The position numbers and the translations under genes were made by a program. A stretch of DNA of 64,000 nt from Verrucomicrobiota bacterium (GTDB lineage: Bacteria > Verrucomicrobiota > Verrucomicrobiia > Verrucomicrobiales > DEV007). Location: contig JASFYY010000050.1 of NCBI GenBank assembly GCA_045046875.1, positions 32,001 to 96,000 of the forward strand, written 5' to 3'. The notes beneath the pieces are model-generated. The model searched no databases. It was given only the letters and a program-made list of their open reading frames with translations, and had not been told where the DNA came from. This document shows, in pieces, positions 1-64,000 of this stretch (the first letter of the stretch is position 1; each line of letters begins with the position of its first letter).

Positions 1-1
1 G

Positions 2-1369
2 AAAAACAATCAAGTAACTCGTTTGACGGTGCTGGCCAGTAAGGATCATCCAAGCGGAAACACGGACGACGTAAGATTGGCGATGGGTTTTATTACCTCC
101 AAAAAATCGACACCGGAGCAAAAATCGCAGGCCAGGAAGGTGTTGTCTGGCTTGGAGGGGCGTGGGGTGGACAAAGCGGTGTTAGCTGAACTTAAAACAG
201 CACAAACGTCTTTTCAGCGGGTGGTGTTGAGCCAGGCTCTGGCTAAACGAAACTATGAGGATGCGGTGCCGGATATTTTGACAGCTTTTGAAAGGGCCGC
301 TGGAGATCAAGAGCGTCTGGAGATTTTGAATTCGTTGCGGGTATTGGTGACGACGGACAACATTGCGCCAGTGCTGGATGGTTTGTCGAAGGAATACAGT
401 CTGCAAGTGCGCAACGCTTTGGAAAATATTGTGGTGGCGGCATTCCGGCGGGTTTCGGCCAGTAAGGAGAATCTTAAGCCGTTAACGGATCGTTTGGCTA
501 AAGCCAAGGGGATCGAACGCAGATCCCTGTGGCGGATTATAGGGATGCGTGGTGGTAACGAGACCAGGGATAGGTTGAAAAAAATCTTTGTCGACGAAAA
601 ACATGACCCGGATTACTTGCGGGATGCGGTGATTGGATTGGGGGGCTTGCCTACGGTTTCTAATATTTGGGTCACTGCGCGTGCTTACGACACTTCAGAG
701 GATGAAGTGTTGAAGGCAGCTGCAATCAAGGCATACGTCAGGGCGTTGGCCTTTCCTTCGTATAATAAAATTGCGGATAGAATCAGTTGGTGGAACAGGG
801 CCTTGACGATGGCGAAAAAACCCCAGGATGTGCACAAGGTTTTTTCAGCAGTGTCTGACTACACCGATCCCGAGGTGATTAAATTCCTTGAGGAAAAACA
901 GAAAGAAAAATCCTATGAGCCTTACGCCAAAGCGGCGATTAAAAAAATCAAAGAATTGGAAAAAGAAGCTCCAGTTCTCGAAGCCGGGCAATTATTGTCG
1001 GCTCACCGCCAGATCATTCGTGCGGATGGGGCTATTTTTGATCCTGATGTGCAGGCGATCGTCAACTGGGTGAAACCCGAGGCCTGGTTTGTCTGGCACT
1101 TCAAAATGAAGGAGGCTGGAGAGTATAAGGTCGAGGTATCGCAATCGTTACAAAGTGACGGAGAAAACAAATTTGATGTTTATATCAATGAAACTTCCTT
1201 CCATGGAGTGGCAGCGGATACGGGGGATTGGAATGATTATAAGTCCAATGCACTGAAAGAAACGGTCAAGCTTGAAGCGAATAAAACCTATGCTTTGTTT
1301 TTAAAAGCGGGTGATGTGACTCAACCGCGGATGATGAACTTCAAGGGTGTGCGTTTGCATAAAAAATAA
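2..1369 (+). CDS. HEAT/ARM-repeat protein with C-terminal CBM6/35-like (galactose-binding-like) beta-sandwich; 5'-truncated by window edge
   Basis: Frame is open from base 2 (KNNQVTRLTVL...). Helical HEAT-like repeats are followed by NWVKPEAWFVWHFKMKEAGEYKVEV...TGDWNDY, typical of CBM6-like domains. Confidence 0.6.
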   Translation, partial: KNNQVTRLTVLASKDHPSGNTDDVRLAMGFITSKKSTPEQKSQARKVLSGLEGRGVDKAVLAELKTAQTSFQRVVLSQALAKRNYEDAVPDILTAFERAAGDQERLEILNSLRVLVTTDNIAPVLDGLSKEYSLQVRNALENIVVAAFRRVSASKENLKPLTDRLAKAKGIERRSLWRIIGMRGGNETRDRLKKIFVDEKHDPDYLRDAVIGLGGLPTVSNIWVTARAYDTSEDEVLKAAAIKAYVRALAFPSYNKIADRISWWNRALTMAKKPQDVHKVFSAVSDYTDPEVIKFLEEKQKEKSYEPYAKAAIKKIKELEKEAPVLEAGQLLSAHRQIIRADGAIFDPDVQAIVNWVKPEAWFVWHFKMKEAGEYKVEVSQSLQSDGENKFDVYINETSFHGVAADTGDWNDYKSNALKETVKLEANKTYALFLKAGDVTQPRMMNFKGVRLHKK

Positions 1370-1399
1370 ACGCGACCCTTTGTGGCTGTTGTTTTAGTT

Positions 1400-1885
1400 T
1401 CAGCGCACGGTTTCCCAAGAGACCACGCGGTTTTTTTCAAAAACCACACTGGCACCCAATTTGGGAAGGTAAGTGACGCTGGTATCGTAGCCGAAATCAT
1501 TGCCGTAGTAACCACCGTAACCACCGTAGTGGTGTCCCCGTCCGAAAGAGTGCGGGCCGCCGTATCCGTATCCTCCGTATCCCAGGCTGACTCCTCTACT
1601 GTAAACGGGTTCGTAGCGAAGATAAGTCCAGGTTTCCTGCAAGCGTCCTTTGTGACTGCCTTTTTTCACTTCATCGGCACTGCCCCAGGCAAGATAAACG
1701 GCTTCTTTGCCCATGCCTTCGGTCACCCGGTGCTGTTGCACGAGGTTTTTGTGTTGATCGGAGAGCCTGGCAAAATAATCTGGATAGGCTGCGATTCGGG
1801 ATTGAGCGGTGGAGCTTACCGTGCAGCTGCTTTGTAGCAGGGTCAGGCCTGTGGCGGCGATGAGAATCAGGCTGGATTTTTTCAT
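1400..1885 (-). CDS. Lipoprotein with Gly/Tyr-rich loop (SmpA/OmlA-like core)
   Basis: Signal peptide with lipobox-like LQSSC; GMGKEAVYLAWGSAD...ETWTY...VVFEKNRVVSWE pattern; GYGGYGYGG low-complexity insert. Confidence 0.7.
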   Translation of the reverse strand: MKKSSLILIAATGLTLLQSSCTVSSTAQSRIAAYPDYFARLSDQHKNLVQQHRVTEGMGKEAVYLAWGSADEVKKGSHKGRLQETWTYLRYEPVYSRGVSLGYGGYGYGGPHSFGRGHHYGGYGGYYGNDFGYDTSVTYLPKLGASVVFEKNRVVSWETVR

Positions 1886-2068
1886 GTGTTGGTTGGCATT
1901 TTGACTTATGAAAGGCTGGTTTTATTCAAAAAATATCAGGCCAAATTCTGAGGATGCAAATGAAGGGAACATTGTCGCTTGTCGCAGGGGGCGGCATGGC
2001 CGATAAAGAGAGTGTCGCTGGGCTTGCTAGTATTTGAGCGGCAAGATGTAGCCGTTTGCGCAAAAAAG

Positions 2069-4864
2069 ATGAAACGATTATTTTTACTTGATGGCATGGC
2101 CCTGGTTTACCGGGCTCATTTTGCTCTGATTCGCAACCCTATCCTTACCTCCGGGGGGGTGAACACGTCGGCGGTGCATGGTTTCACCAATACTTTATTG
2201 TATTTGATCAAACAGCGGGAGCCGACCCATTTGGCGGTGGTTTTTGATACGTCGGCTCCGACGGTAAGGCATCAACGTTATCCGGAGTACAAGGCCAACC
2301 GTGACGCCATGCCCGAGGAGTTGAGCGCAGCGATTCCAGTGGTGAAGCAGATGATCAAGGCGTTTAATATACCGGTGATTGAGTTTGATGGTTACGAGGC
2401 GGATGACATCATTGGCACTCTGGCGACGGCGGCCGAGAAGGATGGGAATTTCGAGACTTACATGGTCACTCCGGATAAGGATTTTGCCCAGTTGGTGGCG
2501 GCTCGGACTTTTATGTATAAACCGGGGCGCAAGGGGGGGGATGACGAAATACTCGGGGTGGAGCAAATTTGCGAAAATTGGCAGATTGAGCGTCCGGAGC
2601 AAGTGATCGATATTCTGGGTTTGTGGGGGGATGCTTCGGATAATATTCCGGGTGTTCCGGGCATTGGCGAAAAAACGGCGAAAAAACTGGTGGCTCAATA
2701 TGGAGGAGTGGAAGGTTTGTTGCAGCACAGCCATGAGCTGAAGGGCAAACAAAAAGAGAATGTCGAGAATTTTGCCGAGCAGGCAAGGCTGTCTAGAGAG
2801 CTGGCAACGATCATCGTCGACGTGCCGCTTGAACTGACTCCAGATGATTTGGAATTACGGCAGCGGGACGAGGAGGCACTGCGCAGTCTTTTTGTGGAGC
2901 TGGAATTTAATACATTGGGCCGCAGGTTGTTTGGCAAGGACTTTCAAGCGGGGCGTGGTGGGGCGGCAAAAGCAGAGGGCGGGCCGCAGGCTGATTCCGG
3001 ATCAGGGCAGGATTTGCCGGTGGTTGAATTAAAAACGCTGGCTGATGTGGAGCATGATTATCGCAATATCGCTGCGGATGATGCGAAGGCGCGGGCTGCG
3101 TTTATCGAAGAGCTAGCTCAGCAGGACAGTTTTTGTTTTGATACGGAAACTTCCAGTTTGGGCGTTAAAGATACTCAATTGCTGGGTATCGCTTTTTCGT
3201 GGCAGGCGCATGAGGGGGTGTATGTGGAGATGCCTGCTGGGGAAGATGCAACGCGACAGGTGTTGGAGGAGTTTCGCCAGGTTTTTGAAAACGAGAGCAC
3301 GGAGAAAATAGGCCATCATTTGAAGTTTGATTTGGCGGTGTTGTTTTGGAAAGGTCTGCGGGTGGGTGGCAAGCTGTTTGATACGATGTTGGCCCATACT
3401 TTGGTGGAACCCGATCAGAAGCACCAGATGGACAAGGTCTCGGAAATGTTGCTTGCTTACACACCGGTATCGATCGAGTCGTTGATCGGAGCCAAAGCGG
3501 ATAAAGGTGGGCAGCTCAGCATGCTGGACATCGTCGAGGAGAAGTCGGAAGAGATTGCTGAATACGCTGCCGAGGATGCAGATGTGACCTGGCAGTTGGC
3601 GCAGATTTTGCGGCAGCAGCTCAAAACGTCGGGGCAGGAAAAGGTTTTTTATGAGATTGAGAGTCCACTGACGCCGGTGTTGGTGGCGATGGAGGCAGAG
3701 GGGGTGGCCTTGGATACGGCAGTGCTGAGAAAGATTGGTCTTGAGTTGGGAGAGCAGATCTTCGCTTTGCGTGAGAGTATTTCTGCAGCGGCAGGGAGGG
3801 ATTTTAATCTCAATTCTCCCAAGCAGTTGGGCGAAGTTCTTTTTGATGAACTGAAATTGTTGGAGAAGCCAAAGAAGACCAAGACCGGACAGTATAAAAC
3901 CGATGAGAAAGTTTTGTCGTCTTTGGCAACGGATCATAAGATTGTCAGGGAAATTTTGGAATACCGCGAGGCGTCGAAATTAAAGAACACTTATGTGGAT
4001 ACTTTACCCGAGGCGATTTTTGCTAAAACCGGGCGGGTACACACAACGTTTCTGCAGATGATGACGGCGACCGGTCGTTTGTCATCGAATCAGCCTAACC
4101 TGCAAAATATCCCTATTCGAACTGAGCAAGGCAGAGCCATCCGTGGCGCTTTTGTGGCACGGGATGAAGAGCACTTGTTGTTATCGGCTGATTATTCGCA
4201 GATTGAGTTGCGGGTGATGGCGTCGCTCAGCGGCGATCTAGCAATGACGGAGGCTTTTAATGCGGGACTGGATATTCACACTGCGACGGCGGCGCGGGTT
4301 TACGGAGTGGAACTGGATGCAGTGGAGGCCGAAATGCGACGCACCGCCAAGATGGTGAATTTTGGAATCATTTATGGCATTTCTGCTTTTGGTTTGTCTC
4401 AGCGTTTGGGAATCGCGCGCAGGGAGGCGAGTGAGATCATCGAGGAATATTTAAAGCAATATGCCGGAGTGAAAACCTTCATGGATGCAACTATTGAGAG
4501 TGCGCGAGAGCAGGGTTATGTGGAAACGCTGAGTGGACGGCGGCGTTTGCTATCGGGGATCAATGACCGCAATGCGTTGGTGAGAAGTGCCGCCGAGCGG
4601 ACGGCGATCAATACTCCGATTCAGGGCACAGCGGCGGACATGATCAAGTTGGCGATGGTGAAAGTTGCCGATACGTTGAAAGAGCGTGAATTAAAAACCC
4701 GCATGATTTTGCAGGTGCACGATGAGCTGGTGTTTGATTTGTTACGGGAGGAACAGCAGGAGGTCGACGAGTTGGTTGAAGAATGTATGAAGTCAGCTTT
4801 GCCGTTGAAGGTGCCGATTGTGGTGGAGACCGGAGTAGGGGAATCCTGGCTTGAGGCGCATTGA
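2069..4864 (+). CDS. polA: DNA polymerase I
   Basis: 5'-3' exonuclease (LLDGMALVYRAHFA, EADDIIGT, DKDFAQL, GDASDNIPGVPGIGEKTA), 3'-5' exonuclease (FDTET, YAAEDAD), polymerase motifs (ADYSQIELR, KMVNFGIIYG, QVHDEL). Start placed at ATG 2069. Confidence 0.98.
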   Translation: MKRLFLLDGMALVYRAHFALIRNPILTSGGVNTSAVHGFTNTLLYLIKQREPTHLAVVFDTSAPTVRHQRYPEYKANRDAMPEELSAAIPVVKQMIKAFNIPVIEFDGYEADDIIGTLATAAEKDGNFETYMVTPDKDFAQLVAARTFMYKPGRKGGDDEILGVEQICENWQIERPEQVIDILGLWGDASDNIPGVPGIGEKTAKKLVAQYGGVEGLLQHSHELKGKQKENVENFAEQARLSRELATIIVDVPLELTPDDLELRQRDEEALRSLFVELEFNTLGRRLFGKDFQAGRGGAAKAEGGPQADSGSGQDLPVVELKTLADVEHDYRNIAADDAKARAAFIEELAQQDSFCFDTETSSLGVKDTQLLGIAFSWQAHEGVYVEMPAGEDATRQVLEEFRQVFENESTEKIGHHLKFDLAVLFWKGLRVGGKLFDTMLAHTLVEPDQKHQMDKVSEMLLAYTPVSIESLIGAKADKGGQLSMLDIVEEKSEEIAEYAAEDADVTWQLAQILRQQLKTSGQEKVFYEIESPLTPVLVAMEAEGVALDTAVLRKIGLELGEQIFALRESISAAAGRDFNLNSPKQLGEVLFDELKLLEKPKKTKTGQYKTDEKVLSSLATDHKIVREILEYREASKLKNTYVDTLPEAIFAKTGRVHTTFLQMMTATGRLSSNQPNLQNIPIRTEQGRAIRGAFVARDEEHLLLSADYSQIELRVMASLSGDLAMTEAFNAGLDIHTATAARVYGVELDAVEAEMRRTAKMVNFGIIYGISAFGLSQRLGIARREASEIIEEYLKQYAGVKTFMDATIESAREQGYVETLSGRRRLLSGINDRNALVRSAAERTAINTPIQGTAADMIKLAMVKVADTLKERELKTRMILQVHDELVFDLLREEQQEVDELVEECMKSALPLKVPIVVETGVGESWLEAH

Positions 4865-4876
4865 TAGTTTGGACCG

Positions 4877-6394
4877 ATGGACAAAAAGGAAAACAACCGG
4901 AATTTGCTCGGAAACCAGTCGCTAGGTGGAGGCAGGCGGGCGGGTAAGCCTCTGTGGGCAAGATTGGGTTTTGTCGTTTTTTTGTTGTTGTTCAACGCGG
5001 TGTATTTTTTTCTCGCGACGCAGTTGTTCTATCAGACGAATCAGGATCGTTTGAATCGTGATCAAGAACACAATATCAGCATGGCTGAACGGACTTTGCA
5101 GCGGGAGCAGGCTGAAGCCAAGCCCGGAGATGATATCACGGCTTCGATGTGGCGGAAGCTGCCACATTATACCGATGGCGTGGTGAATCCCTTATGGCCG
5201 TGGATCGCGGCGCGTTTTCAGAGCGAGGATCACGAGACTTTTTTCCAGCGGGGCAAATGGTTCAATATTGTTCTGACGGCTGTGTTTTTGAATTTATTGG
5301 GCTTGGTCTGTGCGAGGGTTTTCTCGATTCCGGGAGCGATCAATCTGGTCTTGATTGGTGGTTTCGGGGCTTTTTTGCCCAGAGCGGTGTATTTTCAGCC
5401 TGAATCCTTGTATTACATTTTATTTTTTGCGACCTGGGTCTGTTGTCTGGCGCTGATGCGTCATAATGAGCTGTGGTTGTATGCTTTGCTCGGGGTATTT
5501 GCCGGTCTGGCTTATTTGGCCAAATCATCGGTGCAACCCTTGTTGTTGGTTTTCCTAGGGGTGACGGCTTTGCGCTTTGTGGTGGAGGTTTTTCGTCGCC
5601 GCCGGGGTAAAACTCCGGATTCACGTTGGCATCCGCAAAATCATTTTATAGGGATGGCCGTATTGTTGATGAGTTTCTTGATGGTGGCCGGGCCACGCTT
5701 GAGTTTTGCCAATGAACAGTATGGCGACCCTTTCCATTCTTATCCGGGTTATTGGCTGTGGATGGATCACTTTGAGGATGGTTATCAGTTTATGGCGGAT
5801 CACGGAGATAAGGAGAGTTTGCAGAACATCACCGATGAGAATAAACCTTCGATGGGCAACTATGTGCGATCGCATAGTAATGAGGAGATGTGGCAGCGTA
5901 TGCGGGACGGGGTGGAGACCAAGGTGGGTGGCATGCTTTACCCGCAAAAAACGAGGCAGAACAAGGTGCGCAATCGGGAGTGGAAACAGCTGCTTCCTGA
6001 TCGCGGAAAATATTTGTTGGCTTTGTTGGTGATCGCGGTGGCGATGGCCTTGTTGAGTTGGTGGAGCTTACGCGGAATGAATAAGGCGGATCTGCGTAGT
6101 ACTTCGTGGAGCGGGCTGTGGATGCTGATGTTCGCTGCGGGGGCTTTTGTTTTGTATGCGATGGCTTATGGGTTTTACACGCCGATCGGTAAGGGGGATA
6201 GGTTTATGTTGTCGTTGTACTTGCCCTTGGTGCTGACTTTTATCTGGTTGGCCGAGCGACTGAGGCGACGGGCGAGCAAGATCGGCGGCAGCCGTTATGC
6301 CGGAGTTTTGTATGCCTTGTTGCATCTGGGTTTGACCGTGGTGGTGATCTTGCGAGTGGTGGAGTTGGTTGAAACTCCTTTGTTCAGGGGTTGA
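4877..6394 (+). CDS. Polytopic membrane protein, possibly GT-C (ArnT/PMT-like) glycosyltransferase
   Basis: Many hydrophobic segments; NPLWPW, QPESLY and GLAYLAKSS resemble GT-C superfamily patterns; starts 12 bp after polA. Confidence 0.55.
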   Translation: MDKKENNRNLLGNQSLGGGRRAGKPLWARLGFVVFLLLFNAVYFFLATQLFYQTNQDRLNRDQEHNISMAERTLQREQAEAKPGDDITASMWRKLPHYTDGVVNPLWPWIAARFQSEDHETFFQRGKWFNIVLTAVFLNLLGLVCARVFSIPGAINLVLIGGFGAFLPRAVYFQPESLYYILFFATWVCCLALMRHNELWLYALLGVFAGLAYLAKSSVQPLLLVFLGVTALRFVVEVFRRRRGKTPDSRWHPQNHFIGMAVLLMSFLMVAGPRLSFANEQYGDPFHSYPGYWLWMDHFEDGYQFMADHGDKESLQNITDENKPSMGNYVRSHSNEEMWQRMRDGVETKVGGMLYPQKTRQNKVRNREWKQLLPDRGKYLLALLVIAVAMALLSWWSLRGMNKADLRSTSWSGLWMLMFAAGAFVLYAMAYGFYTPIGKGDRFMLSLYLPLVLTFIWLAERLRRRASKIGGSRYAGVLYALLHLGLTVVVILRVVELVETPLFRG

Positions 6395-6408
6395 GGGGGG
6401 AGGATTAG

Positions 6409-6473
6409 AACCGCGAATGGGCACAGTCGACTGAAAAGGAGGGCAAATTGCCCGAAGGCAAATAAACCCGAAT
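6409..6473 (+). repeat. Decamer-periodic intergenic element (family A) carrying a family-B insert
   Basis: AACCGCGAAT GGGCAC [AGTCGACTGAAAAGGAGGGCAAATTGCCCGAAGGCA] AAT AAACCCGAAT; related to copies at 49361, 52238 and 63507. Confidence 0.65.
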
Positions 6474-6528
6474 GGGAGAAGATGCCTGAGTGTAATGCCG
6501 CTACGAGCAAAGAGGGAACGTGGAGGAT

Positions 6529-6807
6529 TTATTCTTTCGAATGGATCTTCTCCTTTTCGGCTTCGTTTTCGTTGCGCAGGCGTTGAAGCTCGCGGCTGCG
6601 TTGTTCTTCGAGTGGCGCGATTTGATCGAATTGGCCGTTTTGCATGGCCTTTGAGATTTGCTCACCGAGGAACAGTTCTTTTTCGGCAATTTTGGCTTTG
6701 AACTTGTCGTCGATTTCGGCAATCCGTTTGCGTTGTTCGTCGCTAAGCCTGGGGCGGGGACTGGATTGGTCCAGCTTTTCCATGGCGAGTTCGTAAGCGC
6801 TTTTCAT
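6529..6807 (-). CDS. Small coiled-coil hypothetical protein (MKSAYELAMEKL...)
   Basis: 92-aa charged helical ORF with clean ATG start, in a run of minus-strand genes. Confidence 0.75.
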   Translation of the reverse strand: MKSAYELAMEKLDQSSPRPRLSDEQRKRIAEIDDKFKAKIAEKELFLGEQISKAMQNGQFDQIAPLEEQRSRELQRLRNENEAEKEKIHSKE

Positions 6808-6863
6808 GATCGCAAAATGGGTTGGTGATTTTTGGCAAAAAATTCAAAAGAGCTCTCGGGTTA

Positions 6864-7367
6864 TCAATCCTGGGAGAAACTCAATCGTTCGTCACTTTCG
6901 ATCAAAGCATTGAGTTCTGGCCAGCCGTCGACTTTTTGCATTTGGAAGACGTGCAGATAAATTTTGACGATTTCCTGCGGGTGGGTTTCGAGTAAATTTT
7001 CAACTGCGCTTTTGAGTTTCTCGGCATCAAGGCTCTCGGGCAGATTGTCGACGGAGCCTTCGCCGTCATGTTCGACGCCCATGGCGTCGAGAAAGTCGAT
7101 CAAGAGTTGGCGTTGTTTGTTGAGCAGCCACATTTGCAAGACGTGTTCGTCGATGCCGTTGGCAATTTTCATTTTTGACATTTTACACAGCCAGGCGATT
7201 TGGTCGGCAGGTGTTTTTTTGAGGATGAATATCGGACGCAGTTTGCGCTGCTCGGCCAGCGAGGCCACCAGTCCTTGGTAGGTTTCTTTTTCGTCACTGC
7301 GCAGGTAAGCGAAGATATCAGTGGCGAGTTGTGGCTCGATTTGTTGAAAGATTTGATAGGCGTTCAT
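6864..7367 (-). CDS. Hypothetical protein
   Basis: Protein-like composition from MNAYQIFQQ (ATG 7367). The longer ORF start would overlap the neighbouring gene. Confidence 0.75.
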   Translation of the reverse strand: MNAYQIFQQIEPQLATDIFAYLRSDEKETYQGLVASLAEQRKLRPIFILKKTPADQIAWLCKMSKMKIANGIDEHVLQMWLLNKQRQLLIDFLDAMGVEHDGEGSVDNLPESLDAEKLKSAVENLLETHPQEIVKIYLHVFQMQKVDGWPELNALIESDERLSFSQD

Positions 7368-7408
7368 GCAAGGCAAAGGGAAATCCTTTAGGGGCACTTG
7401 TCCAGTGT

Positions 7409-8911
7409 TTATACTTTGACCATGCGGTTGAGGATATTGCGGGTGATTTGTTGGATACGGGCATCGGGTCCCTGGGGAGCGGTGTAGGCTTTGGGTCGCA
7501 CGTATCCTGGAGGGGCGCTGAGGCCGTCGGCCCACCAGCAGGTGGAGGCGTTGAAGACAAAATTATTTTTAGGACCGGGGTAAACGGTGGCGGTGTAGGT
7601 GCCACCGTTCAGTTTACCGGGCGCGCTTTGGGTAGGTGCCGTGGCGACGATTTCGAGGCCGGAGATATTGGCCGGATCCCCATGCCATTCCCAACCGATG
7701 ACACCGGGGATGCGATCGTCTTGTTTCATTCCGGTATCTTGGTAAATCCAGTGATCAGGTTTGCTGCAAACCCAATCGGCACCGCCGGTGACGGGGCCGG
7801 TGCTGTGTGCTCCCATCAAAGCGTTGCCGTAGGGCGGCACGTGTTCGAGGGATTTCATCATCTCAAATTCGCGGGTGCCGCCGGGAGGGCCAAAAACCCC
7901 GATTCTTTCAAAAGCCTGGTTTTTTTCATCTTGCAGGATGCGCCCGCAAACGGCGTTGCCGGAGAAAAAACCAACATTGAGTCCTTGCTCGATCGCTTGT
8001 TTGACGTTGTTATACATCTCGATCGTCCAATACTCGTCGTGTCCGATACTGAGGAAACCTTTGGCTCGTTTCAGTCCGTCGGCATCATGGTGAGTATCGA
8101 GGTTGGAAATATAAGTCAGGTCGTAACCCAGTGATTCCATCCAGTAGGCGAAGGGGAATTCCCAGAGGAAAAATTCACCGGATCCGGTTGAAAGTGGTGC
8201 GTCGACAATTTGGCAATATTTACCGTAGGGGCGACGGTAGCTGACCTGTATATCTTTGCCCCAGTACCATTTGTGCTTGCCGTTATCGTAAAGGGAAAAC
8301 TGGGATGGCCAGCGATTGTAAGCCTGCCAGGTGTTATCGCTACATTGGAAGAGGTAATCTGCCTGGCGGTCATCACGTATGATGAAGGTGAGGTAGCTTT
8401 GCAGTCCGGTTTTGCTTTCGGTGATTTTACCCACATAGACTCCGCTGAGCCAATCTGCAGGGATGGTCAATTCGGTGCAGGCATCCCAGTCACATATGCG
8501 CACGCGTTTTTCGCCGATGGGTGGGTCGCTTTGCGTTTTTCCTTTGAATGAACCGAGTTGTTTCATCAGCCGCCCGCCTTTACCCTGATAATAACCGAGG
8601 CGATAGAGGTCGATGGTGAAGGGTGCATCGTCGTAGGTGCTGACATGAAAACTAATGGTTTCTCCCGCTCGCACACTGGCCTTTGAGGCATAACCCTCCA
8701 CCCATGGGCAGCGGTATTTGCTGTCTGGATCAATCCTGGCGTTTTTTAACATCCAGTCACGGGTTCCGGATTTGGAATTTTCATCGGTAATGATACCGGG
8801 CAGAGGTTTGGCAGCAGCAGCGCTTACGTTTTTGGAGAAGTGGCTGGCCAGAGCGGCAGTGCTGGCCACTGTCATTTGCTTGAGGGTATCGCGGCGGGTG
8901 AAATCATTCAT
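7409..8911 (-). CDS. Tat-exported N,N-dimethylformamidase beta-subunit-like domain protein
   Basis: Tat signal TRRDTL; EGYASKASVRAGETISFHVS, IDLYRLGYYQGKGGR, TWQAYNRW, GHDEYW and FFSGN match this family. Confidence 0.8.
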   Translation of the reverse strand: MNDFTRRDTLKQMTVASTAALASHFSKNVSAAAAKPLPGIITDENSKSGTRDWMLKNARIDPDSKYRCPWVEGYASKASVRAGETISFHVSTYDDAPFTIDLYRLGYYQGKGGRLMKQLGSFKGKTQSDPPIGEKRVRICDWDACTELTIPADWLSGVYVGKITESKTGLQSYLTFIIRDDRQADYLFQCSDNTWQAYNRWPSQFSLYDNGKHKWYWGKDIQVSYRRPYGKYCQIVDAPLSTGSGEFFLWEFPFAYWMESLGYDLTYISNLDTHHDADGLKRAKGFLSIGHDEYWTIEMYNNVKQAIEQGLNVGFFSGNAVCGRILQDEKNQAFERIGVFGPPGGTREFEMMKSLEHVPPYGNALMGAHSTGPVTGGADWVCSKPDHWIYQDTGMKQDDRIPGVIGWEWHGDPANISGLEIVATAPTQSAPGKLNGGTYTATVYPGPKNNFVFNASTCWWADGLSAPPGYVRPKAYTAPQGPDARIQQITRNILNRMVKV

Positions 8912-9099
8912 GATTGAAGGGGGGGGGGGAGGGTTTTCGTAAATAAACGCGAAAAGTGAAATGTTGTCACTGGATAAAATTTATAACTACTTTACAAATA
9001 GGGAAAGGGCTTTGTGGGATTTTATAATAAAATTGCGAGATAGTGTAAAGCGACTCAGTTAGGTTTGGGTTTCCCCAATTCCACCCCCCTTGTATTATT

Positions 9100-12000
9100 A
9101 TGAAGAAAAAACCATTAGTGGTAAGTCTGGCCCTGTCGTTAATTTTATTGTTGAGTATGAACTCAATCTCATTTGCCGGGGAGTTCAAATTCAAGGATCA
9201 GACCTTGACCGTGCCCGAGGGTTTCAAGGTGGAGCAGATCGCCGGGCCGCCATTGGTCAATCGTCCGATGGAGGCGGATTTCGACGAACAAGGGAGAATG
9301 TTTGTTTCGGACTCATCGGGATTTTCCGGGAAATCCGAGGAACAGTATAAAAAAAAGGATCATCGAATCATGCGTTTGGTGGATACCGATGGGGATGGGG
9401 TTTTTGATAAAAGCACGGTGTTTGCCGACGGCATGATGTTTCCGGAAGGGGTGCTTTGTCATGATGGAGCCGTGTATGTTTCGGCTGTGCCGGTGATCTG
9501 GAAATTGGTGGATACCGATGATGACGGAGTGGCCGACGAACGCACTGTGTGGCATGATGGCAAAACCATGACAGGTTGTGCCAATGACCTGCACGGTCCC
9601 TATCTTGGTCCGGACGGTTGGATTTACTGGAACAAGGGGGCTTTTGCCGAACAAACTTATTCCCGTCCCGGGTTGCCTGGCTTGAAGGATTCTGCGGGGC
9701 ATCTTTTTCGCCGGCGACCTGATGGCTCGGCCAGTGATTCGATCATGAGTGGGGGAATGGATAACCCTGTGGGAGTGGCTTTTACTTCGTCGGGAGACCC
9801 GATGTTTACGTGCACATTTTTCTATCGCCCGCATGCGGGAAAGAAAGATGCGTTGGTTCACACTATTTACGGTAGTGTGTTTGGCAAGCCGAACGGTGTG
9901 CTGGACGGATTGACACGCACTGGTGACCTGATGCCGCCGATGACGCAGTTGGGTTCGGCGGTGCCCTGCGGGGTGACGCGATATGAATCCCAGATTCTGG
10001 GTAAAGAGTTTCAGGATAATTTATTCACCTGTCATTTTAACTTGAAAAGGGTGCAGCGCCACGTACTGAAAAAAAAGGGTTCGACGTATCAAACAGAAGA
10101 CAGTGATTTTTTGATTTCAAACAATCCAGAATTTCATCCCACCGATGTGTTTGAAGACGCTGATGGTAGTTTGGTGGTGATCAATACCGGTGGGTGGTAT
10201 CGGATTTGTTGTCCGACTTCCCAAATTGCCAAACCTGATGTGATGGGCGGAATTTTTCGGATCACTCGCAATGATGGAAAAAAATTAATCGATCCGCGGG
10301 GATTGAAATTGAAGTGGCAAGGGGTAAAAGCGAATGAACTAGCCAAACGTTTGGGGGACAGTCGGGTGGCAGTCAGCAAGCGGGCGATTGAGGCTTTGGG
10401 CAAACAGGGGGAAGCGGCGGTCGGAGTTCTGGCTGATTTGCTGAAGCAGTCTCAAAAGCAACAGGTACGATTAAATGCAGTGTGGGCGCTCACCCGCATT
10501 GACGGAGCCGCTGCTCGAGCTTCGATTCGTTTTGCTCTGAATGATGCTTCGGATACAGTAAGACAGGCAGCTTGTCATGCCGCGGGGATTCATCGAGACG
10601 CGGCGGCCGTTGCCGGCTTGATGAAATGTCTTCAAGCCGAGTCACCGCATTTGCGTCGTAAAGCGGCGACGGCGCTGGGACAATTGCGGGCGAAGGAGGC
10701 GCTGTTAGCTTTGCTGAACGGTATCGATGTTTCGAATGACCGACTGCTGGAGCATGCGTTGATTTACGCTTTGATAGAAATCGGTGATGCAGGTGTTTTG
10801 CGCAAAGAGGTAACTCGACTTTCCGCCATGACGACAGAAGCTGCGGTGCTGAAACATCGAGCGGCTTTGATCGCTTTGGATCAAATGGCCGGGGAGCATT
10901 TAAAAACGGATGATGTGGTTCCTTTACTGACCTCCAAGCAGCCCGTTTTGAAAAAAGTAGCGGCCTGGATCATTGAGTTTCATCCGGAATGGGGAGATGC
11001 CTTGACGGATTATTATCGCCAACAGCTGGCAAGAGTTGATGAGTTGGGTGAGGATGATAGAAGGGCTTTGCAAAGTCAGATTGGCCAATCGGCGGCAACC
11101 GCTTCGGTGCAGAAATTAATCGCGGATGATTTGGCTGCGGAAAATAAACAGCCTGCCGGACGACTGGTTTTGCTGGCGGCGGTATCACAATCGACTTTGA
11201 AGCGCATGCCTGTCACATGGACAGTAGGCATCAAACGTTCTCTAGAGTCGTCTGATACGGCGGTGATAGAACAAACTTTGAGAGCATTGAAGGCGTTGAA
11301 ACCGGACAAAGGAGCGACTGCGATTTTGAAAGAGCGTTTGTTGTTGATCGCCGGGGATGAGCAACAGTCTGCGACGCTGAGGTTGGCGGCTTTGGAAGTA
11401 TGGTCATCGCTGTCGCCTGGCGTGCCGTCGCAAGTCTTGTTTGATTTTATGATTGCCCGTATTGATGCAGCGAACCCTCCCATGCAGCGTAGCGTGGCGG
11501 CAGGGGTTCTTGCGCGGGTGAAATTGAATGGCGGGCAATTATTGAAATTGGCCGTGGCGATGAAAAACATTAATCCGATGGAACTGACGAGTTTGTTGGT
11601 GGCTTTCAAAACGTGCTCGGATGAAAATATTGGCAGTCAATTGTTGGATTCACTTTCACAATCTGAAGCCAAGTCGGCTCTTCGTCCGGATATGCTGCAA
11701 CCGTCATTGGAAAAATTCTCACCGGAGCTTCGTGAAAAAGGAGAAGCTCTGTTGGCATCGGTGAATCTCGGAATCAAGGAGCAAAAGGCAAAACTGGATG
11801 CCTTGGAAAAAATCGTAGTGAAGGGTGATGCCAAACGGGGGCATCTGGTTTACAACAGTCAGAAAACCGCTTGTTCGGTGTGTCATTCGGTGGGTTATGT
11901 CGGAGGGAAATTTGGCCCTGATCTCACTCACATTGGCAAGGTGCGTACCGAACGTGATTTGCTGGAGGCGATCATTTACCCCAGTTCGAATTTTGTCCGC

Positions 12001-12240
12001 AGCTTCGAACCGGTGACGTTGAAAACCAAATCAGGAGCCGCTCTTTACGGCATGTTAAAAGAAGCATCATCGGATCATGTGGCCTTGGTGCTGGGGCCCG
12101 GTGCAGAGCAGCGTATCGCCAGAGTGGATGTCGCGGAGATCACACCCGGCGCGGTATCCCTGATGCCGCAAGGTTTGGATGCAGTGATGAGCGAACAGGA
12201 GCTTGCGGATCTGGTGGTGTTTTTGAAATCACTGAAGTAA
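9100..12240 (+). CDS. PVC-type heme-binding CxxCH protein (putative membrane-bound dehydrogenase: beta-propeller + HEAT repeats + cytochrome c)
   Basis: Signal peptide; LTVPEGFKVE...DTDGDGVFDKSTVFADG propeller; HEAT repeats; C-terminal GDAKRG...CSVCH...GPDLTHIG...SLMPQGL. Confidence 0.9.
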   Translation: MKKKPLVVSLALSLILLLSMNSISFAGEFKFKDQTLTVPEGFKVEQIAGPPLVNRPMEADFDEQGRMFVSDSSGFSGKSEEQYKKKDHRIMRLVDTDGDGVFDKSTVFADGMMFPEGVLCHDGAVYVSAVPVIWKLVDTDDDGVADERTVWHDGKTMTGCANDLHGPYLGPDGWIYWNKGAFAEQTYSRPGLPGLKDSAGHLFRRRPDGSASDSIMSGGMDNPVGVAFTSSGDPMFTCTFFYRPHAGKKDALVHTIYGSVFGKPNGVLDGLTRTGDLMPPMTQLGSAVPCGVTRYESQILGKEFQDNLFTCHFNLKRVQRHVLKKKGSTYQTEDSDFLISNNPEFHPTDVFEDADGSLVVINTGGWYRICCPTSQIAKPDVMGGIFRITRNDGKKLIDPRGLKLKWQGVKANELAKRLGDSRVAVSKRAIEALGKQGEAAVGVLADLLKQSQKQQVRLNAVWALTRIDGAAARASIRFALNDASDTVRQAACHAAGIHRDAAAVAGLMKCLQAESPHLRRKAATALGQLRAKEALLALLNGIDVSNDRLLEHALIYALIEIGDAGVLRKEVTRLSAMTTEAAVLKHRAALIALDQMAGEHLKTDDVVPLLTSKQPVLKKVAAWIIEFHPEWGDALTDYYRQQLARVDELGEDDRRALQSQIGQSAATASVQKLIADDLAAENKQPAGRLVLLAAVSQSTLKRMPVTWTVGIKRSLESSDTAVIEQTLRALKALKPDKGATAILKERLLLIAGDEQQSATLRLAALEVWSSLSPGVPSQVLFDFMIARIDAANPPMQRSVAAGVLARVKLNGGQLLKLAVAMKNINPMELTSLLVAFKTCSDENIGSQLLDSLSQSEAKSALRPDMLQPSLEKFSPELREKGEALLASVNLGIKEQKAKLDALEKIVVKGDAKRGHLVYNSQKTACSVCHSVGYVGGKFGPDLTHIGKVRTERDLLEAIIYPSSNFVRSFEPVTLKTKSGAALYGMLKEASSDHVALVLGPGAEQRIARVDVAEITPGAVSLMPQGLDAVMSEQELADLVVFLKSLK

Positions 12241-12369
12241 GGGGGCAACGGTGTTTTGAGGCTTCATATTGTCCTAATTTTTCCTAGTGCTGTTATTACA
12301 CTAGTGAATAGGCGATGAACCTGTGTTTGTTGCTTTGCAGAAAGACCAAAATTAAACCTCCTCCTTGTC

Positions 12370-13746
12370 ATGAATAGCTCAAATACCGATGAATCACCTG
12401 CTGCTAATCCTTTAGCCACGTCACGGCGAAAATTCCTTAAAAATAGCAGCAAACTAACCGCGGCATCCATTTTGGCAGGGGTGAAGATTCCTTTTGTTCA
12501 TGCCAGTGATGATCAGACCATCCGTTTGGCCTTGATTGGTTGCGGCGGACGTGGCGCAGGTGCGGCGGGTAATGCGCTTACTGCTTCCGGAGGTCCGGTG
12601 AAGTTGGTTGCGATGGCGGATCTTTTTGAAGATAAACAAAACCGGGCTTACGAGGTTTTAAAAAAGCAATTTAAAGAAAAAGTTGAAGTGCCGAAGGAGC
12701 AGAGATTCATTGGTTTTGATGCCTACCGTCATGCAATTGATTGTCTTCGACCGGGCGATGTGGCGCTGTTGACCACTAACGCCTATTGTCGTGCCACTCA
12801 TCTCGATTATGCGGTGGAGAAGGGGGTGAATGTGTTCATGGAGAAATCTTTCTCACCCGACCCTTATGGACTGCACCGCATGCTTCGTGCTGGTGAAGTG
12901 GCAGAAAAGAAAAACTTAAAAATTTCCACGGGCCTTATGTGTCGTCATTCGGTGGCGCGGCAGGCTTTTATCGAAAAGGTGCGCAATGGCGACTTGGGAG
13001 AAATTCCTCTGATAAGAGCCTATCGTATGGGGCGCAAAGCACACTTGACCTCGCGCAATACGGGGGATCCTGAGGTGCAGTGGCAAATCCGCAATAAGGG
13101 TTATTTTAACTGGGTATCCTCCGGTCGGCTGATTGAGTATATGATTCACCAGATAGACGAAGTTTGTTGGTTGAAAGATTCCTTTCCTATTGCGGTTCAT
13201 GGCATCGGCGGTCGGGTGCCTCACAGTCCTGATCTAGGTCAAAATTTGGATACCTATTCGATTGAGTATTCTTTTGCTGATGGTTCGAGGGCGATGGTTT
13301 ACAGCCGCGACATTGATCACAGTAAAATTGATTTTGGCACTTACGTGCATGGCACCAAACGTGCGGGTCAATTTTCGGGAATGACTCACAAAGCGACAGT
13401 TCAGACTTACAAGGATATGCAGATGAATCGTCGAAACATCGATTGGAAAGCGGAGCGGGAACCGTGCAATCCTTGGCAGGCTGAGTGGAATGTGTTGCTA
13501 TCGAAAATCAGGAATGACGAAAAACATAACGAGACCAAAAGATCCATTTATTCAAACTTTGCGTCGATCATGGGGCGTGCAGCTGTCCACAATGAGAGTG
13601 TGGTCACCTGGGACGAGGTGTTTAGCTCAAAATTCAAGTTCTGTGATAATATTGATGCAATGGACTTTAACCAGGCCGCACCGGTGTTGCCTGACGCCAA
13701 TGGAGCTTACCCTGTGCCGATTCCTGGACAGTGGACGGAGATTTGA
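12370..13746 (+). CDS. Tat-exported Gfo/Idh/MocA family oxidoreductase
   Basis: SRRKFLK Tat motif; LIGCGGRGAGA Rossmann fold; VFMEKS; HQID. Confidence 0.9.
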   Translation: MNSSNTDESPAANPLATSRRKFLKNSSKLTAASILAGVKIPFVHASDDQTIRLALIGCGGRGAGAAGNALTASGGPVKLVAMADLFEDKQNRAYEVLKKQFKEKVEVPKEQRFIGFDAYRHAIDCLRPGDVALLTTNAYCRATHLDYAVEKGVNVFMEKSFSPDPYGLHRMLRAGEVAEKKNLKISTGLMCRHSVARQAFIEKVRNGDLGEIPLIRAYRMGRKAHLTSRNTGDPEVQWQIRNKGYFNWVSSGRLIEYMIHQIDEVCWLKDSFPIAVHGIGGRVPHSPDLGQNLDTYSIEYSFADGSRAMVYSRDIDHSKIDFGTYVHGTKRAGQFSGMTHKATVQTYKDMQMNRRNIDWKAEREPCNPWQAEWNVLLSKIRNDEKHNETKRSIYSNFASIMGRAAVHNESVVTWDEVFSSKFKFCDNIDAMDFNQAAPVLPDANGAYPVPIPGQWTEI

Positions 13747-13755
13747 GTGACCTTG

Positions 13756-13808
13756 TGAGGTCTAAAATGGGTCAGACCTCATGCAACTCATGCAATAAAG
13801 TTCTTGTC
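13756..13808 (+). repeat. Hairpin plus motif resembling the sequence upstream of the RAYT gene
   Basis: TGAGGTCT-N10-AGACCTCA inverted repeat; tandem CTCATGCAA x2; ATGCAATAAAGTTCTTGT matches ATGCAAAATAGTTCTTGT (30805-30822) at 16/18. Confidence 0.5.
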
Positions 13809-13853
13809 TCATATGGGAGGTGTGGGGTGAGGCGGGCGAGGGGGCGTTAAGCT

Positions 13854-14621
13854 TCAGCTGTGCATCACTTGACCGCCGTCGATGTTGATGGTTTGGCCGG
13901 TGATGTTTTTGGCTTGGGGGGAGGCGAGGTAAACTGCCATGGCTCCGTATTCTTCGGGGTCTTGCCATTGGCCGAGCGGGGCGATGCGCTTGATTTTTTC
14001 ATCTGCCCAGTCTTGATAACTTTTGGTCACTTGCGAAGCTTTCCAGACGGAGCGATTGAGACTCGTTTTCACCATGCCCGGAGCCAAGGCGTTGGAACGT
14101 ATGCCATCAGCTGCTAAGTCGCGAGCGACACATTGCATGAAGTTGATCAGGCCGGCTTTCGAGGCGCTGTAGGGTGGATCAGTTTGTGATCCGACCTGTC
14201 CGGCTACGGAGGTGATGAATAATAGCGAGCGTCCGTGGCTGTCGCCTTGTTGCATGTAGGGGGCAAAGGCCTGGGCGGTGTGGACGGCTCCGATCAGATT
14301 GACCTGTAGGACTTGCATCCAGTCCTGGGGGGCGACGTTCCAGAAAGGGAATCCGGTTTTGCCCGATCCGATGCCAACACTGAAAATAACATGATCGATT
14401 TGTCCGAATTGAGAAGCCAAGTCGTCAGCGGCCTTTTTTGTAGCTTCGAAGTCCGCTACGTCGGCCTGACGGACTTCCCCTGGAAATCCAGTGACCTCTG
14501 CTTCACGGTCGATGATAGCGACCTGAGCTTCCTCGGCGATAAAGGCGTCCGCAATCGCGCGTCCAATTCCCTGGGCGCCTCCGACGATGATTGCGGTTTT
14601 GTTTTGTAAATTTAAATTCAT
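13854..14621 (-). CDS. SDR family oxidoreductase
   Basis: GGAQGIG cofactor motif, YSASK catalytic motif, ITGQTINIDGG C-terminus. Confidence 0.93.
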   Translation of the reverse strand: MNLNLQNKTAIIVGGAQGIGRAIADAFIAEEAQVAIIDREAEVTGFPGEVRQADVADFEATKKAADDLASQFGQIDHVIFSVGIGSGKTGFPFWNVAPQDWMQVLQVNLIGAVHTAQAFAPYMQQGDSHGRSLLFITSVAGQVGSQTDPPYSASKAGLINFMQCVARDLAADGIRSNALAPGMVKTSLNRSVWKASQVTKSYQDWADEKIKRIAPLGQWQDPEEYGAMAVYLASPQAKNITGQTINIDGGQVMHS

Positions 14622-14747
14622 GTGCGCGCTTGATGTTGTTTATTATTCGGGACGGATTTTTTATATAGATTGCCAGCTTGTGAAGTCGTTATAAATGGTA
14701 GCGTGAATTATAATCGAGAGAAGGGAGGGAAGGTGTAAAATATTTTT

Positions 14748-15164
14748 ATGCAAATGAGAGATGTAGTCGAATCCCCGCTGACATGGATACTTACTGGAAT
14801 TTGTGTGGTGGGTTGTATTTATGCCAAGCGTAGTGTGATCTCGGGAATTATTACGGGAATCATGGCGCCGATGGTGATTGTTCCTCTTTGGATCATGGCG
14901 GGACTGGCCGTTAATGTGCCACATCTGTTGGTGCGGAAAATGTTTCCTGATTTGCTGCCTTATTTGCAAAACTCTTCATCGGCTTGGGCGTCAGGCATTT
15001 TATTTGTTACCGATCCAGCTCATCTAGCAACTGGGATCACTGCCGGATTTTTTATTTGGTATTGTATTGTCGGTAGGATGAATTCGCATCGCCCGTTGGC
15101 TTTCACTTTGGAGAGAAATACTATCACATCTCCCAGTCCGTTAACGCGGCGTTTCTGGCATTAA
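14748..15164 (+). CDS. Hypothetical membrane protein
   Basis: 138-aa ORF with about 3 hydrophobic segments; fills the gap between two minus-strand genes; AT-rich upstream region. Confidence 0.55.
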   Translation: MQMRDVVESPLTWILTGICVVGCIYAKRSVISGIITGIMAPMVIVPLWIMAGLAVNVPHLLVRKMFPDLLPYLQNSSSAWASGILFVTDPAHLATGITAGFFIWYCIVGRMNSHRPLAFTLERNTITSPSPLTRRFWH

Positions 15165-15174
15165 ATACATACTC

Positions 15175-16566
15175 TTAGTAGCCGTCTTCGTCCATTGTGC
15201 AGGGCACCATGATGGCTTCGCTCATGCCGTGGAGGATTTTTTTGTCGGCAGGACAGATGGTGGCGAGGACGCCGCCGAGTTTGACTTCGCCGATCCCGGT
15301 GGCAGATAGCGGTGGTGGGGTGAAATAATAGGGGCAGAGCCGCACTCGTCCTTCCATCTCGATGATCTGTCCTGATTCGGGATCGAGGTAGGGGTGTTGA
15401 ACTAACTTTCCGTTATGGAATTCCTGTAGAACGTAGGGGTGGCTGTCAAAGGAGTCGAGTGCGTTGTCGATGGCGGCGCTCCACTCGGTTTGTGATTGGT
15501 CGTGGCCGATACTGACGCTGCGACTGCCCCAGCCGATTTCGGAAAAACCGCTGATTTTGAGCACGTATTCACGCTCGGTTTGGCTGAAGTTTTTAAGCTC
15601 TTGGAAACTGTTGATCTCTAATTGAGGAATAACGGCGTGGTGGGGCAGAGGGGCGGGATCGAGGATCCAGCTGCGGGGGATGAGTTGTTGCAGGCGCTTC
15701 CAATTGCCTTCACGCAATTCGCGCCGCCAGATTTGCTGCAAGGGGCGTGACCAAAATAGGGCGAGCCACATTTTTTCTTCGAGGAAGGCTTTGAAGGGGG
15801 CGCTGAGATCGAGGTCGCCAGCGGCGGCGGAATGCGCGAGCTTTTCGATTCCGGGCAGGTTGGGCAGGTCGAAGAGTTCGAAAAAACGGTAGGCGTCGCG
15901 GCTGCCATCGTTTTGGTATCCTTCTGCCGGGTGGACTTGCCAGGTTTTGTTATTGCTCGACTGGTTTAATTGGTTTACCAGCCATTCGGATTCCGGCAGG
16001 TAGTCGCAGGCTTCTTGAGAGATGACCAAGTCGGCTCCGTTTTTAAAAGTGGAGGCAAAACCTTTGAGCATGCCATCAGCTCCACCGACGATGTGCGCAT
16101 CGGCGAGGTTTTGGGTGTAAGTTTGGTTCAGCCATGCGGTTAGGCCGATACCGCCGGGCACGCTGTCGAGTTCGGCCATGGCAAAACCCTGCTCGGTGAG
16201 GATCAAGTCGGGGCGGATCACACGTGGCAATTGTTTTTGGATGAGGGGATCGATACCGAGTTCGATCAGCGGGGCGGGCTTGCCTCGATCCAGATATTGG
16301 TGGATCCAGGGTGGCAGGGATCCGTTGTGACTGCGGCGGTAGAGGGTGTCACTGGCGCGTTGGAAACGGTGCAGCAGGGAGCCGATGTGTTCGAGTTGGC
16401 GGACGGTTTTGGGGGAGAGTGGGAATGCGCGGGGGGATAGGCGCCAATGTTTGCCGGAAAAAAGCCCTTGTTTGGGGAAGGCTTGTTGCAGAGCTGTCAC
16501 CTTGGCCTGCGGGGAATCGACCTCGGGCGGTTTTGTTTGTGTGTTGGATTGAAGCGGGTGCGGCAT
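15175..16566 (-). CDS. Putative ATP-grasp peptide/amine ligase (glutathionylspermidine-synthase-like or circularly permuted ATP-grasp)
   Basis: IRPDLIL...AELDSVPGGIG, YVLKISG...WGSRSV, YVLQEF and RVRLCPY resemble ATP-grasp motifs. Confidence 0.6.
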   Translation of the reverse strand: MPHPLQSNTQTKPPEVDSPQAKVTALQQAFPKQGLFSGKHWRLSPRAFPLSPKTVRQLEHIGSLLHRFQRASDTLYRRSHNGSLPPWIHQYLDRGKPAPLIELGIDPLIQKQLPRVIRPDLILTEQGFAMAELDSVPGGIGLTAWLNQTYTQNLADAHIVGGADGMLKGFASTFKNGADLVISQEACDYLPESEWLVNQLNQSSNNKTWQVHPAEGYQNDGSRDAYRFFELFDLPNLPGIEKLAHSAAAGDLDLSAPFKAFLEEKMWLALFWSRPLQQIWRRELREGNWKRLQQLIPRSWILDPAPLPHHAVIPQLEINSFQELKNFSQTEREYVLKISGFSEIGWGSRSVSIGHDQSQTEWSAAIDNALDSFDSHPYVLQEFHNGKLVQHPYLDPESGQIIEMEGRVRLCPYYFTPPPLSATGIGEVKLGGVLATICPADKKILHGMSEAIMVPCTMDEDGY

Positions 16567-16593
16567 GGTTGGAAATGATTTTGTGGAGGGCCT

Positions 16594-17205
16594 TTATTGT
16601 AGCAATCGCAAGGCCGCACGCAGGATATCATCGGAGCTGCTGGTGCCATCCGGATTTTCTTTGCAGGCTTTGATCACGGCGCTGTGGGCGGCGTTTTGCT
16701 TGAAGCCCAGCGAAATGAGGGCGAGCACGGCATCGTTTTTGAGAGAATTTTCGGAAGGGCTTGCTCCTTCGCTGCTGGCGGCCTGCTCCCAAGCGCTGGT
16801 GACTCCGACTTTGTCTTTGAGTTCGAGCACGATGCGTTCAACGGTTTTTTTGCCGAGCCCCTTGATACGGGAAAGGGTGTCCAGATCGCCGGCCACTACG
16901 GCGTTTTTGAAATCCGAGGCACCCAGGCTGCCAAGGATCGACATGGCGACTTTAGGGCCGACTCCAGAGACACGGTTGATGAGCAGTAGGAAGAGGTCGC
17001 GCTCTTCATCTGATTTAAAACCATACAAGGTGAGTTCCTGCTCGCGCACATATAGATAGGTGAGCACTCGAACTTTGTCGCCGACCTGGCCAAGCGAGTC
17101 GGGGCCGCCGAGTGGCATGGTGATCTGGTAGCCGACTCCCTGCACATCGAGAGTGACACGGTTGGGGAGAATATGGGCGAGGGCGCCGTGGAGAAAGGTT
17201 ATCAT
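16594..17205 (-). CDS. ruvA: Holliday junction branch migration protein RuvA
   Basis: MITFLHG...DVQGVGY, VREQELTLYGF, VSGVGPKVA, KGLGKKTVERIVLELKDK, ALISLGF. Confidence 0.97.
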   Translation of the reverse strand: MITFLHGALAHILPNRVTLDVQGVGYQITMPLGGPDSLGQVGDKVRVLTYLYVREQELTLYGFKSDEERDLFLLLINRVSGVGPKVAMSILGSLGASDFKNAVVAGDLDTLSRIKGLGKKTVERIVLELKDKVGVTSAWEQAASSEGASPSENSLKNDAVLALISLGFKQNAAHSAVIKACKENPDGTSSSDDILRAALRLLQ

Positions 17206-17306
17206 GGAAATTGTGGTGTTTGGGAACTAGGATAAATCTTGTCTGGTCGTTTGGACGGTGACTTCGACCAGAACTTAGTTTAATTGTCGTTATATTTTTT
17301 GCTACT

Positions 17307-17942
17307 ATGAAAAAGAGTTTATTCCAACTGTGTGTAGCGGTTTTGTGCTTGTTTAGAGTAACGGGATTGGTTGCAGGAGATAAGCCGGCGGTGAAAAGAG
17401 ATTCGGATGCAGCAAAAATGCGTGCTGGTATTGTGTTTGAAACGCTGGCGATTGATCCTGAGGTGTTCACCCGGGTGGAAGGAGGGAAAAAATCGGTGAT
17501 GGTACCGGTTCACGAATGGGATTATGGGGTGAAATTGTTCACTGCTGCGGAATGGAAAAAAAGGAACTATAAAAAAGGTGAATTCAGAGGCCTGGCGGAA
17601 GTGGTGGCGGATAAAGTTTTGCAAGAAGCGCAGCTTGAATTTATCCGAGATAGGCGTGATGTTGTTCTTTATGCAGTGATTCGCAGTGAGGACCCGTTTT
17701 TATCGAGCATCCTGCTTTCTAAAAAATTCCTACCAAAATTTAAAAAAAATATGGGAGAAATCGTGAGGGTGGTCATTGTTGATCGTCACGAATTGTATGT
17801 TTTTCCCGATTCAGGGGGGAAATTGGACGAATATGGGCCGGTTTTGGCGCAGCGGTATAAAACGACCCGACAGCCGGTAAGCCTGGAGATATTCCAGGTG
17901 AGTGATAAAGGTTTAAAAATAATCGGGACATTAGGGCGATAA
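17307..17942 (+). CDS. Hypothetical secreted protein
   Basis: N-terminal signal peptide; 211-aa ORF divergent from ruvA. Confidence 0.7.
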   Translation: MKKSLFQLCVAVLCLFRVTGLVAGDKPAVKRDSDAAKMRAGIVFETLAIDPEVFTRVEGGKKSVMVPVHEWDYGVKLFTAAEWKKRNYKKGEFRGLAEVVADKVLQEAQLEFIRDRRDVVLYAVIRSEDPFLSSILLSKKFLPKFKKNMGEIVRVVIVDRHELYVFPDSGGKLDEYGPVLAQRYKTTRQPVSLEIFQVSDKGLKIIGTLGR

Positions 17943-18042
17943 TTAATAATTTTCATAAATTATATAAAAATTGTAAAAATTTCTCAGTGAGCTCTGGGAA
18001 AAGGGTGGCTTAGTTGGACGGAATGTGATACACTGCCGGTCT

Positions 18043-18366
18043 ATGGCTAATCCAAGAAGAACCAGATTTTCAAGACGTGTGCCCGATCATGTAACAAATG
18101 AACTTGTTGCCGTACTCTCCGACAAAGCTACCTTTGGCTTCAAAGACCTATTTATAGTGGTTTACGAAAACCTGAAAGCTAGAAATGCTGTCAGCGGTGG
18201 CGAAGAAATGCTTCGTTTGCGTGCTTACGAAAAATTACAGAACCTGGTAACCCGTGGTTTGGTCAGTAAAGAGGGTAAGCAATACACTGCGCTCGATAAC
18301 ATCAAAGACGCGATCACTGAGGCGGCTCCTAAACCTGAGCTTCCCAAAGAAGAAGCGGCTAAATAA
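18043..18366 (+). CDS. Small basic hypothetical protein, possible winged-helix
   Basis: MANPRRTRFSRR...LRLRAYEKLQNLVTRGLVSKEGKQY; the C-terminal part looks like a wHTH recognition helix and wing. Confidence 0.75.
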   Translation: MANPRRTRFSRRVPDHVTNELVAVLSDKATFGFKDLFIVVYENLKARNAVSGGEEMLRLRAYEKLQNLVTRGLVSKEGKQYTALDNIKDAITEAAPKPELPKEEAAK

Positions 18367-18453
18367 GGCTGATTGTTCTATTTTGCCTGAGGGTTTTGGG
18401 TGATATTTCTTTGAAATATTCATCTGGACGAACTCGGGAATCGAATTAAACTC

Positions 18454-18500
18454 ATCGCTGTGCGGACTTGAATAAAGTCGGCACAGCGATTTTTCGTTTT
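18454..18500 (+). terminator. Intrinsic terminator-like hairpin upstream of nuoA
   Basis: ATCGCTGTGC-GGACTTGAATAAAGTCG-GCACAGCGAT followed by TTTTCGTTTT. Confidence 0.65.
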
Positions 18501-18557
18501 AGTCTACAGGCTTGGCTCTGTGGGCGTATTTAGATTCACCATCAGTTACAGATCATT

Positions 18558-18941
18558 ATGACAGATAATTACGAAGCCGTTTTATTGCAGTTCTTGCTGG
18601 CAGCGGGATTTGCCGGAGTGACCTTGTTGATTTCCGTCTTGCTCGGTCAGCGGGCGAAAAGCAACAAACTGAAGGACAGTGCTTACGAGTGCGGCATGTT
18701 GCCGGTGGGTGATGGTCAGTCGCGTTTCAGTGTGAAATTTTATCTGGTGGCGATGTTGTTTGTATTATTCGACATTGAAGTGGTGTTTTTCTACCCTTGG
18801 GCGGTGGTTTTCAGGGATTTATTGGAAGAGACCGAGACCAAAATGTTTTTCTGGAGCATGGCGAGTTTTGCCGGCATTCTATTTGTTGCTTATCTATACG
18901 CGCTTAAAAAAGGCGCGCTCGATTGGAAGCCCCGCCATTGA
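18558..18941 (+). CDS. nuoA: NADH-quinone oxidoreductase subunit A (stand-alone)
   Basis: KDSAYECG, RFSVKFYLVAMLFVLFDIEVVFFYPWAV, KKGALDW. Confidence 0.96.
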   Translation: MTDNYEAVLLQFLLAAGFAGVTLLISVLLGQRAKSNKLKDSAYECGMLPVGDGQSRFSVKFYLVAMLFVLFDIEVVFFYPWAVVFRDLLEETETKMFFWSMASFAGILFVAYLYALKKGALDWKPRH

Positions 18942-19021
18942 CATTTGACTCGGGAAACCGTCAGTATAGGAGATTGTAAGGATGGTTGCTGGCGAGCGAC
19001 TGTTGTAATAACTTTCCTCCC

Positions 19022-19339
19022 GTGGTTCATTTTATCGCACTCTACAAATTGAAAGCCGATCTGCCAGAAGGCCGAACGGAACAGATGATACGCCATAGTC
19101 GCAGTCAGTTGTTAAAGATTCAAGAGGTGTTGAATGTGAGATCAGGGGTGCGTATTCACGAGGAGTGTGAATGGCCTTTTTTTCTAGCGATTGATTTTGA
19201 GAACCTCGACAAGCTGGAGATGTTTCGCGAGGATCCGGTTTTGCTAAAGTTCGCCCAGGAGGTGATTCAGCCGAATACCAGCGACTGCATGGAATGTGTC
19301 TATGAGATGGAGCCGGGCAAGGACGTCAAATACTCCTGA
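19022..19339 (+). CDS. Dabb family (stress-responsive alpha/beta barrel) protein
   Basis: VHFIALYKLK...LLKIQEVLNVRSG...LAIDFENLDKLEMFREDP pattern; GTG start assumed. Confidence 0.7.
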   Translation: MVHFIALYKLKADLPEGRTEQMIRHSRSQLLKIQEVLNVRSGVRIHEECEWPFFLAIDFENLDKLEMFREDPVLLKFAQEVIQPNTSDCMECVYEMEPGKDVKYS

Positions 19340-20658
19340 AGACAATCGACGAAGTAGCGCAGTTCGTCTTCGTTGATGTCGAAAGGAGGCACGAGAGAGA
19401 GCACGTTGCCTGCGGGCGAGGCTGAGAGGGTGATGATGCCTTTTTTCAGTGAGTGAACCACAAAGGCTGAAGTCGCGGCGCGGTCGGGTTGGCCGTTGGG
19501 GGTGAGGATTTCCACTCCTAATAATAAACCACGACCGAGGATTCGGCCGCGTGAGGGCAGGTCGATTTTCTCGAGCAGCTTGGTGAACAGGGCGCCGCGT
19601 TGTTGCACCTGTTTTGCCAGATTGGACTTGCTGTGCAGGTCGAGCGCAGCCAGGGCCATGGCGCAAGCAGGGGGGTTGCCGAGGTGGGTGGTGGTGTGGA
19701 TGGCTTCACCATCAGAGGCGGGCCAGGCACGATCCATCAGTTCGGCGGTTCCGACACAGGCGGAGAGAGGTAGTCCGGAAGCGAGGCTTTTGCCAAGACA
19801 GATCAAGTCGGGGATGGTCTGGTTGGCTTCGCAGGCAAACAGGCTGCCGCAGCGGTTGAGGCCGGTGAGGATTTCATCTGCGATCAATAAGGTGCCGGTA
19901 TCGTCGCAGATTTGTCGTAATAGGGGAAGGAAGCCCGGGGGCGGAACGACTTTGCCTCCACGGCCTTGGATCGGTTCTAACAGGATGGCTCCGATGGGGT
20001 TCTGCTCGATTTTTTTGCGCAGTGCTGTTTCCAGGGTTGTTAATTGTTCGAGGCAGTCAGGGCTGCAGGGGAGTTTTTGTTCGCAAAAGCATTGAGGAAA
20101 GGGCAGGGGATGACCGAAATCGGAGAGCTGGGCGGCAAAGGGGGCGCTGAAACGGTGCATGGCGCCGGCGGCGAGGGTTCCGTAACCTAGGCCGTGGTAG
20201 GCATTTTCAAACGTGATCACGCCGGGTTTTCCACTAGCGAGCAGGCTGGTTTTGAGGGCGGCTTCGATGGATTCAAAGCCGGTATTGCCGAGGATGACTT
20301 TAGCGGGGCCTTGCCCCCAGCGTTCAAAGGTGATTTGGCTGATTTTTTCACAAAGCCGGACTTTGAGCTCGGTGGGATGGACGTCGCCCATGCCGTGAAT
20401 CAACTGGTCAGCTTGGTTTTTCAGGGCGGAAAGCACGGTGGGGGGGGAATGGCCAAGGCCACTGACGCCAAATGCGCTGGTGAAGTCGAGCAGGCGGTTG
20501 CCATCGACGTCCCAGACATTAGTGCCGCTGGCACGCTGCCAGAAGACTGGAAATTCCGAGTTCATGAAGGTCACGTTGCGGCATTCGTGTTGCGTCAGTC
20601 TCGCGGCGAGGTCGAGGGACTTGGGGCCGGGGATGGCAGTCTGGATGTCGGGCAGCAT
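19300..20658 (-). CDS. Class III PLP-dependent aminotransferase (GabT/ArgD-like)
   Basis: WDVDGNRLLDF, AYHG, LEPIQGRGG, LIADEILTGLNRCG, PDLICLGKSLASG (PLP lysine). Confidence 0.92.
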   Translation of the reverse strand: MLPDIQTAIPGPKSLDLAARLTQHECRNVTFMNSEFPVFWQRASGTNVWDVDGNRLLDFTSAFGVSGLGHSPPTVLSALKNQADQLIHGMGDVHPTELKVRLCEKISQITFERWGQGPAKVILGNTGFESIEAALKTSLLASGKPGVITFENAYHGLGYGTLAAGAMHRFSAPFAAQLSDFGHPLPFPQCFCEQKLPCSPDCLEQLTTLETALRKKIEQNPIGAILLEPIQGRGGKVVPPPGFLPLLRQICDDTGTLLIADEILTGLNRCGSLFACEANQTIPDLICLGKSLASGLPLSACVGTAELMDRAWPASDGEAIHTTTHLGNPPACAMALAALDLHSKSNLAKQVQQRGALFTKLLEKIDLPSRGRILGRGLLLGVEILTPNGQPDRAATSAFVVHSLKKGIITLSASPAGNVLSLVPPFDINEDELRYFVDCLQEYLTSLPGSIS

Positions 20659-20880
20659 GATCGGTGGTGATGTCGGGAAAGGTGGAAACTAGCTCTATCG
20701 CGGTCGATCAAATCAGGCAAGTAAGAATCGTTTTACATGATCGGGCATTTTTGATACGCTGAACGAAGTAGGGATTCACAATGGCGAGCTGAGAGGGCTT
20801 TAAGCGCCTTCGCAAATGGGCTGGCAGCGATTGTTGATCTGAGTGGTGAAGTTGGATTAATATTGGGAAAAGGAGAAATT

Positions 20881-21525
20881 ATGAGAAAAATATCAAAATG
20901 GTCGAAAATAAAAAGCCTCGCAGCAGGCATGATGATGGCGGGGGTCATGGGATCGGTCGCGGTCGCGGGATCGGGCAATTTACAGAAAGTTTTTAATGAT
21001 GCCAAGGCGGATTATGATGCGGGAGAGTTTGAAAAGGCAGCAATCGGGTTCCGCAAGGTGCTGAAATACCAGCCGAGTTATGTGTATGCGCGCAAGTATT
21101 TGACCCAGACGGAGGCGATGCTCAAAAAGGGCAAAACGGTGGTCACGCTGGAAACTAAGTTGGCTAAGTTGCAGGTGCCGAATGTGAATTTTGATAACGC
21201 TAGTTTGGGCACCGTGTTGACTTATCTGTCTCAAAGGTCGGAGGAAATTTCCGAGGGCAAGGTGATTGCGAACTTTATTTATAAAGGACCGCGGGAGGAC
21301 AAGGACTCAAAAATGGTGACCTTGAAACTGGGCAGTGTGCCGATGACGGAAGTCATTCGTTATGTCGGGCAGTTGACTGGAACCAAGTTCAAATATGAGG
21401 AATACGCCGTGGTGGGAGTGCCTGCAGTTGATGTCGCTAGAGCCGAGGTGAAGCTGGAGCAAGGGGCAGCGGTTTCTAACAAACCGAAATTTGATGATAA
21501 ACCCAAAGACCCCTTTGCTAAATAG
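20881..21525 (+). CDS. Secreted TPR-like + STN-like domain protein
   Basis: Signal peptide; TPR-like AKADYDAGEFEKAAIGFRKVLKYQPSY; STN-like VPNVNFDNASL...VTLKLGSVPMTEVIRYV. Confidence 0.6.
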   Translation: MRKISKWSKIKSLAAGMMMAGVMGSVAVAGSGNLQKVFNDAKADYDAGEFEKAAIGFRKVLKYQPSYVYARKYLTQTEAMLKKGKTVVTLETKLAKLQVPNVNFDNASLGTVLTYLSQRSEEISEGKVIANFIYKGPREDKDSKMVTLKLGSVPMTEVIRYVGQLTGTKFKYEEYAVVGVPAVDVARAEVKLEQGAAVSNKPKFDDKPKDPFAK

Positions 21526-21653
21526 TGGAAGGTCGTAGGACAAATTTTCATATTTGTCCGTGGGTCTGCCGTTGCTGTTAAATAATGTAGTTGGAGTGAG
21601 GGCGAATCGAGGGTGACAGAATTGAAATTCTATCCCACGGCTTTTAAAAATCA

Positions 21654-22313
21654 GTGAAGTCAAAAATTGCTCTGATCACTGGAGGCGGGGGAGATCTCGC
21701 TTTGGAGTTGCGAAGTCAACTACTGGCGGCGGGCTACGAGGTGCTTGCGCCCACCCGGGTGCAACTGGACGTGAGCGATGCGGATGCGGTGGACTTGTTT
21801 GTGAAAGAGCATGAGCGCATTGATTTGTTGATCAATAATGCAGCAGTGACGGCGGATCGGCCCATTTCGCGAATGAGCGAAGTTGAATGGGATCATGTGC
21901 TGGATGTGAATGCCAAAGGGGCATTCCTCTGCGCCAAAAGTGTTTTGCGCAAGATGCTGCGTCAGCGATGCGGGCATATTATTAATATAAGCTCGTATTC
22001 TGCACTGCGGCCTCCTGTCGGGCAGGCAAATTATGCGTCGGCGAAGGCGGCTTTGATTGCTTTGACGCAGAGTTTGGCGGAGGAGGCAGGTGGTCGGAGC
22101 GTCCGGGTGAATTGTGTGTTGCCGGGGTTTCTGGAGACTAAAATGACGAAGCGGGTGAGTGATAGCGCGCGTGAGCGAGCGAAGCAGGCTCATGTTTTGG
22201 GGCGTTTCAACTGTGTTTGCGATGCGGCACGGTTTATAGTGTTCTTGGACACTATGGAGGCGGTATCGGGTCAGGTATTCCAACTGGACAGTCGCCTGCG
22301 ACCATGGTGTTGA
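21654..22313 (+). CDS. SDR family oxidoreductase (FabG-like)
   Basis: TGGGGDL, LLINNAAV, GQANYASAK, NCVLPGFLET. Confidence 0.9.
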   Translation: MKSKIALITGGGGDLALELRSQLLAAGYEVLAPTRVQLDVSDADAVDLFVKEHERIDLLINNAAVTADRPISRMSEVEWDHVLDVNAKGAFLCAKSVLRKMLRQRCGHIINISSYSALRPPVGQANYASAKAALIALTQSLAEEAGGRSVRVNCVLPGFLETKMTKRVSDSARERAKQAHVLGRFNCVCDAARFIVFLDTMEAVSGQVFQLDSRLRPWC

Positions 22314-22421
22314 GGGGGCAGAAAAGGCGGTGTAAATAAAAATTTTCCGTCATGGAAAATATCGCTTGCCGAATCAGCCAAGCTGTGGAAACTTTGCGCC
22401 CCTCTCAACCGAGGCTAAGCG

Positions 22422-22736
22422 ATGGCATACGCAATTTTTAAAACAGGTGGTAAACAATACAGGGTCTCCGAAGGCGACAGCATAGATGTGGAGAACATCG
22501 ACGCTGAAATCGGCGCTAATACTTCTTTTTCTGAGGTATTGATGCTCAATGACGGAACCAGCACAACCGTGGGTGAACCTTTTATCAATGGAGCAACTGT
22601 CGAAGCCGAAGTGGTCGATCAGCACCGTGATAAAAAAGTGATCGCCTTCAAATTCAAACGACGTAAAGGTTTTCACAAAACCAAAGGTCACCGCAGGCAT
22701 CTGACACGTTTGCAGATCAAGAAGATCTCGGCATAA
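22422..22736 (+). CDS. rplU: 50S ribosomal protein L21
   Basis: MAYAIFKTGGKQYRV...KFKRRKG...GHR. Confidence 0.98.
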   Translation: MAYAIFKTGGKQYRVSEGDSIDVENIDAEIGANTSFSEVLMLNDGTSTTVGEPFINGATVEAEVVDQHRDKKVIAFKFKRRKGFHKTKGHRRHLTRLQIKKISA

Positions 22737-22803
22737 AACGCTTCAAATTTCAGGCGGGTTGCAAAACTTTAGCGCTGAACGCAAATCTTAACTATTTTTA
22801 GCA

Positions 22804-23055
22804 ATGGCTCATAAAAAAGGACAGGGAAGTATTAAAAACGGTCGCGACAGTAACGCGAAGCGCCGTGGGGTGAAAAAATTTGGCAGCGAAAAAGTGATCG
22901 CCGGCAACATCATCATTCGTCAATGTGGCACCAAATGGCAGCCCGGTGTGAATGTGGGTCTGGGAAAAGATTATACGATTTTTTCACTGGTGGACGGAGT
23001 GGTTCGTTTTGACCGCAACGGTCGACGGGTGAACGTTGATGCGGTGGAAGCGTAA
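22804..23055 (+). CDS. rpmA: 50S ribosomal protein L27
   Basis: [16 protein letters not shown]...[11 protein letters not shown]; follows rplU. Confidence 0.98.
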
Positions 23056-23091
23056 GTTTTTATCTCTATGGTCTTTTGACCGCAAAGATTT

Positions 23092-23119
23092 ACAGCAGGC
23101 TTTAGCTTGCTGTTTTTTT
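23092..23119 (+). terminator. Intrinsic terminator of rplU-rpmA
   Basis: ACAGCAGGC-TTTA-GCTTGCTGT followed by a T tract. Confidence 0.8.
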
Positions 23120-23199
23120 GTGCCTTGGGAATAAGGCTGATAAAATTTATTCTAGTATTCTAGCTTTGCGAAATCGTTGAGCTTGTGAAAGTGTGACTG

Positions 23200-23652
23200 A
23201 TGTTTAATGTTGTTTTGATCGAACCGGAGATCCCGCCGAATACCGGTAATATCGGTCGTTTGTGTATGGCTGCGGGCGCACGGTTACACTTGGTCGGGCC
23301 GCTCGGATTTTCCCTCGACGACCGTTCACTGAAACGTGCGGGGTTGGATTACTGGCCTGAACTCGATTTATCCCAGTGGCAATGTTTTGAAGAGCTGCAA
23401 ACTGCTGCGGATGATTCGGCGGCTTTTTATTTCTTAACAACCAAGTCGGATAAGGCTTACTGGGAGGTGGATTTTAACGATAACGATTATATTGTTTTTG
23501 GCCCTGAAACCCGGGGGTTGCCGCAGTCTTTACTGGAGGAATACGAATCCAACGCATTAACGATTCCGCAAAAAAAAGGCCGCAGTTTAAATTTGGCCAC
23601 TTCAGTTGGCATTGTTCTTTACGAGTCCGTTAGGCAGCTGAGCAGCTCTTAA
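23200..23652 (+). CDS. trmL: tRNA (cytidine(34)-2'-O)-methyltransferase (SPOUT)
   Basis: PEIPPNTGNIGRLC, LKRAGLDYW, FGPETRGLP, RSLNLATSV. Confidence 0.95.
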   Translation: MFNVVLIEPEIPPNTGNIGRLCMAAGARLHLVGPLGFSLDDRSLKRAGLDYWPELDLSQWQCFEELQTAADDSAAFYFLTTKSDKAYWEVDFNDNDYIVFGPETRGLPQSLLEEYESNALTIPQKKGRSLNLATSVGIVLYESVRQLSSS

Positions 23653-24042
23653 TGATCCGATTTGGGCATTAGGTCCTTGAGTCGTATTTAGTTAAGAATG
23701 ATTTTTACACTTGCCAAGTGTGATTTTTTTCTGTAACAACGATTTCTATAGACCGCACTATTATTCTGACAAAATCAAAAACAAATACCGAGAAGTTAAT
23801 TCTCAGGAAAAATCCTAGTTCACAGGTTAATGTTTCTGGGCGATATAGCGGCGACGGGTGTGTTGGAGGGGGCGGGGGAGATTCTCAAATTGTGATTGGA
23901 TCCGCTAGGGCTAACGATGATCTGGTCGGGTGTTTCACATGTTGTGAGCATGCGTGGAATGATAAAATTTTAGTGTGAAAAGATATATAGAATTTAACTG
24001 ATCCCCAACAACAAGGCCCTTTGTGGCGAAAACAAAGCAACT

Positions 24043-24471
24043 ATGAAGAAAAAGACAGCAAGGAAAAAGGCAGCTCCGAAAAGGAAAGCCGTAAAGAGAT
24101 CCGCAGCTCCTAAAAAGAAAGCAGCTAAAAAGAAAGCAGCTCCTAAAAGGAAAGTGGTGAAGAAAAAAGCAGCTAAGAAAAAAGCAGCTAAGAAGAAGGC
24201 GGCTCCTAAAAAGAAAGCTGTGAAGAAAAAAGCAGCCAAGAAAAAAGTAGCTCCTAAAAAGAAAGCAGCAAAAAAGAAGGCAGCTAAGAAAAAGGCGGCT
24301 CCTAAAAGGAAAGTTGTGAAAAAAAAGGTGGCTAAGAAAAAAGCAGCGCCTAAGAAGAAGGCGGCAAAAAAGAAAGCCGCCCCTAAGAGGAAAGCAGTGA
24401 AAAAAAAGGCAGCTAAGAAAAAAGCAGCGCCGAAGAAGAAGGCGGCTAAAAAGAAAGCTCGTAAACGTTAG
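24043..24471 (+). CDS. Histone H1-like Lys/Ala-rich protein (Hc2/AlgP-like nucleoid protein)
   Basis: Almost entirely KKKAA / APKRKVV repeats; about half Lys; no acidic or aromatic residues; synonymous codon variation between repeats; strong terminator follows. Confidence 0.85.
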   Translation: MKKKTARKKAAPKRKAVKRSAAPKKKAAKKKAAPKRKVVKKKAAKKKAAKKKAAPKKKAVKKKAAKKKVAPKKKAAKKKAAKKKAAPKRKVVKKKVAKKKAAPKKKAAKKKAAPKRKAVKKKAAKKKAAPKKKAAKKKARKR

Positions 24472-24494
24472 ATCGAATTAATTAACTCGATTAT

Positions 24495-24533
24495 AACCCG
24501 GAACTGACGAGAGAGTCGGTTCCGGGTTTTTTT
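24495..24533 (+). terminator. Intrinsic terminator
   Basis: AACCCGGAACTGAC-GAGAGA-GTCGGTTCCGGGTT followed by TTTTT. Confidence 0.88.
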
Positions 24534-24612
24534 GTCAGTTGATCTAATTTACAAGGTTACTCTCGGAGCACTTGTTTTACCGAGCTTGAAAAATTTTAAA
24601 AGCTGTTAATGA

Positions 24613-25980
<1,368 letters not shown>

Positions 25981-26023
25981 CTTGTATCAGGTCAGTCGGT
26001 AAAAAAACAGAGGCAACAAAAAA

Positions 26024-26314
26024 TTATTTATTGTCTTTTTTGGAGTGAAACATGGCGAGCATACGGTCGGTGACCATGTAGCCGCCTACAACATTGATTG
26101 TAGCCAATACCAGGGCGATGAAGCCGAGGATGACGCCCATTTTCCCATCGGGGTCAGTTGCTCCGGAGGCAATGATCGCACCTACAATGGTGATGCCCGA
26201 GATGGCATTAGAGCCTGACATCAGCGGGGTGTGTAGCTGTGAGGGGACTTTCTGGATCAGTTCGAAGCCGAGGAAGGCGGCGAGCACAAAGATAAAGAGG
26301 AGGAGCATTAACAT
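26024..26314 (-). CDS. pntA: NAD(P) transhydrogenase subunit alpha, part 2 (membrane)
   Basis: VPSQLHTPLMSGSNAISG...NVVGGYMVTDRMLAMF. Confidence 0.95.
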   Translation of the reverse strand: MLMLLLFIFVLAAFLGFELIQKVPSQLHTPLMSGSNAISGITIVGAIIASGATDPDGKMGVILGFIALVLATINVVGGYMVTDRMLAMFHSKKDNK

Positions 26315-26354
26315 GATGAGAAGATGTCAGGAATTAAAATGAAGCGGTAAGCGG

Positions 26355-27479
26355 TTAAGAAGTGAAACGTTCGTGGACGATTTTTCCCCCGTGAGTGATG
26401 ACGCAACCTTTGAGCAGTTCGTCTTCGAGGTCGATGGGGAAAGTTTTGCTCTCTTCGTCGAGAAAGTGTTCCACCATGTTAGTGATGTTTGAGGAATAGA
26501 CCTGGGTTGCGTTTTGTGGAACCAAACCCTCATAATTGGTCAGTCCGATCAGGGTGACGCCTTTGTCGGTGGTAACTTCTTCGCCGGCGACTACTCCTTC
26601 GACATTGCCGCCGCCTTCAGCAGCGAGGTCAATGATCAGGCTGCCGTTTTGCATTTGGGCTACGACATCTTTTTTGATCAGCACTGGTGGTTTGCGGCCG
26701 AAAACTTTGGCGGTGGTGATCACCACATCGGACTGGGCGCAGACCTTGGCTTGCGCTTCGATCTGGATTTTGATCTGTTCAGGAGTCATCTCCTTGGCGT
26801 AACCGCCTTCACTTTTGGTTTCACCGAGGTCGATGCGCAGGGCTTTTGCGCCCAGGGACTCGGCTTGTTCGAGGGCTTCTGGCCTGACGTCAAAGGCGGT
26901 GACCCGTGCTCCGAGGCGTTTGGCGGTGGCGATCGCTTGCAGTCCGGCTACGCCGATGCCGAGGATGAAAAATTTGGCCGGAGAGATGGTGCCTGCTGGG
27001 GTCATCATCATTGGCAGGATGGTTTTCATGCGGCTGGCGGCGAGAATGACAGAGGCGTAGCCTGCCAAGTTGGCCTGCGAACTCAGGGCGTCCATTTTTT
27101 GGGCCAAGGTGGTGCGCGGAAGCATTTCCAGACTGATGGCAGTGGCATCGGCTTTGGCAAACGCTTTAATCAGGCTGGATTCATTAAAAGGGTCGAGGAA
27201 GCTGATGTGGATGGCGCCTTTTTTGAGTTTGGCGATTTCATCTGCCGGAGGTTTGCGTACCCGGACGACGATGTCGGCGTCCGCCAGAGATGTTTTGCGA
27301 TCGCTGGAGATTTCTGCTCCAGCTTCACGGTAATCTTCGTCTCTATGCCCGGAGGAGTCTCCTAGGCCTGATTCTATGATCACCGTAACTCCAAGGGTAG
27401 AGAGTTTCTTTGTGCCGACGGGGTCCAAGGCGGCTCGGGTTTCGTCGGGGTCCGTTTCTTTTGGCGCGAAGATTTTCAT
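26355..27479 (-). CDS. pntA: NAD(P) transhydrogenase subunit alpha, part 1 (NAD-binding domain I)
   Basis: PKE...ETRAA, PRTTLAQKMDALSSQANLAGY, GVAGLQAIATAKRLGA, DLAAEGGGN. Start set at ATG 27479. Confidence 0.95.
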   Translation of the reverse strand: MKIFAPKETDPDETRAALDPVGTKKLSTLGVTVIIESGLGDSSGHRDEDYREAGAEISSDRKTSLADADIVVRVRKPPADEIAKLKKGAIHISFLDPFNESSLIKAFAKADATAISLEMLPRTTLAQKMDALSSQANLAGYASVILAASRMKTILPMMMTPAGTISPAKFFILGIGVAGLQAIATAKRLGARVTAFDVRPEALEQAESLGAKALRIDLGETKSEGGYAKEMTPEQIKIQIEAQAKVCAQSDVVITTAKVFGRKPPVLIKKDVVAQMQNGSLIIDLAAEGGGNVEGVVAGEEVTTDKGVTLIGLTNYEGLVPQNATQVYSSNITNMVEHFLDEESKTFPIDLEDELLKGCVITHGGKIVHERFTS

Positions 27480-27575
27480 GAAATAAGGAGCACTGATCGT
27501 CTCAGAGGAAAGTAACCTATCAAGCTCAGGCAAAGTGTCGAACGGAATTTTTTGTCTATGCTGGTATTTGCTACA

Positions 27576-28397
27576 TCAACGAGATTTGTTTTCCTCGCGG
27601 TTGACGTTGCTAGGGAAGGACTGGGTGTAAGCCTGGTCTTTTGGACTGAGGGTTTTTATCTCTACTTGCCACTTTTCACCTGCGGCGGATTTCAGAGTGA
27701 CGGACGTTCCATTGCGTTGCACAAACTGGGCGAAAAATTTCTGACCTTTGTGGTTTTTCCACTCTCGGTAACCTCTGGTTTTCAGCATTTTTCTTTTTAG
27801 GGAAATTTCAACAAGCTGGGCGTCGGTTACGGCTTTGAGGTTTTTGAAATAATCGACTGGACGCCCACTGTGGTAACCAGTGATCTGGTTGATCACATGC
27901 CCGTTGGGGTCGAAAAAAAGTAGGACTGGCAGTCCGCTGACTTTGAATTTTTCTTTTAGTTTGCGTAGGGCATCAGGAATTTCTAGTGGATCCCGTGGGT
28001 AGTCGAGGTAACAAAGGACCAGATTTTTTTTGGCGTAGCTGTTGAAGGTTTTGGATGAGATCACTTCGGAGCTGAGATCTTGGCAGATGGTATTCCACTG
28101 CGCGGTGAAAAGCAGCAGCATCGGTTTTTGTTTGGCTTTGGCGATGGAGAAAGCTTTGTGGGGATTGCGTTCCCATACCGCTGCATTGGGATCTGTGGGG
28201 ATGTTGGGTTGAAGAGGGATTTTGTCAGGGATGACCCCTGAACGTTTGATCAAGCCATTGGCATCGGGCACTGGGGTAGCTACGATGGGCTGGCGGGTTT
28301 CCTGGGCTTGAAGCAGGGCTTGGGGCGACATCGGGCCGGTCACCGATAAAAAGGAAAGCAGGACAAGGAACTGGCAATGGCGGTTGGAAAAATGCAC
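27576..28397 (-). CDS. Secreted thioredoxin-fold protein with C-terminal SHD1-like domain
   Basis: KPMLLLFTAQWNTICQDL (degenerate CxxC), cis-Pro region GLPVLLFFDPNG; C-terminal REWKNHKGQKFFAQFV...VTLK...LSPKDQAY. Confidence 0.75.
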   Translation of the reverse strand: MHFSNRHCQFLVLLSFLSVTGPMSPQALLQAQETRQPIVATPVPDANGLIKRSGVIPDKIPLQPNIPTDPNAAVWERNPHKAFSIAKAKQKPMLLLFTAQWNTICQDLSSEVISSKTFNSYAKKNLVLCYLDYPRDPLEIPDALRKLKEKFKVSGLPVLLFFDPNGHVINQITGYHSGRPVDYFKNLKAVTDAQLVEISLKRKMLKTRGYREWKNHKGQKFFAQFVQRNGTSVTLKSAAGEKWQVEIKTLSPKDQAYTQSFPSNVNREENKSR

Positions 28398-28539
28398 GGA
28401 TGAAAAATATAAACAAGCAGAGATTGAACTTAACTTGGATCCTGTAGGAAATGGGGGGGAATGATACTTGGAGAGGGGCTTGAATTAATGCTGAAGAGGA
28501 TGTGTATTGGGGATTGTAGCAGCTCATCGAATAAGCGAT

Positions 28540-30090
28540 ATGAAAACCACCCTCAGTCTCCTTTTTTTCCTTGTCTTCATTTGTCCCCGGTTATGGGCGC
28601 TAGAGAAAAGTTTCCCAAATATTATTTATATCCTGGCTGATGATTTTGGTTACGGGGATGCAAGTTGTTATAACCCTGAATCAAAAATAATCACACCTCA
28701 CATCGATCGTCTGGCTAAAGCTGGCATGCGTTTCACTGATGCCCACACACCTTCGTCGGTGTGTTCGCCAACACGTTATGGCATTTTGACCGGACGTTAT
28801 TGTTGGCGCACCAGATTAAAAGAGCGGGTGCTGGATGGTTTTGATCCGCCTTTGATCGAACCCGATCAGGTCACGGTGGCTTCTTTTTTGAAAAAACAGG
28901 GATACGCTACGGCAGCTGTGGGTAAATGGCATCTGGGCATGAACTGGACGGACAAAAAAGGCGTGGAGGTGCCGTGGATCCCTACTGCAGAGAAAAAGCG
29001 TCCAAGGAACGGTTTTGATGTGGATTATACCGTGAAGATCAAAGGTGGCCCGATCGCAGTCGGCTTTGATTATTATTTTGGTATATCGGCGTCGCTGAAC
29101 ATGTCGCCATTTTGTTATTTGAAGAATGATCGTGCTTTGCATCTGCCGGTTTGGCAGCAAAAACGCATCAGCACGGATTTTGTCTCAGTGGATGAGGGCA
29201 TGCGCTCACCGGACTTTACTATTACCGGGGTGATGCCGCGGCTCACCGGTGAAGCGATTGCAGTGATTGAAAATCACGCGACAGAAAAGTCGACGCAGCC
29301 TTTGTTCCTTTACGCTCCCCTGACCTCACCGCATTTGCCCTTGGCGCCGAATGTGGAATATCGCGGCAGTAGTCAGGCGGGAGAATATGGGGATTTTGTG
29401 GTTGAGACGGATGCGTTTGTCGGGGCGATTATGGATGCGCTGGAACGCACGGGGATGGCTGATGATACCCTGGTGGTGTTCACCTCTGATAACGGCGGTT
29501 TGTATCATTGGTGGCAAGCGAAGGAAGCGGATGACTTGAAACATTATCGAGTGAACAAGCGGGGGCAATATGTGAAGGACCGCGGGCATCAAGGCAATGC
29601 TCACTTACGTGGCACCAAAGCGGATATATGGGAAGGCGGGCACCGGGTTCCCTTCATCGTGCGCTGGCCGGGTAAAACTCCGGCGGGTTCGACTAGCGAC
29701 GAACTGATCGAATTGACGGATTTACTGGCCACCTGTGCGGCGATCACTGGCGTGGAGTTGCCGCAGGGGGCGGGTCCAGATAGTCGTAATATATTGCAAG
29801 CTTTGTTGGGGAGGGAAGGCGCTGAACCGCTGAGGGATTATGCCGTCCATCATTCCCTGTGGGGGATGTTTGCAATTCGTAAGGGGGATTGGAAATTGAT
29901 CGAGCACCGGGGTTCGGGTGGATTCACTCGTCCACGGAAAATTAATCCGGCAAAAGAAGGGGGGCCTGCCGGGCAGTTATATAACTTGAAGGATGATCCC
30001 GCCGAGACAAAAAACCTTTGGGATGAAAAGCCGCAAGTGGTGAAGCGGTTGTTGAAGCTGCTGAAAGAAGTGAAAGCCGACGATGCTTGA
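28540..30090 (+). CDS. Arylsulfatase (formylglycine-dependent S1 sulfatase)
   Basis: PNIIYILADDFGYGD, CSPTRYGILTGRY, GKWHLG, FTSDNG, WEGGHRVP, LYNLKDDPAE. Confidence 0.95.
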   Translation: MKTTLSLLFFLVFICPRLWALEKSFPNIIYILADDFGYGDASCYNPESKIITPHIDRLAKAGMRFTDAHTPSSVCSPTRYGILTGRYCWRTRLKERVLDGFDPPLIEPDQVTVASFLKKQGYATAAVGKWHLGMNWTDKKGVEVPWIPTAEKKRPRNGFDVDYTVKIKGGPIAVGFDYYFGISASLNMSPFCYLKNDRALHLPVWQQKRISTDFVSVDEGMRSPDFTITGVMPRLTGEAIAVIENHATEKSTQPLFLYAPLTSPHLPLAPNVEYRGSSQAGEYGDFVVETDAFVGAIMDALERTGMADDTLVVFTSDNGGLYHWWQAKEADDLKHYRVNKRGQYVKDRGHQGNAHLRGTKADIWEGGHRVPFIVRWPGKTPAGSTSDELIELTDLLATCAAITGVELPQGAGPDSRNILQALLGREGAEPLRDYAVHHSLWGMFAIRKGDWKLIEHRGSGGFTRPRKINPAKEGGPAGQLYNLKDDPAETKNLWDEKPQVVKRLLKLLKEVKADDA

Positions 30091-30754
30091 AAATGTGATG
30101 CAGATTCGCTGCCCGATGGTGTGCTGTTATGCTATTCGGGTGAATGAATGTGTCTATCTCATTGATACGGGGTTTGTTGGAGGAGTGAAGGCGATCGAGC
30201 GAGCCTTGGACCAGGGTGGTTGGAGCGGTTTGCCGGTGAAAGGTATCATCCTGACTCATGGGCATCTCGATCATACGTTGAATGCCGCATCGCTTGCAGA
30301 GCGGCATCAGGCGTGGGTGGCGGCTCCAGCAGCCGATCGCTTATTATTGAATGGGGATTTTCGGGTGACTGGACTTGGATGGGTAGGAGGTGCGATGCAG
30401 CAGATGGGTGCAGTTTTTTTGCATTATAGAAAGACTGAAGATATTACTTGGTTCGAAGAAGATACTCCAGAAGTGTTTCCTGATGGTCTCAGTTTTGTGA
30501 AATTGCCGGGACACACGGCGGGACATTCGGGATTTCTTTTTGGTCGTTATTTGTTTTGCGGAGATGTGTTTGCCAGTTTTGGGGCGGCGACTCATTTGTC
30601 GCCTGGGATTTTCAACGAAGACACCGAATTGGCGAAAAAGAGTTTGCTCGAAGTGGCAAAAATGGATATTGACGGAGTGTTCCCTCATCATTGTGATAGA
30701 GCTCCCCCGGAAATACATCTTGAGAGGTTGAGAGGGATTGCCGCTAAAATTTAA
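30083..30754 (+). CDS. MBL-fold metallo-hydrolase
   Basis: LIDTG, THGHLDH, PGHTAGH, GD; overlaps the sulfatase stop. Confidence 0.88.
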   Translation: MLENVMQIRCPMVCCYAIRVNECVYLIDTGFVGGVKAIERALDQGGWSGLPVKGIILTHGHLDHTLNAASLAERHQAWVAAPAADRLLLNGDFRVTGLGWVGGAMQQMGAVFLHYRKTEDITWFEEDTPEVFPDGLSFVKLPGHTAGHSGFLFGRYLFCGDVFASFGAATHLSPGIFNEDTELAKKSLLEVAKMDIDGVFPHHCDRAPPEIHLERLRGIAAKI

Positions 30755-30818
30755 GCATGGAAAATTGGTCACTACGGAAAATATATTTTAAGGGGAGGAT
30801 CCCTATGCAAAATAGTTC

Positions 30819-30846
30819 TTGTGTGAGGCGGATGTCGTTGTATTAT
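30819..30846 (+). promoter_or_regulatory. Possible sigma70-type promoter of the RAYT gene
   Basis: TTGTGT-N16-TATTAT, about 50 bp upstream of ATG 30898. Confidence 0.35.
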
Positions 30847-30897
30847 GGGGGAAGGGAATATTAGGGGGAGTCGAAGCGCTAGAGGAAGGGATCAGTT

Positions 30898-31956
30898 ATG
30901 AGGAAGATACGGGAATTTTTATTGGGGCCGGAGGGGCAGACGAATTATTATCATGTGGTGAGCCGGACGACGGGGAGGGATATCTTGTTTGAGGATGATG
31001 AGAAGGAAACTTTCCGCATTTTGATGCTCAAGCAGTTGAAATTCAGTGGGCTGCGGGCGTTGGCTTGGTGTTTTATGGGCAACCACTTTCATTTGTTGTT
31101 GGAGGTGCCGGATAGGGAGTTGGCGACAGCGGGGTGGAAGGATGAGGATTATATCAAGCGGCTGGAGGTGTTTAAAAGTGAGTGGTCGAGTAAGTTGGTG
31201 TTGGATGAGGTGGAGATGTTTAGGGGAAATGGGGCGGATGAAAAGGTGAGCGAGATTGCGGAATCGGTGAAAGCGCGGTTGTTTGATCTGTCGATGTTTA
31301 TGAAGGAGTTGAAGCTGAAAATGACATTGGCTTACAACCGGAAACATGGACGAGTGGGGACTTTGTGGGAGGGACCGTTTAAGAGTGTCTTACTACAGGG
31401 GCCGAGTTGTGAAGGTGGGGAGAGCAGTGATGCGCTGCGGATGGTGGCGGCTTATATTGATCTGAATCCGGTTCGTGCGGGATTGGCGCAGGAGCCGGAG
31501 GGTTATCGCTGGTGCTCGTATGCGGCAGCGGTGGCTGGGGTGCGAGGCGCACGTCAGGGTTTGTGTTTTGCGGTGACTGGTCGGAGTCGAGTGGCGTGGA
31601 GGAAGGTGGCGCAGGAGTATCGTTGTTTGCTGTATGCAAAAGGGGAGACGGTGAAAGCGAGTGAAACCGTGGATGGTTACAACAAAGGCAAGGATGGTTT
31701 CAGCCGGGCGGAGATTAAGGATGTGTTGGAATCGGGTGGGCGCTTGCCAGTGGCGGAGGCTTTGCGCTGTCGGGTGAGGTATTTTACTGATGGAGCGGTG
31801 TTGGGCAGCCAGAGGTATGTGGATGATTTTTTTGAGAGCAAGAGGGAGTGTTTTGGTGCGCGACGTAAGGACGGCGGGCGTAAGATGCGCGGGGCGCAGT
31901 GGGGGGATTTGCGGGTATTGCGGGATTTAAAAGTGGATGTGATAAGAGGGGCGTAA
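30898..31956 (+). mobile_element. REP-associated tyrosine transposase (RAYT, HUH/Y1 family) with C-terminal extension
   Basis: YYHVVSR, CFMGNHFHLLL (HUH), LWEGPFKS, catalytic YIDLNPVRAG, YRWCSY. No terminal inverted repeats seen. Confidence 0.9.
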
Positions 31957-32119
31957 CAAGTGGTTGTCCGGCTAAATACGAGATGTGATGGCGTAATTTG
32001 ATATCTAAACCTGTGGTCGATTTTGTTGAAATTCCGCCGACTTTAATTGACTTTAGGGGCAAGTTCTTATAAACGGTAACAGCCCTTTTTCTGTACCAAT
32101 TCAGGGCTGGATTGATGAG

Positions 32120-32653
32120 ATGGGATACCGCGTTTTTATATTTGTATTATTGCTGATCACTTGGGTGGTGCTTTCAGGCCAGTTTGACGCTTTCCATTTG
32201 ATCCTGGGCTTGATTTCATGTGCTTTGGTGACGTGGATGTCGTCGGATTTGTTGTTTCGCACCCGAGAGGATCCGGTGATGCAGCGGGTGCAGGAGGGCT
32301 GGAAGTTGGCATGGTATTTTTTGTGGATGTTGTGGCAGATTTTTCTGGCGAATATCGCAATTTTGAAGCTGGCGCTGTCACCAAGCGCTTTACAGCAGGT
32401 TAATCCGAGCATTGTGCATTTTAAAACCAAGCTGAAGTCAGATTTTGCCAAGTTTTTGCTAGCTAATTCGATCACTTTGACCCCGGGTACGGTGACGATC
32501 AAAATCAGCGGTGATGACTTTTACGTGCATGCGATTAATGAGGAGGCAGCGGCGGGTTTGGACGGGGAAATGGAGCAGCGTATCGCGTGTATTTACCGGG
32601 CGGAGAGTGCTGCGTCCAGCAGAGAATCCAGTGGAGAGGAGGATTCCCAATGA
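32120..32653 (+). CDS. mrpE: Na+/H+ antiporter subunit E
   Basis: LANSITLTPGTVT and VHAI motifs; first gene of the operon. Confidence 0.93.
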   Translation: MGYRVFIFVLLLITWVVLSGQFDAFHLILGLISCALVTWMSSDLLFRTREDPVMQRVQEGWKLAWYFLWMLWQIFLANIAILKLALSPSALQQVNPSIVHFKTKLKSDFAKFLLANSITLTPGTVTIKISGDDFYVHAINEEAAAGLDGEMEQRIACIYRAESAASSRESSGEEDSQ

Positions 32654-32961
32654 ACACCTTTTTTGTTTGGTCGGGCATTGCATTGTTGCTGATGATGGTG
32701 CCGATTTTTTATCGCATGCACATCGGCCCGACAGCGATTGACCGGATTTTAGCGGTTAATGTGATTGGCACTAAAACAGCAGTTTTGCTGGTTTTCATCG
32801 GAACGATTTTCCCCGGGGGGCGAATTGAAATGTTCGTCGATTTCGCCTTGGCTTACGGCTTGTTGAATTTTATTGGATCGTTGGCAGCAGCGAGATATTT
32901 CCATCGTTCCAAGGCGGTGGTTGGTGAAATTGATGTGGAGGGAGAAGCTGAGGAGTCCTGA
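32650..32961 (+). CDS. mrpF: Na+/H+ antiporter subunit F
   Basis: GPTAIDRILA...DFALAYGLLNFIGSLAAARY; ATGA overlap with mrpE. Confidence 0.92.
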   Translation: MNTFFVWSGIALLLMMVPIFYRMHIGPTAIDRILAVNVIGTKTAVLLVFIGTIFPGGRIEMFVDFALAYGLLNFIGSLAAARYFHRSKAVVGEIDVEGEAEES

Positions 32962-32964
32962 CAA

Positions 32965-33345
32965 ATGAGTATCATTATTAACATCATCAGTATCGTTTTC
33001 ATCCTAGCCGGCCTGGTGTTTTTCTTTGGCTCGGTGGTGGGGGTGGTGCGCTTTCCGGACTTTTACACCCGCATGCATGCTGCGGGCAAGGGGGACACCT
33101 TGTCAAGTTTGTTGGTGGTCATGGGGTTTGCGGTGTATCACCTGGGTCAGATTCACTGGACGGATTTTGCTTGGGCTGATTTGTTGGTGGTGATCAAGTT
33201 GCTCGCTATTTGTGCTTTCATCATGCTGACTTCGCCAACCGCGACCCATGCCTTGATGGATGCGGGTTATGAGGACGGCATCGAGCCGCTGTTGCGGAAA
33301 AAGGGCAATGCTTTACAGGATAAGGAGATAGGAGATAGGAGATAG
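32965..33345 (+). CDS. mrpG: Na+/H+ antiporter subunit G
   Basis: GVVRFPDFYTRMHAAGKGDTL, LTSPTATHAL. Confidence 0.93.
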   Translation: MSIIINIISIVFILAGLVFFFGSVVGVVRFPDFYTRMHAAGKGDTLSSLLVVMGFAVYHLGQIHWTDFAWADLLVVIKLLAICAFIMLTSPTATHALMDAGYEDGIEPLLRKKGNALQDKEIGDRR

Positions 33346-33352
33346 TTTTTAC

Positions 33353-33598
33353 ATGATCTGGCAGTTCGACATTATCATTCTTATTTTCCTGGTGATCACG
33401 GCGGTGATTTCTTTACGGGTGAAGGATTTGTTAGCGGCTTCGATGGTCTTTGGCACCTATAGTTTTTTGATCTGTCTTTTATGGGCGGGTATGGGGGCGG
33501 TGGATGTGGCTTTTACTGAGGCGACGGTTGGCGCGGGCATCAGTGCGGTTATTTTGATCGCTACGGTTTACAATACCAGGAGGGATTCATCGGATTAA
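33353..33598 (+). CDS. DUF4040 / MbhD-like Mrp subunit (stand-alone MrpA C-terminal segment)
   Basis: GAVDVAFTEATVGAG motif. Confidence 0.85.
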   Translation: MIWQFDIIILIFLVITAVISLRVKDLLAASMVFGTYSFLICLLWAGMGAVDVAFTEATVGAGISAVILIATVYNTRRDSSD

Positions 33599-33602
33599 GA
33601 AT

Positions 33603-34364
33603 ATGAAGTGGATCGGACTTATAGCGGTGATATTTACTGGGGGCTTGTTGCTCTCGGCGATGGATGATTTTCCTAATTGGGGTGATGCGCATTCACCTGC
33701 CAATGCTAGTCTGGTGTCACAGTATTATATCGAAAAAACCATCGAGGACTCAGGGGTTCCTAATATGGTGACGGCGGTTTTGGCGGATTATCGCAGTTAT
33801 GATACGATGTTCGAAACGGTAGTGGTATTGATCGCGGGTATTGCGATTATGGCGATCCTGCGAGTGATGAATCAAGTCCCTGGTGGGGCACGGCCTTCGC
33901 CTGCGCATGAGATTGGGGATCATCATGATATCATTATTGGTACCACTTGCCGGCTGTTGATTCCCGTTTTACAATTGTTTGCTCTTTATGTGATTGCGCA
34001 TGGTCACCACAGTCCGGGCGGGGGGTTTCAAGGGGGCGTGATTCTGGGGGCGAGTTTTATTTTGACTGCTATCGCCAAGGGACTGGATCCGGCCTTGGAA
34101 AGATTGCCCGAAAAACGCTACGTGAAACTTGCTTTTGTCGGCGTGGTGATTTATTCCAGTTTCGGGGTGGCGTGTTTGTTACTGGGGGGGGATTTTCTGG
34201 ACTACGGGGTCTTGCATGTGTTGCTGCCGACGATTGATGCGGCCGAGGCGCGTTCGCACAGCATGTTGGGAGTTGAAGTCGGTGTCGCTTTTACGGTGTC
34301 TGCGATCATGTTTGCGATCTATGCAAATCTGGCTAGCAAGGGTGAACTGGAAGGAGGGCTTTAA
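33603..34364 (+). CDS. mrpB: Na+/H+ antiporter subunit B (MbhE+MbhF-like)
   Basis: NMVTAVLADYRSYDTMFE and HGHHSPGGGFQGG. Confidence 0.92.
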   Translation: MKWIGLIAVIFTGGLLLSAMDDFPNWGDAHSPANASLVSQYYIEKTIEDSGVPNMVTAVLADYRSYDTMFETVVVLIAGIAIMAILRVMNQVPGGARPSPAHEIGDHHDIIIGTTCRLLIPVLQLFALYVIAHGHHSPGGGFQGGVILGASFILTAIAKGLDPALERLPEKRYVKLAFVGVVIYSSFGVACLLLGGDFLDYGVLHVLLPTIDAAEARSHSMLGVEVGVAFTVSAIMFAIYANLASKGELEGGL

Positions 34365-34373
34365 ATTTTTGTC

Positions 34374-34850
34374 ATGGGCGAAATTACGAGTCAATATCTG
34401 ATCGATCACTTCAACTTCTGGGTTGCGGTGGTGTTGATGATGATCGGGCTGTATGCCATGATCACGAAGAATAATCTGATCAAAAAACTGATCGGCATGT
34501 CGATTTTTCAGACGGCGATTATTTTGTTTTATGTGTCTGCCGGGGTGAAAGAAGGGGCGACGATTCCGATTCTGGAGCATCACGCGGTGGAGACGGAGCA
34601 GGTGGAAGCGGGTGAGCACGCGGAGGGGCATTCCACAACAAATGCTTCGGGCAGCCACGAGGCTCATGCGATCAATCCTGATGATTATTCAAACCCTTTG
34701 CCTCACGTTTTGATGCTGACGGCCATCGTGGTGGGGGTGGCGACGCTGGGGGTGGCTTTGGCGGTGTCGCAGGTGATTTATAAAAATTACGGAACTTTGG
34801 AGGAAGACGAGATTCTTGCTAAAATAAAAGCAGCGGAAAACGATGGCTGA
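34374..34850 (+). CDS. mrpC: Na+/H+ antiporter subunit C
   Basis: NLIKKLIGM...NPLPHVLMLTAIVVG; His-rich loop insertion. Confidence 0.93.
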   Translation: MGEITSQYLIDHFNFWVAVVLMMIGLYAMITKNNLIKKLIGMSIFQTAIILFYVSAGVKEGATIPILEHHAVETEQVEAGEHAEGHSTTNASGSHEAHAINPDDYSNPLPHVLMLTAIVVGVATLGVALAVSQVIYKNYGTLEEDEILAKIKAAENDG

Positions 34851-36393
34851 GCAATACCCTATCATCGTATTATTGGTGCTATTGTTTGGAGCACTTTTTG
34901 TAGGTCTGGCCGGCATGGCGGATCGGCGGGTGTGTTTTCCTCTGACGATGACGGCCTTGGTTTTAGCGGTCATGGTTTCGGTGGGGATTTTGCAACGGGT
35001 GATCAGTGGCGGCGTGATTCGCTATTTTGTTGGCGGGTGGAGCCGGCCGGTGGGCATCGGTATCGAACTGAGGATCGATACAATCAATGCTCTGGTGTTG
35101 TTGACCATCACTACGGTGGGCCTATTGACGGCGCTGTTTTCTTTCCGCCGGGTGCAGGAGGACAAAACTGAAAAAACGCCTTTGTTTTACGTGCTCTATT
35201 TGCTGCTGATCATGGGTTTGTCGGGGATGGTGATCACTGGTGATGCGTTTAATTTGTATGTTTTGTTGGAGGTGTCGTCACTCACGTCTTACGCGTTGAT
35301 TGCGATGGGTAAGTCGCGCCGCGCGGCAGTGGCGGCGTTCAGTTATATCATCATGGGAACGATCGGTGCATCGTTTTATTTGCTCGGGGTGGGTTACCTC
35401 TATTTGCGCACCGGCACGTTGAACATGATGGAGATTCATCAGGCGATTTTGGCGTTGGATGGTCCTTCGAGCACCATTGTGGTGGCTTTTGTGCTGATCC
35501 TTGTTGGTTTGATGATCAAGATGGCTTTTTTCCCCTTGTTTGGCTGGTTGCCCAACGCTTACTCTTATTGCCCGTCATCGACGTCCTGTGTGGTTGCACC
35601 GTTGATGACCAAGGTGGGGGTGTATGTGATGGTGCGGATGATGCTGACAGTGTTCGGAACTGAGTGGGTGTTTGAAAACCTGCAGTACACCCAGTGGATG
35701 GTGGGCATGGCGGTGCTGGCGATTCTGGCAGGTTCAGTGATGGCTCTGGCCCAAGTGGAATTGAAAAAAATGTTTTGTTATCTGATTGTCGCCGAGGTGG
35801 GTTACATGGTGGGCGGGGCTTGGATGGCGAACCACTGGGGCATGGTGGGCACGATTTATCATATCATGGGCGATGCTTTCATGACTTTGTGCATGTTTTT
35901 GGCTGCTGGTATTTTTGTCAAACAAGCAGGGGTGGTGCGCATCGATCAACTGGATGGCATGTTCCGCAAAATGCCGTGGACGATGGCGGGGTTTGTGGTG
36001 GGTGCTCTGGCGATGATCGGGATCCCGCCGACCTGTGGGTTTTTCAGCAAACTGTATCTCATTCGTGGAGGTATGGAGTCCGGGCATTGGGGTTATGTGA
36101 TGGCGCTGTTGATTTCCAGTCTGGTGAATGCGGTGCTGTTTTTCAGGATTTTTGAGATTGCCTATTTCGGCAAAAAACCTGCCGAGGGCCATGGGCACCA
36201 TGCGGATCATTCCGAAGAGAGCGTGATTAAGGAGGCGCGGCCGAGTGCTTTGATACCGCTCTTGGCAACGGCGGTGATTATTGTGTTGCTGGGGCTTTTC
36301 AATAGCAATCTGGTGGAGCTGATAGAGCGCTCTTTGCAGGGCTCGGAGGTGATTGGAACGAGCGTTTTGTCTTCGAAAGGGGGGCTGGGCTGA
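34843..36393 (+). CDS. mrpD: Na+/H+ antiporter subunit D
   Basis: GDAFNLYVLLEV, KMAFFPLFGWLPNAY, GIPPTCGFFSK. Confidence 0.9.
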   Translation: MAEQYPIIVLLVLLFGALFVGLAGMADRRVCFPLTMTALVLAVMVSVGILQRVISGGVIRYFVGGWSRPVGIGIELRIDTINALVLLTITTVGLLTALFSFRRVQEDKTEKTPLFYVLYLLLIMGLSGMVITGDAFNLYVLLEVSSLTSYALIAMGKSRRAAVAAFSYIIMGTIGASFYLLGVGYLYLRTGTLNMMEIHQAILALDGPSSTIVVAFVLILVGLMIKMAFFPLFGWLPNAYSYCPSSTSCVVAPLMTKVGVYVMVRMMLTVFGTEWVFENLQYTQWMVGMAVLAILAGSVMALAQVELKKMFCYLIVAEVGYMVGGAWMANHWGMVGTIYHIMGDAFMTLCMFLAAGIFVKQAGVVRIDQLDGMFRKMPWTMAGFVVGALAMIGIPPTCGFFSKLYLIRGGMESGHWGYVMALLISSLVNAVLFFRIFEIAYFGKKPAEGHGHHADHSEESVIKEARPSALIPLLATAVIIVLLGLFNSNLVELIERSLQGSEVIGTSVLSSKGGLG

Positions 36394-36394
36394 T

Positions 36395-37894
36395 ATGCCG
36401 GAAGTGATCCAGACTTACACGCCGCTGTGGGCTTGTTTGAGCGCCTTGTTGGCGGTGGTGCCGATTGTATTGCTGCGCAAGGAAACATTCTTGCGTGAGG
36501 GGGCTACTTTTGTGGCGGGTTTTGTGATGCTGGGTTTTGTGATTTCGATGGTGCCCGAGGTGCTGGCAGGCAAAGTCTTGGAATGCACGCTGATTGAGAT
36601 CACCGCTGATGTGCCGATCAAGTTCCGGGTGGATGGACTGGGTATGCTGTTTGCCTTGGTGGCGTCGAGTTTGTGGATTGTGACCTCGCTGTATTCGGTG
36701 GGTTATATGCGAGGATTGAAGGAGCATTCGCAGACGCGGTTTTTTGTGTTTTTCGCGGTTTCCCTGACGGCAACGATGGGGGTGGCTTTTGCTGGCAACT
36801 TGCTGACGCTCTATTTGTTTTACGAAATGTTGTCACTGGCAACCTGGCCACTGGTGACTCATCATCAGGACAAAGAAGCACGCGGAGGTGGACGGAAATA
36901 TCTGGCTTATTTGTTAGGCACCTCAGTTGGGTTTGCGCTGCCGGCTTTGATTTTTTGTTATGTCAAAGCTTCGGCGACCGGGCTCGAATTTTCAGCTGCG
37001 GGTTTTCTGGCCAGCACTGGGGTGGAAGGCTCGACCGCTCTGGTACTGTTATTGCTTTTCACTTTCGGTTTCTCCAAAGCGGGGCTGATGCCTTTTCATT
37101 CGTGGTTGCCTGGTGCGATGGTGGCACCGACTCCGGTGTCGGCTTTGTTGCATGCGGTGGCGGTGGTGAAGGTGGGCGTGTTCTGCATCATCCGGGTATT
37201 CACCGGAGTATTTGGGTTGGCTTTTTTGAAGGAATTGGACATCGCCATCGTGGTGTCCTGGATCGCGGCTTTCACGGTGATCACTTCGTCATTGATCGCC
37301 TTGACGCAGGATAATTTGAAGCGTCGGCTGGCTTTTTCGACGATTGGTCAGTTGGCCTACATTATTTTGGGCGTGTCTTTGCTGGAGGATCGAGCGGTGA
37401 TCGGCTCGATGGCACACATTGCCATGCATGCGGTGGGTAAAATCACCTTGTTCATGTGTGCGGGGGCGATCTTTGTGGCAACGGGCAAAAAATATGTTAG
37501 TCAGCTGGACGGACTGGGGCGCAAGATGCCGCTGACCTTTGTCGCGTTCACGATTGGAGCATTGAGCGTGATTGGGCTGCCGCCGACGGGTGGGTTGATC
37601 AGTAAATTTTATCTGGTGACCGGCGCAATGGATGCAGGACAACCCCTGTTGGTGACCGTCTTTCTGGTGAGCACGCTATTGAACGCTGCCTATTTGTTAC
37701 CGATCGGCTATCGCGCATTTTTTCCTAGGGATCGACAACTGTCGAGTCAGCCCTTTTCTTGGAAAACAACGGCAGAAGCTCCTTGGGCTGCGGTGTTACC
37801 ACTTTGTGTGACTTCTATATTGGCGATCGTATTATTTGTGAAACCTCAACTGCTATTAAAACTCGCCAGCCTGATGGTGAGTGATGTGGGATAA
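36395..37894 (+). CDS. Second antiporter-like subunit (MrpA/NuoL-like core)
   Basis: YLFYEML, KAGLMPFHSWLPGAMVAPTPVSALLHAVAVVKVG, LKRRLAFSTIGQL. Start at ATG 36395. Confidence 0.9.
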   Translation: MPEVIQTYTPLWACLSALLAVVPIVLLRKETFLREGATFVAGFVMLGFVISMVPEVLAGKVLECTLIEITADVPIKFRVDGLGMLFALVASSLWIVTSLYSVGYMRGLKEHSQTRFFVFFAVSLTATMGVAFAGNLLTLYLFYEMLSLATWPLVTHHQDKEARGGGRKYLAYLLGTSVGFALPALIFCYVKASATGLEFSAAGFLASTGVEGSTALVLLLLFTFGFSKAGLMPFHSWLPGAMVAPTPVSALLHAVAVVKVGVFCIIRVFTGVFGLAFLKELDIAIVVSWIAAFTVITSSLIALTQDNLKRRLAFSTIGQLAYIILGVSLLEDRAVIGSMAHIAMHAVGKITLFMCAGAIFVATGKKYVSQLDGLGRKMPLTFVAFTIGALSVIGLPPTGGLISKFYLVTGAMDAGQPLLVTVFLVSTLLNAAYLLPIGYRAFFPRDRQLSSQPFSWKTTAEAPWAAVLPLCVTSILAIVLFVKPQLLLKLASLMVSDVG

Positions 37895-37897
37895 AAA

Positions 37898-38203
37898 ATG
37901 GCTCAACAAAAAAAAGAATTTGATTGGTTTGACCGTCCGAGCTCGCGGCGACTTTTGTGGCGTTTGCTGTGGGGAGCCTGCGCTTTGTCGGTGGTTGCCG
38001 AATTGTTTGTTCATCGCCATCCGTATTTTGGCATCGACGGGATTTTTGGTTTTTATGCGCTGTTGGGTTTTATCGGCTGCACGGCGATGATTCTATTGGC
38101 GAAGGGTTTGGGGAAATGGGTGAAGCGGAGTGAAGATTATTACAATGATCACATCGAGGATGATGTGATTCCTGAAGATATAGATGACGGCCATGCTGAC
38201 TGA
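37898..38203 (+). CDS. Small 2-TM membrane protein within the mrp operon
   Basis: FGFYALLGFIGC...KRSEDYY; tightly packed between two antiporter genes. Confidence 0.8.
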   Translation: MAQQKKEFDWFDRPSSRRLLWRLLWGACALSVVAELFVHRHPYFGIDGIFGFYALLGFIGCTAMILLAKGLGKWVKRSEDYYNDHIEDDVIPEDIDDGHAD

Positions 38204-39974
38204 TATCCCTCCATCACTATTGCTGTTCGCCGGCGCATTGATCACCATGCTGCTGCGCGGTCGTGCGCGGAATATTTTTCTGGTGGCCTTGCCGGTTTAC
38301 ACTTTTTGGCACATTTTCCAGTTGTCTTTTGGCGAAGGGCCGAAGATGGATTTTCTGCCGACTTTTGATGCGCTCGAACCCTTGCGGGTGGACAAGCTCA
38401 GTAAGGCCTTTGGTTATATTTTCACATTGAACGCGGCGGTTGCTTTCCTGTTTGCCTTTTATGTCAAAAAGGCCTTCCAGCATGTGTGGGCCTTGGTCTA
38501 TATCGGCGCGGCACTGGGGGTGATTTTTGCCGGAGACTTGATTACGCTGTATGTGTATTGGGAGTTGATGGCGATCTCGTCGGCTTTTGTGATCATCGCC
38601 CGTAATACCCTGCGTGCCAAACAAGCTACTTTTCGTTACGTGATGGTGCATATCTTTGGTGGGCTGTTGCTGCTGGCAGGCATTGTGATGACGGTTTCGT
38701 CGAGTGGCAGCATCGCCTTTGATAGTTTTGATTACGCTGATGCCAATCTGGGCACCTGGCTGATTCTGGCAGGATTCCTGGTCAATGCGGCAGCGCCCTT
38801 ATTTTCCTCCTGGCTGTCGGACGCCTATCCGGAAGCCAGTGTGACCGGCGGATTGATCCTCAGTGCTTATACCACCAAAACGGCGGTTTATACCTTGCTG
38901 CGCGGCTTCCCGGGATGGGAGCCACTGATGGTGATTGGCTGCGTGATGGCGGTGTTTGGTATCATGTATGCGCTGTTGGAAAATGACATGCGCCGCATAT
39001 TGGCTTATTCGATTATCAATCAGGTGGGCTTCATGGTTTGTGCGGCGGGTATTGGCACCAAGATGGCGATCGCCGGAGCGGTGGCACATGCTTTTTGTCA
39101 CATCATTTACAAGTCGCTGCTGTGGATGTCAGCTGGCGCGGTATTGTATCGCACGGGGAAAAGTCGCTGCACGGATTTGGGCGGCTTGTATAAAACGATG
39201 CCGTGGACTTTGTTGTTTGGGGGCATTGGAGCTTTGGCGATTTCGGCGGTGCCGCTGACCAGTGGTTTCACCAGCAAGACGATCATCATCGCTGCGACCG
39301 AGCATGAGAAGTTGTTTTGGATCTGGTTGATTTTGGAGCTGGCATCGGCGGGGGTTTTTCTCCATGCAGGGATCAAATTTCCTTATTTTGTCTTTTTTAA
39401 TCAAGACAAGGGATTGCGCCCCAAGGAAGCTCCGAAGACGATGTTATGGGCGATGGGGATTTTGGCGTTCTTGTGTATCTGGTTAGGAATCCGGCCGCAG
39501 ATGCTTTATGATATTTTGCCTTACGCAGTGGATTATAAAGCTTACACCGCTAGTCATCTGGTGACTCAGATGCAGTTGCTGATGTTCTCGGCGCTGGTAT
39601 TTTTTCTTTTCCTGCCGCTGCTCAAGCGCACAGCGACGATCAGTTTGGATGTCGATTGGTTTTACCGCAAAGGTGGAGTGGCTTTTTACCGCTTGATGGA
39701 CAAGAGCCTGAACGGGATCAACGCGAAAGTGGCCGATGTGATTGCTGTTCGATACACGGCGTGGTTGGGTCGATTTTTCCGCACCGCTCCGGCTGAAATA
39801 TTGGGAGCTTTGTTGGTGCCTTATTGGATGGGGATACGTTTGAATTCGGATGAGATAGCGGGGCGTAAGGCGAAGCTGGTATTGCGAGCCAAACGCGGAG
39901 CGTTTCCGGTGGGGATCACGGCTTGTCTGGCGGTGATGATGTTGGCGATTATTTATTTGGTGGCATTGGCCTGA
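38184..39974 (+). CDS. Third antiporter-like subunit (MrpD/A family)
   Basis: YVYWELMA, VNAAAPLFSSWLSDAYPEAS, TTKTAVY, DMRRILAYSIINQVG, HAFCHIIYKSLL. Start at 38184 or 38193. Confidence 0.9.
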   Translation: MTAMLTDIPPSLLLFAGALITMLLRGRARNIFLVALPVYTFWHIFQLSFGEGPKMDFLPTFDALEPLRVDKLSKAFGYIFTLNAAVAFLFAFYVKKAFQHVWALVYIGAALGVIFAGDLITLYVYWELMAISSAFVIIARNTLRAKQATFRYVMVHIFGGLLLLAGIVMTVSSSGSIAFDSFDYADANLGTWLILAGFLVNAAAPLFSSWLSDAYPEASVTGGLILSAYTTKTAVYTLLRGFPGWEPLMVIGCVMAVFGIMYALLENDMRRILAYSIINQVGFMVCAAGIGTKMAIAGAVAHAFCHIIYKSLLWMSAGAVLYRTGKSRCTDLGGLYKTMPWTLLFGGIGALAISAVPLTSGFTSKTIIIAATEHEKLFWIWLILELASAGVFLHAGIKFPYFVFFNQDKGLRPKEAPKTMLWAMGILAFLCIWLGIRPQMLYDILPYAVDYKAYTASHLVTQMQLLMFSALVFFLFLPLLKRTATISLDVDWFYRKGGVAFYRLMDKSLNGINAKVADVIAVRYTAWLGRFFRTAPAEILGALLVPYWMGIRLNSDEIAGRKAKLVLRAKRGAFPVGITACLAVMMLAIIYLVALA

Positions 39975-39982
39975 GGAAGGGG

Positions 39983-40131
39983 AACCACTAATAAACACCA
40001 ATAAACACAAATTTAGGAGGAGGTTTTTTAAATCACGGAGGTCAGTAGGTCAGAGCGAGCCGGAGCGACCGCGCTGCAATGGGGCAAATTCAAAATAAAA
40101 TATCAGTGTTCATCAGTGTGAATCAGTGGTT
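39983..40131. repeat. Inward-facing pair of family-A decamer-periodic elements enclosing other short motifs
   Basis: AACCACTAAT AAACACCAAT AAACACAAAT (39983-40012, +) and AACCACTGAT TCACACTGAT GAACACTGAT (40131-40102, -); between them AGGTCAG-T-AGGTCAG and GAGCGAGCCGGAGCGACC. Confidence 0.7.
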
Positions 40132-40143
40132 TCTTTTTGGAAT

Positions 40144-40728
40144 ATGTTTACTGGAATTGTTGAGTGTTGTGGAGAAGTAAGGTCGATGGAGCCGGTGGAG
40201 GCGGGGTTCCGTTTGTGTTTGGGCATTCCCTTTGCACGGGAGTTGAGTGAGGGGGAGAGTGTGGCGGTGAACGGGTGCTGCCTGACGGTGACGACGGTCG
40301 AGGATGGTTCGGTCGGGTTTGACTTGTTGGCGGAGACTTGCCGGGTGACGAATCTGGGCGATTTGAAGGCGGGAGGTGTGGTGAATTTGGAGCGAGCCTT
40401 GAGAGCGACTGACCGGATGAGCGGGCATTTTGTGCAAGGGCATGTCGATGGCACCAGTGAGATTTTGGAATTAGAAGCGGTGGGACAGGATTATCGCTTG
40501 CGAGTTGCTTTGCCAGATCAGTTTTCGCGTTATTTGATCAACAAGGGCTCGATTTGCGTGGATGGCATGAGCCTGACGGCAGCAGAGGTGGGTGAGGATA
40601 GTTTCACCATCTGGCTGATTCCTCACACCATGGAGATCACCAATTTAAAAAATCGTCAAGCTGGACAGCGGGTGAATCTCGAATTCGATATGCTAGCGAA
40701 GTATGTTGAGAAGCTGGTTGGAGTTTGA
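40144..40728 (+). CDS. ribE: Riboflavin synthase (alpha chain)
   Basis: MFTGIVE, ESVAVNGCCLTV, VNLERA, GHFVQGHVDG, KGSICVDGMSLT, VNLEFDMLAKYV. Confidence 0.96.
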   Translation: MFTGIVECCGEVRSMEPVEAGFRLCLGIPFARELSEGESVAVNGCCLTVTTVEDGSVGFDLLAETCRVTNLGDLKAGGVVNLERALRATDRMSGHFVQGHVDGTSEILELEAVGQDYRLRVALPDQFSRYLINKGSICVDGMSLTAAEVGEDSFTIWLIPHTMEITNLKNRQAGQRVNLEFDMLAKYVEKLVGV

Positions 40729-40786
40729 TGAGAACATTGGAGTCAAGAATCATGGCTATTCCGCCCAAGGGTTAGTAGGAGGCGTT

Positions 40787-41752
40787 TCACGCTTTAGCCA
40801 ACTCTTCGACATGGGCGCAGACCGCTTTAGCCAGGCCTTGAGGGTTGTAGCCGCCTTCCAGGATGGATACGATTTTTCCTTGGCAGAATTCTTGGGCCCA
40901 TCCGCATGTCATCTTGGTTAACTCGATAAAATCGTCGTCGGTGAGCTGGAGCATGCCGACAGGATCGTCGATGCGAGCGTCAAACCCAGCGGAGATTAAG
41001 ATGAAATCGGGTTGAAATTTTATTAAAGCGGGACCGATCAGGTCATGCCATTTTTTTAAAATAAGATCGCCGCCGCTGCCTTCGGGCACCGGGATATTAA
41101 GGGTGCTGCCTTTGCCCTCACCTTGCCCGATTTCATCAGCAGCGCCGGTGTGGGGGTAGATATTGTCTTCGTGGCTTGAAGCGTAGAAGACCGAGGCGTC
41201 GGAGTAAAAAATGTCTTGGGTACCATTGCCGTGATGGACATCCCAATCGAGAATAGCGATGCGCTTGAGGCCGTGGCGCTGTTGTAGATGGCGAGCGGTG
41301 ATCGCTACATTGTTAAAAATGCAAAAGCCCATGCCTCTACCCGCAGAAGCGTGATGGCCAGGAGGTCTGACGGCAGCAAAGGCATTTTTTACGGTTCCTT
41401 CACAGACCGCATCGGCGGCTGCCAGGGATGAGCCGATCGCATCCATGGCCACATCGTAGGAGTCCGGGCAAATGGCGGTATCGCCCGTGCGGAGAACGTC
41501 GGCGAATTGTTCCACGTCCATGCGTGCCACATCGTGATACCAGGAGTCATGACACAATAAAACATCCTTGATGGTTGCGTTTTGGCAGGCTAAACGGTGA
41601 TAGGCAGAGGGGGAGTTTTTGCATAGAGCCTCCAGGTTGTTCATCACCGGGAGGTAGCGCTCGGCGCTCTCGGGGTGCATCGGTCCGGTGTCGTGCTTGA
41701 GAAAGGACGCGTCATAGATGATGCCGGTGGTTTGGTCAGTGGGGTTTGTCAT
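40787..41752 (-). CDS. Zn-dependent histone-deacetylase-family (HDAC/AcuC-like) deacylase
   Basis: HPES, RPPGHHA, MGFCIFNNVA, DWDVHHGNGTQ, SAGFDA and LEGGY all intact. Confidence 0.95.
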   Translation of the reverse strand: MTNPTDQTTGIIYDASFLKHDTGPMHPESAERYLPVMNNLEALCKNSPSAYHRLACQNATIKDVLLCHDSWYHDVARMDVEQFADVLRTGDTAICPDSYDVAMDAIGSSLAAADAVCEGTVKNAFAAVRPPGHHASAGRGMGFCIFNNVAITARHLQQRHGLKRIAILDWDVHHGNGTQDIFYSDASVFYASSHEDNIYPHTGAADEIGQGEGKGSTLNIPVPEGSGGDLILKKWHDLIGPALIKFQPDFILISAGFDARIDDPVGMLQLTDDDFIELTKMTCGWAQEFCQGKIVSILEGGYNPQGLAKAVCAHVEELAKA

Positions 41753-43632
41753 GAATTCGGATCGGTTGTTTCACCCTTTTCCCGGTGTATGGATGCTAAG
41801 AGTTGCTCGACGTCGATGGTGAATTCGTCGCTGTCTTCGCCAAAATAGGATCTTTTGTCAGCGCCAAAAGAAATAAACAGTGCCGCCATGGCTTTGTTTC
41901 GTTTGAGCACGGAAGCCCAGAATTTTTTGATACCGCGATTTTTTGCAACACAGGCCAACTCGCCAAGCAAAAAACGGGACAGGCCCAAGCGCCGTCTATT
42001 TTCTCCAACCATGAAAGCAACTTCGGCAGATTGCCGGGACGGATCCTGATAAAAACGTGCGATGGCAGCGATCTGTTGTCGTTGCGTGTTCTCCTCGAAC
42101 AGGGCGAAGGCGAGATCGACACTTTGATCTATAGAAGTGAGTTTGTAGGCGGATTCGTTGCTCATCCGGTCTTTGACGTGACCGTAGCGCATGCTGATGG
42201 TTTCTTTGTCGTGTGAGTAGAAGAATTCCTGCAAAGAGCGGGTATCGCTTGCCTTAAGCGGGCGAAAGGTAAAACGTCGCCCTTTGAAACTTAGCGATTT
42301 TGAGCTTGCATGATCTTCACAGGCGTCGGTGATATGCTTGGGGGCGATGTTGTAAAATTTGGGGATCCATCCCCAGTGGTGGGCGTCGGCCAGCAGTTTT
42401 TCCCTGTAGTCGGGGTGAGCGACTTCCACCATGTTGAGAACTCTTTCGCGAATGCTGCGACCACGTAAGCGAGCGATGCCATATTCGGTAATCACATAAT
42501 GAACGTCACCGCGGCCGGTATTGACGCCACTGCCAGGTTTGAATCCCGCCACAATGCGCGAGTGTTGGCCGTCATCGGACATGGAGGTTAATACGATCAA
42601 GGGATGCCCCCCTTTGCTGTAACTTGCTCCGCGAATAAAATCCTGGGTACTGCCCATGCCGCCGTAAAACAGATGGCCGCGTGAGTCGCGCACTACTTGA
42701 CCGGTCAGATCAACTTCGTAGGCGCCGTGGATGGCGACCATCTTATGGTTTTTACGGATGCGGTTCACATTTCCTACCCAATCAGATGGGCGCATTTCGA
42801 TTGTTTTATTATTATCGGCGAAATCGTAGAGTTGTTTGCTGCCGATAAAATTTGAGCAAGTGGCTCTGCCAACATGATATTGTTTCATGGAGTTGTCGAC
42901 GGCTCCGCATTGCATCAATTCCCTCATGGCATCGGAAAACAGACCGGTATGAATCCCCAGATGACGGTGTTTTTTCAGTGCCATGAGGACTGCCTGGGGG
43001 GTGTTGCCTAGACCTGCTTGGATGGTCGATCCATCTTCGATGAGCTGCGCAGCGTATCGTGCGGCTACTACCTGGGCAGCGCGTGGGCTTTGCCAATCCA
43101 GAGTTGGCAGAGCTTGTTCGGCTTCGAGAAAGTAGTGGATCTTATCAGTGGAAATTTGAGCCGACTTTCCAGTGTGTGGCATGGATGGATTGATTTGCGC
43201 CACTACGATGCGGGCGGCTTTGATCGCTGCTTTGACCACATCCACGCTCACCCCAAGGGAAACGCAGCCGTATTTATCGGGCGGGCTCACGTGGATCAGG
43301 GCTACATCCACGGGAAGTAGATGGCCGCCAAATAGAGTGGGCACGTCTGACAGGGGGCAGGGCGTGTAGTCTGCCCGGCCGGCGGCGACGGCTTCCTGAA
43401 TGGAGGGAGTGAGGAAAAAAGTATTGGTACGTAGCGAGCTGTCGTATTTTTTATCAATCCACGGCATCTCACCGATGGTGTGGATATGAGTTAGCTCGAC
43501 ATCGTGATAGTGTCCGGATTGCTGCAGCATTGATTCTACCACCGCAAAAGGAACGGCGGCTCCCGAGCCGATGAATACCCGGCTACCGGGTAATACAATG
43601 TCTTTCCACGCCTGGGACGTCAGTTCTTTCAC
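41749..43632 (-). CDS. Acetyl-CoA hydrolase/CoA-transferase-like domain fused to C-terminal GNAT acyltransferase
   Basis: GRADYTP, DVALIHVSPPDKYG..SLGVSVD, QINPSMP, IEDGSTIQAGLG, EVDLTGQV, DVHYVITEYGIA; GNAT part RPLKASD...AEVAFMV...RRRLGLS...NKAM. GTG start; ATGA overlap with the HDAC gene. Confidence 0.92.
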   Translation of the reverse strand: MKELTSQAWKDIVLPGSRVFIGSGAAVPFAVVESMLQQSGHYHDVELTHIHTIGEMPWIDKKYDSSLRTNTFFLTPSIQEAVAAGRADYTPCPLSDVPTLFGGHLLPVDVALIHVSPPDKYGCVSLGVSVDVVKAAIKAARIVVAQINPSMPHTGKSAQISTDKIHYFLEAEQALPTLDWQSPRAAQVVAARYAAQLIEDGSTIQAGLGNTPQAVLMALKKHRHLGIHTGLFSDAMRELMQCGAVDNSMKQYHVGRATCSNFIGSKQLYDFADNNKTIEMRPSDWVGNVNRIRKNHKMVAIHGAYEVDLTGQVVRDSRGHLFYGGMGSTQDFIRGASYSKGGHPLIVLTSMSDDGQHSRIVAGFKPGSGVNTGRGDVHYVITEYGIARLRGRSIRERVLNMVEVAHPDYREKLLADAHHWGWIPKFYNIAPKHITDACEDHASSKSLSFKGRRFTFRPLKASDTRSLQEFFYSHDKETISMRYGHVKDRMSNESAYKLTSIDQSVDLAFALFEENTQRQQIAAIARFYQDPSRQSAEVAFMVGENRRRLGLSRFLLGELACVAKNRGIKKFWASVLKRNKAMAALFISFGADKRSYFGEDSDEFTIDVEQLLASIHREKGETTDPNS

Positions 43633-43752
43633 AGTGATAAGTTGTCACAGAATAGTCCGGCGGCAAGTGAGGAAAGGGATCCTTAGCCTAAGGGATTGAA
43701 TAAAATGCTAGAGGCTTCGTCAAATGAGCGTAATAAGTTATCTGTCATCATT

Positions 43753-44124
43753 ATGAAATTCTCCGCTAAAAATACCATTTTGTTTTTTGTTTTCGTCGGC
43801 GCTGTGCTTGTTGTTATTCTGGCGAATGATGCGATGGCACGTGTGAGCTCAAATGCGGAGGTCGGCGGCAGCGTGATGGCTTGCACTAAGGCGGAGATCC
43901 GGCGCGTATATGGAAAGATCCAGTTCGTTGATTCCTTTCCGGATTACAAAGTGAAGATTGTGGGGGGCAATGCCGACCTTAAGGTGCAGAAGGTGACATC
44001 ATTTCCATCTGTTCCTGGAAAGTGGAAGATTGTGAACTCTTTTCCCGACTACAAAATCCAAATAGTCGATGCTTTTCCGGATTTCACGATCAGATACGTC
44101 GATGCTTTTCCGGGAACGAATTAA
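43753..44124 (+). CDS. Secreted small repeat protein, candidate 7_1 (septoil) knot family
   Basis: Signal peptide, then six ~11-aa repeats of the form K(I/V)x(I/F/K)VxxFPD ending VDAFPG. Confidence 0.7.
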   Translation: MKFSAKNTILFFVFVGAVLVVILANDAMARVSSNAEVGGSVMACTKAEIRRVYGKIQFVDSFPDYKVKIVGGNADLKVQKVTSFPSVPGKWKIVNSFPDYKIQIVDAFPDFTIRYVDAFPGTN

Positions 44125-44225
44125 AAGGTGGCGCATAAATCCGTCCGCCCAGTGATTAGGCTGAAATCTATTCGTGTGGATTCGGACTTGCCTTTACTCC
44201 TTTATTGTTGTTGGTCAGAGTCAGT

Positions 44226-44576
44226 ATGGGTGAAGGGAATGGAAAAGACAGTGAGCAAGAGATGCGTTATGGCGTGCTTGGAGGTGAGGATTTATCAACA
44301 GGGGAAAAGCTGGAAAAGTACACTGGTGAAGTCACTTGGAAATACCTGCAGAGTCACTATGAAGCGGGTGCCTTGATTTACGTTGATCCGGCTTTGTCGA
44401 TTACTGAGGTGGGTGAGGCCTTTGCGGCCGATGATTCGGCACGGGTGAAACAGTGGCGCGAGAAAGGGGATATTCTTACACCATCAGCGCCTCATGCGGA
44501 ATATTGGCAAGAGAGTGGAGTGGTGTTTTGTGCTTTGGTGGTGTCGCCTTTTGTGTTGATTCAGCCGCGACCGTAG
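44226..44576 (+). CDS. DUF2288 family protein
   Basis: TGEVTWKYLQSHYEAGALIYVDPAL...VGEAFAADDS..VKQW...ALVVSPFVLIQ. Confidence 0.8.
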   Translation: MGEGNGKDSEQEMRYGVLGGEDLSTGEKLEKYTGEVTWKYLQSHYEAGALIYVDPALSITEVGEAFAADDSARVKQWREKGDILTPSAPHAEYWQESGVVFCALVVSPFVLIQPRP

Positions 44577-44600
44577 CCTGAGAAAAATTGATTTGATGAT

Positions 44601-45269
44601 ATGATGACTGATTCGAATGATGCCACGCCGGGGCAGGCGGCTTATAGCAAAAGGTTGCTCAGGGTATATGATTTGTGGGTGCTGGGTATATCCAATCAGT
44701 GGATCTGGAAATGCCCGTCGGCAAAACTGCTCGCTTTTTACAATCGGCATATATCCAATAACCATCTCGATGTGGGAGTTGGTACAGGTTATTTTCTGGA
44801 TCGCTGTGAGTTTCCAGAGCCGCCGCCACGGGTGGCGTTGATGGATCTGAATGCCAACAGTCTCGACAGCGCGGCTGGGCGTATTGCTCGTTATCATCCC
44901 GAGACTTATCAAGCAAATGTGTTGGAGCAGATCAAGCTGGAGACAGAGCCTTTTGACTCCATTGGGATCAACTATTTACTACATTGTCTGCCTGGATCGA
45001 TTACGGAAAAAACACTTTGCCTGGATCATTTGTCGGTTTGTTTGAAACCGGGCGGAATCATTTTCGGTAGCACTCTTTTGTCAGGCGGAGTGCAACGTGG
45101 TGAAGCGGCGCGGCGCTTGATGGCTTTTTATAATCAAAAGGGGATTTTTGGAAATACCCAAGATGATCTGGAGGGTTTGACGGCAGCCCTTGAAAAACGA
45201 TTTGTTGATGTGCAGGTGGAAGTGATCGGCTGCGTGGCTTTATTTTCGGGAGAGAAGTTGAAGCGTTAA
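44601..45269 (+). CDS. Class I SAM-dependent methyltransferase
   Basis: HLDVGVGTGYFL, LMDLNANSL, FDSIGINYLLHCLPG, LKPGG. Confidence 0.9.
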   Translation: MMTDSNDATPGQAAYSKRLLRVYDLWVLGISNQWIWKCPSAKLLAFYNRHISNNHLDVGVGTGYFLDRCEFPEPPPRVALMDLNANSLDSAAGRIARYHPETYQANVLEQIKLETEPFDSIGINYLLHCLPGSITEKTLCLDHLSVCLKPGGIIFGSTLLSGGVQRGEAARRLMAFYNQKGIFGNTQDDLEGLTAALEKRFVDVQVEVIGCVALFSGEKLKR

Positions 45270-45472
45270 GCGGTAGGAGGACCAATCCAATCAAGGATTG
45301 AGATCAGGTTTTTTAGGATATTCGATTAGTAAGGAGGTGAAAGAGGGGTGTGTTTACTATGCTGAGTGGGTTGAGGATTTTTTTTTGAGGGGTGAAGCCC
45401 AGTTGCAGAGTTGTATAGCTTGTAGTGGTCAAAGTGAAAAACTACCACTGTAAAAATAAACACTCAAAAAAT

Positions 45473-45595
45473 ATGAAAAAAGTTATCCGTCTGTTTTTAA
45501 TTATCGCCGCCACTGTGAGCATAGGAGGGCTTGGCTCATGTTCGAGCACGTCCGGTTCAGGGGGTTCGGACGGACACACATCACATTCTCATTGA
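45473..45595 (+). CDS. 40-aa small lipoprotein with His-containing tail (absent from the ORF track)
   Basis: MKKVIRLFLIIAATVSIGGLGSC-SSTSGSGGSDGHTSHSH*: basic N-region, hydrophobic core, lipobox LGSC; A-rich leader; terminator overlaps the stop. Confidence 0.7.
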   Translation: MKKVIRLFLIIAATVSIGGLGSCSSTSGSGGSDGHTSHSH

Positions 45596-45629
45596 TAGGG
45601 CAGTTGATGAGTCCCTATCATTTTTTATT
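45593..45629 (+). terminator. Intrinsic terminator after the small lipoprotein gene
   Basis: TGATAGGG-N12-CCCTATCA followed by TTTTTTATT. Confidence 0.7.
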
Positions 45630-45686
45630 CAACTTTGGTGGCTCAGCGTCTCTGCCGTAAGAATAATCTGCAGCGACTTGGCATTC

Positions 45687-47063
45687 TCACACAAACTTCC
45701 CTGGATTCAGAATGTGGTTTGGATCCAGGGCGGCTTTCAAATCACGATGCACCTGGCGACCCACCTCTGACACGGCGTCGGGATACCAGCGTTTTTTGGC
45801 TAGGCCGATGCCGTGTTCGCCGGTGATGGCGCCGTCGTTGGCCAGTACCCATTTGAAAAGTTGGTCGAGTGCGGCGTCGGCTTTTTTACGTGTATCCGGG
45901 TCATCGTAATTGTCGACCATCAGGTTGGTATGGATGTTGCCATCTCCGGCATGACCAAAACAGGCGACGGCGATGCCGGTGTCTTTTTGTAACTGGCGGG
46001 CAAAGGTAACAAGATCGACCAGCTTGGAGCGTGGAACCACGATATCTTCGTTGAGCTTGGTCAGGCCGGTGGCGCGCAGGGAATAGGAAAAGTCGCGGCG
46101 TAGTTGCCAGATGGCTTCGCAGCTTTCACTATCGAGTGCTTCTTGGATTTTTAAGGCACCAAGCGTGAGGAGGAATTTTTTCAGTTCTTTGATTTCGTTT
46201 TGCACCGACTCTTTGCGGCCATCGAGTTCGACGATGAGATGGGCATTGCCGTTGGGCAGTGCATCCTCGCCGAGGTAGTCGCGTGCGGCTTTTAGGGTGA
46301 AGGCATCGGTGATCTCCAAGGCAGAGGGCAACCAACTGGATCCGAGGATGGCTTGCACGGCGGCAGCGGCTTGGGAAAAATCGGTAAAGGTGGTGGTGAG
46401 CATGGCGCGTGCCTCGGGATGTGGGATGATTCGCAGGGTGGCTTCGGTGATCACACCGAGCATGCCTTCGGATCCGACAAACATGCCGATCAGATCGAAG
46501 CCGGTTTTATTTTTGTGGCAACGACCGCCGGTGCGCAGGATGTCGCCATTGGCGAGCACCACTTCGAGTCCGATCACGTAGGGACGGGTGACGCCGTATT
46601 TGAGGCAGCGTGGACCGCCGGCGTTGGTGGCGATGTTGCCGCCGAGTGAGCATTCACGCAAACTGGCAGGGTCGGGCGGGTAATACCAGCCGAGGTCGGC
46701 AGCGGCGTCTTGAAGGTCGCCGGTGATGACGCCGGGTTCGACCACGGCGACTCCATCCTCGGGTTTGATCTCTTTAATTTTCGTCATGCGTGCCACCGAT
46801 AGCACAATGCCGCCCTTCATCGGTACACAGCCACCAACGTAACCGACTCCAGCTCCACGAGTGGTGACGGGGATATTGTGTTGATGCGCGTAAGTCATGG
46901 TTGCGACGACATCCTCGGTGGATTGTGCAAAAACCACGACTTCAGGAGGATTCGAAGCATGCCATTTGTCGATGGCGTGTTCTTCGAGAATGTTATCTGC
47001 GGTGGAGACCTGATCTTCGCTGAGTAAGGCGATGAGACCGGACTTTAATGAGCTGTTTGGCAT
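45687..47063 (-). CDS. FAD-linked oxidase, GlcD / D-2-hydroxyacid dehydrogenase-like
   Basis: TRGAGVG..GG, YPPDPAS...SLGGNIATNAGG, GSEGMLGVIT, GHAGDGNIH, ITGEHGIG, DPNHILNPGK. Confidence 0.92.
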   Translation of the reverse strand: MPNSSLKSGLIALLSEDQVSTADNILEEHAIDKWHASNPPEVVVFAQSTEDVVATMTYAHQHNIPVTTRGAGVGYVGGCVPMKGGIVLSVARMTKIKEIKPEDGVAVVEPGVITGDLQDAAADLGWYYPPDPASLRECSLGGNIATNAGGPRCLKYGVTRPYVIGLEVVLANGDILRTGGRCHKNKTGFDLIGMFVGSEGMLGVITEATLRIIPHPEARAMLTTTFTDFSQAAAAVQAILGSSWLPSALEITDAFTLKAARDYLGEDALPNGNAHLIVELDGRKESVQNEIKELKKFLLTLGALKIQEALDSESCEAIWQLRRDFSYSLRATGLTKLNEDIVVPRSKLVDLVTFARQLQKDTGIAVACFGHAGDGNIHTNLMVDNYDDPDTRKKADAALDQLFKWVLANDGAITGEHGIGLAKKRWYPDAVSEVGRQVHRDLKAALDPNHILNPGKFV

Positions 47064-47165
47064 GGCTGTATCGTAGGTGGTGAAAATTTAAGCGCAGCAG
47101 GTGCAAGTTTGCCTTGCAAGTCAATGCAGGCTTGGGCAACGCGCTACGCAGAAATTGTAAAAAGC

Positions 47166-48356
47166 TTAGCCTCCGAGGTTCACTTCTCGCTGGGGATCGG
47201 TCTCAGCTTCGTAGTCCACGCCGTCGATGCCAAATCCGAACAGCTTGAGGAAACCTTTTTGGTAACCGGCGAAGTCGGAAATGTCTTCCAAGTTGTCGCT
47301 GTTGACTTGCTGCCAGACTTCGGAGACCGCCTGTTGGATTTCTTCGCGCATTTCCCAGTCATCGATGCGGATGCGGTTTTTTTCATCGGTTTGCGGGCCG
47401 TTTTCGCTGTAAAGCTGATCGGCGAAGAGGCGGTAGATTTGCTCGGTGCAGTCTTCGTGTGTTCCGGCTTCTTTCATGATCTTGAACAGCAGTGAGATGT
47501 AGAGCGGCACTACGGGGATGGCAGAGCTGGCCTGGGTGACCACGGCTTTGTTGACCGAGACGTGAGCCGAGGCGATACCGTCCATGTCGTTGATGCGGGC
47601 GCAGCATTTTTCGAGATCAGTTTTGGCCTGGCCGATGGTGCCGTCGCGATAGACTGGCCAGGTGAGTTGGGGGCCAATGTAGGAGTAGGCGATCGTGCGG
47701 CATTGTTCGGCGAGCACTCCGGCTGCGGAGAGCGCATCCATCCACAGTTCCCAGTCTTCGCCGCCCATGACTTTCACGGTTTGTTCGATTTCTTCGTCGC
47801 TGGCGGGCTCGATGGTGATGTCGTGTACTTCTTTTCTGTCAGTATTGACGGTTTTATTAGTGTAGCTGTCACCGATGGGCTTGAGCACCGAGCGGTAAAC
47901 GTCGCCGGTTTTAGGATCCTGACGGCGCGGCGAAGCCAGGCTGTAGATGACTAGATCGACCTGGCCGAGATCGGCTTTGATGCGTTCGATGGCCTGTTGT
48001 TTGAGCTCGTCGGAAAAGGCGTCGCCGTTGAGGCTGGAGGCGTAGAGGCCTTGTTCGTGCGCGGCTTTTTCAAAAGCTGCGGTATTATACCATCCTGCAC
48101 TGGCCGTTTTTGATTCGGTGGGAGGTTTTTCGAAAAAGATGCCCAAGGTGTCGGCGCCACCGGCAAAAGCGGGAACCAGGCGGGAGGACAGGCCGTAACC
48201 GGTCGAAGAACCGATCACCAGCACCTTTTTGGGAGCCTGGTCGCCGAGGGCGGGTTGGCTTTGGATATAAGCGATCTGCTCACGGATATTGGCCTCGCAG
48301 CCGTCAGGATGGGCAGTGGTGCAAATGAATCCGCGGATTTTAGGTTTGATGATCAT
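47166..48356 (-). CDS. fabV: Enoyl-ACP reductase FabV / trans-2-enoyl-CoA reductase
   Basis: MIIKPKIRGFICTTAHPDGC, VIGSSTGYGL, TASAGWYN, YSLASPRR, VMGGEDW, YSYIG, GTIGQAK. Confidence 0.95.
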   Translation of the reverse strand: MIIKPKIRGFICTTAHPDGCEANIREQIAYIQSQPALGDQAPKKVLVIGSSTGYGLSSRLVPAFAGGADTLGIFFEKPPTESKTASAGWYNTAAFEKAAHEQGLYASSLNGDAFSDELKQQAIERIKADLGQVDLVIYSLASPRRQDPKTGDVYRSVLKPIGDSYTNKTVNTDRKEVHDITIEPASDEEIEQTVKVMGGEDWELWMDALSAAGVLAEQCRTIAYSYIGPQLTWPVYRDGTIGQAKTDLEKCCARINDMDGIASAHVSVNKAVVTQASSAIPVVPLYISLLFKIMKEAGTHEDCTEQIYRLFADQLYSENGPQTDEKNRIRIDDWEMREEIQQAVSEVWQQVNSDNLEDISDFAGYQKGFLKLFGFGIDGVDYEAETDPQREVNLGG

Positions 48357-48489
48357 AATATTTTTTTTGGTAAAATAGAAATGGATAGCTTTGTGCAGAT
48401 CATAAACTGAAACTGGCTCAGCGGCAACCGAGAGCTTTTGTGCTTTTACTACTCGCACAAGTGCTGCAGATGGGTTAATTCTGTTCTAG

Positions 48490-49317
48490 ATGAGCGATTG
48501 GGTATTTGAGATTTTGACGGTAGTGGCGGTATTGGTGGCAGCTTTCGCTTTGAAGACTTTTCAGCAGGCCGCGGTGCGGAAAGCGGGGGCTTTGCTGATT
48601 CTGACGGCGAGTTATCTGACTGGCTATTTTTTGACGGACAGTCATTATGGCGGAGGTGCGGGTATTTTGATCTGGTTTGTGCTGCCTTTGTTTCCGCTGT
48701 TGACACGGGTGCGGCAGATGCGTTTGCCGGTGGAGAAAACCTTGGAAAAATGCACGCCGCCCAGTGTGAATCGTTTTCCGACGCTCAATGAGTTCACCGA
48801 GGAGATTGAAGCGCAGGACTTTGAATATGTGGCGGACAAGGGCTGGCAGTGGGATGACAGCAAACAGTATTTCCGGCTATTTTACAATGCCGAGGAAAAA
48901 CAACAGGCGGTGATTTGTTTGAATGAACAGGAGGAGATGTCCTTTGCGTTTGTCAGCATAGTTTGTCGCACTAAATACGGGCAGACTTACCGGACTTGGA
49001 ATTATCCGTTTTCATATACGATGAAAACAGCGCCCGGGGTGGTGATGAACGCGGTGCCCAATGTTGATGGTTTTGAGGGACTGATCGCGGCGCACCGGGA
49101 GTTTTTGATTAAGAGTCAGGTGAATCCTGACGAGATCCTGGTCGAGGATGAGAAGAGCTTTGATCAAGCGATGGAAGAGGAGTTGCGTTTGCAGGTACGG
49201 CATAACCTGGATAGTGGTTTGATCGCGTTGGCGGGGGAGGGGACTTTTCGTTATTCCTGGCGCGGGCTGTTTTTCCTGTGGGGGCAGTTTGTGAAGGATA
49301 TGGTGAAGTTGAGTTAG
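48490..49317 (+). CDS. Hypothetical membrane protein
   Basis: Three N-terminal hydrophobic segments plus a soluble domain; 275 aa. Confidence 0.75.
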   Translation: MSDWVFEILTVVAVLVAAFALKTFQQAAVRKAGALLILTASYLTGYFLTDSHYGGGAGILIWFVLPLFPLLTRVRQMRLPVEKTLEKCTPPSVNRFPTLNEFTEEIEAQDFEYVADKGWQWDDSKQYFRLFYNAEEKQQAVICLNEQEEMSFAFVSIVCRTKYGQTYRTWNYPFSYTMKTAPGVVMNAVPNVDGFEGLIAAHREFLIKSQVNPDEILVEDEKSFDQAMEEELRLQVRHNLDSGLIALAGEGTFRYSWRGLFFLWGQFVKDMVKLS

Positions 49318-49360
49318 GAGCTGAAGGGATTTGAACCATAGCTAAGTGACGAGGGGGGGG

Positions 49361-49422
49361 AGCTGCGAACTTCCGTCGCTCAAGAGCTTTGGCGAGTCAA
49401 GATGGACGTTAATAAACGTGAT
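49361..49422 (+). repeat. Family-A element with 33-bp family-C insert
   Basis: AGCTGCGA [ACTTCCGTCGCTCAAGAGCTTTGGCGAGTCAAG] ATGGACGTTAATAAACGTGAT; insert is 27/33 identical to 63515-63547. Confidence 0.75.
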
Positions 49423-49518
49423 TGTTATCGGTGTTCACGGATTTTTTCATCTTAGAGTAATGAGAGGATGCTATTAGGTGTGTTGATCGGGAGTGAGTTT
49501 TGACGGAGTGGTAGGCGG

Positions 49519-50136
49519 CTACCATGTTTTGATGTCATCAGAAGTCCCCTCGATTTGGTCTTCGCCTGCGCTCCACACGATGATGGACTGAGGAATCATA
49601 TTTGAGGCTTGTGACTCAGCGGAGTAAGGTAAGGCTACTTGATTGTCCAAGTTTAAGTCAAATCTGATATGGAAAAGATTTCCCCACTGATCGAATAGAC
49701 TTGCTCTCCCTTGGGTATCGTAACCGATGCCTCCGTGAAACTCCCCTGAAAAGAATTTAGCTTTCCTTGCTGAAAAAAAAGTGATCTGCCGAGGGTTTAA
49801 TTCGTTTCCTAAGACTGTGATATTGTCCCCTGACAAAACATCCATTAGTGTAGTATTTGATAACAAATCAATATCTTCAGTGCCTTTTAGCTTAACGGGA
49901 AAATTGCGATATTCGGTGTAGTAGGTCGATATTGAAGATTTTAGATTTAGCGCCATGTTCAGGCTTCTTCCTTTTCCATCATGGTCAGGTATAGTTAGTG
50001 ACTCTGAATTGACTGCGACTGCCCACCCCGAAATGAGCAGGAACGCTATTACCAAGCAGGCTCTATTCAATTTTTGGTTATTAGTGTTCGTATTGGGCTC
50101 TGTTGGTGTTGACGACGTTGTATCGGGAACGTTCAT
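49519..50136 (-). CDS. Pseudopilin (GspG-like C-terminal domain) protein lacking a canonical prepilin motif
   Basis: One TM segment; LKSSISTYYTEYRNFP; DQWGN; IIVWSAGEDQIEGTSDDIKTW; AT-rich codon usage. Confidence 0.65.
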   Translation of the reverse strand: MNVPDTTSSTPTEPNTNTNNQKLNRACLVIAFLLISGWAVAVNSESLTIPDHDGKGRSLNMALNLKSSISTYYTEYRNFPVKLKGTEDIDLLSNTTLMDVLSGDNITVLGNELNPRQITFFSARKAKFFSGEFHGGIGYDTQGRASLFDQWGNLFHIRFDLNLDNQVALPYSAESQASNMIPQSIIVWSAGEDQIEGTSDDIKTW

Positions 50137-50216
50137 GGGGCGATTATGCGGATAAAAGCTGTTTACTGTCAAGGTTGGTTCAGCTAGAGACGAGTGCTGC
50201 AATTTCGATAGTTACA

Positions 50217-50240
50217 GGAATGTGGACTTTTCGGTCCGCA
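50217..50240 (+). repeat. GGAG/GGAA-type REP-like hairpin
   Basis: GGAA-TGTGGAC-TTTTCG-GTCCGCA; related to 62230-62252 and 62271-62313. Confidence 0.55.
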
Positions 50241-50292
50241 GAGAATTGAGCTGAGGCTGGTAGGAAAAGTTAAACTCTCTAATTAGGAGAGT

Positions 50293-50316
50293 GGGCAACC
50301 GGAGCGGTCGCCCTAC
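50293..50316 (-). repeat. GTAG-type REP hairpin
   Basis: Minus strand reads GTAG-GGCGACCG-CTC-CGGTTGCC-C: the canonical GTAG tetranucleotide followed by a palindrome. Confidence 0.75.
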
Positions 50317-50333
50317 AATTTGAAGGGAGGCTC

Positions 50334-52214
50334 TTAATTCGTGAAGGGCCACAACCAGGGGATGAGGAAGGTGGCGGCGATCCAGAGGATGAGATTGAGG
50401 GGGACGCCGATTTTTGGAAAGTCGGTGAATTTGTAGCCGCCGGCGCCATAAACGTAGGTATTGGTCTGGTAACCAATCGGGGTGGCAAAACTGGCGCTGC
50501 ACCCGAACATCAGGGCGACGATGAAGGGACGGGCATCGACGTCGAGAGTGGCGGCGATGCCGATGATGACGGGGGTTAAGAGGGCGGCAACGGCGTTGTT
50601 ACTGATCAGTTCTGTTAGGATTGAACTGAGCAGATAGATCACGCTGAGAATGACTACGGGGCTGTAGGAACCGACGACTTTCATCACGCCGCTGACCATC
50701 AGTGAGGCGGCTCCGGTTTGATCCATCGCTAGACCGAGGGCGAGCATGCCGAAGATGAGGAAGACGATGTTCCATTGCACCGCGTCATAAGCCTGTTGAG
50801 GTGTTAGGCATTGGGTCAGGATCATGGCGATCGCTGCGATGATAGCGACGGCAGGAATGGGCAACATCGGTAGTTGCAGCGCGGCTCCGAGGACAAAAGC
50901 GGCGGTGACGGCAATGCCGGTCCAGAGTTTGGCCGGGCGGATGGTGACTTCGGGGGCTTCGGTGATGGTGACAAAGTCGTTGGATTTCTGGATCCGGTTG
51001 ATCGCTTCTGCGGGGCCTTCCATCAACAGAGTGTCGCCGAATTGGAGGCGCACAGTGTCGAAGTCTTTGTTGATGTTAGCGCCCTGACGGTGAATGGCGA
51101 GTACGTGGATGCGGTGGCTGCGACGGAAGCCGATTTGGCGCAGGGTTTTGCCGACAAAAGAGGAGCGTGGGCCGACGATGCCTTCGATCAGTTGCAGTTC
51201 GCGGGTTTCGAGTTCCTTGAGGTTGAGGTTTTTTTGCTCGGCAAAACGAACACCTTCGGCTTCGTAAAGTTCCTTGAAACTGGTGCCGTGCAGGGTGAGC
51301 AAGAGGCGATCGCCTTGGCGTACGGTGAGTTGGTTGAGCGGGATGTCGAGGGTTTTCCCTCGTCGCCGGACTTCGAGAATCTGGGCGCTGGGTATTTCTT
51401 TTAACAAAGTGTCGGTGAGGACTTTATCGATCAGGGGCGAGTCTTTTTCGACCGAAAACTGGGTGAGGAAGCTGCGCACTTCGGCGGGTTCGATCAGTTC
51501 GGCGAGGGAGGAGCGCTGGGGCAGCAGTTTGCGTCCGATGAAGATCAGGTAGATGAAACCAATAGCGGCATAGATAAGGCCGAGTTTGCTGACTTCGAAC
51601 ATGGTGAAGGGTTCCAAGCCGTAGTCCTGGGCGACGCCGTCGATGATAAGGTTGGTCGAGGTGCCGGTGAGGGTGCAGGTGCCGCCGAGGATGGAAGCAA
51701 AGGAAAGGGGGATGAGTAGGCGCGAGGCCTTCAAGCCGGTGGCGCGGGCGTGGGAGAGTACGATGGGCAGGAAGACGACCACGATGGGAGTGTTATTGAC
51801 AAAAGCGGAGAGCACCGCGGCCATTAACATCAGGATGAGCATGACGCGCAATTCGCTTTTGCCGGCGATTTTGGTGAAAAAACGCCCCATAACATCGATG
51901 GTGCCGGTGCGTTCGAGGCCAGCGCTGAGCACAAACATGCAGGCGATAGTGATCGGGGCGCCGTTGGAGAATACACTGAGCAAACCTCGGTGGCGTAGCA
52001 GTCGCACGCTCTCACCGTCGATGAGCTGGCGCTCGAGCACATCGGTCAGCGGCAGCAGGCCGAGGATGAGGATGGCGCCGAGGGCGGACAGGGCGACCAC
52101 TTCGGGCGGTGCCCACTCACGAAAAAAGCCGAGCACGACGAAGACCAGCAGCAGGCAGACGGCGATGACGGGAAGGTTGAGGGTAGGAAATAGTGGCTGG
52201 ATGAAGTCGATCAT
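50334..52214 (-). CDS. SLC13/CitMHS-family permease with TrkA-C (RCK-C) domains (putative Na+:sulfate/carboxylate symporter)
   Basis: SAFVNNTP, LIPLSFASILGGTCTLTGTSTNL, two RCK-C domains, LTELISNNA, FATPIGYQTN..VYGAGGYKFTDF. Confidence 0.92.
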   Translation of the reverse strand: MIDFIQPLFPTLNLPVIAVCLLLVFVVLGFFREWAPPEVVALSALGAILILGLLPLTDVLERQLIDGESVRLLRHRGLLSVFSNGAPITIACMFVLSAGLERTGTIDVMGRFFTKIAGKSELRVMLILMLMAAVLSAFVNNTPIVVVFLPIVLSHARATGLKASRLLIPLSFASILGGTCTLTGTSTNLIIDGVAQDYGLEPFTMFEVSKLGLIYAAIGFIYLIFIGRKLLPQRSSLAELIEPAEVRSFLTQFSVEKDSPLIDKVLTDTLLKEIPSAQILEVRRRGKTLDIPLNQLTVRQGDRLLLTLHGTSFKELYEAEGVRFAEQKNLNLKELETRELQLIEGIVGPRSSFVGKTLRQIGFRRSHRIHVLAIHRQGANINKDFDTVRLQFGDTLLMEGPAEAINRIQKSNDFVTITEAPEVTIRPAKLWTGIAVTAAFVLGAALQLPMLPIPAVAIIAAIAMILTQCLTPQQAYDAVQWNIVFLIFGMLALGLAMDQTGAASLMVSGVMKVVGSYSPVVILSVIYLLSSILTELISNNAVAALLTPVIIGIAATLDVDARPFIVALMFGCSASFATPIGYQTNTYVYGAGGYKFTDFPKIGVPLNLILWIAATFLIPWLWPFTN

Positions 52215-52237
52215 GCTTGCTGGCAATTAAGAAAAGG

Positions 52238-52390
52238 AACCACGGATAGCGCAGCCGAGCGTAGCGAGACAGCCGGAGGAAACTATGCGAAGGCAAATGT
52301 ACACGGATAAGAGAAGGTGAAATAGGAAATGGAATTGCGGATGATACAGCTGACCCACGGATAGTCGGAGGTTATTTCTCGAAGGCAAAT
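52238..52390 (+). repeat. Two family-A starts, each followed by a family-B insert (first also with a family-D-like piece)
   Basis: AACCACGGAT [AGCGCAGCCGAGCGTAGCGAGAC AGCCGGAGGAAACTATGCGAAGGCAAAT] GTACACGGAT; and ACCCACGGAT [AGTCGGAGGTTATTTCTCGAAGGCAAAT]. Confidence 0.7.
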
Positions 52391-52469
52391 AAGGGAAGCT
52401 GAATTAGGTGTTTTGTTTTAGATTGTAATTTTCCCGTATTTTTCTGTTAAGGTGCCATATTGTAAAAGA

Positions 52470-52796
52470 ATGAAAAAGCGTGAACCTAGCGAATTTGAGC
52501 AACGTGTCTATGACGCAACCCGACGGATTCCCAAAGGTAAGGTGACGACCTACAAGTTGCTGGCGACCGAACTGGGCTGCGGCTCGAATCAGGCGGTGGG
52601 GCAGGCTTTGAAGCGCAACCCTTTTGCTCCCGAAGTGCCGTGTCACCGGGTGGTGCGCACGGATCTGACGATTGGTGGCTTTTATGGGCAGACCGAGGGC
52701 AGGGAGATCGTTCGCAAGAAAAAGATGCTGGAGCAAGAAGGGGTGGATCTGGATGGACGCGGGCGGGTGCCGGCGGATTTGGTGTTTGGTTATTGA
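52470..52796 (+). CDS. MGMT/Ogt-family methylated-DNA--protein-cysteine methyltransferase (C-terminal domain only)
   Basis: FEQRVY...IPKGKVTTY..LA...AVGQAL..NP...VPCHRVV; active-site Cys retained. Confidence 0.9.
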   Translation: MKKREPSEFEQRVYDATRRIPKGKVTTYKLLATELGCGSNQAVGQALKRNPFAPEVPCHRVVRTDLTIGGFYGQTEGREIVRKKKMLEQEGVDLDGRGRVPADLVFGY

Positions 52797-52805
52797 TTTT
52801 TTTTG

Positions 52806-53129
52806 ATGATGGAGGATCCCGAGGATATTTTTCGCCGCCAACTCGCGGATAACTTGAAGGATTTGGCGAGTTTGCGTATGCCTTTTGGCAAATATGGGCC
52901 AGGGGCGTGTCCTCCGAAGGGCATGCCACTCTACGATTTGCCCTTGGACTATCTGCATTGGTTTCTTGAGCGTGGCGGCGGTTTTCCAAAAGGACGTTTG
53001 GGGGAGTTGATGGAGTTTGTTTATCACGTGAAGAGTGCCGGAGCTGGCGAGGTGTTTGCGTCCTTGCGAGAGGCGGCCGGGGGGAGGAAAACGACCAAGC
53101 GTCCGAGGAAGCGCGAGTTTAAGTTTTAG
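52806..53129 (+). CDS. DUF3820 family protein
   Basis: MPFGKY...LYDLPLDYLHWF...GFPKGRLGELM. Confidence 0.8.
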   Translation: MMEDPEDIFRRQLADNLKDLASLRMPFGKYGPGACPPKGMPLYDLPLDYLHWFLERGGGFPKGRLGELMEFVYHVKSAGAGEVFASLREAAGGRKTTKRPRKREFKF

Positions 53130-53182
53130 AAGGGTTCACGCATTACTGTTATCCTGTTGGAACCATTCGGTTTTGGTGGATA

Positions 53183-53216
53183 ATAAAATTGACTATTTTT
53201 TTGGTCATTTTATATT
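53183..53216 (+). promoter_or_regulatory. Toxin-antitoxin promoter with overlapping inverted-repeat operator
   Basis: TTGACT (53189)-N16-TATATT (53211); imperfect inverted repeat ATAAAATTGAC...GTCATTTTAT spans it. Confidence 0.6.
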
Positions 53217-53222
53217 ACATTC

Positions 53223-53522
53223 ATGATTGCGGAAGAAATCAGTAGCAAAAGAGTGACGGTTTCGGATTTCAAGGCTCATTGCACCGAGTATCTGCGGGGA
53301 TTGGAAAAGGGGAACGAAATTCTTGAAATCACTCGCCATGGTAAGGTAGTGGCTTTGGTCAAAAAACCCGAAGACGAGCAACCAGAGGGACCCCGGACCA
53401 TTGCCGAGCTTATGGGCAGCATGCGCGGTACGGTCATCTTCGCCGATGACTATGACCCTGACGAACCTACTTTTGCGCCTGAAGACTGGGAGGATCACCC
53501 AGCCAATCAAAGTGAGGAATGA
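53223..53522 (+). CDS. Phd/YefM family antitoxin
   Basis: VTVSDFKAHC...LEITRHGKVVALV; acidic tail; ATGA overlap with the PIN gene. Confidence 0.9.
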   Translation: MIAEEISSKRVTVSDFKAHCTEYLRGLEKGNEILEITRHGKVVALVKKPEDEQPEGPRTIAELMGSMRGTVIFADDYDPDEPTFAPEDWEDHPANQSEE

Positions 53523-53911
53523 ATTATCTATTGGATACCAATGCCTGGTTGAATTTGATTCAGGCTCCTGAAAACATTTCCCCTGTCGCACTTAAGGTCA
53601 TCACCGGGCAAACCACTATTGCGCTTTCCCCGATCAGTATCGTAGAAGTCGCCCAAAAACAGACCAAGGGGAAGTTGGAACTGACCGCTCCATTGGAAGA
53701 ATGGATTGACCGTGCACTTTTTTCAGGGATCAAGTTGCTTCCGATCACGGCAGACATAGCTTGTGATGCTTACCGCATCCCTGATTTTCACGGTGACCCT
53801 GCTGATAGGATCATCGCAGCTACCGCGCGCAGGCATCGACTTACGCTCATTACATCCGACAAACTCATACTGAAGCATATCGATGTGAAAACGCTTTCAA
53901 CGAGGGCTTAG
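53519..53911 (+). CDS. vapC: VapC-family PIN-domain toxin
   Basis: YLLDTNAW, SPISIVEV, HGDPADRIIAATA, LITSD. Confidence 0.92.
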   Translation: MNYLLDTNAWLNLIQAPENISPVALKVITGQTTIALSPISIVEVAQKQTKGKLELTAPLEEWIDRALFSGIKLLPITADIACDAYRIPDFHGDPADRIIAATARRHRLTLITSDKLILKHIDVKTLSTRA

Positions 53912-53943
53912 TTAAGTGTTAAACTCTGAAAATTTTTAAACAA

Positions 53944-55332
53944 ATGACTACAAAACGATCGATGGTGAAATCTCTGCTGGCGGCTGAAGAGGCTTCTTCG
54001 CTGGTAAGGGTGCAGGGCTGGGTGCGAACCAAGCGCGACTCGAAGGCTTTTTCTTTTGTGGAAATCAACGATGGCTCTTGTCTGGCAAATATTCAGGTGA
54101 TCGTCGATGCCACGGTGCCGGGTTATGAAGCATCGATTTTGCCGCTGAGAACCGGGGCTTCGATCGAGGTCGAGGGTGAGCTGGTGGAATCGCAGGGCAA
54201 GGGGCAGAAGTGGGAGATGGTGGCGAAGTCGGTGATCGTTCATGGTCAGGCGGATGAGGATTACCCACTGCAGAAAAAAGGGCACAAAGCGGAGTTTCTG
54301 CGTTCGATTGCGCATTTGCGTCCGCGCTCGAACTTGTTTGGTTGTGTGTTCCGAGTGCGCAGTCGTCTGGCTTATGCGGTGCATCAGTTTTTTCAGCAGC
54401 GGGATTTTGTCAATGTGCATACGCCGATCATCACTGCTAGTGACTGTGAGGGCGCGGGGGAGATGTTCCAAGTGAAGACGCTCTCAGGTGAGGCTGGGCA
54501 GGAAGGGGCGGCTAAAAATGGTGAAGAAGAGTTTTTTGGTAAACCGGCCTTTTTGACGGTGAGTGGTCAGTTGGAAGGTGAAACTTTTGCCTGTGCGCTG
54601 TCGAACATCTACACCTTTGGACCGACCTTCCGTGCGGAGAATTCACATACTACAAGGCATGCGAGTGAGTTCTGGATGATCGAACCGGAGATGGCTTTTT
54701 GTGACCTGGAGGCGGACATGACACTGGCGGAAGAACTGGTGAAATACCTGGTCTGCGATGTGTTGGAACATTGCGCTGAGGATTTGCAGTTGTTTGGCAA
54801 GTTTGTTGATAAAGCTTTGATGGAGCGCCTGCATTTTGTGCGTGACCGTTCTTTTGAGCGAGTGACTTATACCGAGGCGGTGGAGTTGTTGAAGGGCTCG
54901 GGGCAGAAGTTTGAGTTTCCGGTCGAGTATGGAGCGAATTTGCAATCCGAGCACGAGCGTTATTTAACCGAGCAGCATTTTAAATGTCCGGTGACGGTTT
55001 ATAATTATCCGAAGGAGATCAAGCCTTTTTACATGCGGCTCAACGATGATGACAAGACGGTGGCGGCGATGGATCTGCTGGTGCCGGGCATTGGGGAGAT
55101 TGTTGGCGGCAGTCAGCGGGAGGAGCGTTTGGATATTTTGCGTGGCAATATGGAGCGGGAGGGCTTGGCGGAGGAGGAGTATTGGTGGTATGTCGATCTG
55201 CGGCGCTATGGTACGGTTCCGCACGCTGGGTTTGGGCTGGGTTTTGAGCGCATGTTGATGTTTGTCACGGGAGTGGCGAATATACGTGACGTGATTCCCT
55301 TTCCGAGAGTGCCGGGTTGGGCGGAGTTTTGA
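53944..55332 (+). CDS. asnS: Asparagine--tRNA ligase
   Basis: [33 protein letters not shown]...[32 protein letters not shown]. Confidence 0.98.
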
Positions 55333-55461
55333 AGTACGGGGAGGAAGGGTTTGACCACGGCTGGAATGGTGAGGAGCAAAAGGTCTCAGGGCAGCCTCCT
55401 TCGTCTAGCCTTTGGTGTTCAATGCGCAGAGGGGTACAAGATGGGGATTGGGGGGCGAGAG

Positions 55462-56004
55462 TTATTTGCCTTCTTTGACAGTTTTCGGGTCGGATTTTTT
55501 CTTATAAACAAGGTCTAATAGGCAAAGATTGTCGGAGGTTCCGTTGATGAGGGATATGATAAAGCCTTCGCTGTCGCTGAGCCAAGTGCCTGTCGGGGCA
55601 AAACCGTAGAGTTGCTTGAATCCTTTAGGAACCTCGAATTCACCGTTGACCGTTTGTTGCTGCGAATAAAGATTTTGATAACGGAGACAGTATTTCAGTC
55701 GCTTTGTATTTTCATCGCCGGTAGGAATCCATATGAAGATTTTAACTTTAGTTCCAGCTGGGATTCCATCAAAGTCTAGGCCCGAGGCTTGATATAGATT
55801 TCCTTCTTGCTGCTTGTCTGAGATGCGCCATTGGGTTGTCAGAATTTCGTTCTCCTCGAGGTCACCCGGGATCTCGACATTCCAGTAGAGAATGTTGGAA
55901 ATGGCATGGAGGTCATCTGCGGTGATGGGGGCAGCTTTTTGTCCGTTTGCATTTAAAAACGGCAAGAAGATTGAAATGGCAATGAGGTAGATAGTTGACT
56001 TCAT
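55462..56004 (-). CDS. Hypothetical secreted protein
   Basis: Signal peptide; AT-rich 180-aa ORF in a minus-strand gene run. Confidence 0.65.
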   Translation of the reverse strand: MKSTIYLIAISIFLPFLNANGQKAAPITADDLHAISNILYWNVEIPGDLEENEILTTQWRISDKQQEGNLYQASGLDFDGIPAGTKVKIFIWIPTGDENTKRLKYCLRYQNLYSQQQTVNGEFEVPKGFKQLYGFAPTGTWLSDSEGFIISLINGTSDNLCLLDLVYKKKSDPKTVKEGK

Positions 56005-56027
56005 TTAGTGCTGGCTGTGGGGGGCTC

Positions 56028-56612
56028 TTAATCTTTAGGACTGGCGATTTTTCTCAGGATGATAGGGGTTTGGTAATCAAACAGTTCTGAATTTTTGGAA
56101 CCACTGATTAGTTTTAGTAAGGTATTGGCATCACTGCTTATATTGACGTCAGTGGTGTATTTGCCGGGTTTGATTTTTCCGCTTAGCAATTTTTCCTTGA
56201 TGGCATTTTCAAAGGCCTTGGAATCAGGGAGCCAGACAATCAAATCTCCCTGCTCGGTAAATTTATACTGGGCAAAGTAGTAGTTTTTCATCCATTGACC
56301 CTTTTCCTTGGCACGTAAACTGATGAACTTGTATTCGCCTTTTTCTGCAACGGTCATCTCCATGGTTTCTATCTCAAAGTGGCCGTCTTTCCATTCTAAA
56401 GCGGCAATTTGAGCAATACCATTATCGTCAAATTTGACTTGTAAGCTATTGCCTTTTCCGTCAACGAGCCAAGTGCCTTCGAATTTTTCTTTATCGATGG
56501 CTTTGGGCTTAGATGTCAGGGGTTGTGTCGTGGTGACGGAGGAGCACTGGCATAACAGTAGCAGGGCGCAGAGGGTTAGCAGTAGAGAGGTGATGGTGCG
56601 TTTGCTTTTCAT
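56028..56612 (-). CDS. Hypothetical lipoprotein
   Basis: Signal peptide ending LCQC; FEGTW lipocalin-like motif; overlaps the marC stop. Confidence 0.7.
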   Translation of the reverse strand: MKSKRTITSLLLTLCALLLLCQCSSVTTTQPLTSKPKAIDKEKFEGTWLVDGKGNSLQVKFDDNGIAQIAALEWKDGHFEIETMEMTVAEKGEYKFISLRAKEKGQWMKNYYFAQYKFTEQGDLIVWLPDSKAFENAIKEKLLSGKIKPGKYTTDVNISSDANTLLKLISGSKNSELFDYQTPIILRKIASPKD

Positions 56613-57232
56613 GGTGTTGTTTGGAAATATTCTTTGAGCCCTTCGAGCACATGGGTGGCGGCGATGGAAGCCAGGATCAGTCCCATGACGCGACTGATGA
56701 TACTAGCGCCACCGCTACCGATAACTTTTGAAATTTTTCCTGCGGCAAGCATCAGTAGGCAACTGATGCCCACTACCAGTAGAACTAATGCGGAAGTGAT
56801 CATTTGATGCGGGATGGAGTGGTGGCTGTTTTCGGTGAGCAAAACCACAGCCATCATTGCGCCTGGACTGGCGATGGATGGGGTGGAGAGGGGAAAAATG
56901 GCGGTATCGCTGACACTGCGGGTTAATTTCACCTCACCTTCCGGTTTACTTTCGCCAAATATCATGGTTAGGGCGAATAGAAATAAAACCAAGCCGCCGG
57001 CGATCTGGAAAGCCAGCAAGGGCACGCCCATCGCTTGCAGCAGGACTTCTCCCACGATCACAAAAAATAGCAGGATGCCAGCGGCGGCGCCAGCGGCGAG
57101 CAGAGCTATTTTACGCTGCTCGCTGGGCGAGCGATCCTGAGTGGCAGCGATGAACACGGGGATGGTGCCGATGGGATCGATGACCGCCCAAAGCAGGATG
57201 AAGGTGCTGAGCATTTCCTGGGTATTTTGCAT
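56609..57232 (-). CDS. marC: MarC family membrane protein
   Basis: IDPIGTIPVF, AFQIAGGLVLF, AIFPLSTPSIASPGA, RVMGLILA. Confidence 0.92.
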   Translation of the reverse strand: MQNTQEMLSTFILLWAVIDPIGTIPVFIAATQDRSPSEQRKIALLAAGAAAGILLFFVIVGEVLLQAMGVPLLAFQIAGGLVLFLFALTMIFGESKPEGEVKLTRSVSDTAIFPLSTPSIASPGAMMAVVLLTENSHHSIPHQMITSALVLLVVGISCLLMLAAGKISKVIGSGGASIISRVMGLILASIAATHVLEGLKEYFQTTP

Positions 57233-57298
57233 GATGGTAGTTGTCTGTGAGCAATGAAGGTTGGGAAAGGGAAGTTAATAACAGTAGAGTGCTGCTTA

Positions 57299-58759
57299 TC
57301 ATTTACGCTTGTTTGGTTTTTTCTTAAAGTGCCTTTTGAATCGGGCGGCGTATTCCGGGCGTTTTTCCCAGTCTTTGAAAAAAGGCTGGTAACGTTCGTC
57401 ATCCATCCAGAAATGGGATGAGGGCTCGTTTTCACTAACTGCTCTTTCGGGATAGTCGCTACCCTCGATGCTGGCATCTACTGTAGCATTCCATTTTTTG
57501 AAGGCGGCTTTCATCTTGGTGAAAATGTCGGGATATTGGTTGGAGATGTTTTTCGTTTCTTTTGGGTCGCTAGACAGGTCATACAACTCGAACTGATTTT
57601 TATCGATGTGGGTTGCTACCAGTTTGTATTGGTTGTCGATCAGCGCACCTTTGCCAGCATAGCGGAAGGGGATGGGAGCGTCCCTTTTGGTAAGCTCATG
57701 CTCAAAAAGAGGCTTCAGACTGATGCCGTCCACCGGATCAAGTAGGACGGAATCAGGCAAGTTGAGAATGTCTGCGATGGTCGGAAAAATATCCATCGTC
57801 GAGGCAGGGTAGTTAGTGATGCGGGCTTTGATGACTGCTGGCCATTCGATGATGCCCGGCACTCGCAGTCCGCCTTCCCAAACAGAGCCTTTGTTGCCTC
57901 GTAGTCCTCCCACCGTGTCTAGGGGGATCTCTGGCAAACCGCCGTTATCGCTACAAAACCAGACCAAGGTGTTGTCTGCGATTTTCATTTCGCGCAAACT
58001 TTTGCGCAGGACGCCCAGCGCCCGGTCAAAGGCGACCAGTTCACCGTGATGATGTTGGCTTTTTTCATCCATGTGACTAAAAGGCTTGCGATCAGCTTCG
58101 CTGGCGAGCCATGGGGAATGCGGAGAGCCATCCCAGATGACGGCGAGAAAGGGAGTGTTTTTCTCCTTGGCTACGCGGATAAATTTCAAGGCTTCGGTGA
58201 CGATGATGGCTGAGCTGTCACCTTTGAATTCTTCGAATTCCCCTTGGCGACTCATGACCGGATCAATGTCAAAGAAGTTGGTGACGGTCAGCCATTGGTC
58301 AAAACCAAATGCGCCGGGGTTATGGGAATCGTCACCCAGTACAGGCACTCCTGGTCCCCGCAGCCCGTTGAGGTGCCATTTGCCAAAATGTGCAGTGGCA
58401 TAACCGGCGGATTTTAATGCGGCTGGCAGGGTGCGTTCTTGCAGACGCAAGGCGTGGCCGTGAGAGGGCACACCCGTTCTGTGATTGGCTCTGCCGGTGA
58501 GAACGCTGGCACGGGTGGGGGAGCAAACGGGCGCACCGGCGTAGAAACGATCAAAGCGCAAGCCGTTGGCAGCCATGGCGTCCAGATTGGGGGTTTTGAG
58601 AACCGGATGATGGTAATAGCCGGTTTGGCCCCACCCCTGGTCGTCGGTCATGATCAGGATGATGTTGGGTGGGGTGGTCGGTGGCGCAGCGCAGAATGAA
58701 GCTTTGGTGAAAACCAGCAAGACTAGGGAAAGAGTGACGAGGATGATCTGTTTGAACAT
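57299..58759 (-). CDS. Sulfatase (S1 family)
   Basis: PNIILIMTDDQGWG, CSPTRASVLTGR, GKWHL, SDNG, WEGGLRVP. Start at ATG 58759. Confidence 0.95.
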   Translation of the reverse strand: MFKQIILVTLSLVLLVFTKASFCAAPPTTPPNIILIMTDDQGWGQTGYYHHPVLKTPNLDAMAANGLRFDRFYAGAPVCSPTRASVLTGRANHRTGVPSHGHALRLQERTLPAALKSAGYATAHFGKWHLNGLRGPGVPVLGDDSHNPGAFGFDQWLTVTNFFDIDPVMSRQGEFEEFKGDSSAIIVTEALKFIRVAKEKNTPFLAVIWDGSPHSPWLASEADRKPFSHMDEKSQHHHGELVAFDRALGVLRKSLREMKIADNTLVWFCSDNGGLPEIPLDTVGGLRGNKGSVWEGGLRVPGIIEWPAVIKARITNYPASTMDIFPTIADILNLPDSVLLDPVDGISLKPLFEHELTKRDAPIPFRYAGKGALIDNQYKLVATHIDKNQFELYDLSSDPKETKNISNQYPDIFTKMKAAFKKWNATVDASIEGSDYPERAVSENEPSSHFWMDDERYQPFFKDWEKRPEYAARFKRHFKKKPNKRK

Positions 58760-58930
58760 AGCGTGGGAGGGATGGTGCGGGTCTATTGGTGATGGGCGAT
58801 GAATGCATAGGTTGAAAACAAAACCGATGTTGATGAGTCGTCTGGTCATGTGGGAATCATGTGTTTAATATGATATTGTCAGGAACCCTTTGTGGGGACA
58901 AGGTGATTTCCTTTGTCTGCTTTTTTGGGA

Positions 58931-58990
58931 ATCAGTGTCTATCAGTGGTTAAATATTAGCTAACCACTGATCACACTGATGAGCACTGAT
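58931..58990. repeat. Back-to-back (outward-facing) family-A pair forming a palindrome
   Basis: ATCAGTGTCTATCAGTGGTT-AAATATTAGCT-AACCACTGATCACACTGATGAGCACTGAT; right arm nearly identical to the reverse complement of 40102-40131. Confidence 0.75.
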
Positions 58991-59057
58991 TTCTTCAGAG
59001 GGTGTAGTTTCACAAGGTTGTGCGCATATCAAAAGCGGTGGACAGCTTGGTGATTCA

Positions 59058-59094
59058 AATAAAAAGCCTGCGCTGTAACGCAGGCTTTTTTATT
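59058..59094 (-). terminator. Bidirectional intrinsic terminator downstream of the Gfo/Idh/MocA gene
   Basis: AATAAAAAGCCTGCG-CTGTAA-CGCAGGCTTTTTTATT. Confidence 0.85.
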
Positions 59095-59134
59095 AATTCA
59101 GGTTTACCTAAAAGGGCATCCTGTAACGCTTGCT

Positions 59135-60535
59135 TTATTTTTTCGCCCAAGGCAATGGCCATTGGCCGGGTTTGGCGGTGGGGTAGAGACCGTCCTTGTT
59201 CGGTACGGGCAGCGGGGCAGCGTCGAAGGCGAACTCTTTCGGCATGATACTGAAGTCTGATTTCACTGCTTCGTCCCAAGTGACGTTTTTGCCACTATAG
59301 GTGGCGAGGCGCCCAAGCACGGTTGTGAACGAACTTTTGGCAGCGTAGTGCGCGTTGTTGATCGGTTTGTTATCACGGATGTGTTGGTGCAGAACGTCAT
59401 GTTCGATCTGATAAGGGTTTTTTGCTTTGCGGTTGCGGTAGTTCCAAACCTCCTTGCCTTTGTGGTCGACGATGCGGGCTTTGCCACTGCTGGTATAAAG
59501 AATGCCTTCACTGCCGTGGATTTCTTCTTCCACTTTGTTCATGCAGTTTTTCTGGTGACGGCACTGGCTGTTGCCAACTTTATCGCCTTCGTAGCGGAAT
59601 TCGACGTAGTGGTGATCAAAGATCTCACCGGTATTCGGTCCGACCCGAACTTCGCGTCCACCCATGCCTTGTGCAGAGATGGGGTTGCCGCCGGTTTCCG
59701 AGTTATCACTGAAGAACCAGTTGAGCACATCGATGTTGTGGATGTGCTGCTCGCAGATGTGGTCACCGCAGAGCCAGTTGAAATAATACCAGTTACGCAT
59801 CTGGTATTCCATCTCAGACCAACCGGGTTGGCGTTCGACGGTCCACACTCCACCACTGTTCCACCAGCATTGACCAGAAATGAGTTCGCCGATTTCTCCT
59901 GCACGAACTTTTTCCAGTGCTTTGAGGTAGCTGTCCTGATAGTGACGTTGCAAGCCCACCACAACCTTGAGTTTTTTCTGGTCGGCGATTTCAGCGGCTT
60001 TGATCACTTTGTTGTAACCTGCGGCATCAACGCAGACGGGTTTTTCCATGAAGATATGTTTGCCGGCTTCGACGGCAGCTTCGAAGTGGTAGGGGCGGAA
60101 ACCCGGAGGCGTGGCGATGACCACGAGGTCGCAGGCGTCGATGACTTTTTTATAAGCATCAAAACCGGAGAACTGACGGCTGGCAGGCACATCCACTTGT
60201 TTGCCTTTGCCGCTTTTTTCGAGATTTTTTTGGATCACAGGCAGGCCGGTGGCGCGCACTCCGGTGCCGTCGATTTTGTCTTGGAAGGCATCGCCCATGG
60301 CGTAGAGCTGGGCGTTGTCACTGGCGGTGAGATCCTGGACGATGGCTCCGGATCCACGTCCGCCACAGCCGATCATCCCCACTTTGATCATGTCGCTGCC
60401 GGCGACCTGGGCGTAGGATTCGATAGGTAAGGCCGAGGCGGCAGCGGTAGCGGCTGCGGTGCCGGCGATGAATTTGCGGCGTGAAGTCTGGCTTGCAGGT
60501 TCACTGGTGGGTTTTTCTTTAGTTTCGTTTTTCAT
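59135..60535 (-). CDS. Tat-exported Gfo/Idh/MocA family oxidoreductase
   Basis: SRRKFI Tat motif, IGCGGRGSGA, ATPPGFRP, HIFMEKPV, GLQRHY, WLCGDHICEQHIHNID. Start at ATG 60535. Confidence 0.93.
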   Translation of the reverse strand: MKNETKEKPTSEPASQTSRRKFIAGTAAATAAASALPIESYAQVAGSDMIKVGMIGCGGRGSGAIVQDLTASDNAQLYAMGDAFQDKIDGTGVRATGLPVIQKNLEKSGKGKQVDVPASRQFSGFDAYKKVIDACDLVVIATPPGFRPYHFEAAVEAGKHIFMEKPVCVDAAGYNKVIKAAEIADQKKLKVVVGLQRHYQDSYLKALEKVRAGEIGELISGQCWWNSGGVWTVERQPGWSEMEYQMRNWYYFNWLCGDHICEQHIHNIDVLNWFFSDNSETGGNPISAQGMGGREVRVGPNTGEIFDHHYVEFRYEGDKVGNSQCRHQKNCMNKVEEEIHGSEGILYTSSGKARIVDHKGKEVWNYRNRKAKNPYQIEHDVLHQHIRDNKPINNAHYAAKSSFTTVLGRLATYSGKNVTWDEAVKSDFSIMPKEFAFDAAPLPVPNKDGLYPTAKPGQWPLPWAKK

Positions 60536-60566
60536 AAATATGGTGAGGTTGAAATTTGTGTGCGGT

Positions 60567-62093
60567 TTATTTCTTTTTCTTTTTAGCGGGTTTGGGGTCG
60601 AGGTTGGCGTCGAACTCCGCTTTGCTCGGCGTGGTGGTTGCAATACCTTTTTCAGGAACTTCGGCTTTGCTGATCCAGCAGATGGCGTTGAGCAAGGTTT
60701 TGCGAAAAGAATCGTTGGAGAGGTTGTCGTGGAAGTGAGTTCCGGTGAAACCAAATCCACGTCCGCCATCTGCGCGGTCATAGACCCAACATACGTGTTG
60801 CGGAGTTTTGGCTGCGACCATTTTGCGCACTGCGGCATTGCCGGAGTGGGGGCCGTCGGGGCGTGACATGGTTGAGTCATCGGGGATGGCGCTTAGAATA
60901 GGGGTCACGCCTTTCATGCCGGGGGCAAAGCGCATGTTGAAATACCATTCGTCTTCGACTTCAAAGGGGGCGACGCCGTTGGCGACCGGGTGTTTGGGCA
61001 TTTTGTCAAAGTGGGCGGTCCAGTGGGGATTGACCGAGTGGTCGATTTCAAAAGCACCGCCGACCCATGAGATGAGATCCTGGTTGGATTGATCTTTGAG
61101 CATTTCCACGGCGTAGTGCATGGCGCCGATGCCGATGCCCTTGGCGGCGAGTTCGCTGACTTCGTCGCGGTGATCAAAGGCGACGTGGCGTTTTTGGCCA
61201 TCGCTGAACATCACCAGGCTGTCGGCATTTTGAAAAGCTGTGGGGTCGGCCGGCCAGCCGTTGGTGTAAACGGTGGCGAGTACTTTGTCGCCGTAGTTTT
61301 CATTGAGTAGGCGAGCTAACAGCAGGCTGCCGGCGTTGTGCTCGTGCTGGCGTGGACCGTGGGAGGGTTTGCCGGCGGTGAAGACGATTTTTTTGCGGCC
61401 ATCACTCAGGGGCAGGCGTTTGAGCCGGATATTGCGGAACTGCACTTTCATGGCAGGTCCTTTATGCACCTGAAAAGCGAGCACGCCGGAGAAACGGCGT
61501 TTGTCGGTGTCGTTGTCGGTGACGTCGGACATGACGACTCCGTTGATCTTGTGGATCATGTGATTGCCCTTGGCGATGATGTGGTAGGTGTTCCATTCGC
61601 CCTGGTTGATTTTTTTTTGCAAGTCTGCAGTTTTGGCAAAGGTTTCGATTACCTTGGGTTTGCCATCTTCACCTATCTCGGTTTTTTCTCCGCGCTTGGC
61701 GAGGATGCCACGAAATTGTTCGCCGTAGTTGATACCAGAGTAGGTGGTGCCGGCTTCGAAGTCAGCCTGGTAACCACCGACGGAATAATCTTTTGGCAGG
61801 CGGAAGCTGCGGTATTGGATGCCAGAGTTGCCTTTTTTGATTTTGTATTCCAGTTTCAGCTCGAAGTCATCCACTTCGCCCTGAGACCAAATCAGGAATT
61901 GGTTGTATTGGATCGGGTCTTCGTCGGTGGTGGTGCCGGTGATGGTGCCGTCCTGCACGCTCCACAGTTTGGGATTGCCTTCCCAGCCGGTGAGGGTTTT
62001 GCCGTCGAAGATGGAAGTGAAGCCTGAGTCGTCGGCAAGCGCATGGCTGAGACAGAGGGTGAGAACAAGGAGGAGGGATGCGAGTGGTTTCAT
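60567..62093 (-). CDS. DUF1080 (3-keto-glycoside hydrolase-like) + ThuA-like domain protein
   Basis: FDGKTLTGW, DFELKLEYK..GNSGIQYRS, GYQAD, EWNTY, AFQVH, FRNIRLK; then SHGPRQHEH, MHYAVE, DEWYF, GRGFGFTGTH. Confidence 0.9.
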   Translation of the reverse strand: MKPLASLLLVLTLCLSHALADDSGFTSIFDGKTLTGWEGNPKLWSVQDGTITGTTTDEDPIQYNQFLIWSQGEVDDFELKLEYKIKKGNSGIQYRSFRLPKDYSVGGYQADFEAGTTYSGINYGEQFRGILAKRGEKTEIGEDGKPKVIETFAKTADLQKKINQGEWNTYHIIAKGNHMIHKINGVVMSDVTDNDTDKRRFSGVLAFQVHKGPAMKVQFRNIRLKRLPLSDGRKKIVFTAGKPSHGPRQHEHNAGSLLLARLLNENYGDKVLATVYTNGWPADPTAFQNADSLVMFSDGQKRHVAFDHRDEVSELAAKGIGIGAMHYAVEMLKDQSNQDLISWVGGAFEIDHSVNPHWTAHFDKMPKHPVANGVAPFEVEDEWYFNMRFAPGMKGVTPILSAIPDDSTMSRPDGPHSGNAAVRKMVAAKTPQHVCWVYDRADGGRGFGFTGTHFHDNLSNDSFRKTLLNAICWISKAEVPEKGIATTTPSKAEFDANLDPKPAKKKKK

Positions 62094-62229
62094 GAATTTG
62101 AGTTTAAAAGGAGAGGTTGAAAGTTTTTTATAGAAGATGCAAAATCTAACAAGGCTCAGCCAGCCCTGCAAGTTGCAATCCTTGGCGTATTTACGTAGGG
62201 AATATGAGTTCAACGGCAGAGAAAACAAA

Positions 62230-62313
62230 GGAGTGCGGGTTTTCAACCCGACATGTCTCTGAGCTTTCGCCGGACAGGAGCCGAAGACAGACGGGAGTCA
62301 ATGTCCGCTCTCC
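62230..62313. repeat. Inverted pair of GGAG-type REPs (REPIN-like); one carries a family-D insert
   Basis: GGAGTGCGGGTTTTCAACCCGAC (+), then CGGACAGG [AGCCGAAGACAGACGGGAGTC] AATGTCCGCTCTCC, which without the insert reads GGAGAGCGGACATTCCTGTCCG on the minus strand. Confidence 0.7.
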
Positions 62314-62361
62314 TGTTTGTAATTTGAATTGGGTTTCTGTGTTTTTGGTGGTGAGACGCTC

Positions 62362-63441
62362 CTATATCTCGACTGCAAACTGTTCGTCGGCTTGGATTGA
62401 GCGCAGGACTTCGACAAAAAGACGGATGGTTTTTTCGATATCATCAAAATGGGCGACTTCGACCACTGAGTGCATGTAGCGCAGAGGCAGTGAGATCAAG
62501 GCTGACGGCACGCCGCCGATTTGGTGGAAGATGGAGTCGGTGTCGGTGCCGGTGGCACGCGAGGAGGCTTCATGTTGGATCGGGATGTCGTTTTTGGCGG
62601 CCACTTCGATGATGCGTTTGACCAGTTCGGGGTGATTGGCTGAGCCGTGGGTCAAGGAGGGACCTCCGCCGAGCTCGACATCGCCGTGTTCGGCTTTTTC
62701 GATGCCGGGGCTGTCGGTGGCGTGAGTGACGTCGAGCACGATACAGATGTCCGGGCGCAGCCGGTGGGTGATCATTTTGGCGCCGTGACCGCCGATTTCT
62801 TCCTGCACGGCGTTGGCAGCGATGATGGTGGCGGGGATTTTGTCATCCGATTCGCCGAGTTGTTTTAATACCTGGGCGATGATGAAGCCACCAATGCGGT
62901 TGTCGAGCGCGCGGCTGACGATGCGGTTTTTGCCGAGCAGCTCGGCTTGGTCGGAATACACCGCCGGGTGACCGACGCGGATGCCCAGTTCGGCGACTTC
63001 TTGTGGATTGCAGGCACCGACGTCGATGAACAGTTCGTGCATCTCGGGAGTTTTTTCGCTGCCGAGGGTGCGTTTGCGTAGATGGATGGCGGTATTGCCA
63101 AAAATGCCTGTTACGTCTCCGTCGTCACCGAGAATGGTGAGACGTCGCCCACGTGCGGTTGCCCAGTCACTGCCGCCGACCCGGTCGACTTGCAGGTAAC
63201 CTTCCTTGGTGATGTGTTTGACCATGTAGCCGATTTCGTCGGCGTGGGCTTCGATCATGATGGTGGGGGCAGTGGCGCTGCCTTTGATGGTGCCCCAGGC
63301 GTTGCCGTAGGCATCACTTTCCACTGAGTCGGCGAATTGGCGAACATAAGCGGCCCATTTGCGCTGCCCGCGCACTTCGAATCCGGTGGGGCTGGGGGTG
63401 TTGAGCAGGTCGAAGAGGAATTGGTGTGTGTCTTTATCCAT
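62362..63441 (-). CDS. M42 family metalloaminopeptidase
   Basis: PSPTGFE, AHADEIG, RALDNRIG, QEEIG, DVTHA, GTDTD, PLRYMHS. Start at ATG 63441. Confidence 0.94.
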   Translation of the reverse strand: MDKDTHQFLFDLLNTPSPTGFEVRGQRKWAAYVRQFADSVESDAYGNAWGTIKGSATAPTIMIEAHADEIGYMVKHITKEGYLQVDRVGGSDWATARGRRLTILGDDGDVTGIFGNTAIHLRKRTLGSEKTPEMHELFIDVGACNPQEVAELGIRVGHPAVYSDQAELLGKNRIVSRALDNRIGGFIIAQVLKQLGESDDKIPATIIAANAVQEEIGGHGAKMITHRLRPDICIVLDVTHATDSPGIEKAEHGDVELGGGPSLTHGSANHPELVKRIIEVAAKNDIPIQHEASSRATGTDTDSIFHQIGGVPSALISLPLRYMHSVVEVAHFDDIEKTIRLFVEVLRSIQADEQFAVEI

Positions 63442-63506
63442 GCGGGGAAAGTAGCGGGGGATGTTGGCGGGGAAAAGCGTTTTATCGGGGAAATTTAAAG
63501 AGGAGG

Positions 63507-63599
63507 AACCATGAACCGCCGCCGCTAAAGAGCTATGGCGAGTTAAGATGGATGCGAGCCGAAGCGCAGCGAAGACAGGCGGAGCCAATAAACGCGAAT
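63507..63599 (+). repeat. Family-A element with two inserts (families C and D)
   Basis: AACCATGA [ACCGCCGCCGCTAAAGAGCTATGGCGAGTTAAG] ATGGATGCG [AGCCGAAGCGCAGCGAAGACAGGCGGAGCC] AATAAACGCGAAT. Confidence 0.75.
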
Positions 63600-63743
63600 A
63601 GGATAATACGTAGTAGGTCGGGTGGCTATGCCTTCTGGTTTGAGGGTAGAGTATAAAGAAGGCGGGCTTTGTAATCGCGGGGACTTCGGTCTTGATTATG
63701 ATTTTTCTTCCAACAATCGGATTTTTGTGTTGTCGTAACTGCT

Positions 63744-64000
63744 ATGAAACGGAAACTTGGGCATCTTTCACGGCGCAGCTTTCTTGTCGCTTCGACGACG
63801 GGAATTGCAGGTTATCGTTTTGGTACGTCGATGCTGGGGATGGATGCGCAGGCGGCGCAGGCTTTGGGAACGCCATTGGCCAGCCGGGCTCCGGCAAAAA
63901 CAACGATTCTGTTTTTTCTCTGTGGAGGTTCGTCGCATGTGGATATGTGGGACATGAAACCCAGTGCCCCTTCGGAGTACCGCAGTATTTTTCGTCCCAT
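63744..64000 (+). CDS. DUF1501 family Tat-exported protein (3'-truncated by window edge)
   Basis: MKRKLGHLSRRSFL (Tat)...AKTTILFFLCGGSSHVDMWDMKPSAPSEYRSIFRP, the typical DUF1501 N-terminus; not in the ORF track. Confidence 0.85.
   Translation, partial: MKRKLGHLSRRSFLVASTTGIAGYRFGTSMLGMDAQAAQALGTPLASRAPAKTTILFFLCGGSSHVDMWDMKPSAPSEYRSIFRP

Follow-up and report, generated by a model that had tools for sequence, protein, structure and literature searches.

Two families of very small, apparently mobile DNA elements inserted in the repeats of a Verrucomicrobiota genome

The window analyzed here, a stretch of 64,000 nt from a Verrucomicrobiota bacterium (assembly GCA_045046875.1, contig JASFYY010000050.1, positions 32,001 to 96,000), carries a gene for a Y1 HUH (RAYT-like) protein, a set of decamer arrays (host repeat A) and a REP-type hairpin, several of them interrupted by short inserts of two families, B/D and C (Table 1). 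All array and insert copies cited in a first-pass annotation of this DNA are present at their places; that annotation had missed a decayed insert at ~40031–40090 and, within the 30898 gene, an empty C site. On contig C77, copies of the REP-type hairpin at 62269 lie on both sides of another Y1 gene. A search of the window against Rfam gave no matches.

Table 1. Repeats, inserts and the Y1 gene in the window.
Position	Strand	Feature	Remarks
6409–6473	+	Decamer array (family A, GA subtype) with insert in second unit	
6425–6461	+	B/D, 37 nt, apparently with internal deletion between modules	No orthologue among relatives compared
30898–31956	+	Y1 HUH (RAYT-like) gene, multicopy family	None of these repeats at its flanks
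after 31397		Empty C site in the 30898 gene	Syntenic gene in G005 filled by ~60-nt C-in-C
39983–40012	+	Decamer array, uninterrupted	Inverted partner 40102–40131
40031–40090	+	Decayed decamer unit and B/D remnant	G005 allele 141 nt longer, with B module
40102–40131	-	Decamer array, TG subtype, uninterrupted	
49360–49422	+	Decayed decamer array, first unit interrupted	Edge of 1-kb segment unaligned in G005 and G003
49369–49401	+	C element, 33 nt, after an A	
52238–52308	+	Decamer array, GG subtype, second unit interrupted	
52253–52296	+	Full two-module B/D, 44 nt	G005 identical; G003 empty, GG at site
52353–52390	+	Shortened array with second-module-only B/D (52363–52388)	Common to G005; entire array absent in G003
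58931–58990	- and +	Inverted pair of uninterrupted TG-subtype arrays	58931–58950 minus, 58962–58990 plus
62269–62307	+	REP-type hairpin with 23-nt B/D in loop (62279–62301)	Common to G005
63507–63599	+	Decamer array with C (63515–63547) in unit 1 and short-form B/D (63557–63588) in unit 2	

Host A is repeated across the genome, and its arrays and GxxExxY nuclease genes tend to occur together. Two-unit arrays number 262 in the genome, compared with 16, 25 and 18 in three shuffled versions. The earlier description as three decamers of the GA type was right about a genuine repeat, but its units are 9–10 nt long, with 2–4 units per array, and TG (82 of 184 first units) and GG (52) are the commonest subtypes, with GA at 19. 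Among 81 genomes, 50 contain both arrays and PF13366 matches, 5 only arrays, 8 only the gene and 18 neither. An array lies within 350 bp of 12 of the 21 PF13366 loci and further out at one of them, and inverted arrays are found on both sides of the GxxExxY gene on contig C6. The suspected link between decamers and GxxExxY genes is thus supported by co-occurrence as well as by flanking arrays, and family A can be placed as the gene-less arm of the cassette in which the GxxExxY family (TIGR04256, PF13366) is flanked by decamer arrays. This cassette is the host here, and B/D and C are inserts in it. Our literature searches found no paper on the GxxExxY-linked decamer repeat.

Instead of three insert families, B, C and D, as initially proposed, there are only two, because B and D each form one hairpin of a single two-module element, 23–46 bases long. 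It follows the plan AG-(hairpin 1)-A-(hairpin 2)-AA, with short stems carrying tandem G-A or GNA/GNA internal motifs, or a GNA triloop. Clusters with at least two seed motifs number 89 in the genome and 1 in the reversed genome; counts from a broader parser, which set boundaries wrongly, were excluded. In 79 distinct copies, the four stem pairs of hairpin 2 are Watson-Crick 65, 67, 68 and 55 times, compared with 60, 53, 60 and 33 after shuffling, and two pairs of hairpin 1 (46 copies) 29 and 29 times, compared with 15 and 20. Loop variation is confined to the N of GNA, and freedom at this position only is the rule stated for DNA mini-hairpins in PMC13037366. Nearest-neighbour folding, a model from which sheared pairs are absent, gave B/D no gain over shuffles (z -1.5 to +1.2).

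C is a separate family of 28–33 bases with one longer hairpin and a C-A-R-G-type tail. Its core occurs 30 times genome-wide and not at all in the chance comparison, and the two copies in the window (49369 and 63515) agree in all but 6 of 33 positions. Structure in C is found on the C-rich strand, and its GNA motifs lie on the strand opposite to those of B/D. The terminal pair is Watson-Crick in 106 of 123 copies (54 in the comparison), and energy folding yields z values of -2.1 to -0.7. A broad C pattern performed no better than its control (116 vs 116) and served for reading contexts only. Both insert families have a conserved structure with compensatory changes, the covariation p-values being overstated because the copies are related; in both, the compensatory pairing surrounds sheared G-A/GNA motifs, a kind typical of DNA in single-stranded form.

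Comparison with congeneric genomes, in which the same sites occur empty or filled, shows real insertion. For B/D there are three clean orthologous pairs, one of which has extra flank substitutions: the filled site at 52253 against G003 (GG at the empty site), locus L103 of G005 against C142 of G000 (TG), and C83 of G000 against locus L102 of G005 (GG). Pairs for C are C22/L142, C77/L074, C29/L116, C1/L160 and window 31397/L048. At locus L059, a single first unit is occupied by C in G000 and by B/D in G005. Among Logan contigs of four runs, none had a clean empty junction; a contig of run X9 (depth 5.65) apparently keeps C of the 63507 array and is without B/D at 63557, the junction being uninterpretable. 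The proposal of non-autonomous 20–50-bp elements with fixed insertion offsets and empty alleles in relatives is borne out.

The two families follow different junction rules. B/D appears to replace two target bases by AG...AA: the bases lost in the three pairs are GG or TG, and among unfilled units AA or AG at the site is rare (first units, 3 of 184; second units, 5 of 183). By array subtype, the 21 filled units are GG (11), TG (5), TA (4) and GA (1). A second host repeat has GG in 42 of 52 unfilled matches and AA in all 17 with a B/D element end. Plain insertion at A^A or AG^ in decamers is ruled out by the three empty alleles and the unit statistics; where a host already carries AA or AG there, the two modes are indistinguishable. 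Contrary to what had been suggested, removal of B/D alone does not restore the host, because two host bases are replaced. Long-form B/D sits at C-R-C-N-N-A-T in two hosts. Two sites are off by one base from the rule (heptamer-like C49:51006 and decamer C133:61317), and in one hairpin host 41 unfilled copies have AAAA, yet G and C flank the insert when filled, which fits a two-base replacement only via GAAC, a variant seen in just 4 copies. C goes in behind an A, with neither duplication nor loss of target bases; the preceding base is A in 40 of 47 cases and nothing else is conserved at the target. It enters decamer units also used by B/D, at a different offset and without base loss.

Both families insert as discrete units with fixed offsets and fixed orientation. 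Their hosts are the GxxExxY-linked decamer arrays, three hairpin repeats, heptamer-like arrays and multicopy Y1-transposase genes. Decamers are not a special host: they hold 37 of 82 plausible B/D copies, and four other repeat types hold 36, so that 73 lie within repeats whose unfilled forms make up ~1.8% of non-ORF DNA. The idea that the inserts target one another holds for self-nesting, found in both families (B/D in B/D, C in C), but not for cross-nesting, as none of 81 distinct C copies lies within or contains B/D. Four flagged C-B/D cases turned out to be the reverse strand of C itself. One C-in-C insert is common to several Y1 paralogues (C2, C48, C63, C109, L048, L144). Insert orientation follows the G-rich strand, confirming the strand bias noted before: 121:34 for arrays, 46:9 for B/D, a bias no stronger than that of its hosts, and 24:0 for C, with strands assigned by local GC skew in a 163-contig assembly.

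No gene was found to be consistently flanked by B/D or C, and no enzyme was identified. The flanks of eight Y1 paralogues and the C77 gene did not show B/D or C ends as boundaries. The product of the 30898 gene (352 aa), which had been suggested as the mover, scores 44.9 bits against NF047646, below the cut-off of 80, and probably resembles RAYT subclass 2.3, judging from its length, copy number and lack of flanking REPs. It was rejected as the cognate enzyme, since neither B/D nor C flanks it and its copy number does not go along with that of the elements: in six genomes from other genera, 21–25 matches are accompanied by 0–1 C cores and 0–2 D motifs, and G017 has 3 matches despite 29 C cores. 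Presence of this family is compatible with the elements, and its abundance is not informative. Searches for reverse transcriptase and four-helix-bundle genes, the latter also proposed earlier, gave no link to the elements. Element bursts are patchy and found in one genus; in a phylum-wide sample of 150 genomes the D motif occurs 0–9 times per genome, near background, and records with the same motif are mostly from Verrucomicrobiota.

We favor, with a probability of about 0.5, the reading that B/D and C are two very small non-autonomous families which reside in pre-existing repeats and are moved as single-stranded DNA by an enzyme acting in trans. The mobile form would be a compact, nuclease-resistant single strand, recognized by its shape and joined into single-stranded target at the replication fork, on the lagging-strand template. 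The mover would most likely be an HUH Y1 (RAYT-like) nuclease/ligase, other than or in addition to that encoded at 30898. To our knowledge, two-base replacement is not the product of any known Y1 enzyme; it might come about by two target-strand cuts two bases apart, or by one cut and trimming. Targeting of the lagging-strand template is described for IS608 and ISDra2 (PMC6006769). More tentatively, and with the odds against it, B/D could be what an undescribed integration chemistry acts on: a folded ~44-nt single strand would take the place of exactly two nucleotides in a single-stranded target, selected by its shape instead of its sequence, through an enzyme without known link to mobile elements, with B/D and C as second-tier parasites competing for the sites of first-tier ones (GxxExxY arms, REPs).

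The concentration of B/D in a small fraction of the non-ORF DNA could also reflect capture at breaks made by the host's own enzymes, the GxxExxY nuclease cutting decamers and RAYTs cutting REP hairpins, with a stable free hairpin oligonucleotide patched in; loss of a 2-nt overhang would give the replacement, and the insert would shield the site from recutting. The long-form site in two hosts resembles a nuclease site, and the joint occurrence of arrays and PF13366, with arrays near 12 of 21 loci, fits as well. We nevertheless consider capture unlikely. The AG...AA junction recurs in unrelated hosts and therefore looks element-determined, C enters the same units differently, patching of double-strand breaks would not predict a fixed orientation, and no PF13366 match was found in G005 (95% complete) despite its 113 arrays and numerous inserts.

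Homing by gene conversion, in which rare founders spread among repeat copies by homology-directed copying or together with the host and AG...AA is a co-converted founder junction, is less likely still as a general account, and is probably true for part of the copies. Nearly all hosts are repeats, the G...C-flanked hairpin host and the C-in-C of the Y1 paralogues look inherited with the host, the bases beside the G005 insert at window 31397 differ from the window allele, and co-conversion tracts have been proposed for yeast GC clusters (PMC4478555). On the other hand, the R of C-R-C, two bases off the junction, matches the next host unit in 18 of 21 cases, so that any conversion tract would be 1–2 nt; decamer bases 1–2 nt from both junctions are host-specific, too tight for homologous recombination. 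Moreover, at least five unrelated hosts would need independent entries with an identical junction, and the data lean toward no flank sharing beyond the junction in filled decamer units.

Target-primed reverse transcription of the R2 type deletes two target bases, and this retroelement footprint, together with PF00078 matches in three of five congeneric genomes, could point to reinsertion of transcribed elements. We regard this RNA route as very improbable: PF00078 matches are absent from G000 and G001 (95–96% complete) despite many element copies, no 5' truncation series or tail was noticed, the window has no Rfam match, and GNA triloops are described as far more stable in DNA than in RNA (PMC13037366). 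Least probable is a replication accident, in which mini-hairpins that exclude SSB or attract primase serve as fork primers or template-switch donors and end up copied into repeats prone to slippage, no dedicated enzyme being needed; mini-hairpins are reported to bind SSB poorly and to occur at primase sites (PMC13037366) and the strand bias would fit, but junctions and offsets are exact and recurring and the bursts are patchy.

How repeats of less than 50 bases spread in bacteria has been an open question since the small dispersed repeats (SDRs) were described. This genus offers exact ends, empty and filled alleles, two junction rules on one target and a covariation-defined fold. The swap of two bases upon landing may be a clue to the movement of very small mobile elements; if upheld in more strains, it would exclude the standard HUH, recombinase and MITE routes as known and leave fewer candidate enzymes to consider. 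If an enzyme exists that can write a short oligonucleotide into single-stranded DNA, it would be useful as a tool.

The right ends of IS605-type elements resemble the C-A-A finish of the elements described here. B/D and C share with IS200/IS605 elements (IS608, ISDra2) and their non-autonomous derivatives end hairpins and a lack of target duplication, and their strand bias may correspond to the replication-strand bias of those elements, but they are about one tenth the size and have no conserved 4–5-nt target, C needing only a preceding A and B/D deleting two bases. Neither terminal inverted repeats nor target duplications, which define MITEs of the TIR class, were found in B/D or C. REP/REPIN elements are short hairpins whose presumed mobile form is single-stranded DNA, handled in trans by RAYT (TnpA-REP), and REP insertions within tnpA-REP genes are described for subclass 2.4 (PMC3116915, PMC6006769). 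B/D and C are likewise short hairpin elements, and Y1 genes are among the hosts; unlike REPs, which B/D parasitizes, they lack a flanked cognate gene, a GTAG tag and an inverted doublet. Mitochondrial GC clusters or double-hairpin elements such as yeast GC42 (~42 nt) are described as palindromic, with stems kept, loops varying and modules merging and shuffling (PMC4478555). They resemble B/D in size, palindromic make-up, variable loops on conserved stems, module shuffling, AG at the target and a mechanism that is open, but are organellar, and their AG belongs to the target site and may be doubled to leave a footprint (PMC4478555), whereas AG...AA of B/D replaces site bases.

We found no published description of B/D or C in searches of a largely open-access body of papers. 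The closest parallel is SDR1-8 of the Nostocaceae, reportedly described by Elhai et al. in 2008 (Genome Res 18:1484). SDRs are 21–27 nt long, nest in themselves, use heptamer hosts, share a secondary structure and are present or absent at homologous sites. Like them, B/D (23–46 nt) and C (28–33 nt) are below ~50 nt, dispersed in dozens of copies and without coding capacity, enter other repeats and themselves precisely, are present or absent at homologous sites of relatives and have no known enzyme. They differ in belonging to another phylum, in their length (to 46 nt), in the two-module make-up of B/D, and in the two-base target replacement of B/D and an apparent replichore bias, neither of which is known to us from SDRs. 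The claim that nested targeting of this kind was undescribed was too strong, as SDR5 is reported between bases 3 and 4 of HIP1, an insertion of a tiny repeat in a repeat (PMC4390886, PMC5861425, PMC3116915). B/D and C thus appear to be relatives in kind of the cyanobacterial SDRs, with the two-base replacement as an unusual trait.

The genome that contains the window (G000, with the window at C50:32001–96000; 5.59 Mb in 163 contigs, 94.7% complete) was compared with five congeneric genomes (G001–G005) over ~2.0 Mb of their DNA picked around repeats, a minority of those genomes; G005 aligned to G000 at ~94–96% and G003 at 80–89%. The decamer arrays and inserts of the first-pass annotation are each present where it placed them, and two-unit arrays number 262 in G000 versus 16, 25 and 18 in three shuffles, showing genome-wide enrichment of the host over shuffled DNA. 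The host unit reads N1-3-C-R-C-N-N-A-T (9–10 nt) with an N-N pair that is uniform within each array: among 184 first units, a tally that also contains three further types as singletons or doubles, TG occurs 82 times, GG 52, GA 19, TA 14, CA 9, AG 3 and AA never. An inverted partner lies ≤250 bp away in 30 of 161 arrays.

The association of such decamer repeats with GxxExxY genes is borne out by co-occurrence, proximity and a GxxExxY gene on contig C6 (TIGR04256, 138 bits) flanked by inverted arrays of an AG-ending subtype. In a hand tabulation of 81 family genomes, 50 have both arrays and PF13366, 5 arrays only, 8 the gene only and 18 neither (Fisher p 6e-8, overstated because related genomes are not independent). 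An array lies ≤350 bp from 12 of 21 PF13366 loci, compared with 1/21 at 1050–1400 bp; G005, with 113 arrays yet no PF13366 match, counts against the link. C6:25600–32400 holds a cluster of AG-ending arrays round the GxxExxY gene, at least six of them carrying the insert C, and between them a small gene pair that by eye is a candidate PIN-type toxin-antitoxin module. At C15:31923–32498 a GxxExxY gene is split in two, with the most abundant composite REP-type repeat of G000 between the halves.

Inserts B and D, initially described as separate families, turned out to be modules of one element (B/D) with the layout AG, hairpin 1, A, hairpin 2, AA. The stem of hairpin 1 is 2–5 bp long, and its GNA loop is enclosed by tandem G-A or GNA/GNA motifs. 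Hairpin 2 of the short form (~30 nt) has a stem of 3 bp closed by a GNA loop; in the long form (mostly 44 nt) GGA/GAA leads on from this stem to another of 2 bp, whose loop is 5–9 nt. Insert C is a single hairpin of 28–33 nt with a four-base tail, and its motifs T-N-C/T-W-Y equal GNA/RWA on the opposite strand. In covariation tests, whose significance is overstated for B/D and C because copies are related, the long-form stem pairs Watson-Crick in 65, 67, 68 and 55 of 79 distinct copies (60, 53, 60 and 33 with partners shuffled), hairpin 1 in 29 and 29 of 46 (shuffled, 15 and 20), and the first base of C with the base preceding the tail in 106 of the 123 copies from viral contigs (shuffled, 54). 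The short-form variable pair, for which the search pattern restricted the letters allowed, is C-G in 42, A-T in 11, T-G in 5 and mismatched in 2 of the 60 matches listed for the genus (hand count). Under a standard DNA folding model, which has no sheared G-A terms, B/D folds no better than shuffles; GCGNAGC mini-hairpins have unusual stability, resist nucleases and are far weaker in their RNA form (PMC13037366). Several copies (C37:154700–160300, C87:16500, C146:58250) carry an extra GA-rich piece between the two B/D hairpins, possibly a third module or family.

B/D clusters number 89 in G000 and 1 in the reversed genome; seven were judged chance by reading, leaving 82 plausible copies. These occupy decamer arrays (37, all in identical orientation), a palindrome that also offers C-R-C-G-G-A-T (15), the loop of an abundant REP-type hairpin (14), heptamer-like arrays (6), a hairpin of the type at 62271 (1, with further copies seen beyond it) and unclear hosts (9). 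Of the 567 kb of non-ORF DNA, unfilled hosts make up roughly 1.8%. C cores number 30 versus 0 in the control, and C sits in arrays, in the palindrome loop, in C itself (nested and tandem) and at two in-frame positions of a Y1 (HUH nuclease) gene family. None of 81 C copies lies inside or holds B/D; the hierarchy proposed earlier therefore stands as two tiers with self-nesting, but not as three inserts targeting one another. At its end, an antiporter subunit gene has a short run of tandem heptamers (33325–33345) that carries no insert.

Records sharing the insert motif are mostly from Verrucomicrobiota. The D motif occurs 9–48 times per genome in the genus (0–3 in the control) and 0–9 times in 150 further genomes from the phylum, and in a species-wide scan about half of 105 matches read by eye as true copies in other Verrucomicrobiota. 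C is spread far wider than B/D, being abundant in the genus and in another genome, G017, and present in at least 129 stretches of viral contigs. A stop-free frame crosses the C core in 88 of 126 of these viral loci (L452–L580), a count without control comparison, and C has possibly inserted in frame into phage genes. At ~300–330 of loci L237 and L248 a short-form B/D, judged by eye, seemingly lies in the reading frame of a sulfatase-like gene, close to its start.

Empty and filled sites were found in relatives for both B/D and C. Aligned counterparts existed for 338 seed sites, many of them chance seeds or one site seen repeatedly; 23 alignments showed a clean gap, and a separate comparison added pairs. 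In three B/D pairs that keep the host unit (see table), the filled allele has gained 42 nt and the first of the two bases has become A, so that N-N becomes AG...AA; paralogous copies agree. In a fourth pair (C94/L061) the whole unit is absent; this pair is uninformative. After one spurious row was dropped, the 21 filled units fall in arrays of type GG (11), TG (5), TA (4) and GA (1). In the palindromic host 42 of 52 unfilled matches have GG, and each of the 17 element ends is followed by AA. Two sites shifted by one base are exceptions, as is the REP-type host, in which 41 unfilled copies read AAAA and 4 read GAAC, and the insert is flanked as G...C.

Filled and empty B/D sites and Y1 genes
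Feature	Location	Remarks
B/D pair, host unit kept	window 52253 vs G003	empty = GG
B/D pair, host unit kept	L103 vs C142	empty = TG
B/D pair, host unit kept	C83 vs L102	empty = GG; flanks more diverged
30898-type Y1 genes, unrelated loci	window 30898–31956; C1, C8, C29, C43, C55, C63, C85, C88, C141	67–92% identical, ~350 aa

C is a plain insertion following A in 40 of 47 distinct copies; the junction is A^AT where the unit is of GA or TA type and A^T where it is GG. Empty alleles exist at C22, L074 and L116, as well as in paralogues of the Y1 gene. One first unit at L059 carries C in G000 and B/D in G005, and therefore points to GA as the ancestral state, with C and B/D having entered independently. 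At 63507 one contig from sequencing run X9 seemingly keeps C without B/D, with an ambiguous junction. The ~1 kb at 49329–50343, holding a 227-aa ORF (no NCBIfam match) and a C-bearing array, is unaligned in G005 and G003 and skipped by one contig from run X8. At the gene junction of 62204–62366 and L007, G000 and G005 carry a REP-type hairpin, G003 has a decamer array and G001 is bare: repeats of unlike kinds take one another's place there.

The suspected strand bias is present: judged by local GC skew, the G-rich strand is the one bearing the motif in 121/155 arrays, 46/55 B/D and 24/24 C copies, and in 34/47 and 28/38 copies of two hairpin hosts. In C it is the opposite strand that is structured, and the bias of B/D may be inherited from its hosts. 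Plus-strand arrays in the window come after plus genes and before minus genes, so transcription is not an obvious cause. The G-rich strand is normally leading-strand sequence, hence lagging-strand template.

We observe discrete units, offsets, junction rules, covariation and strand bias, and propose with a probability of about 0.5 that B/D and C move as folded single-stranded DNA, which would be joined into single-stranded targets at the replication fork by an enzyme acting in trans, probably of HUH type. Capture of inserts at breaks cut by the hosts' own nucleases appears unlikely. Homing or co-amplification with hosts probably holds for some copies, but is a still less likely general account, since the bases beside junctions keep the identity of their host, and this speaks against ordinary gene conversion. 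At one C site, empty in the window Y1 gene after base 31397, a C-in-C insert is present in the syntenic gene of G005; the neighboring bases there differ between alleles, making conversion from a paralogue likely. Retrotransposition is very improbable, no reverse transcriptase match being found in G000 or G001, and a replication accident is the least probable.

Among the genes examined, none was identified as the enzyme moving B/D or C. The 30898 gene, a candidate in the first-pass annotation, encodes a 352-aa Y1 HUH protein (PF01797; NF047646 below cut-off) with ~10 near-full-length paralogues in G000, which share a conserved upstream end and no conserved downstream end. The conserved upstream stretch is ~110 bp long. 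These genes, with up to 25–30 matches per genome in the family, are possibly an active mobile family without REPs; their number and ends would resemble TnpA-Y1 subclass 2.3 (PMC6006769). The Y1 family is present in 53/81 genomes. All six genomes with at least three C cores in the genus and G017 have it, and so do many lacking such numbers of cores, among them six genomes with 21–25 matches and 0–1 C cores; its abundance does not track C. Repeated C insertion into these genes fits either cis preference or merely neutral, amplifying DNA. G000 has one four-helix-bundle gene.

The value of the finding lies in the rule at the junctions and in empty/filled pairs that can be tested; its limits are the missing enzyme and only three clean B/D pairs. 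The part of the literature that was searched gave no account of either family or of the two-base replacement. The B/D and C inserts are real, and their novelty is that of a variant within a kind already known, the SDRs of Nostocaceae, for which the original study reportedly describes nesting, heptamer hosts and sizes. SDR5 of Nostocaceae inserts precisely into HIP1 (PMC4390886, PMC5861425), and yeast GC42 is a close analogue in size and behavior (PMC4478555).
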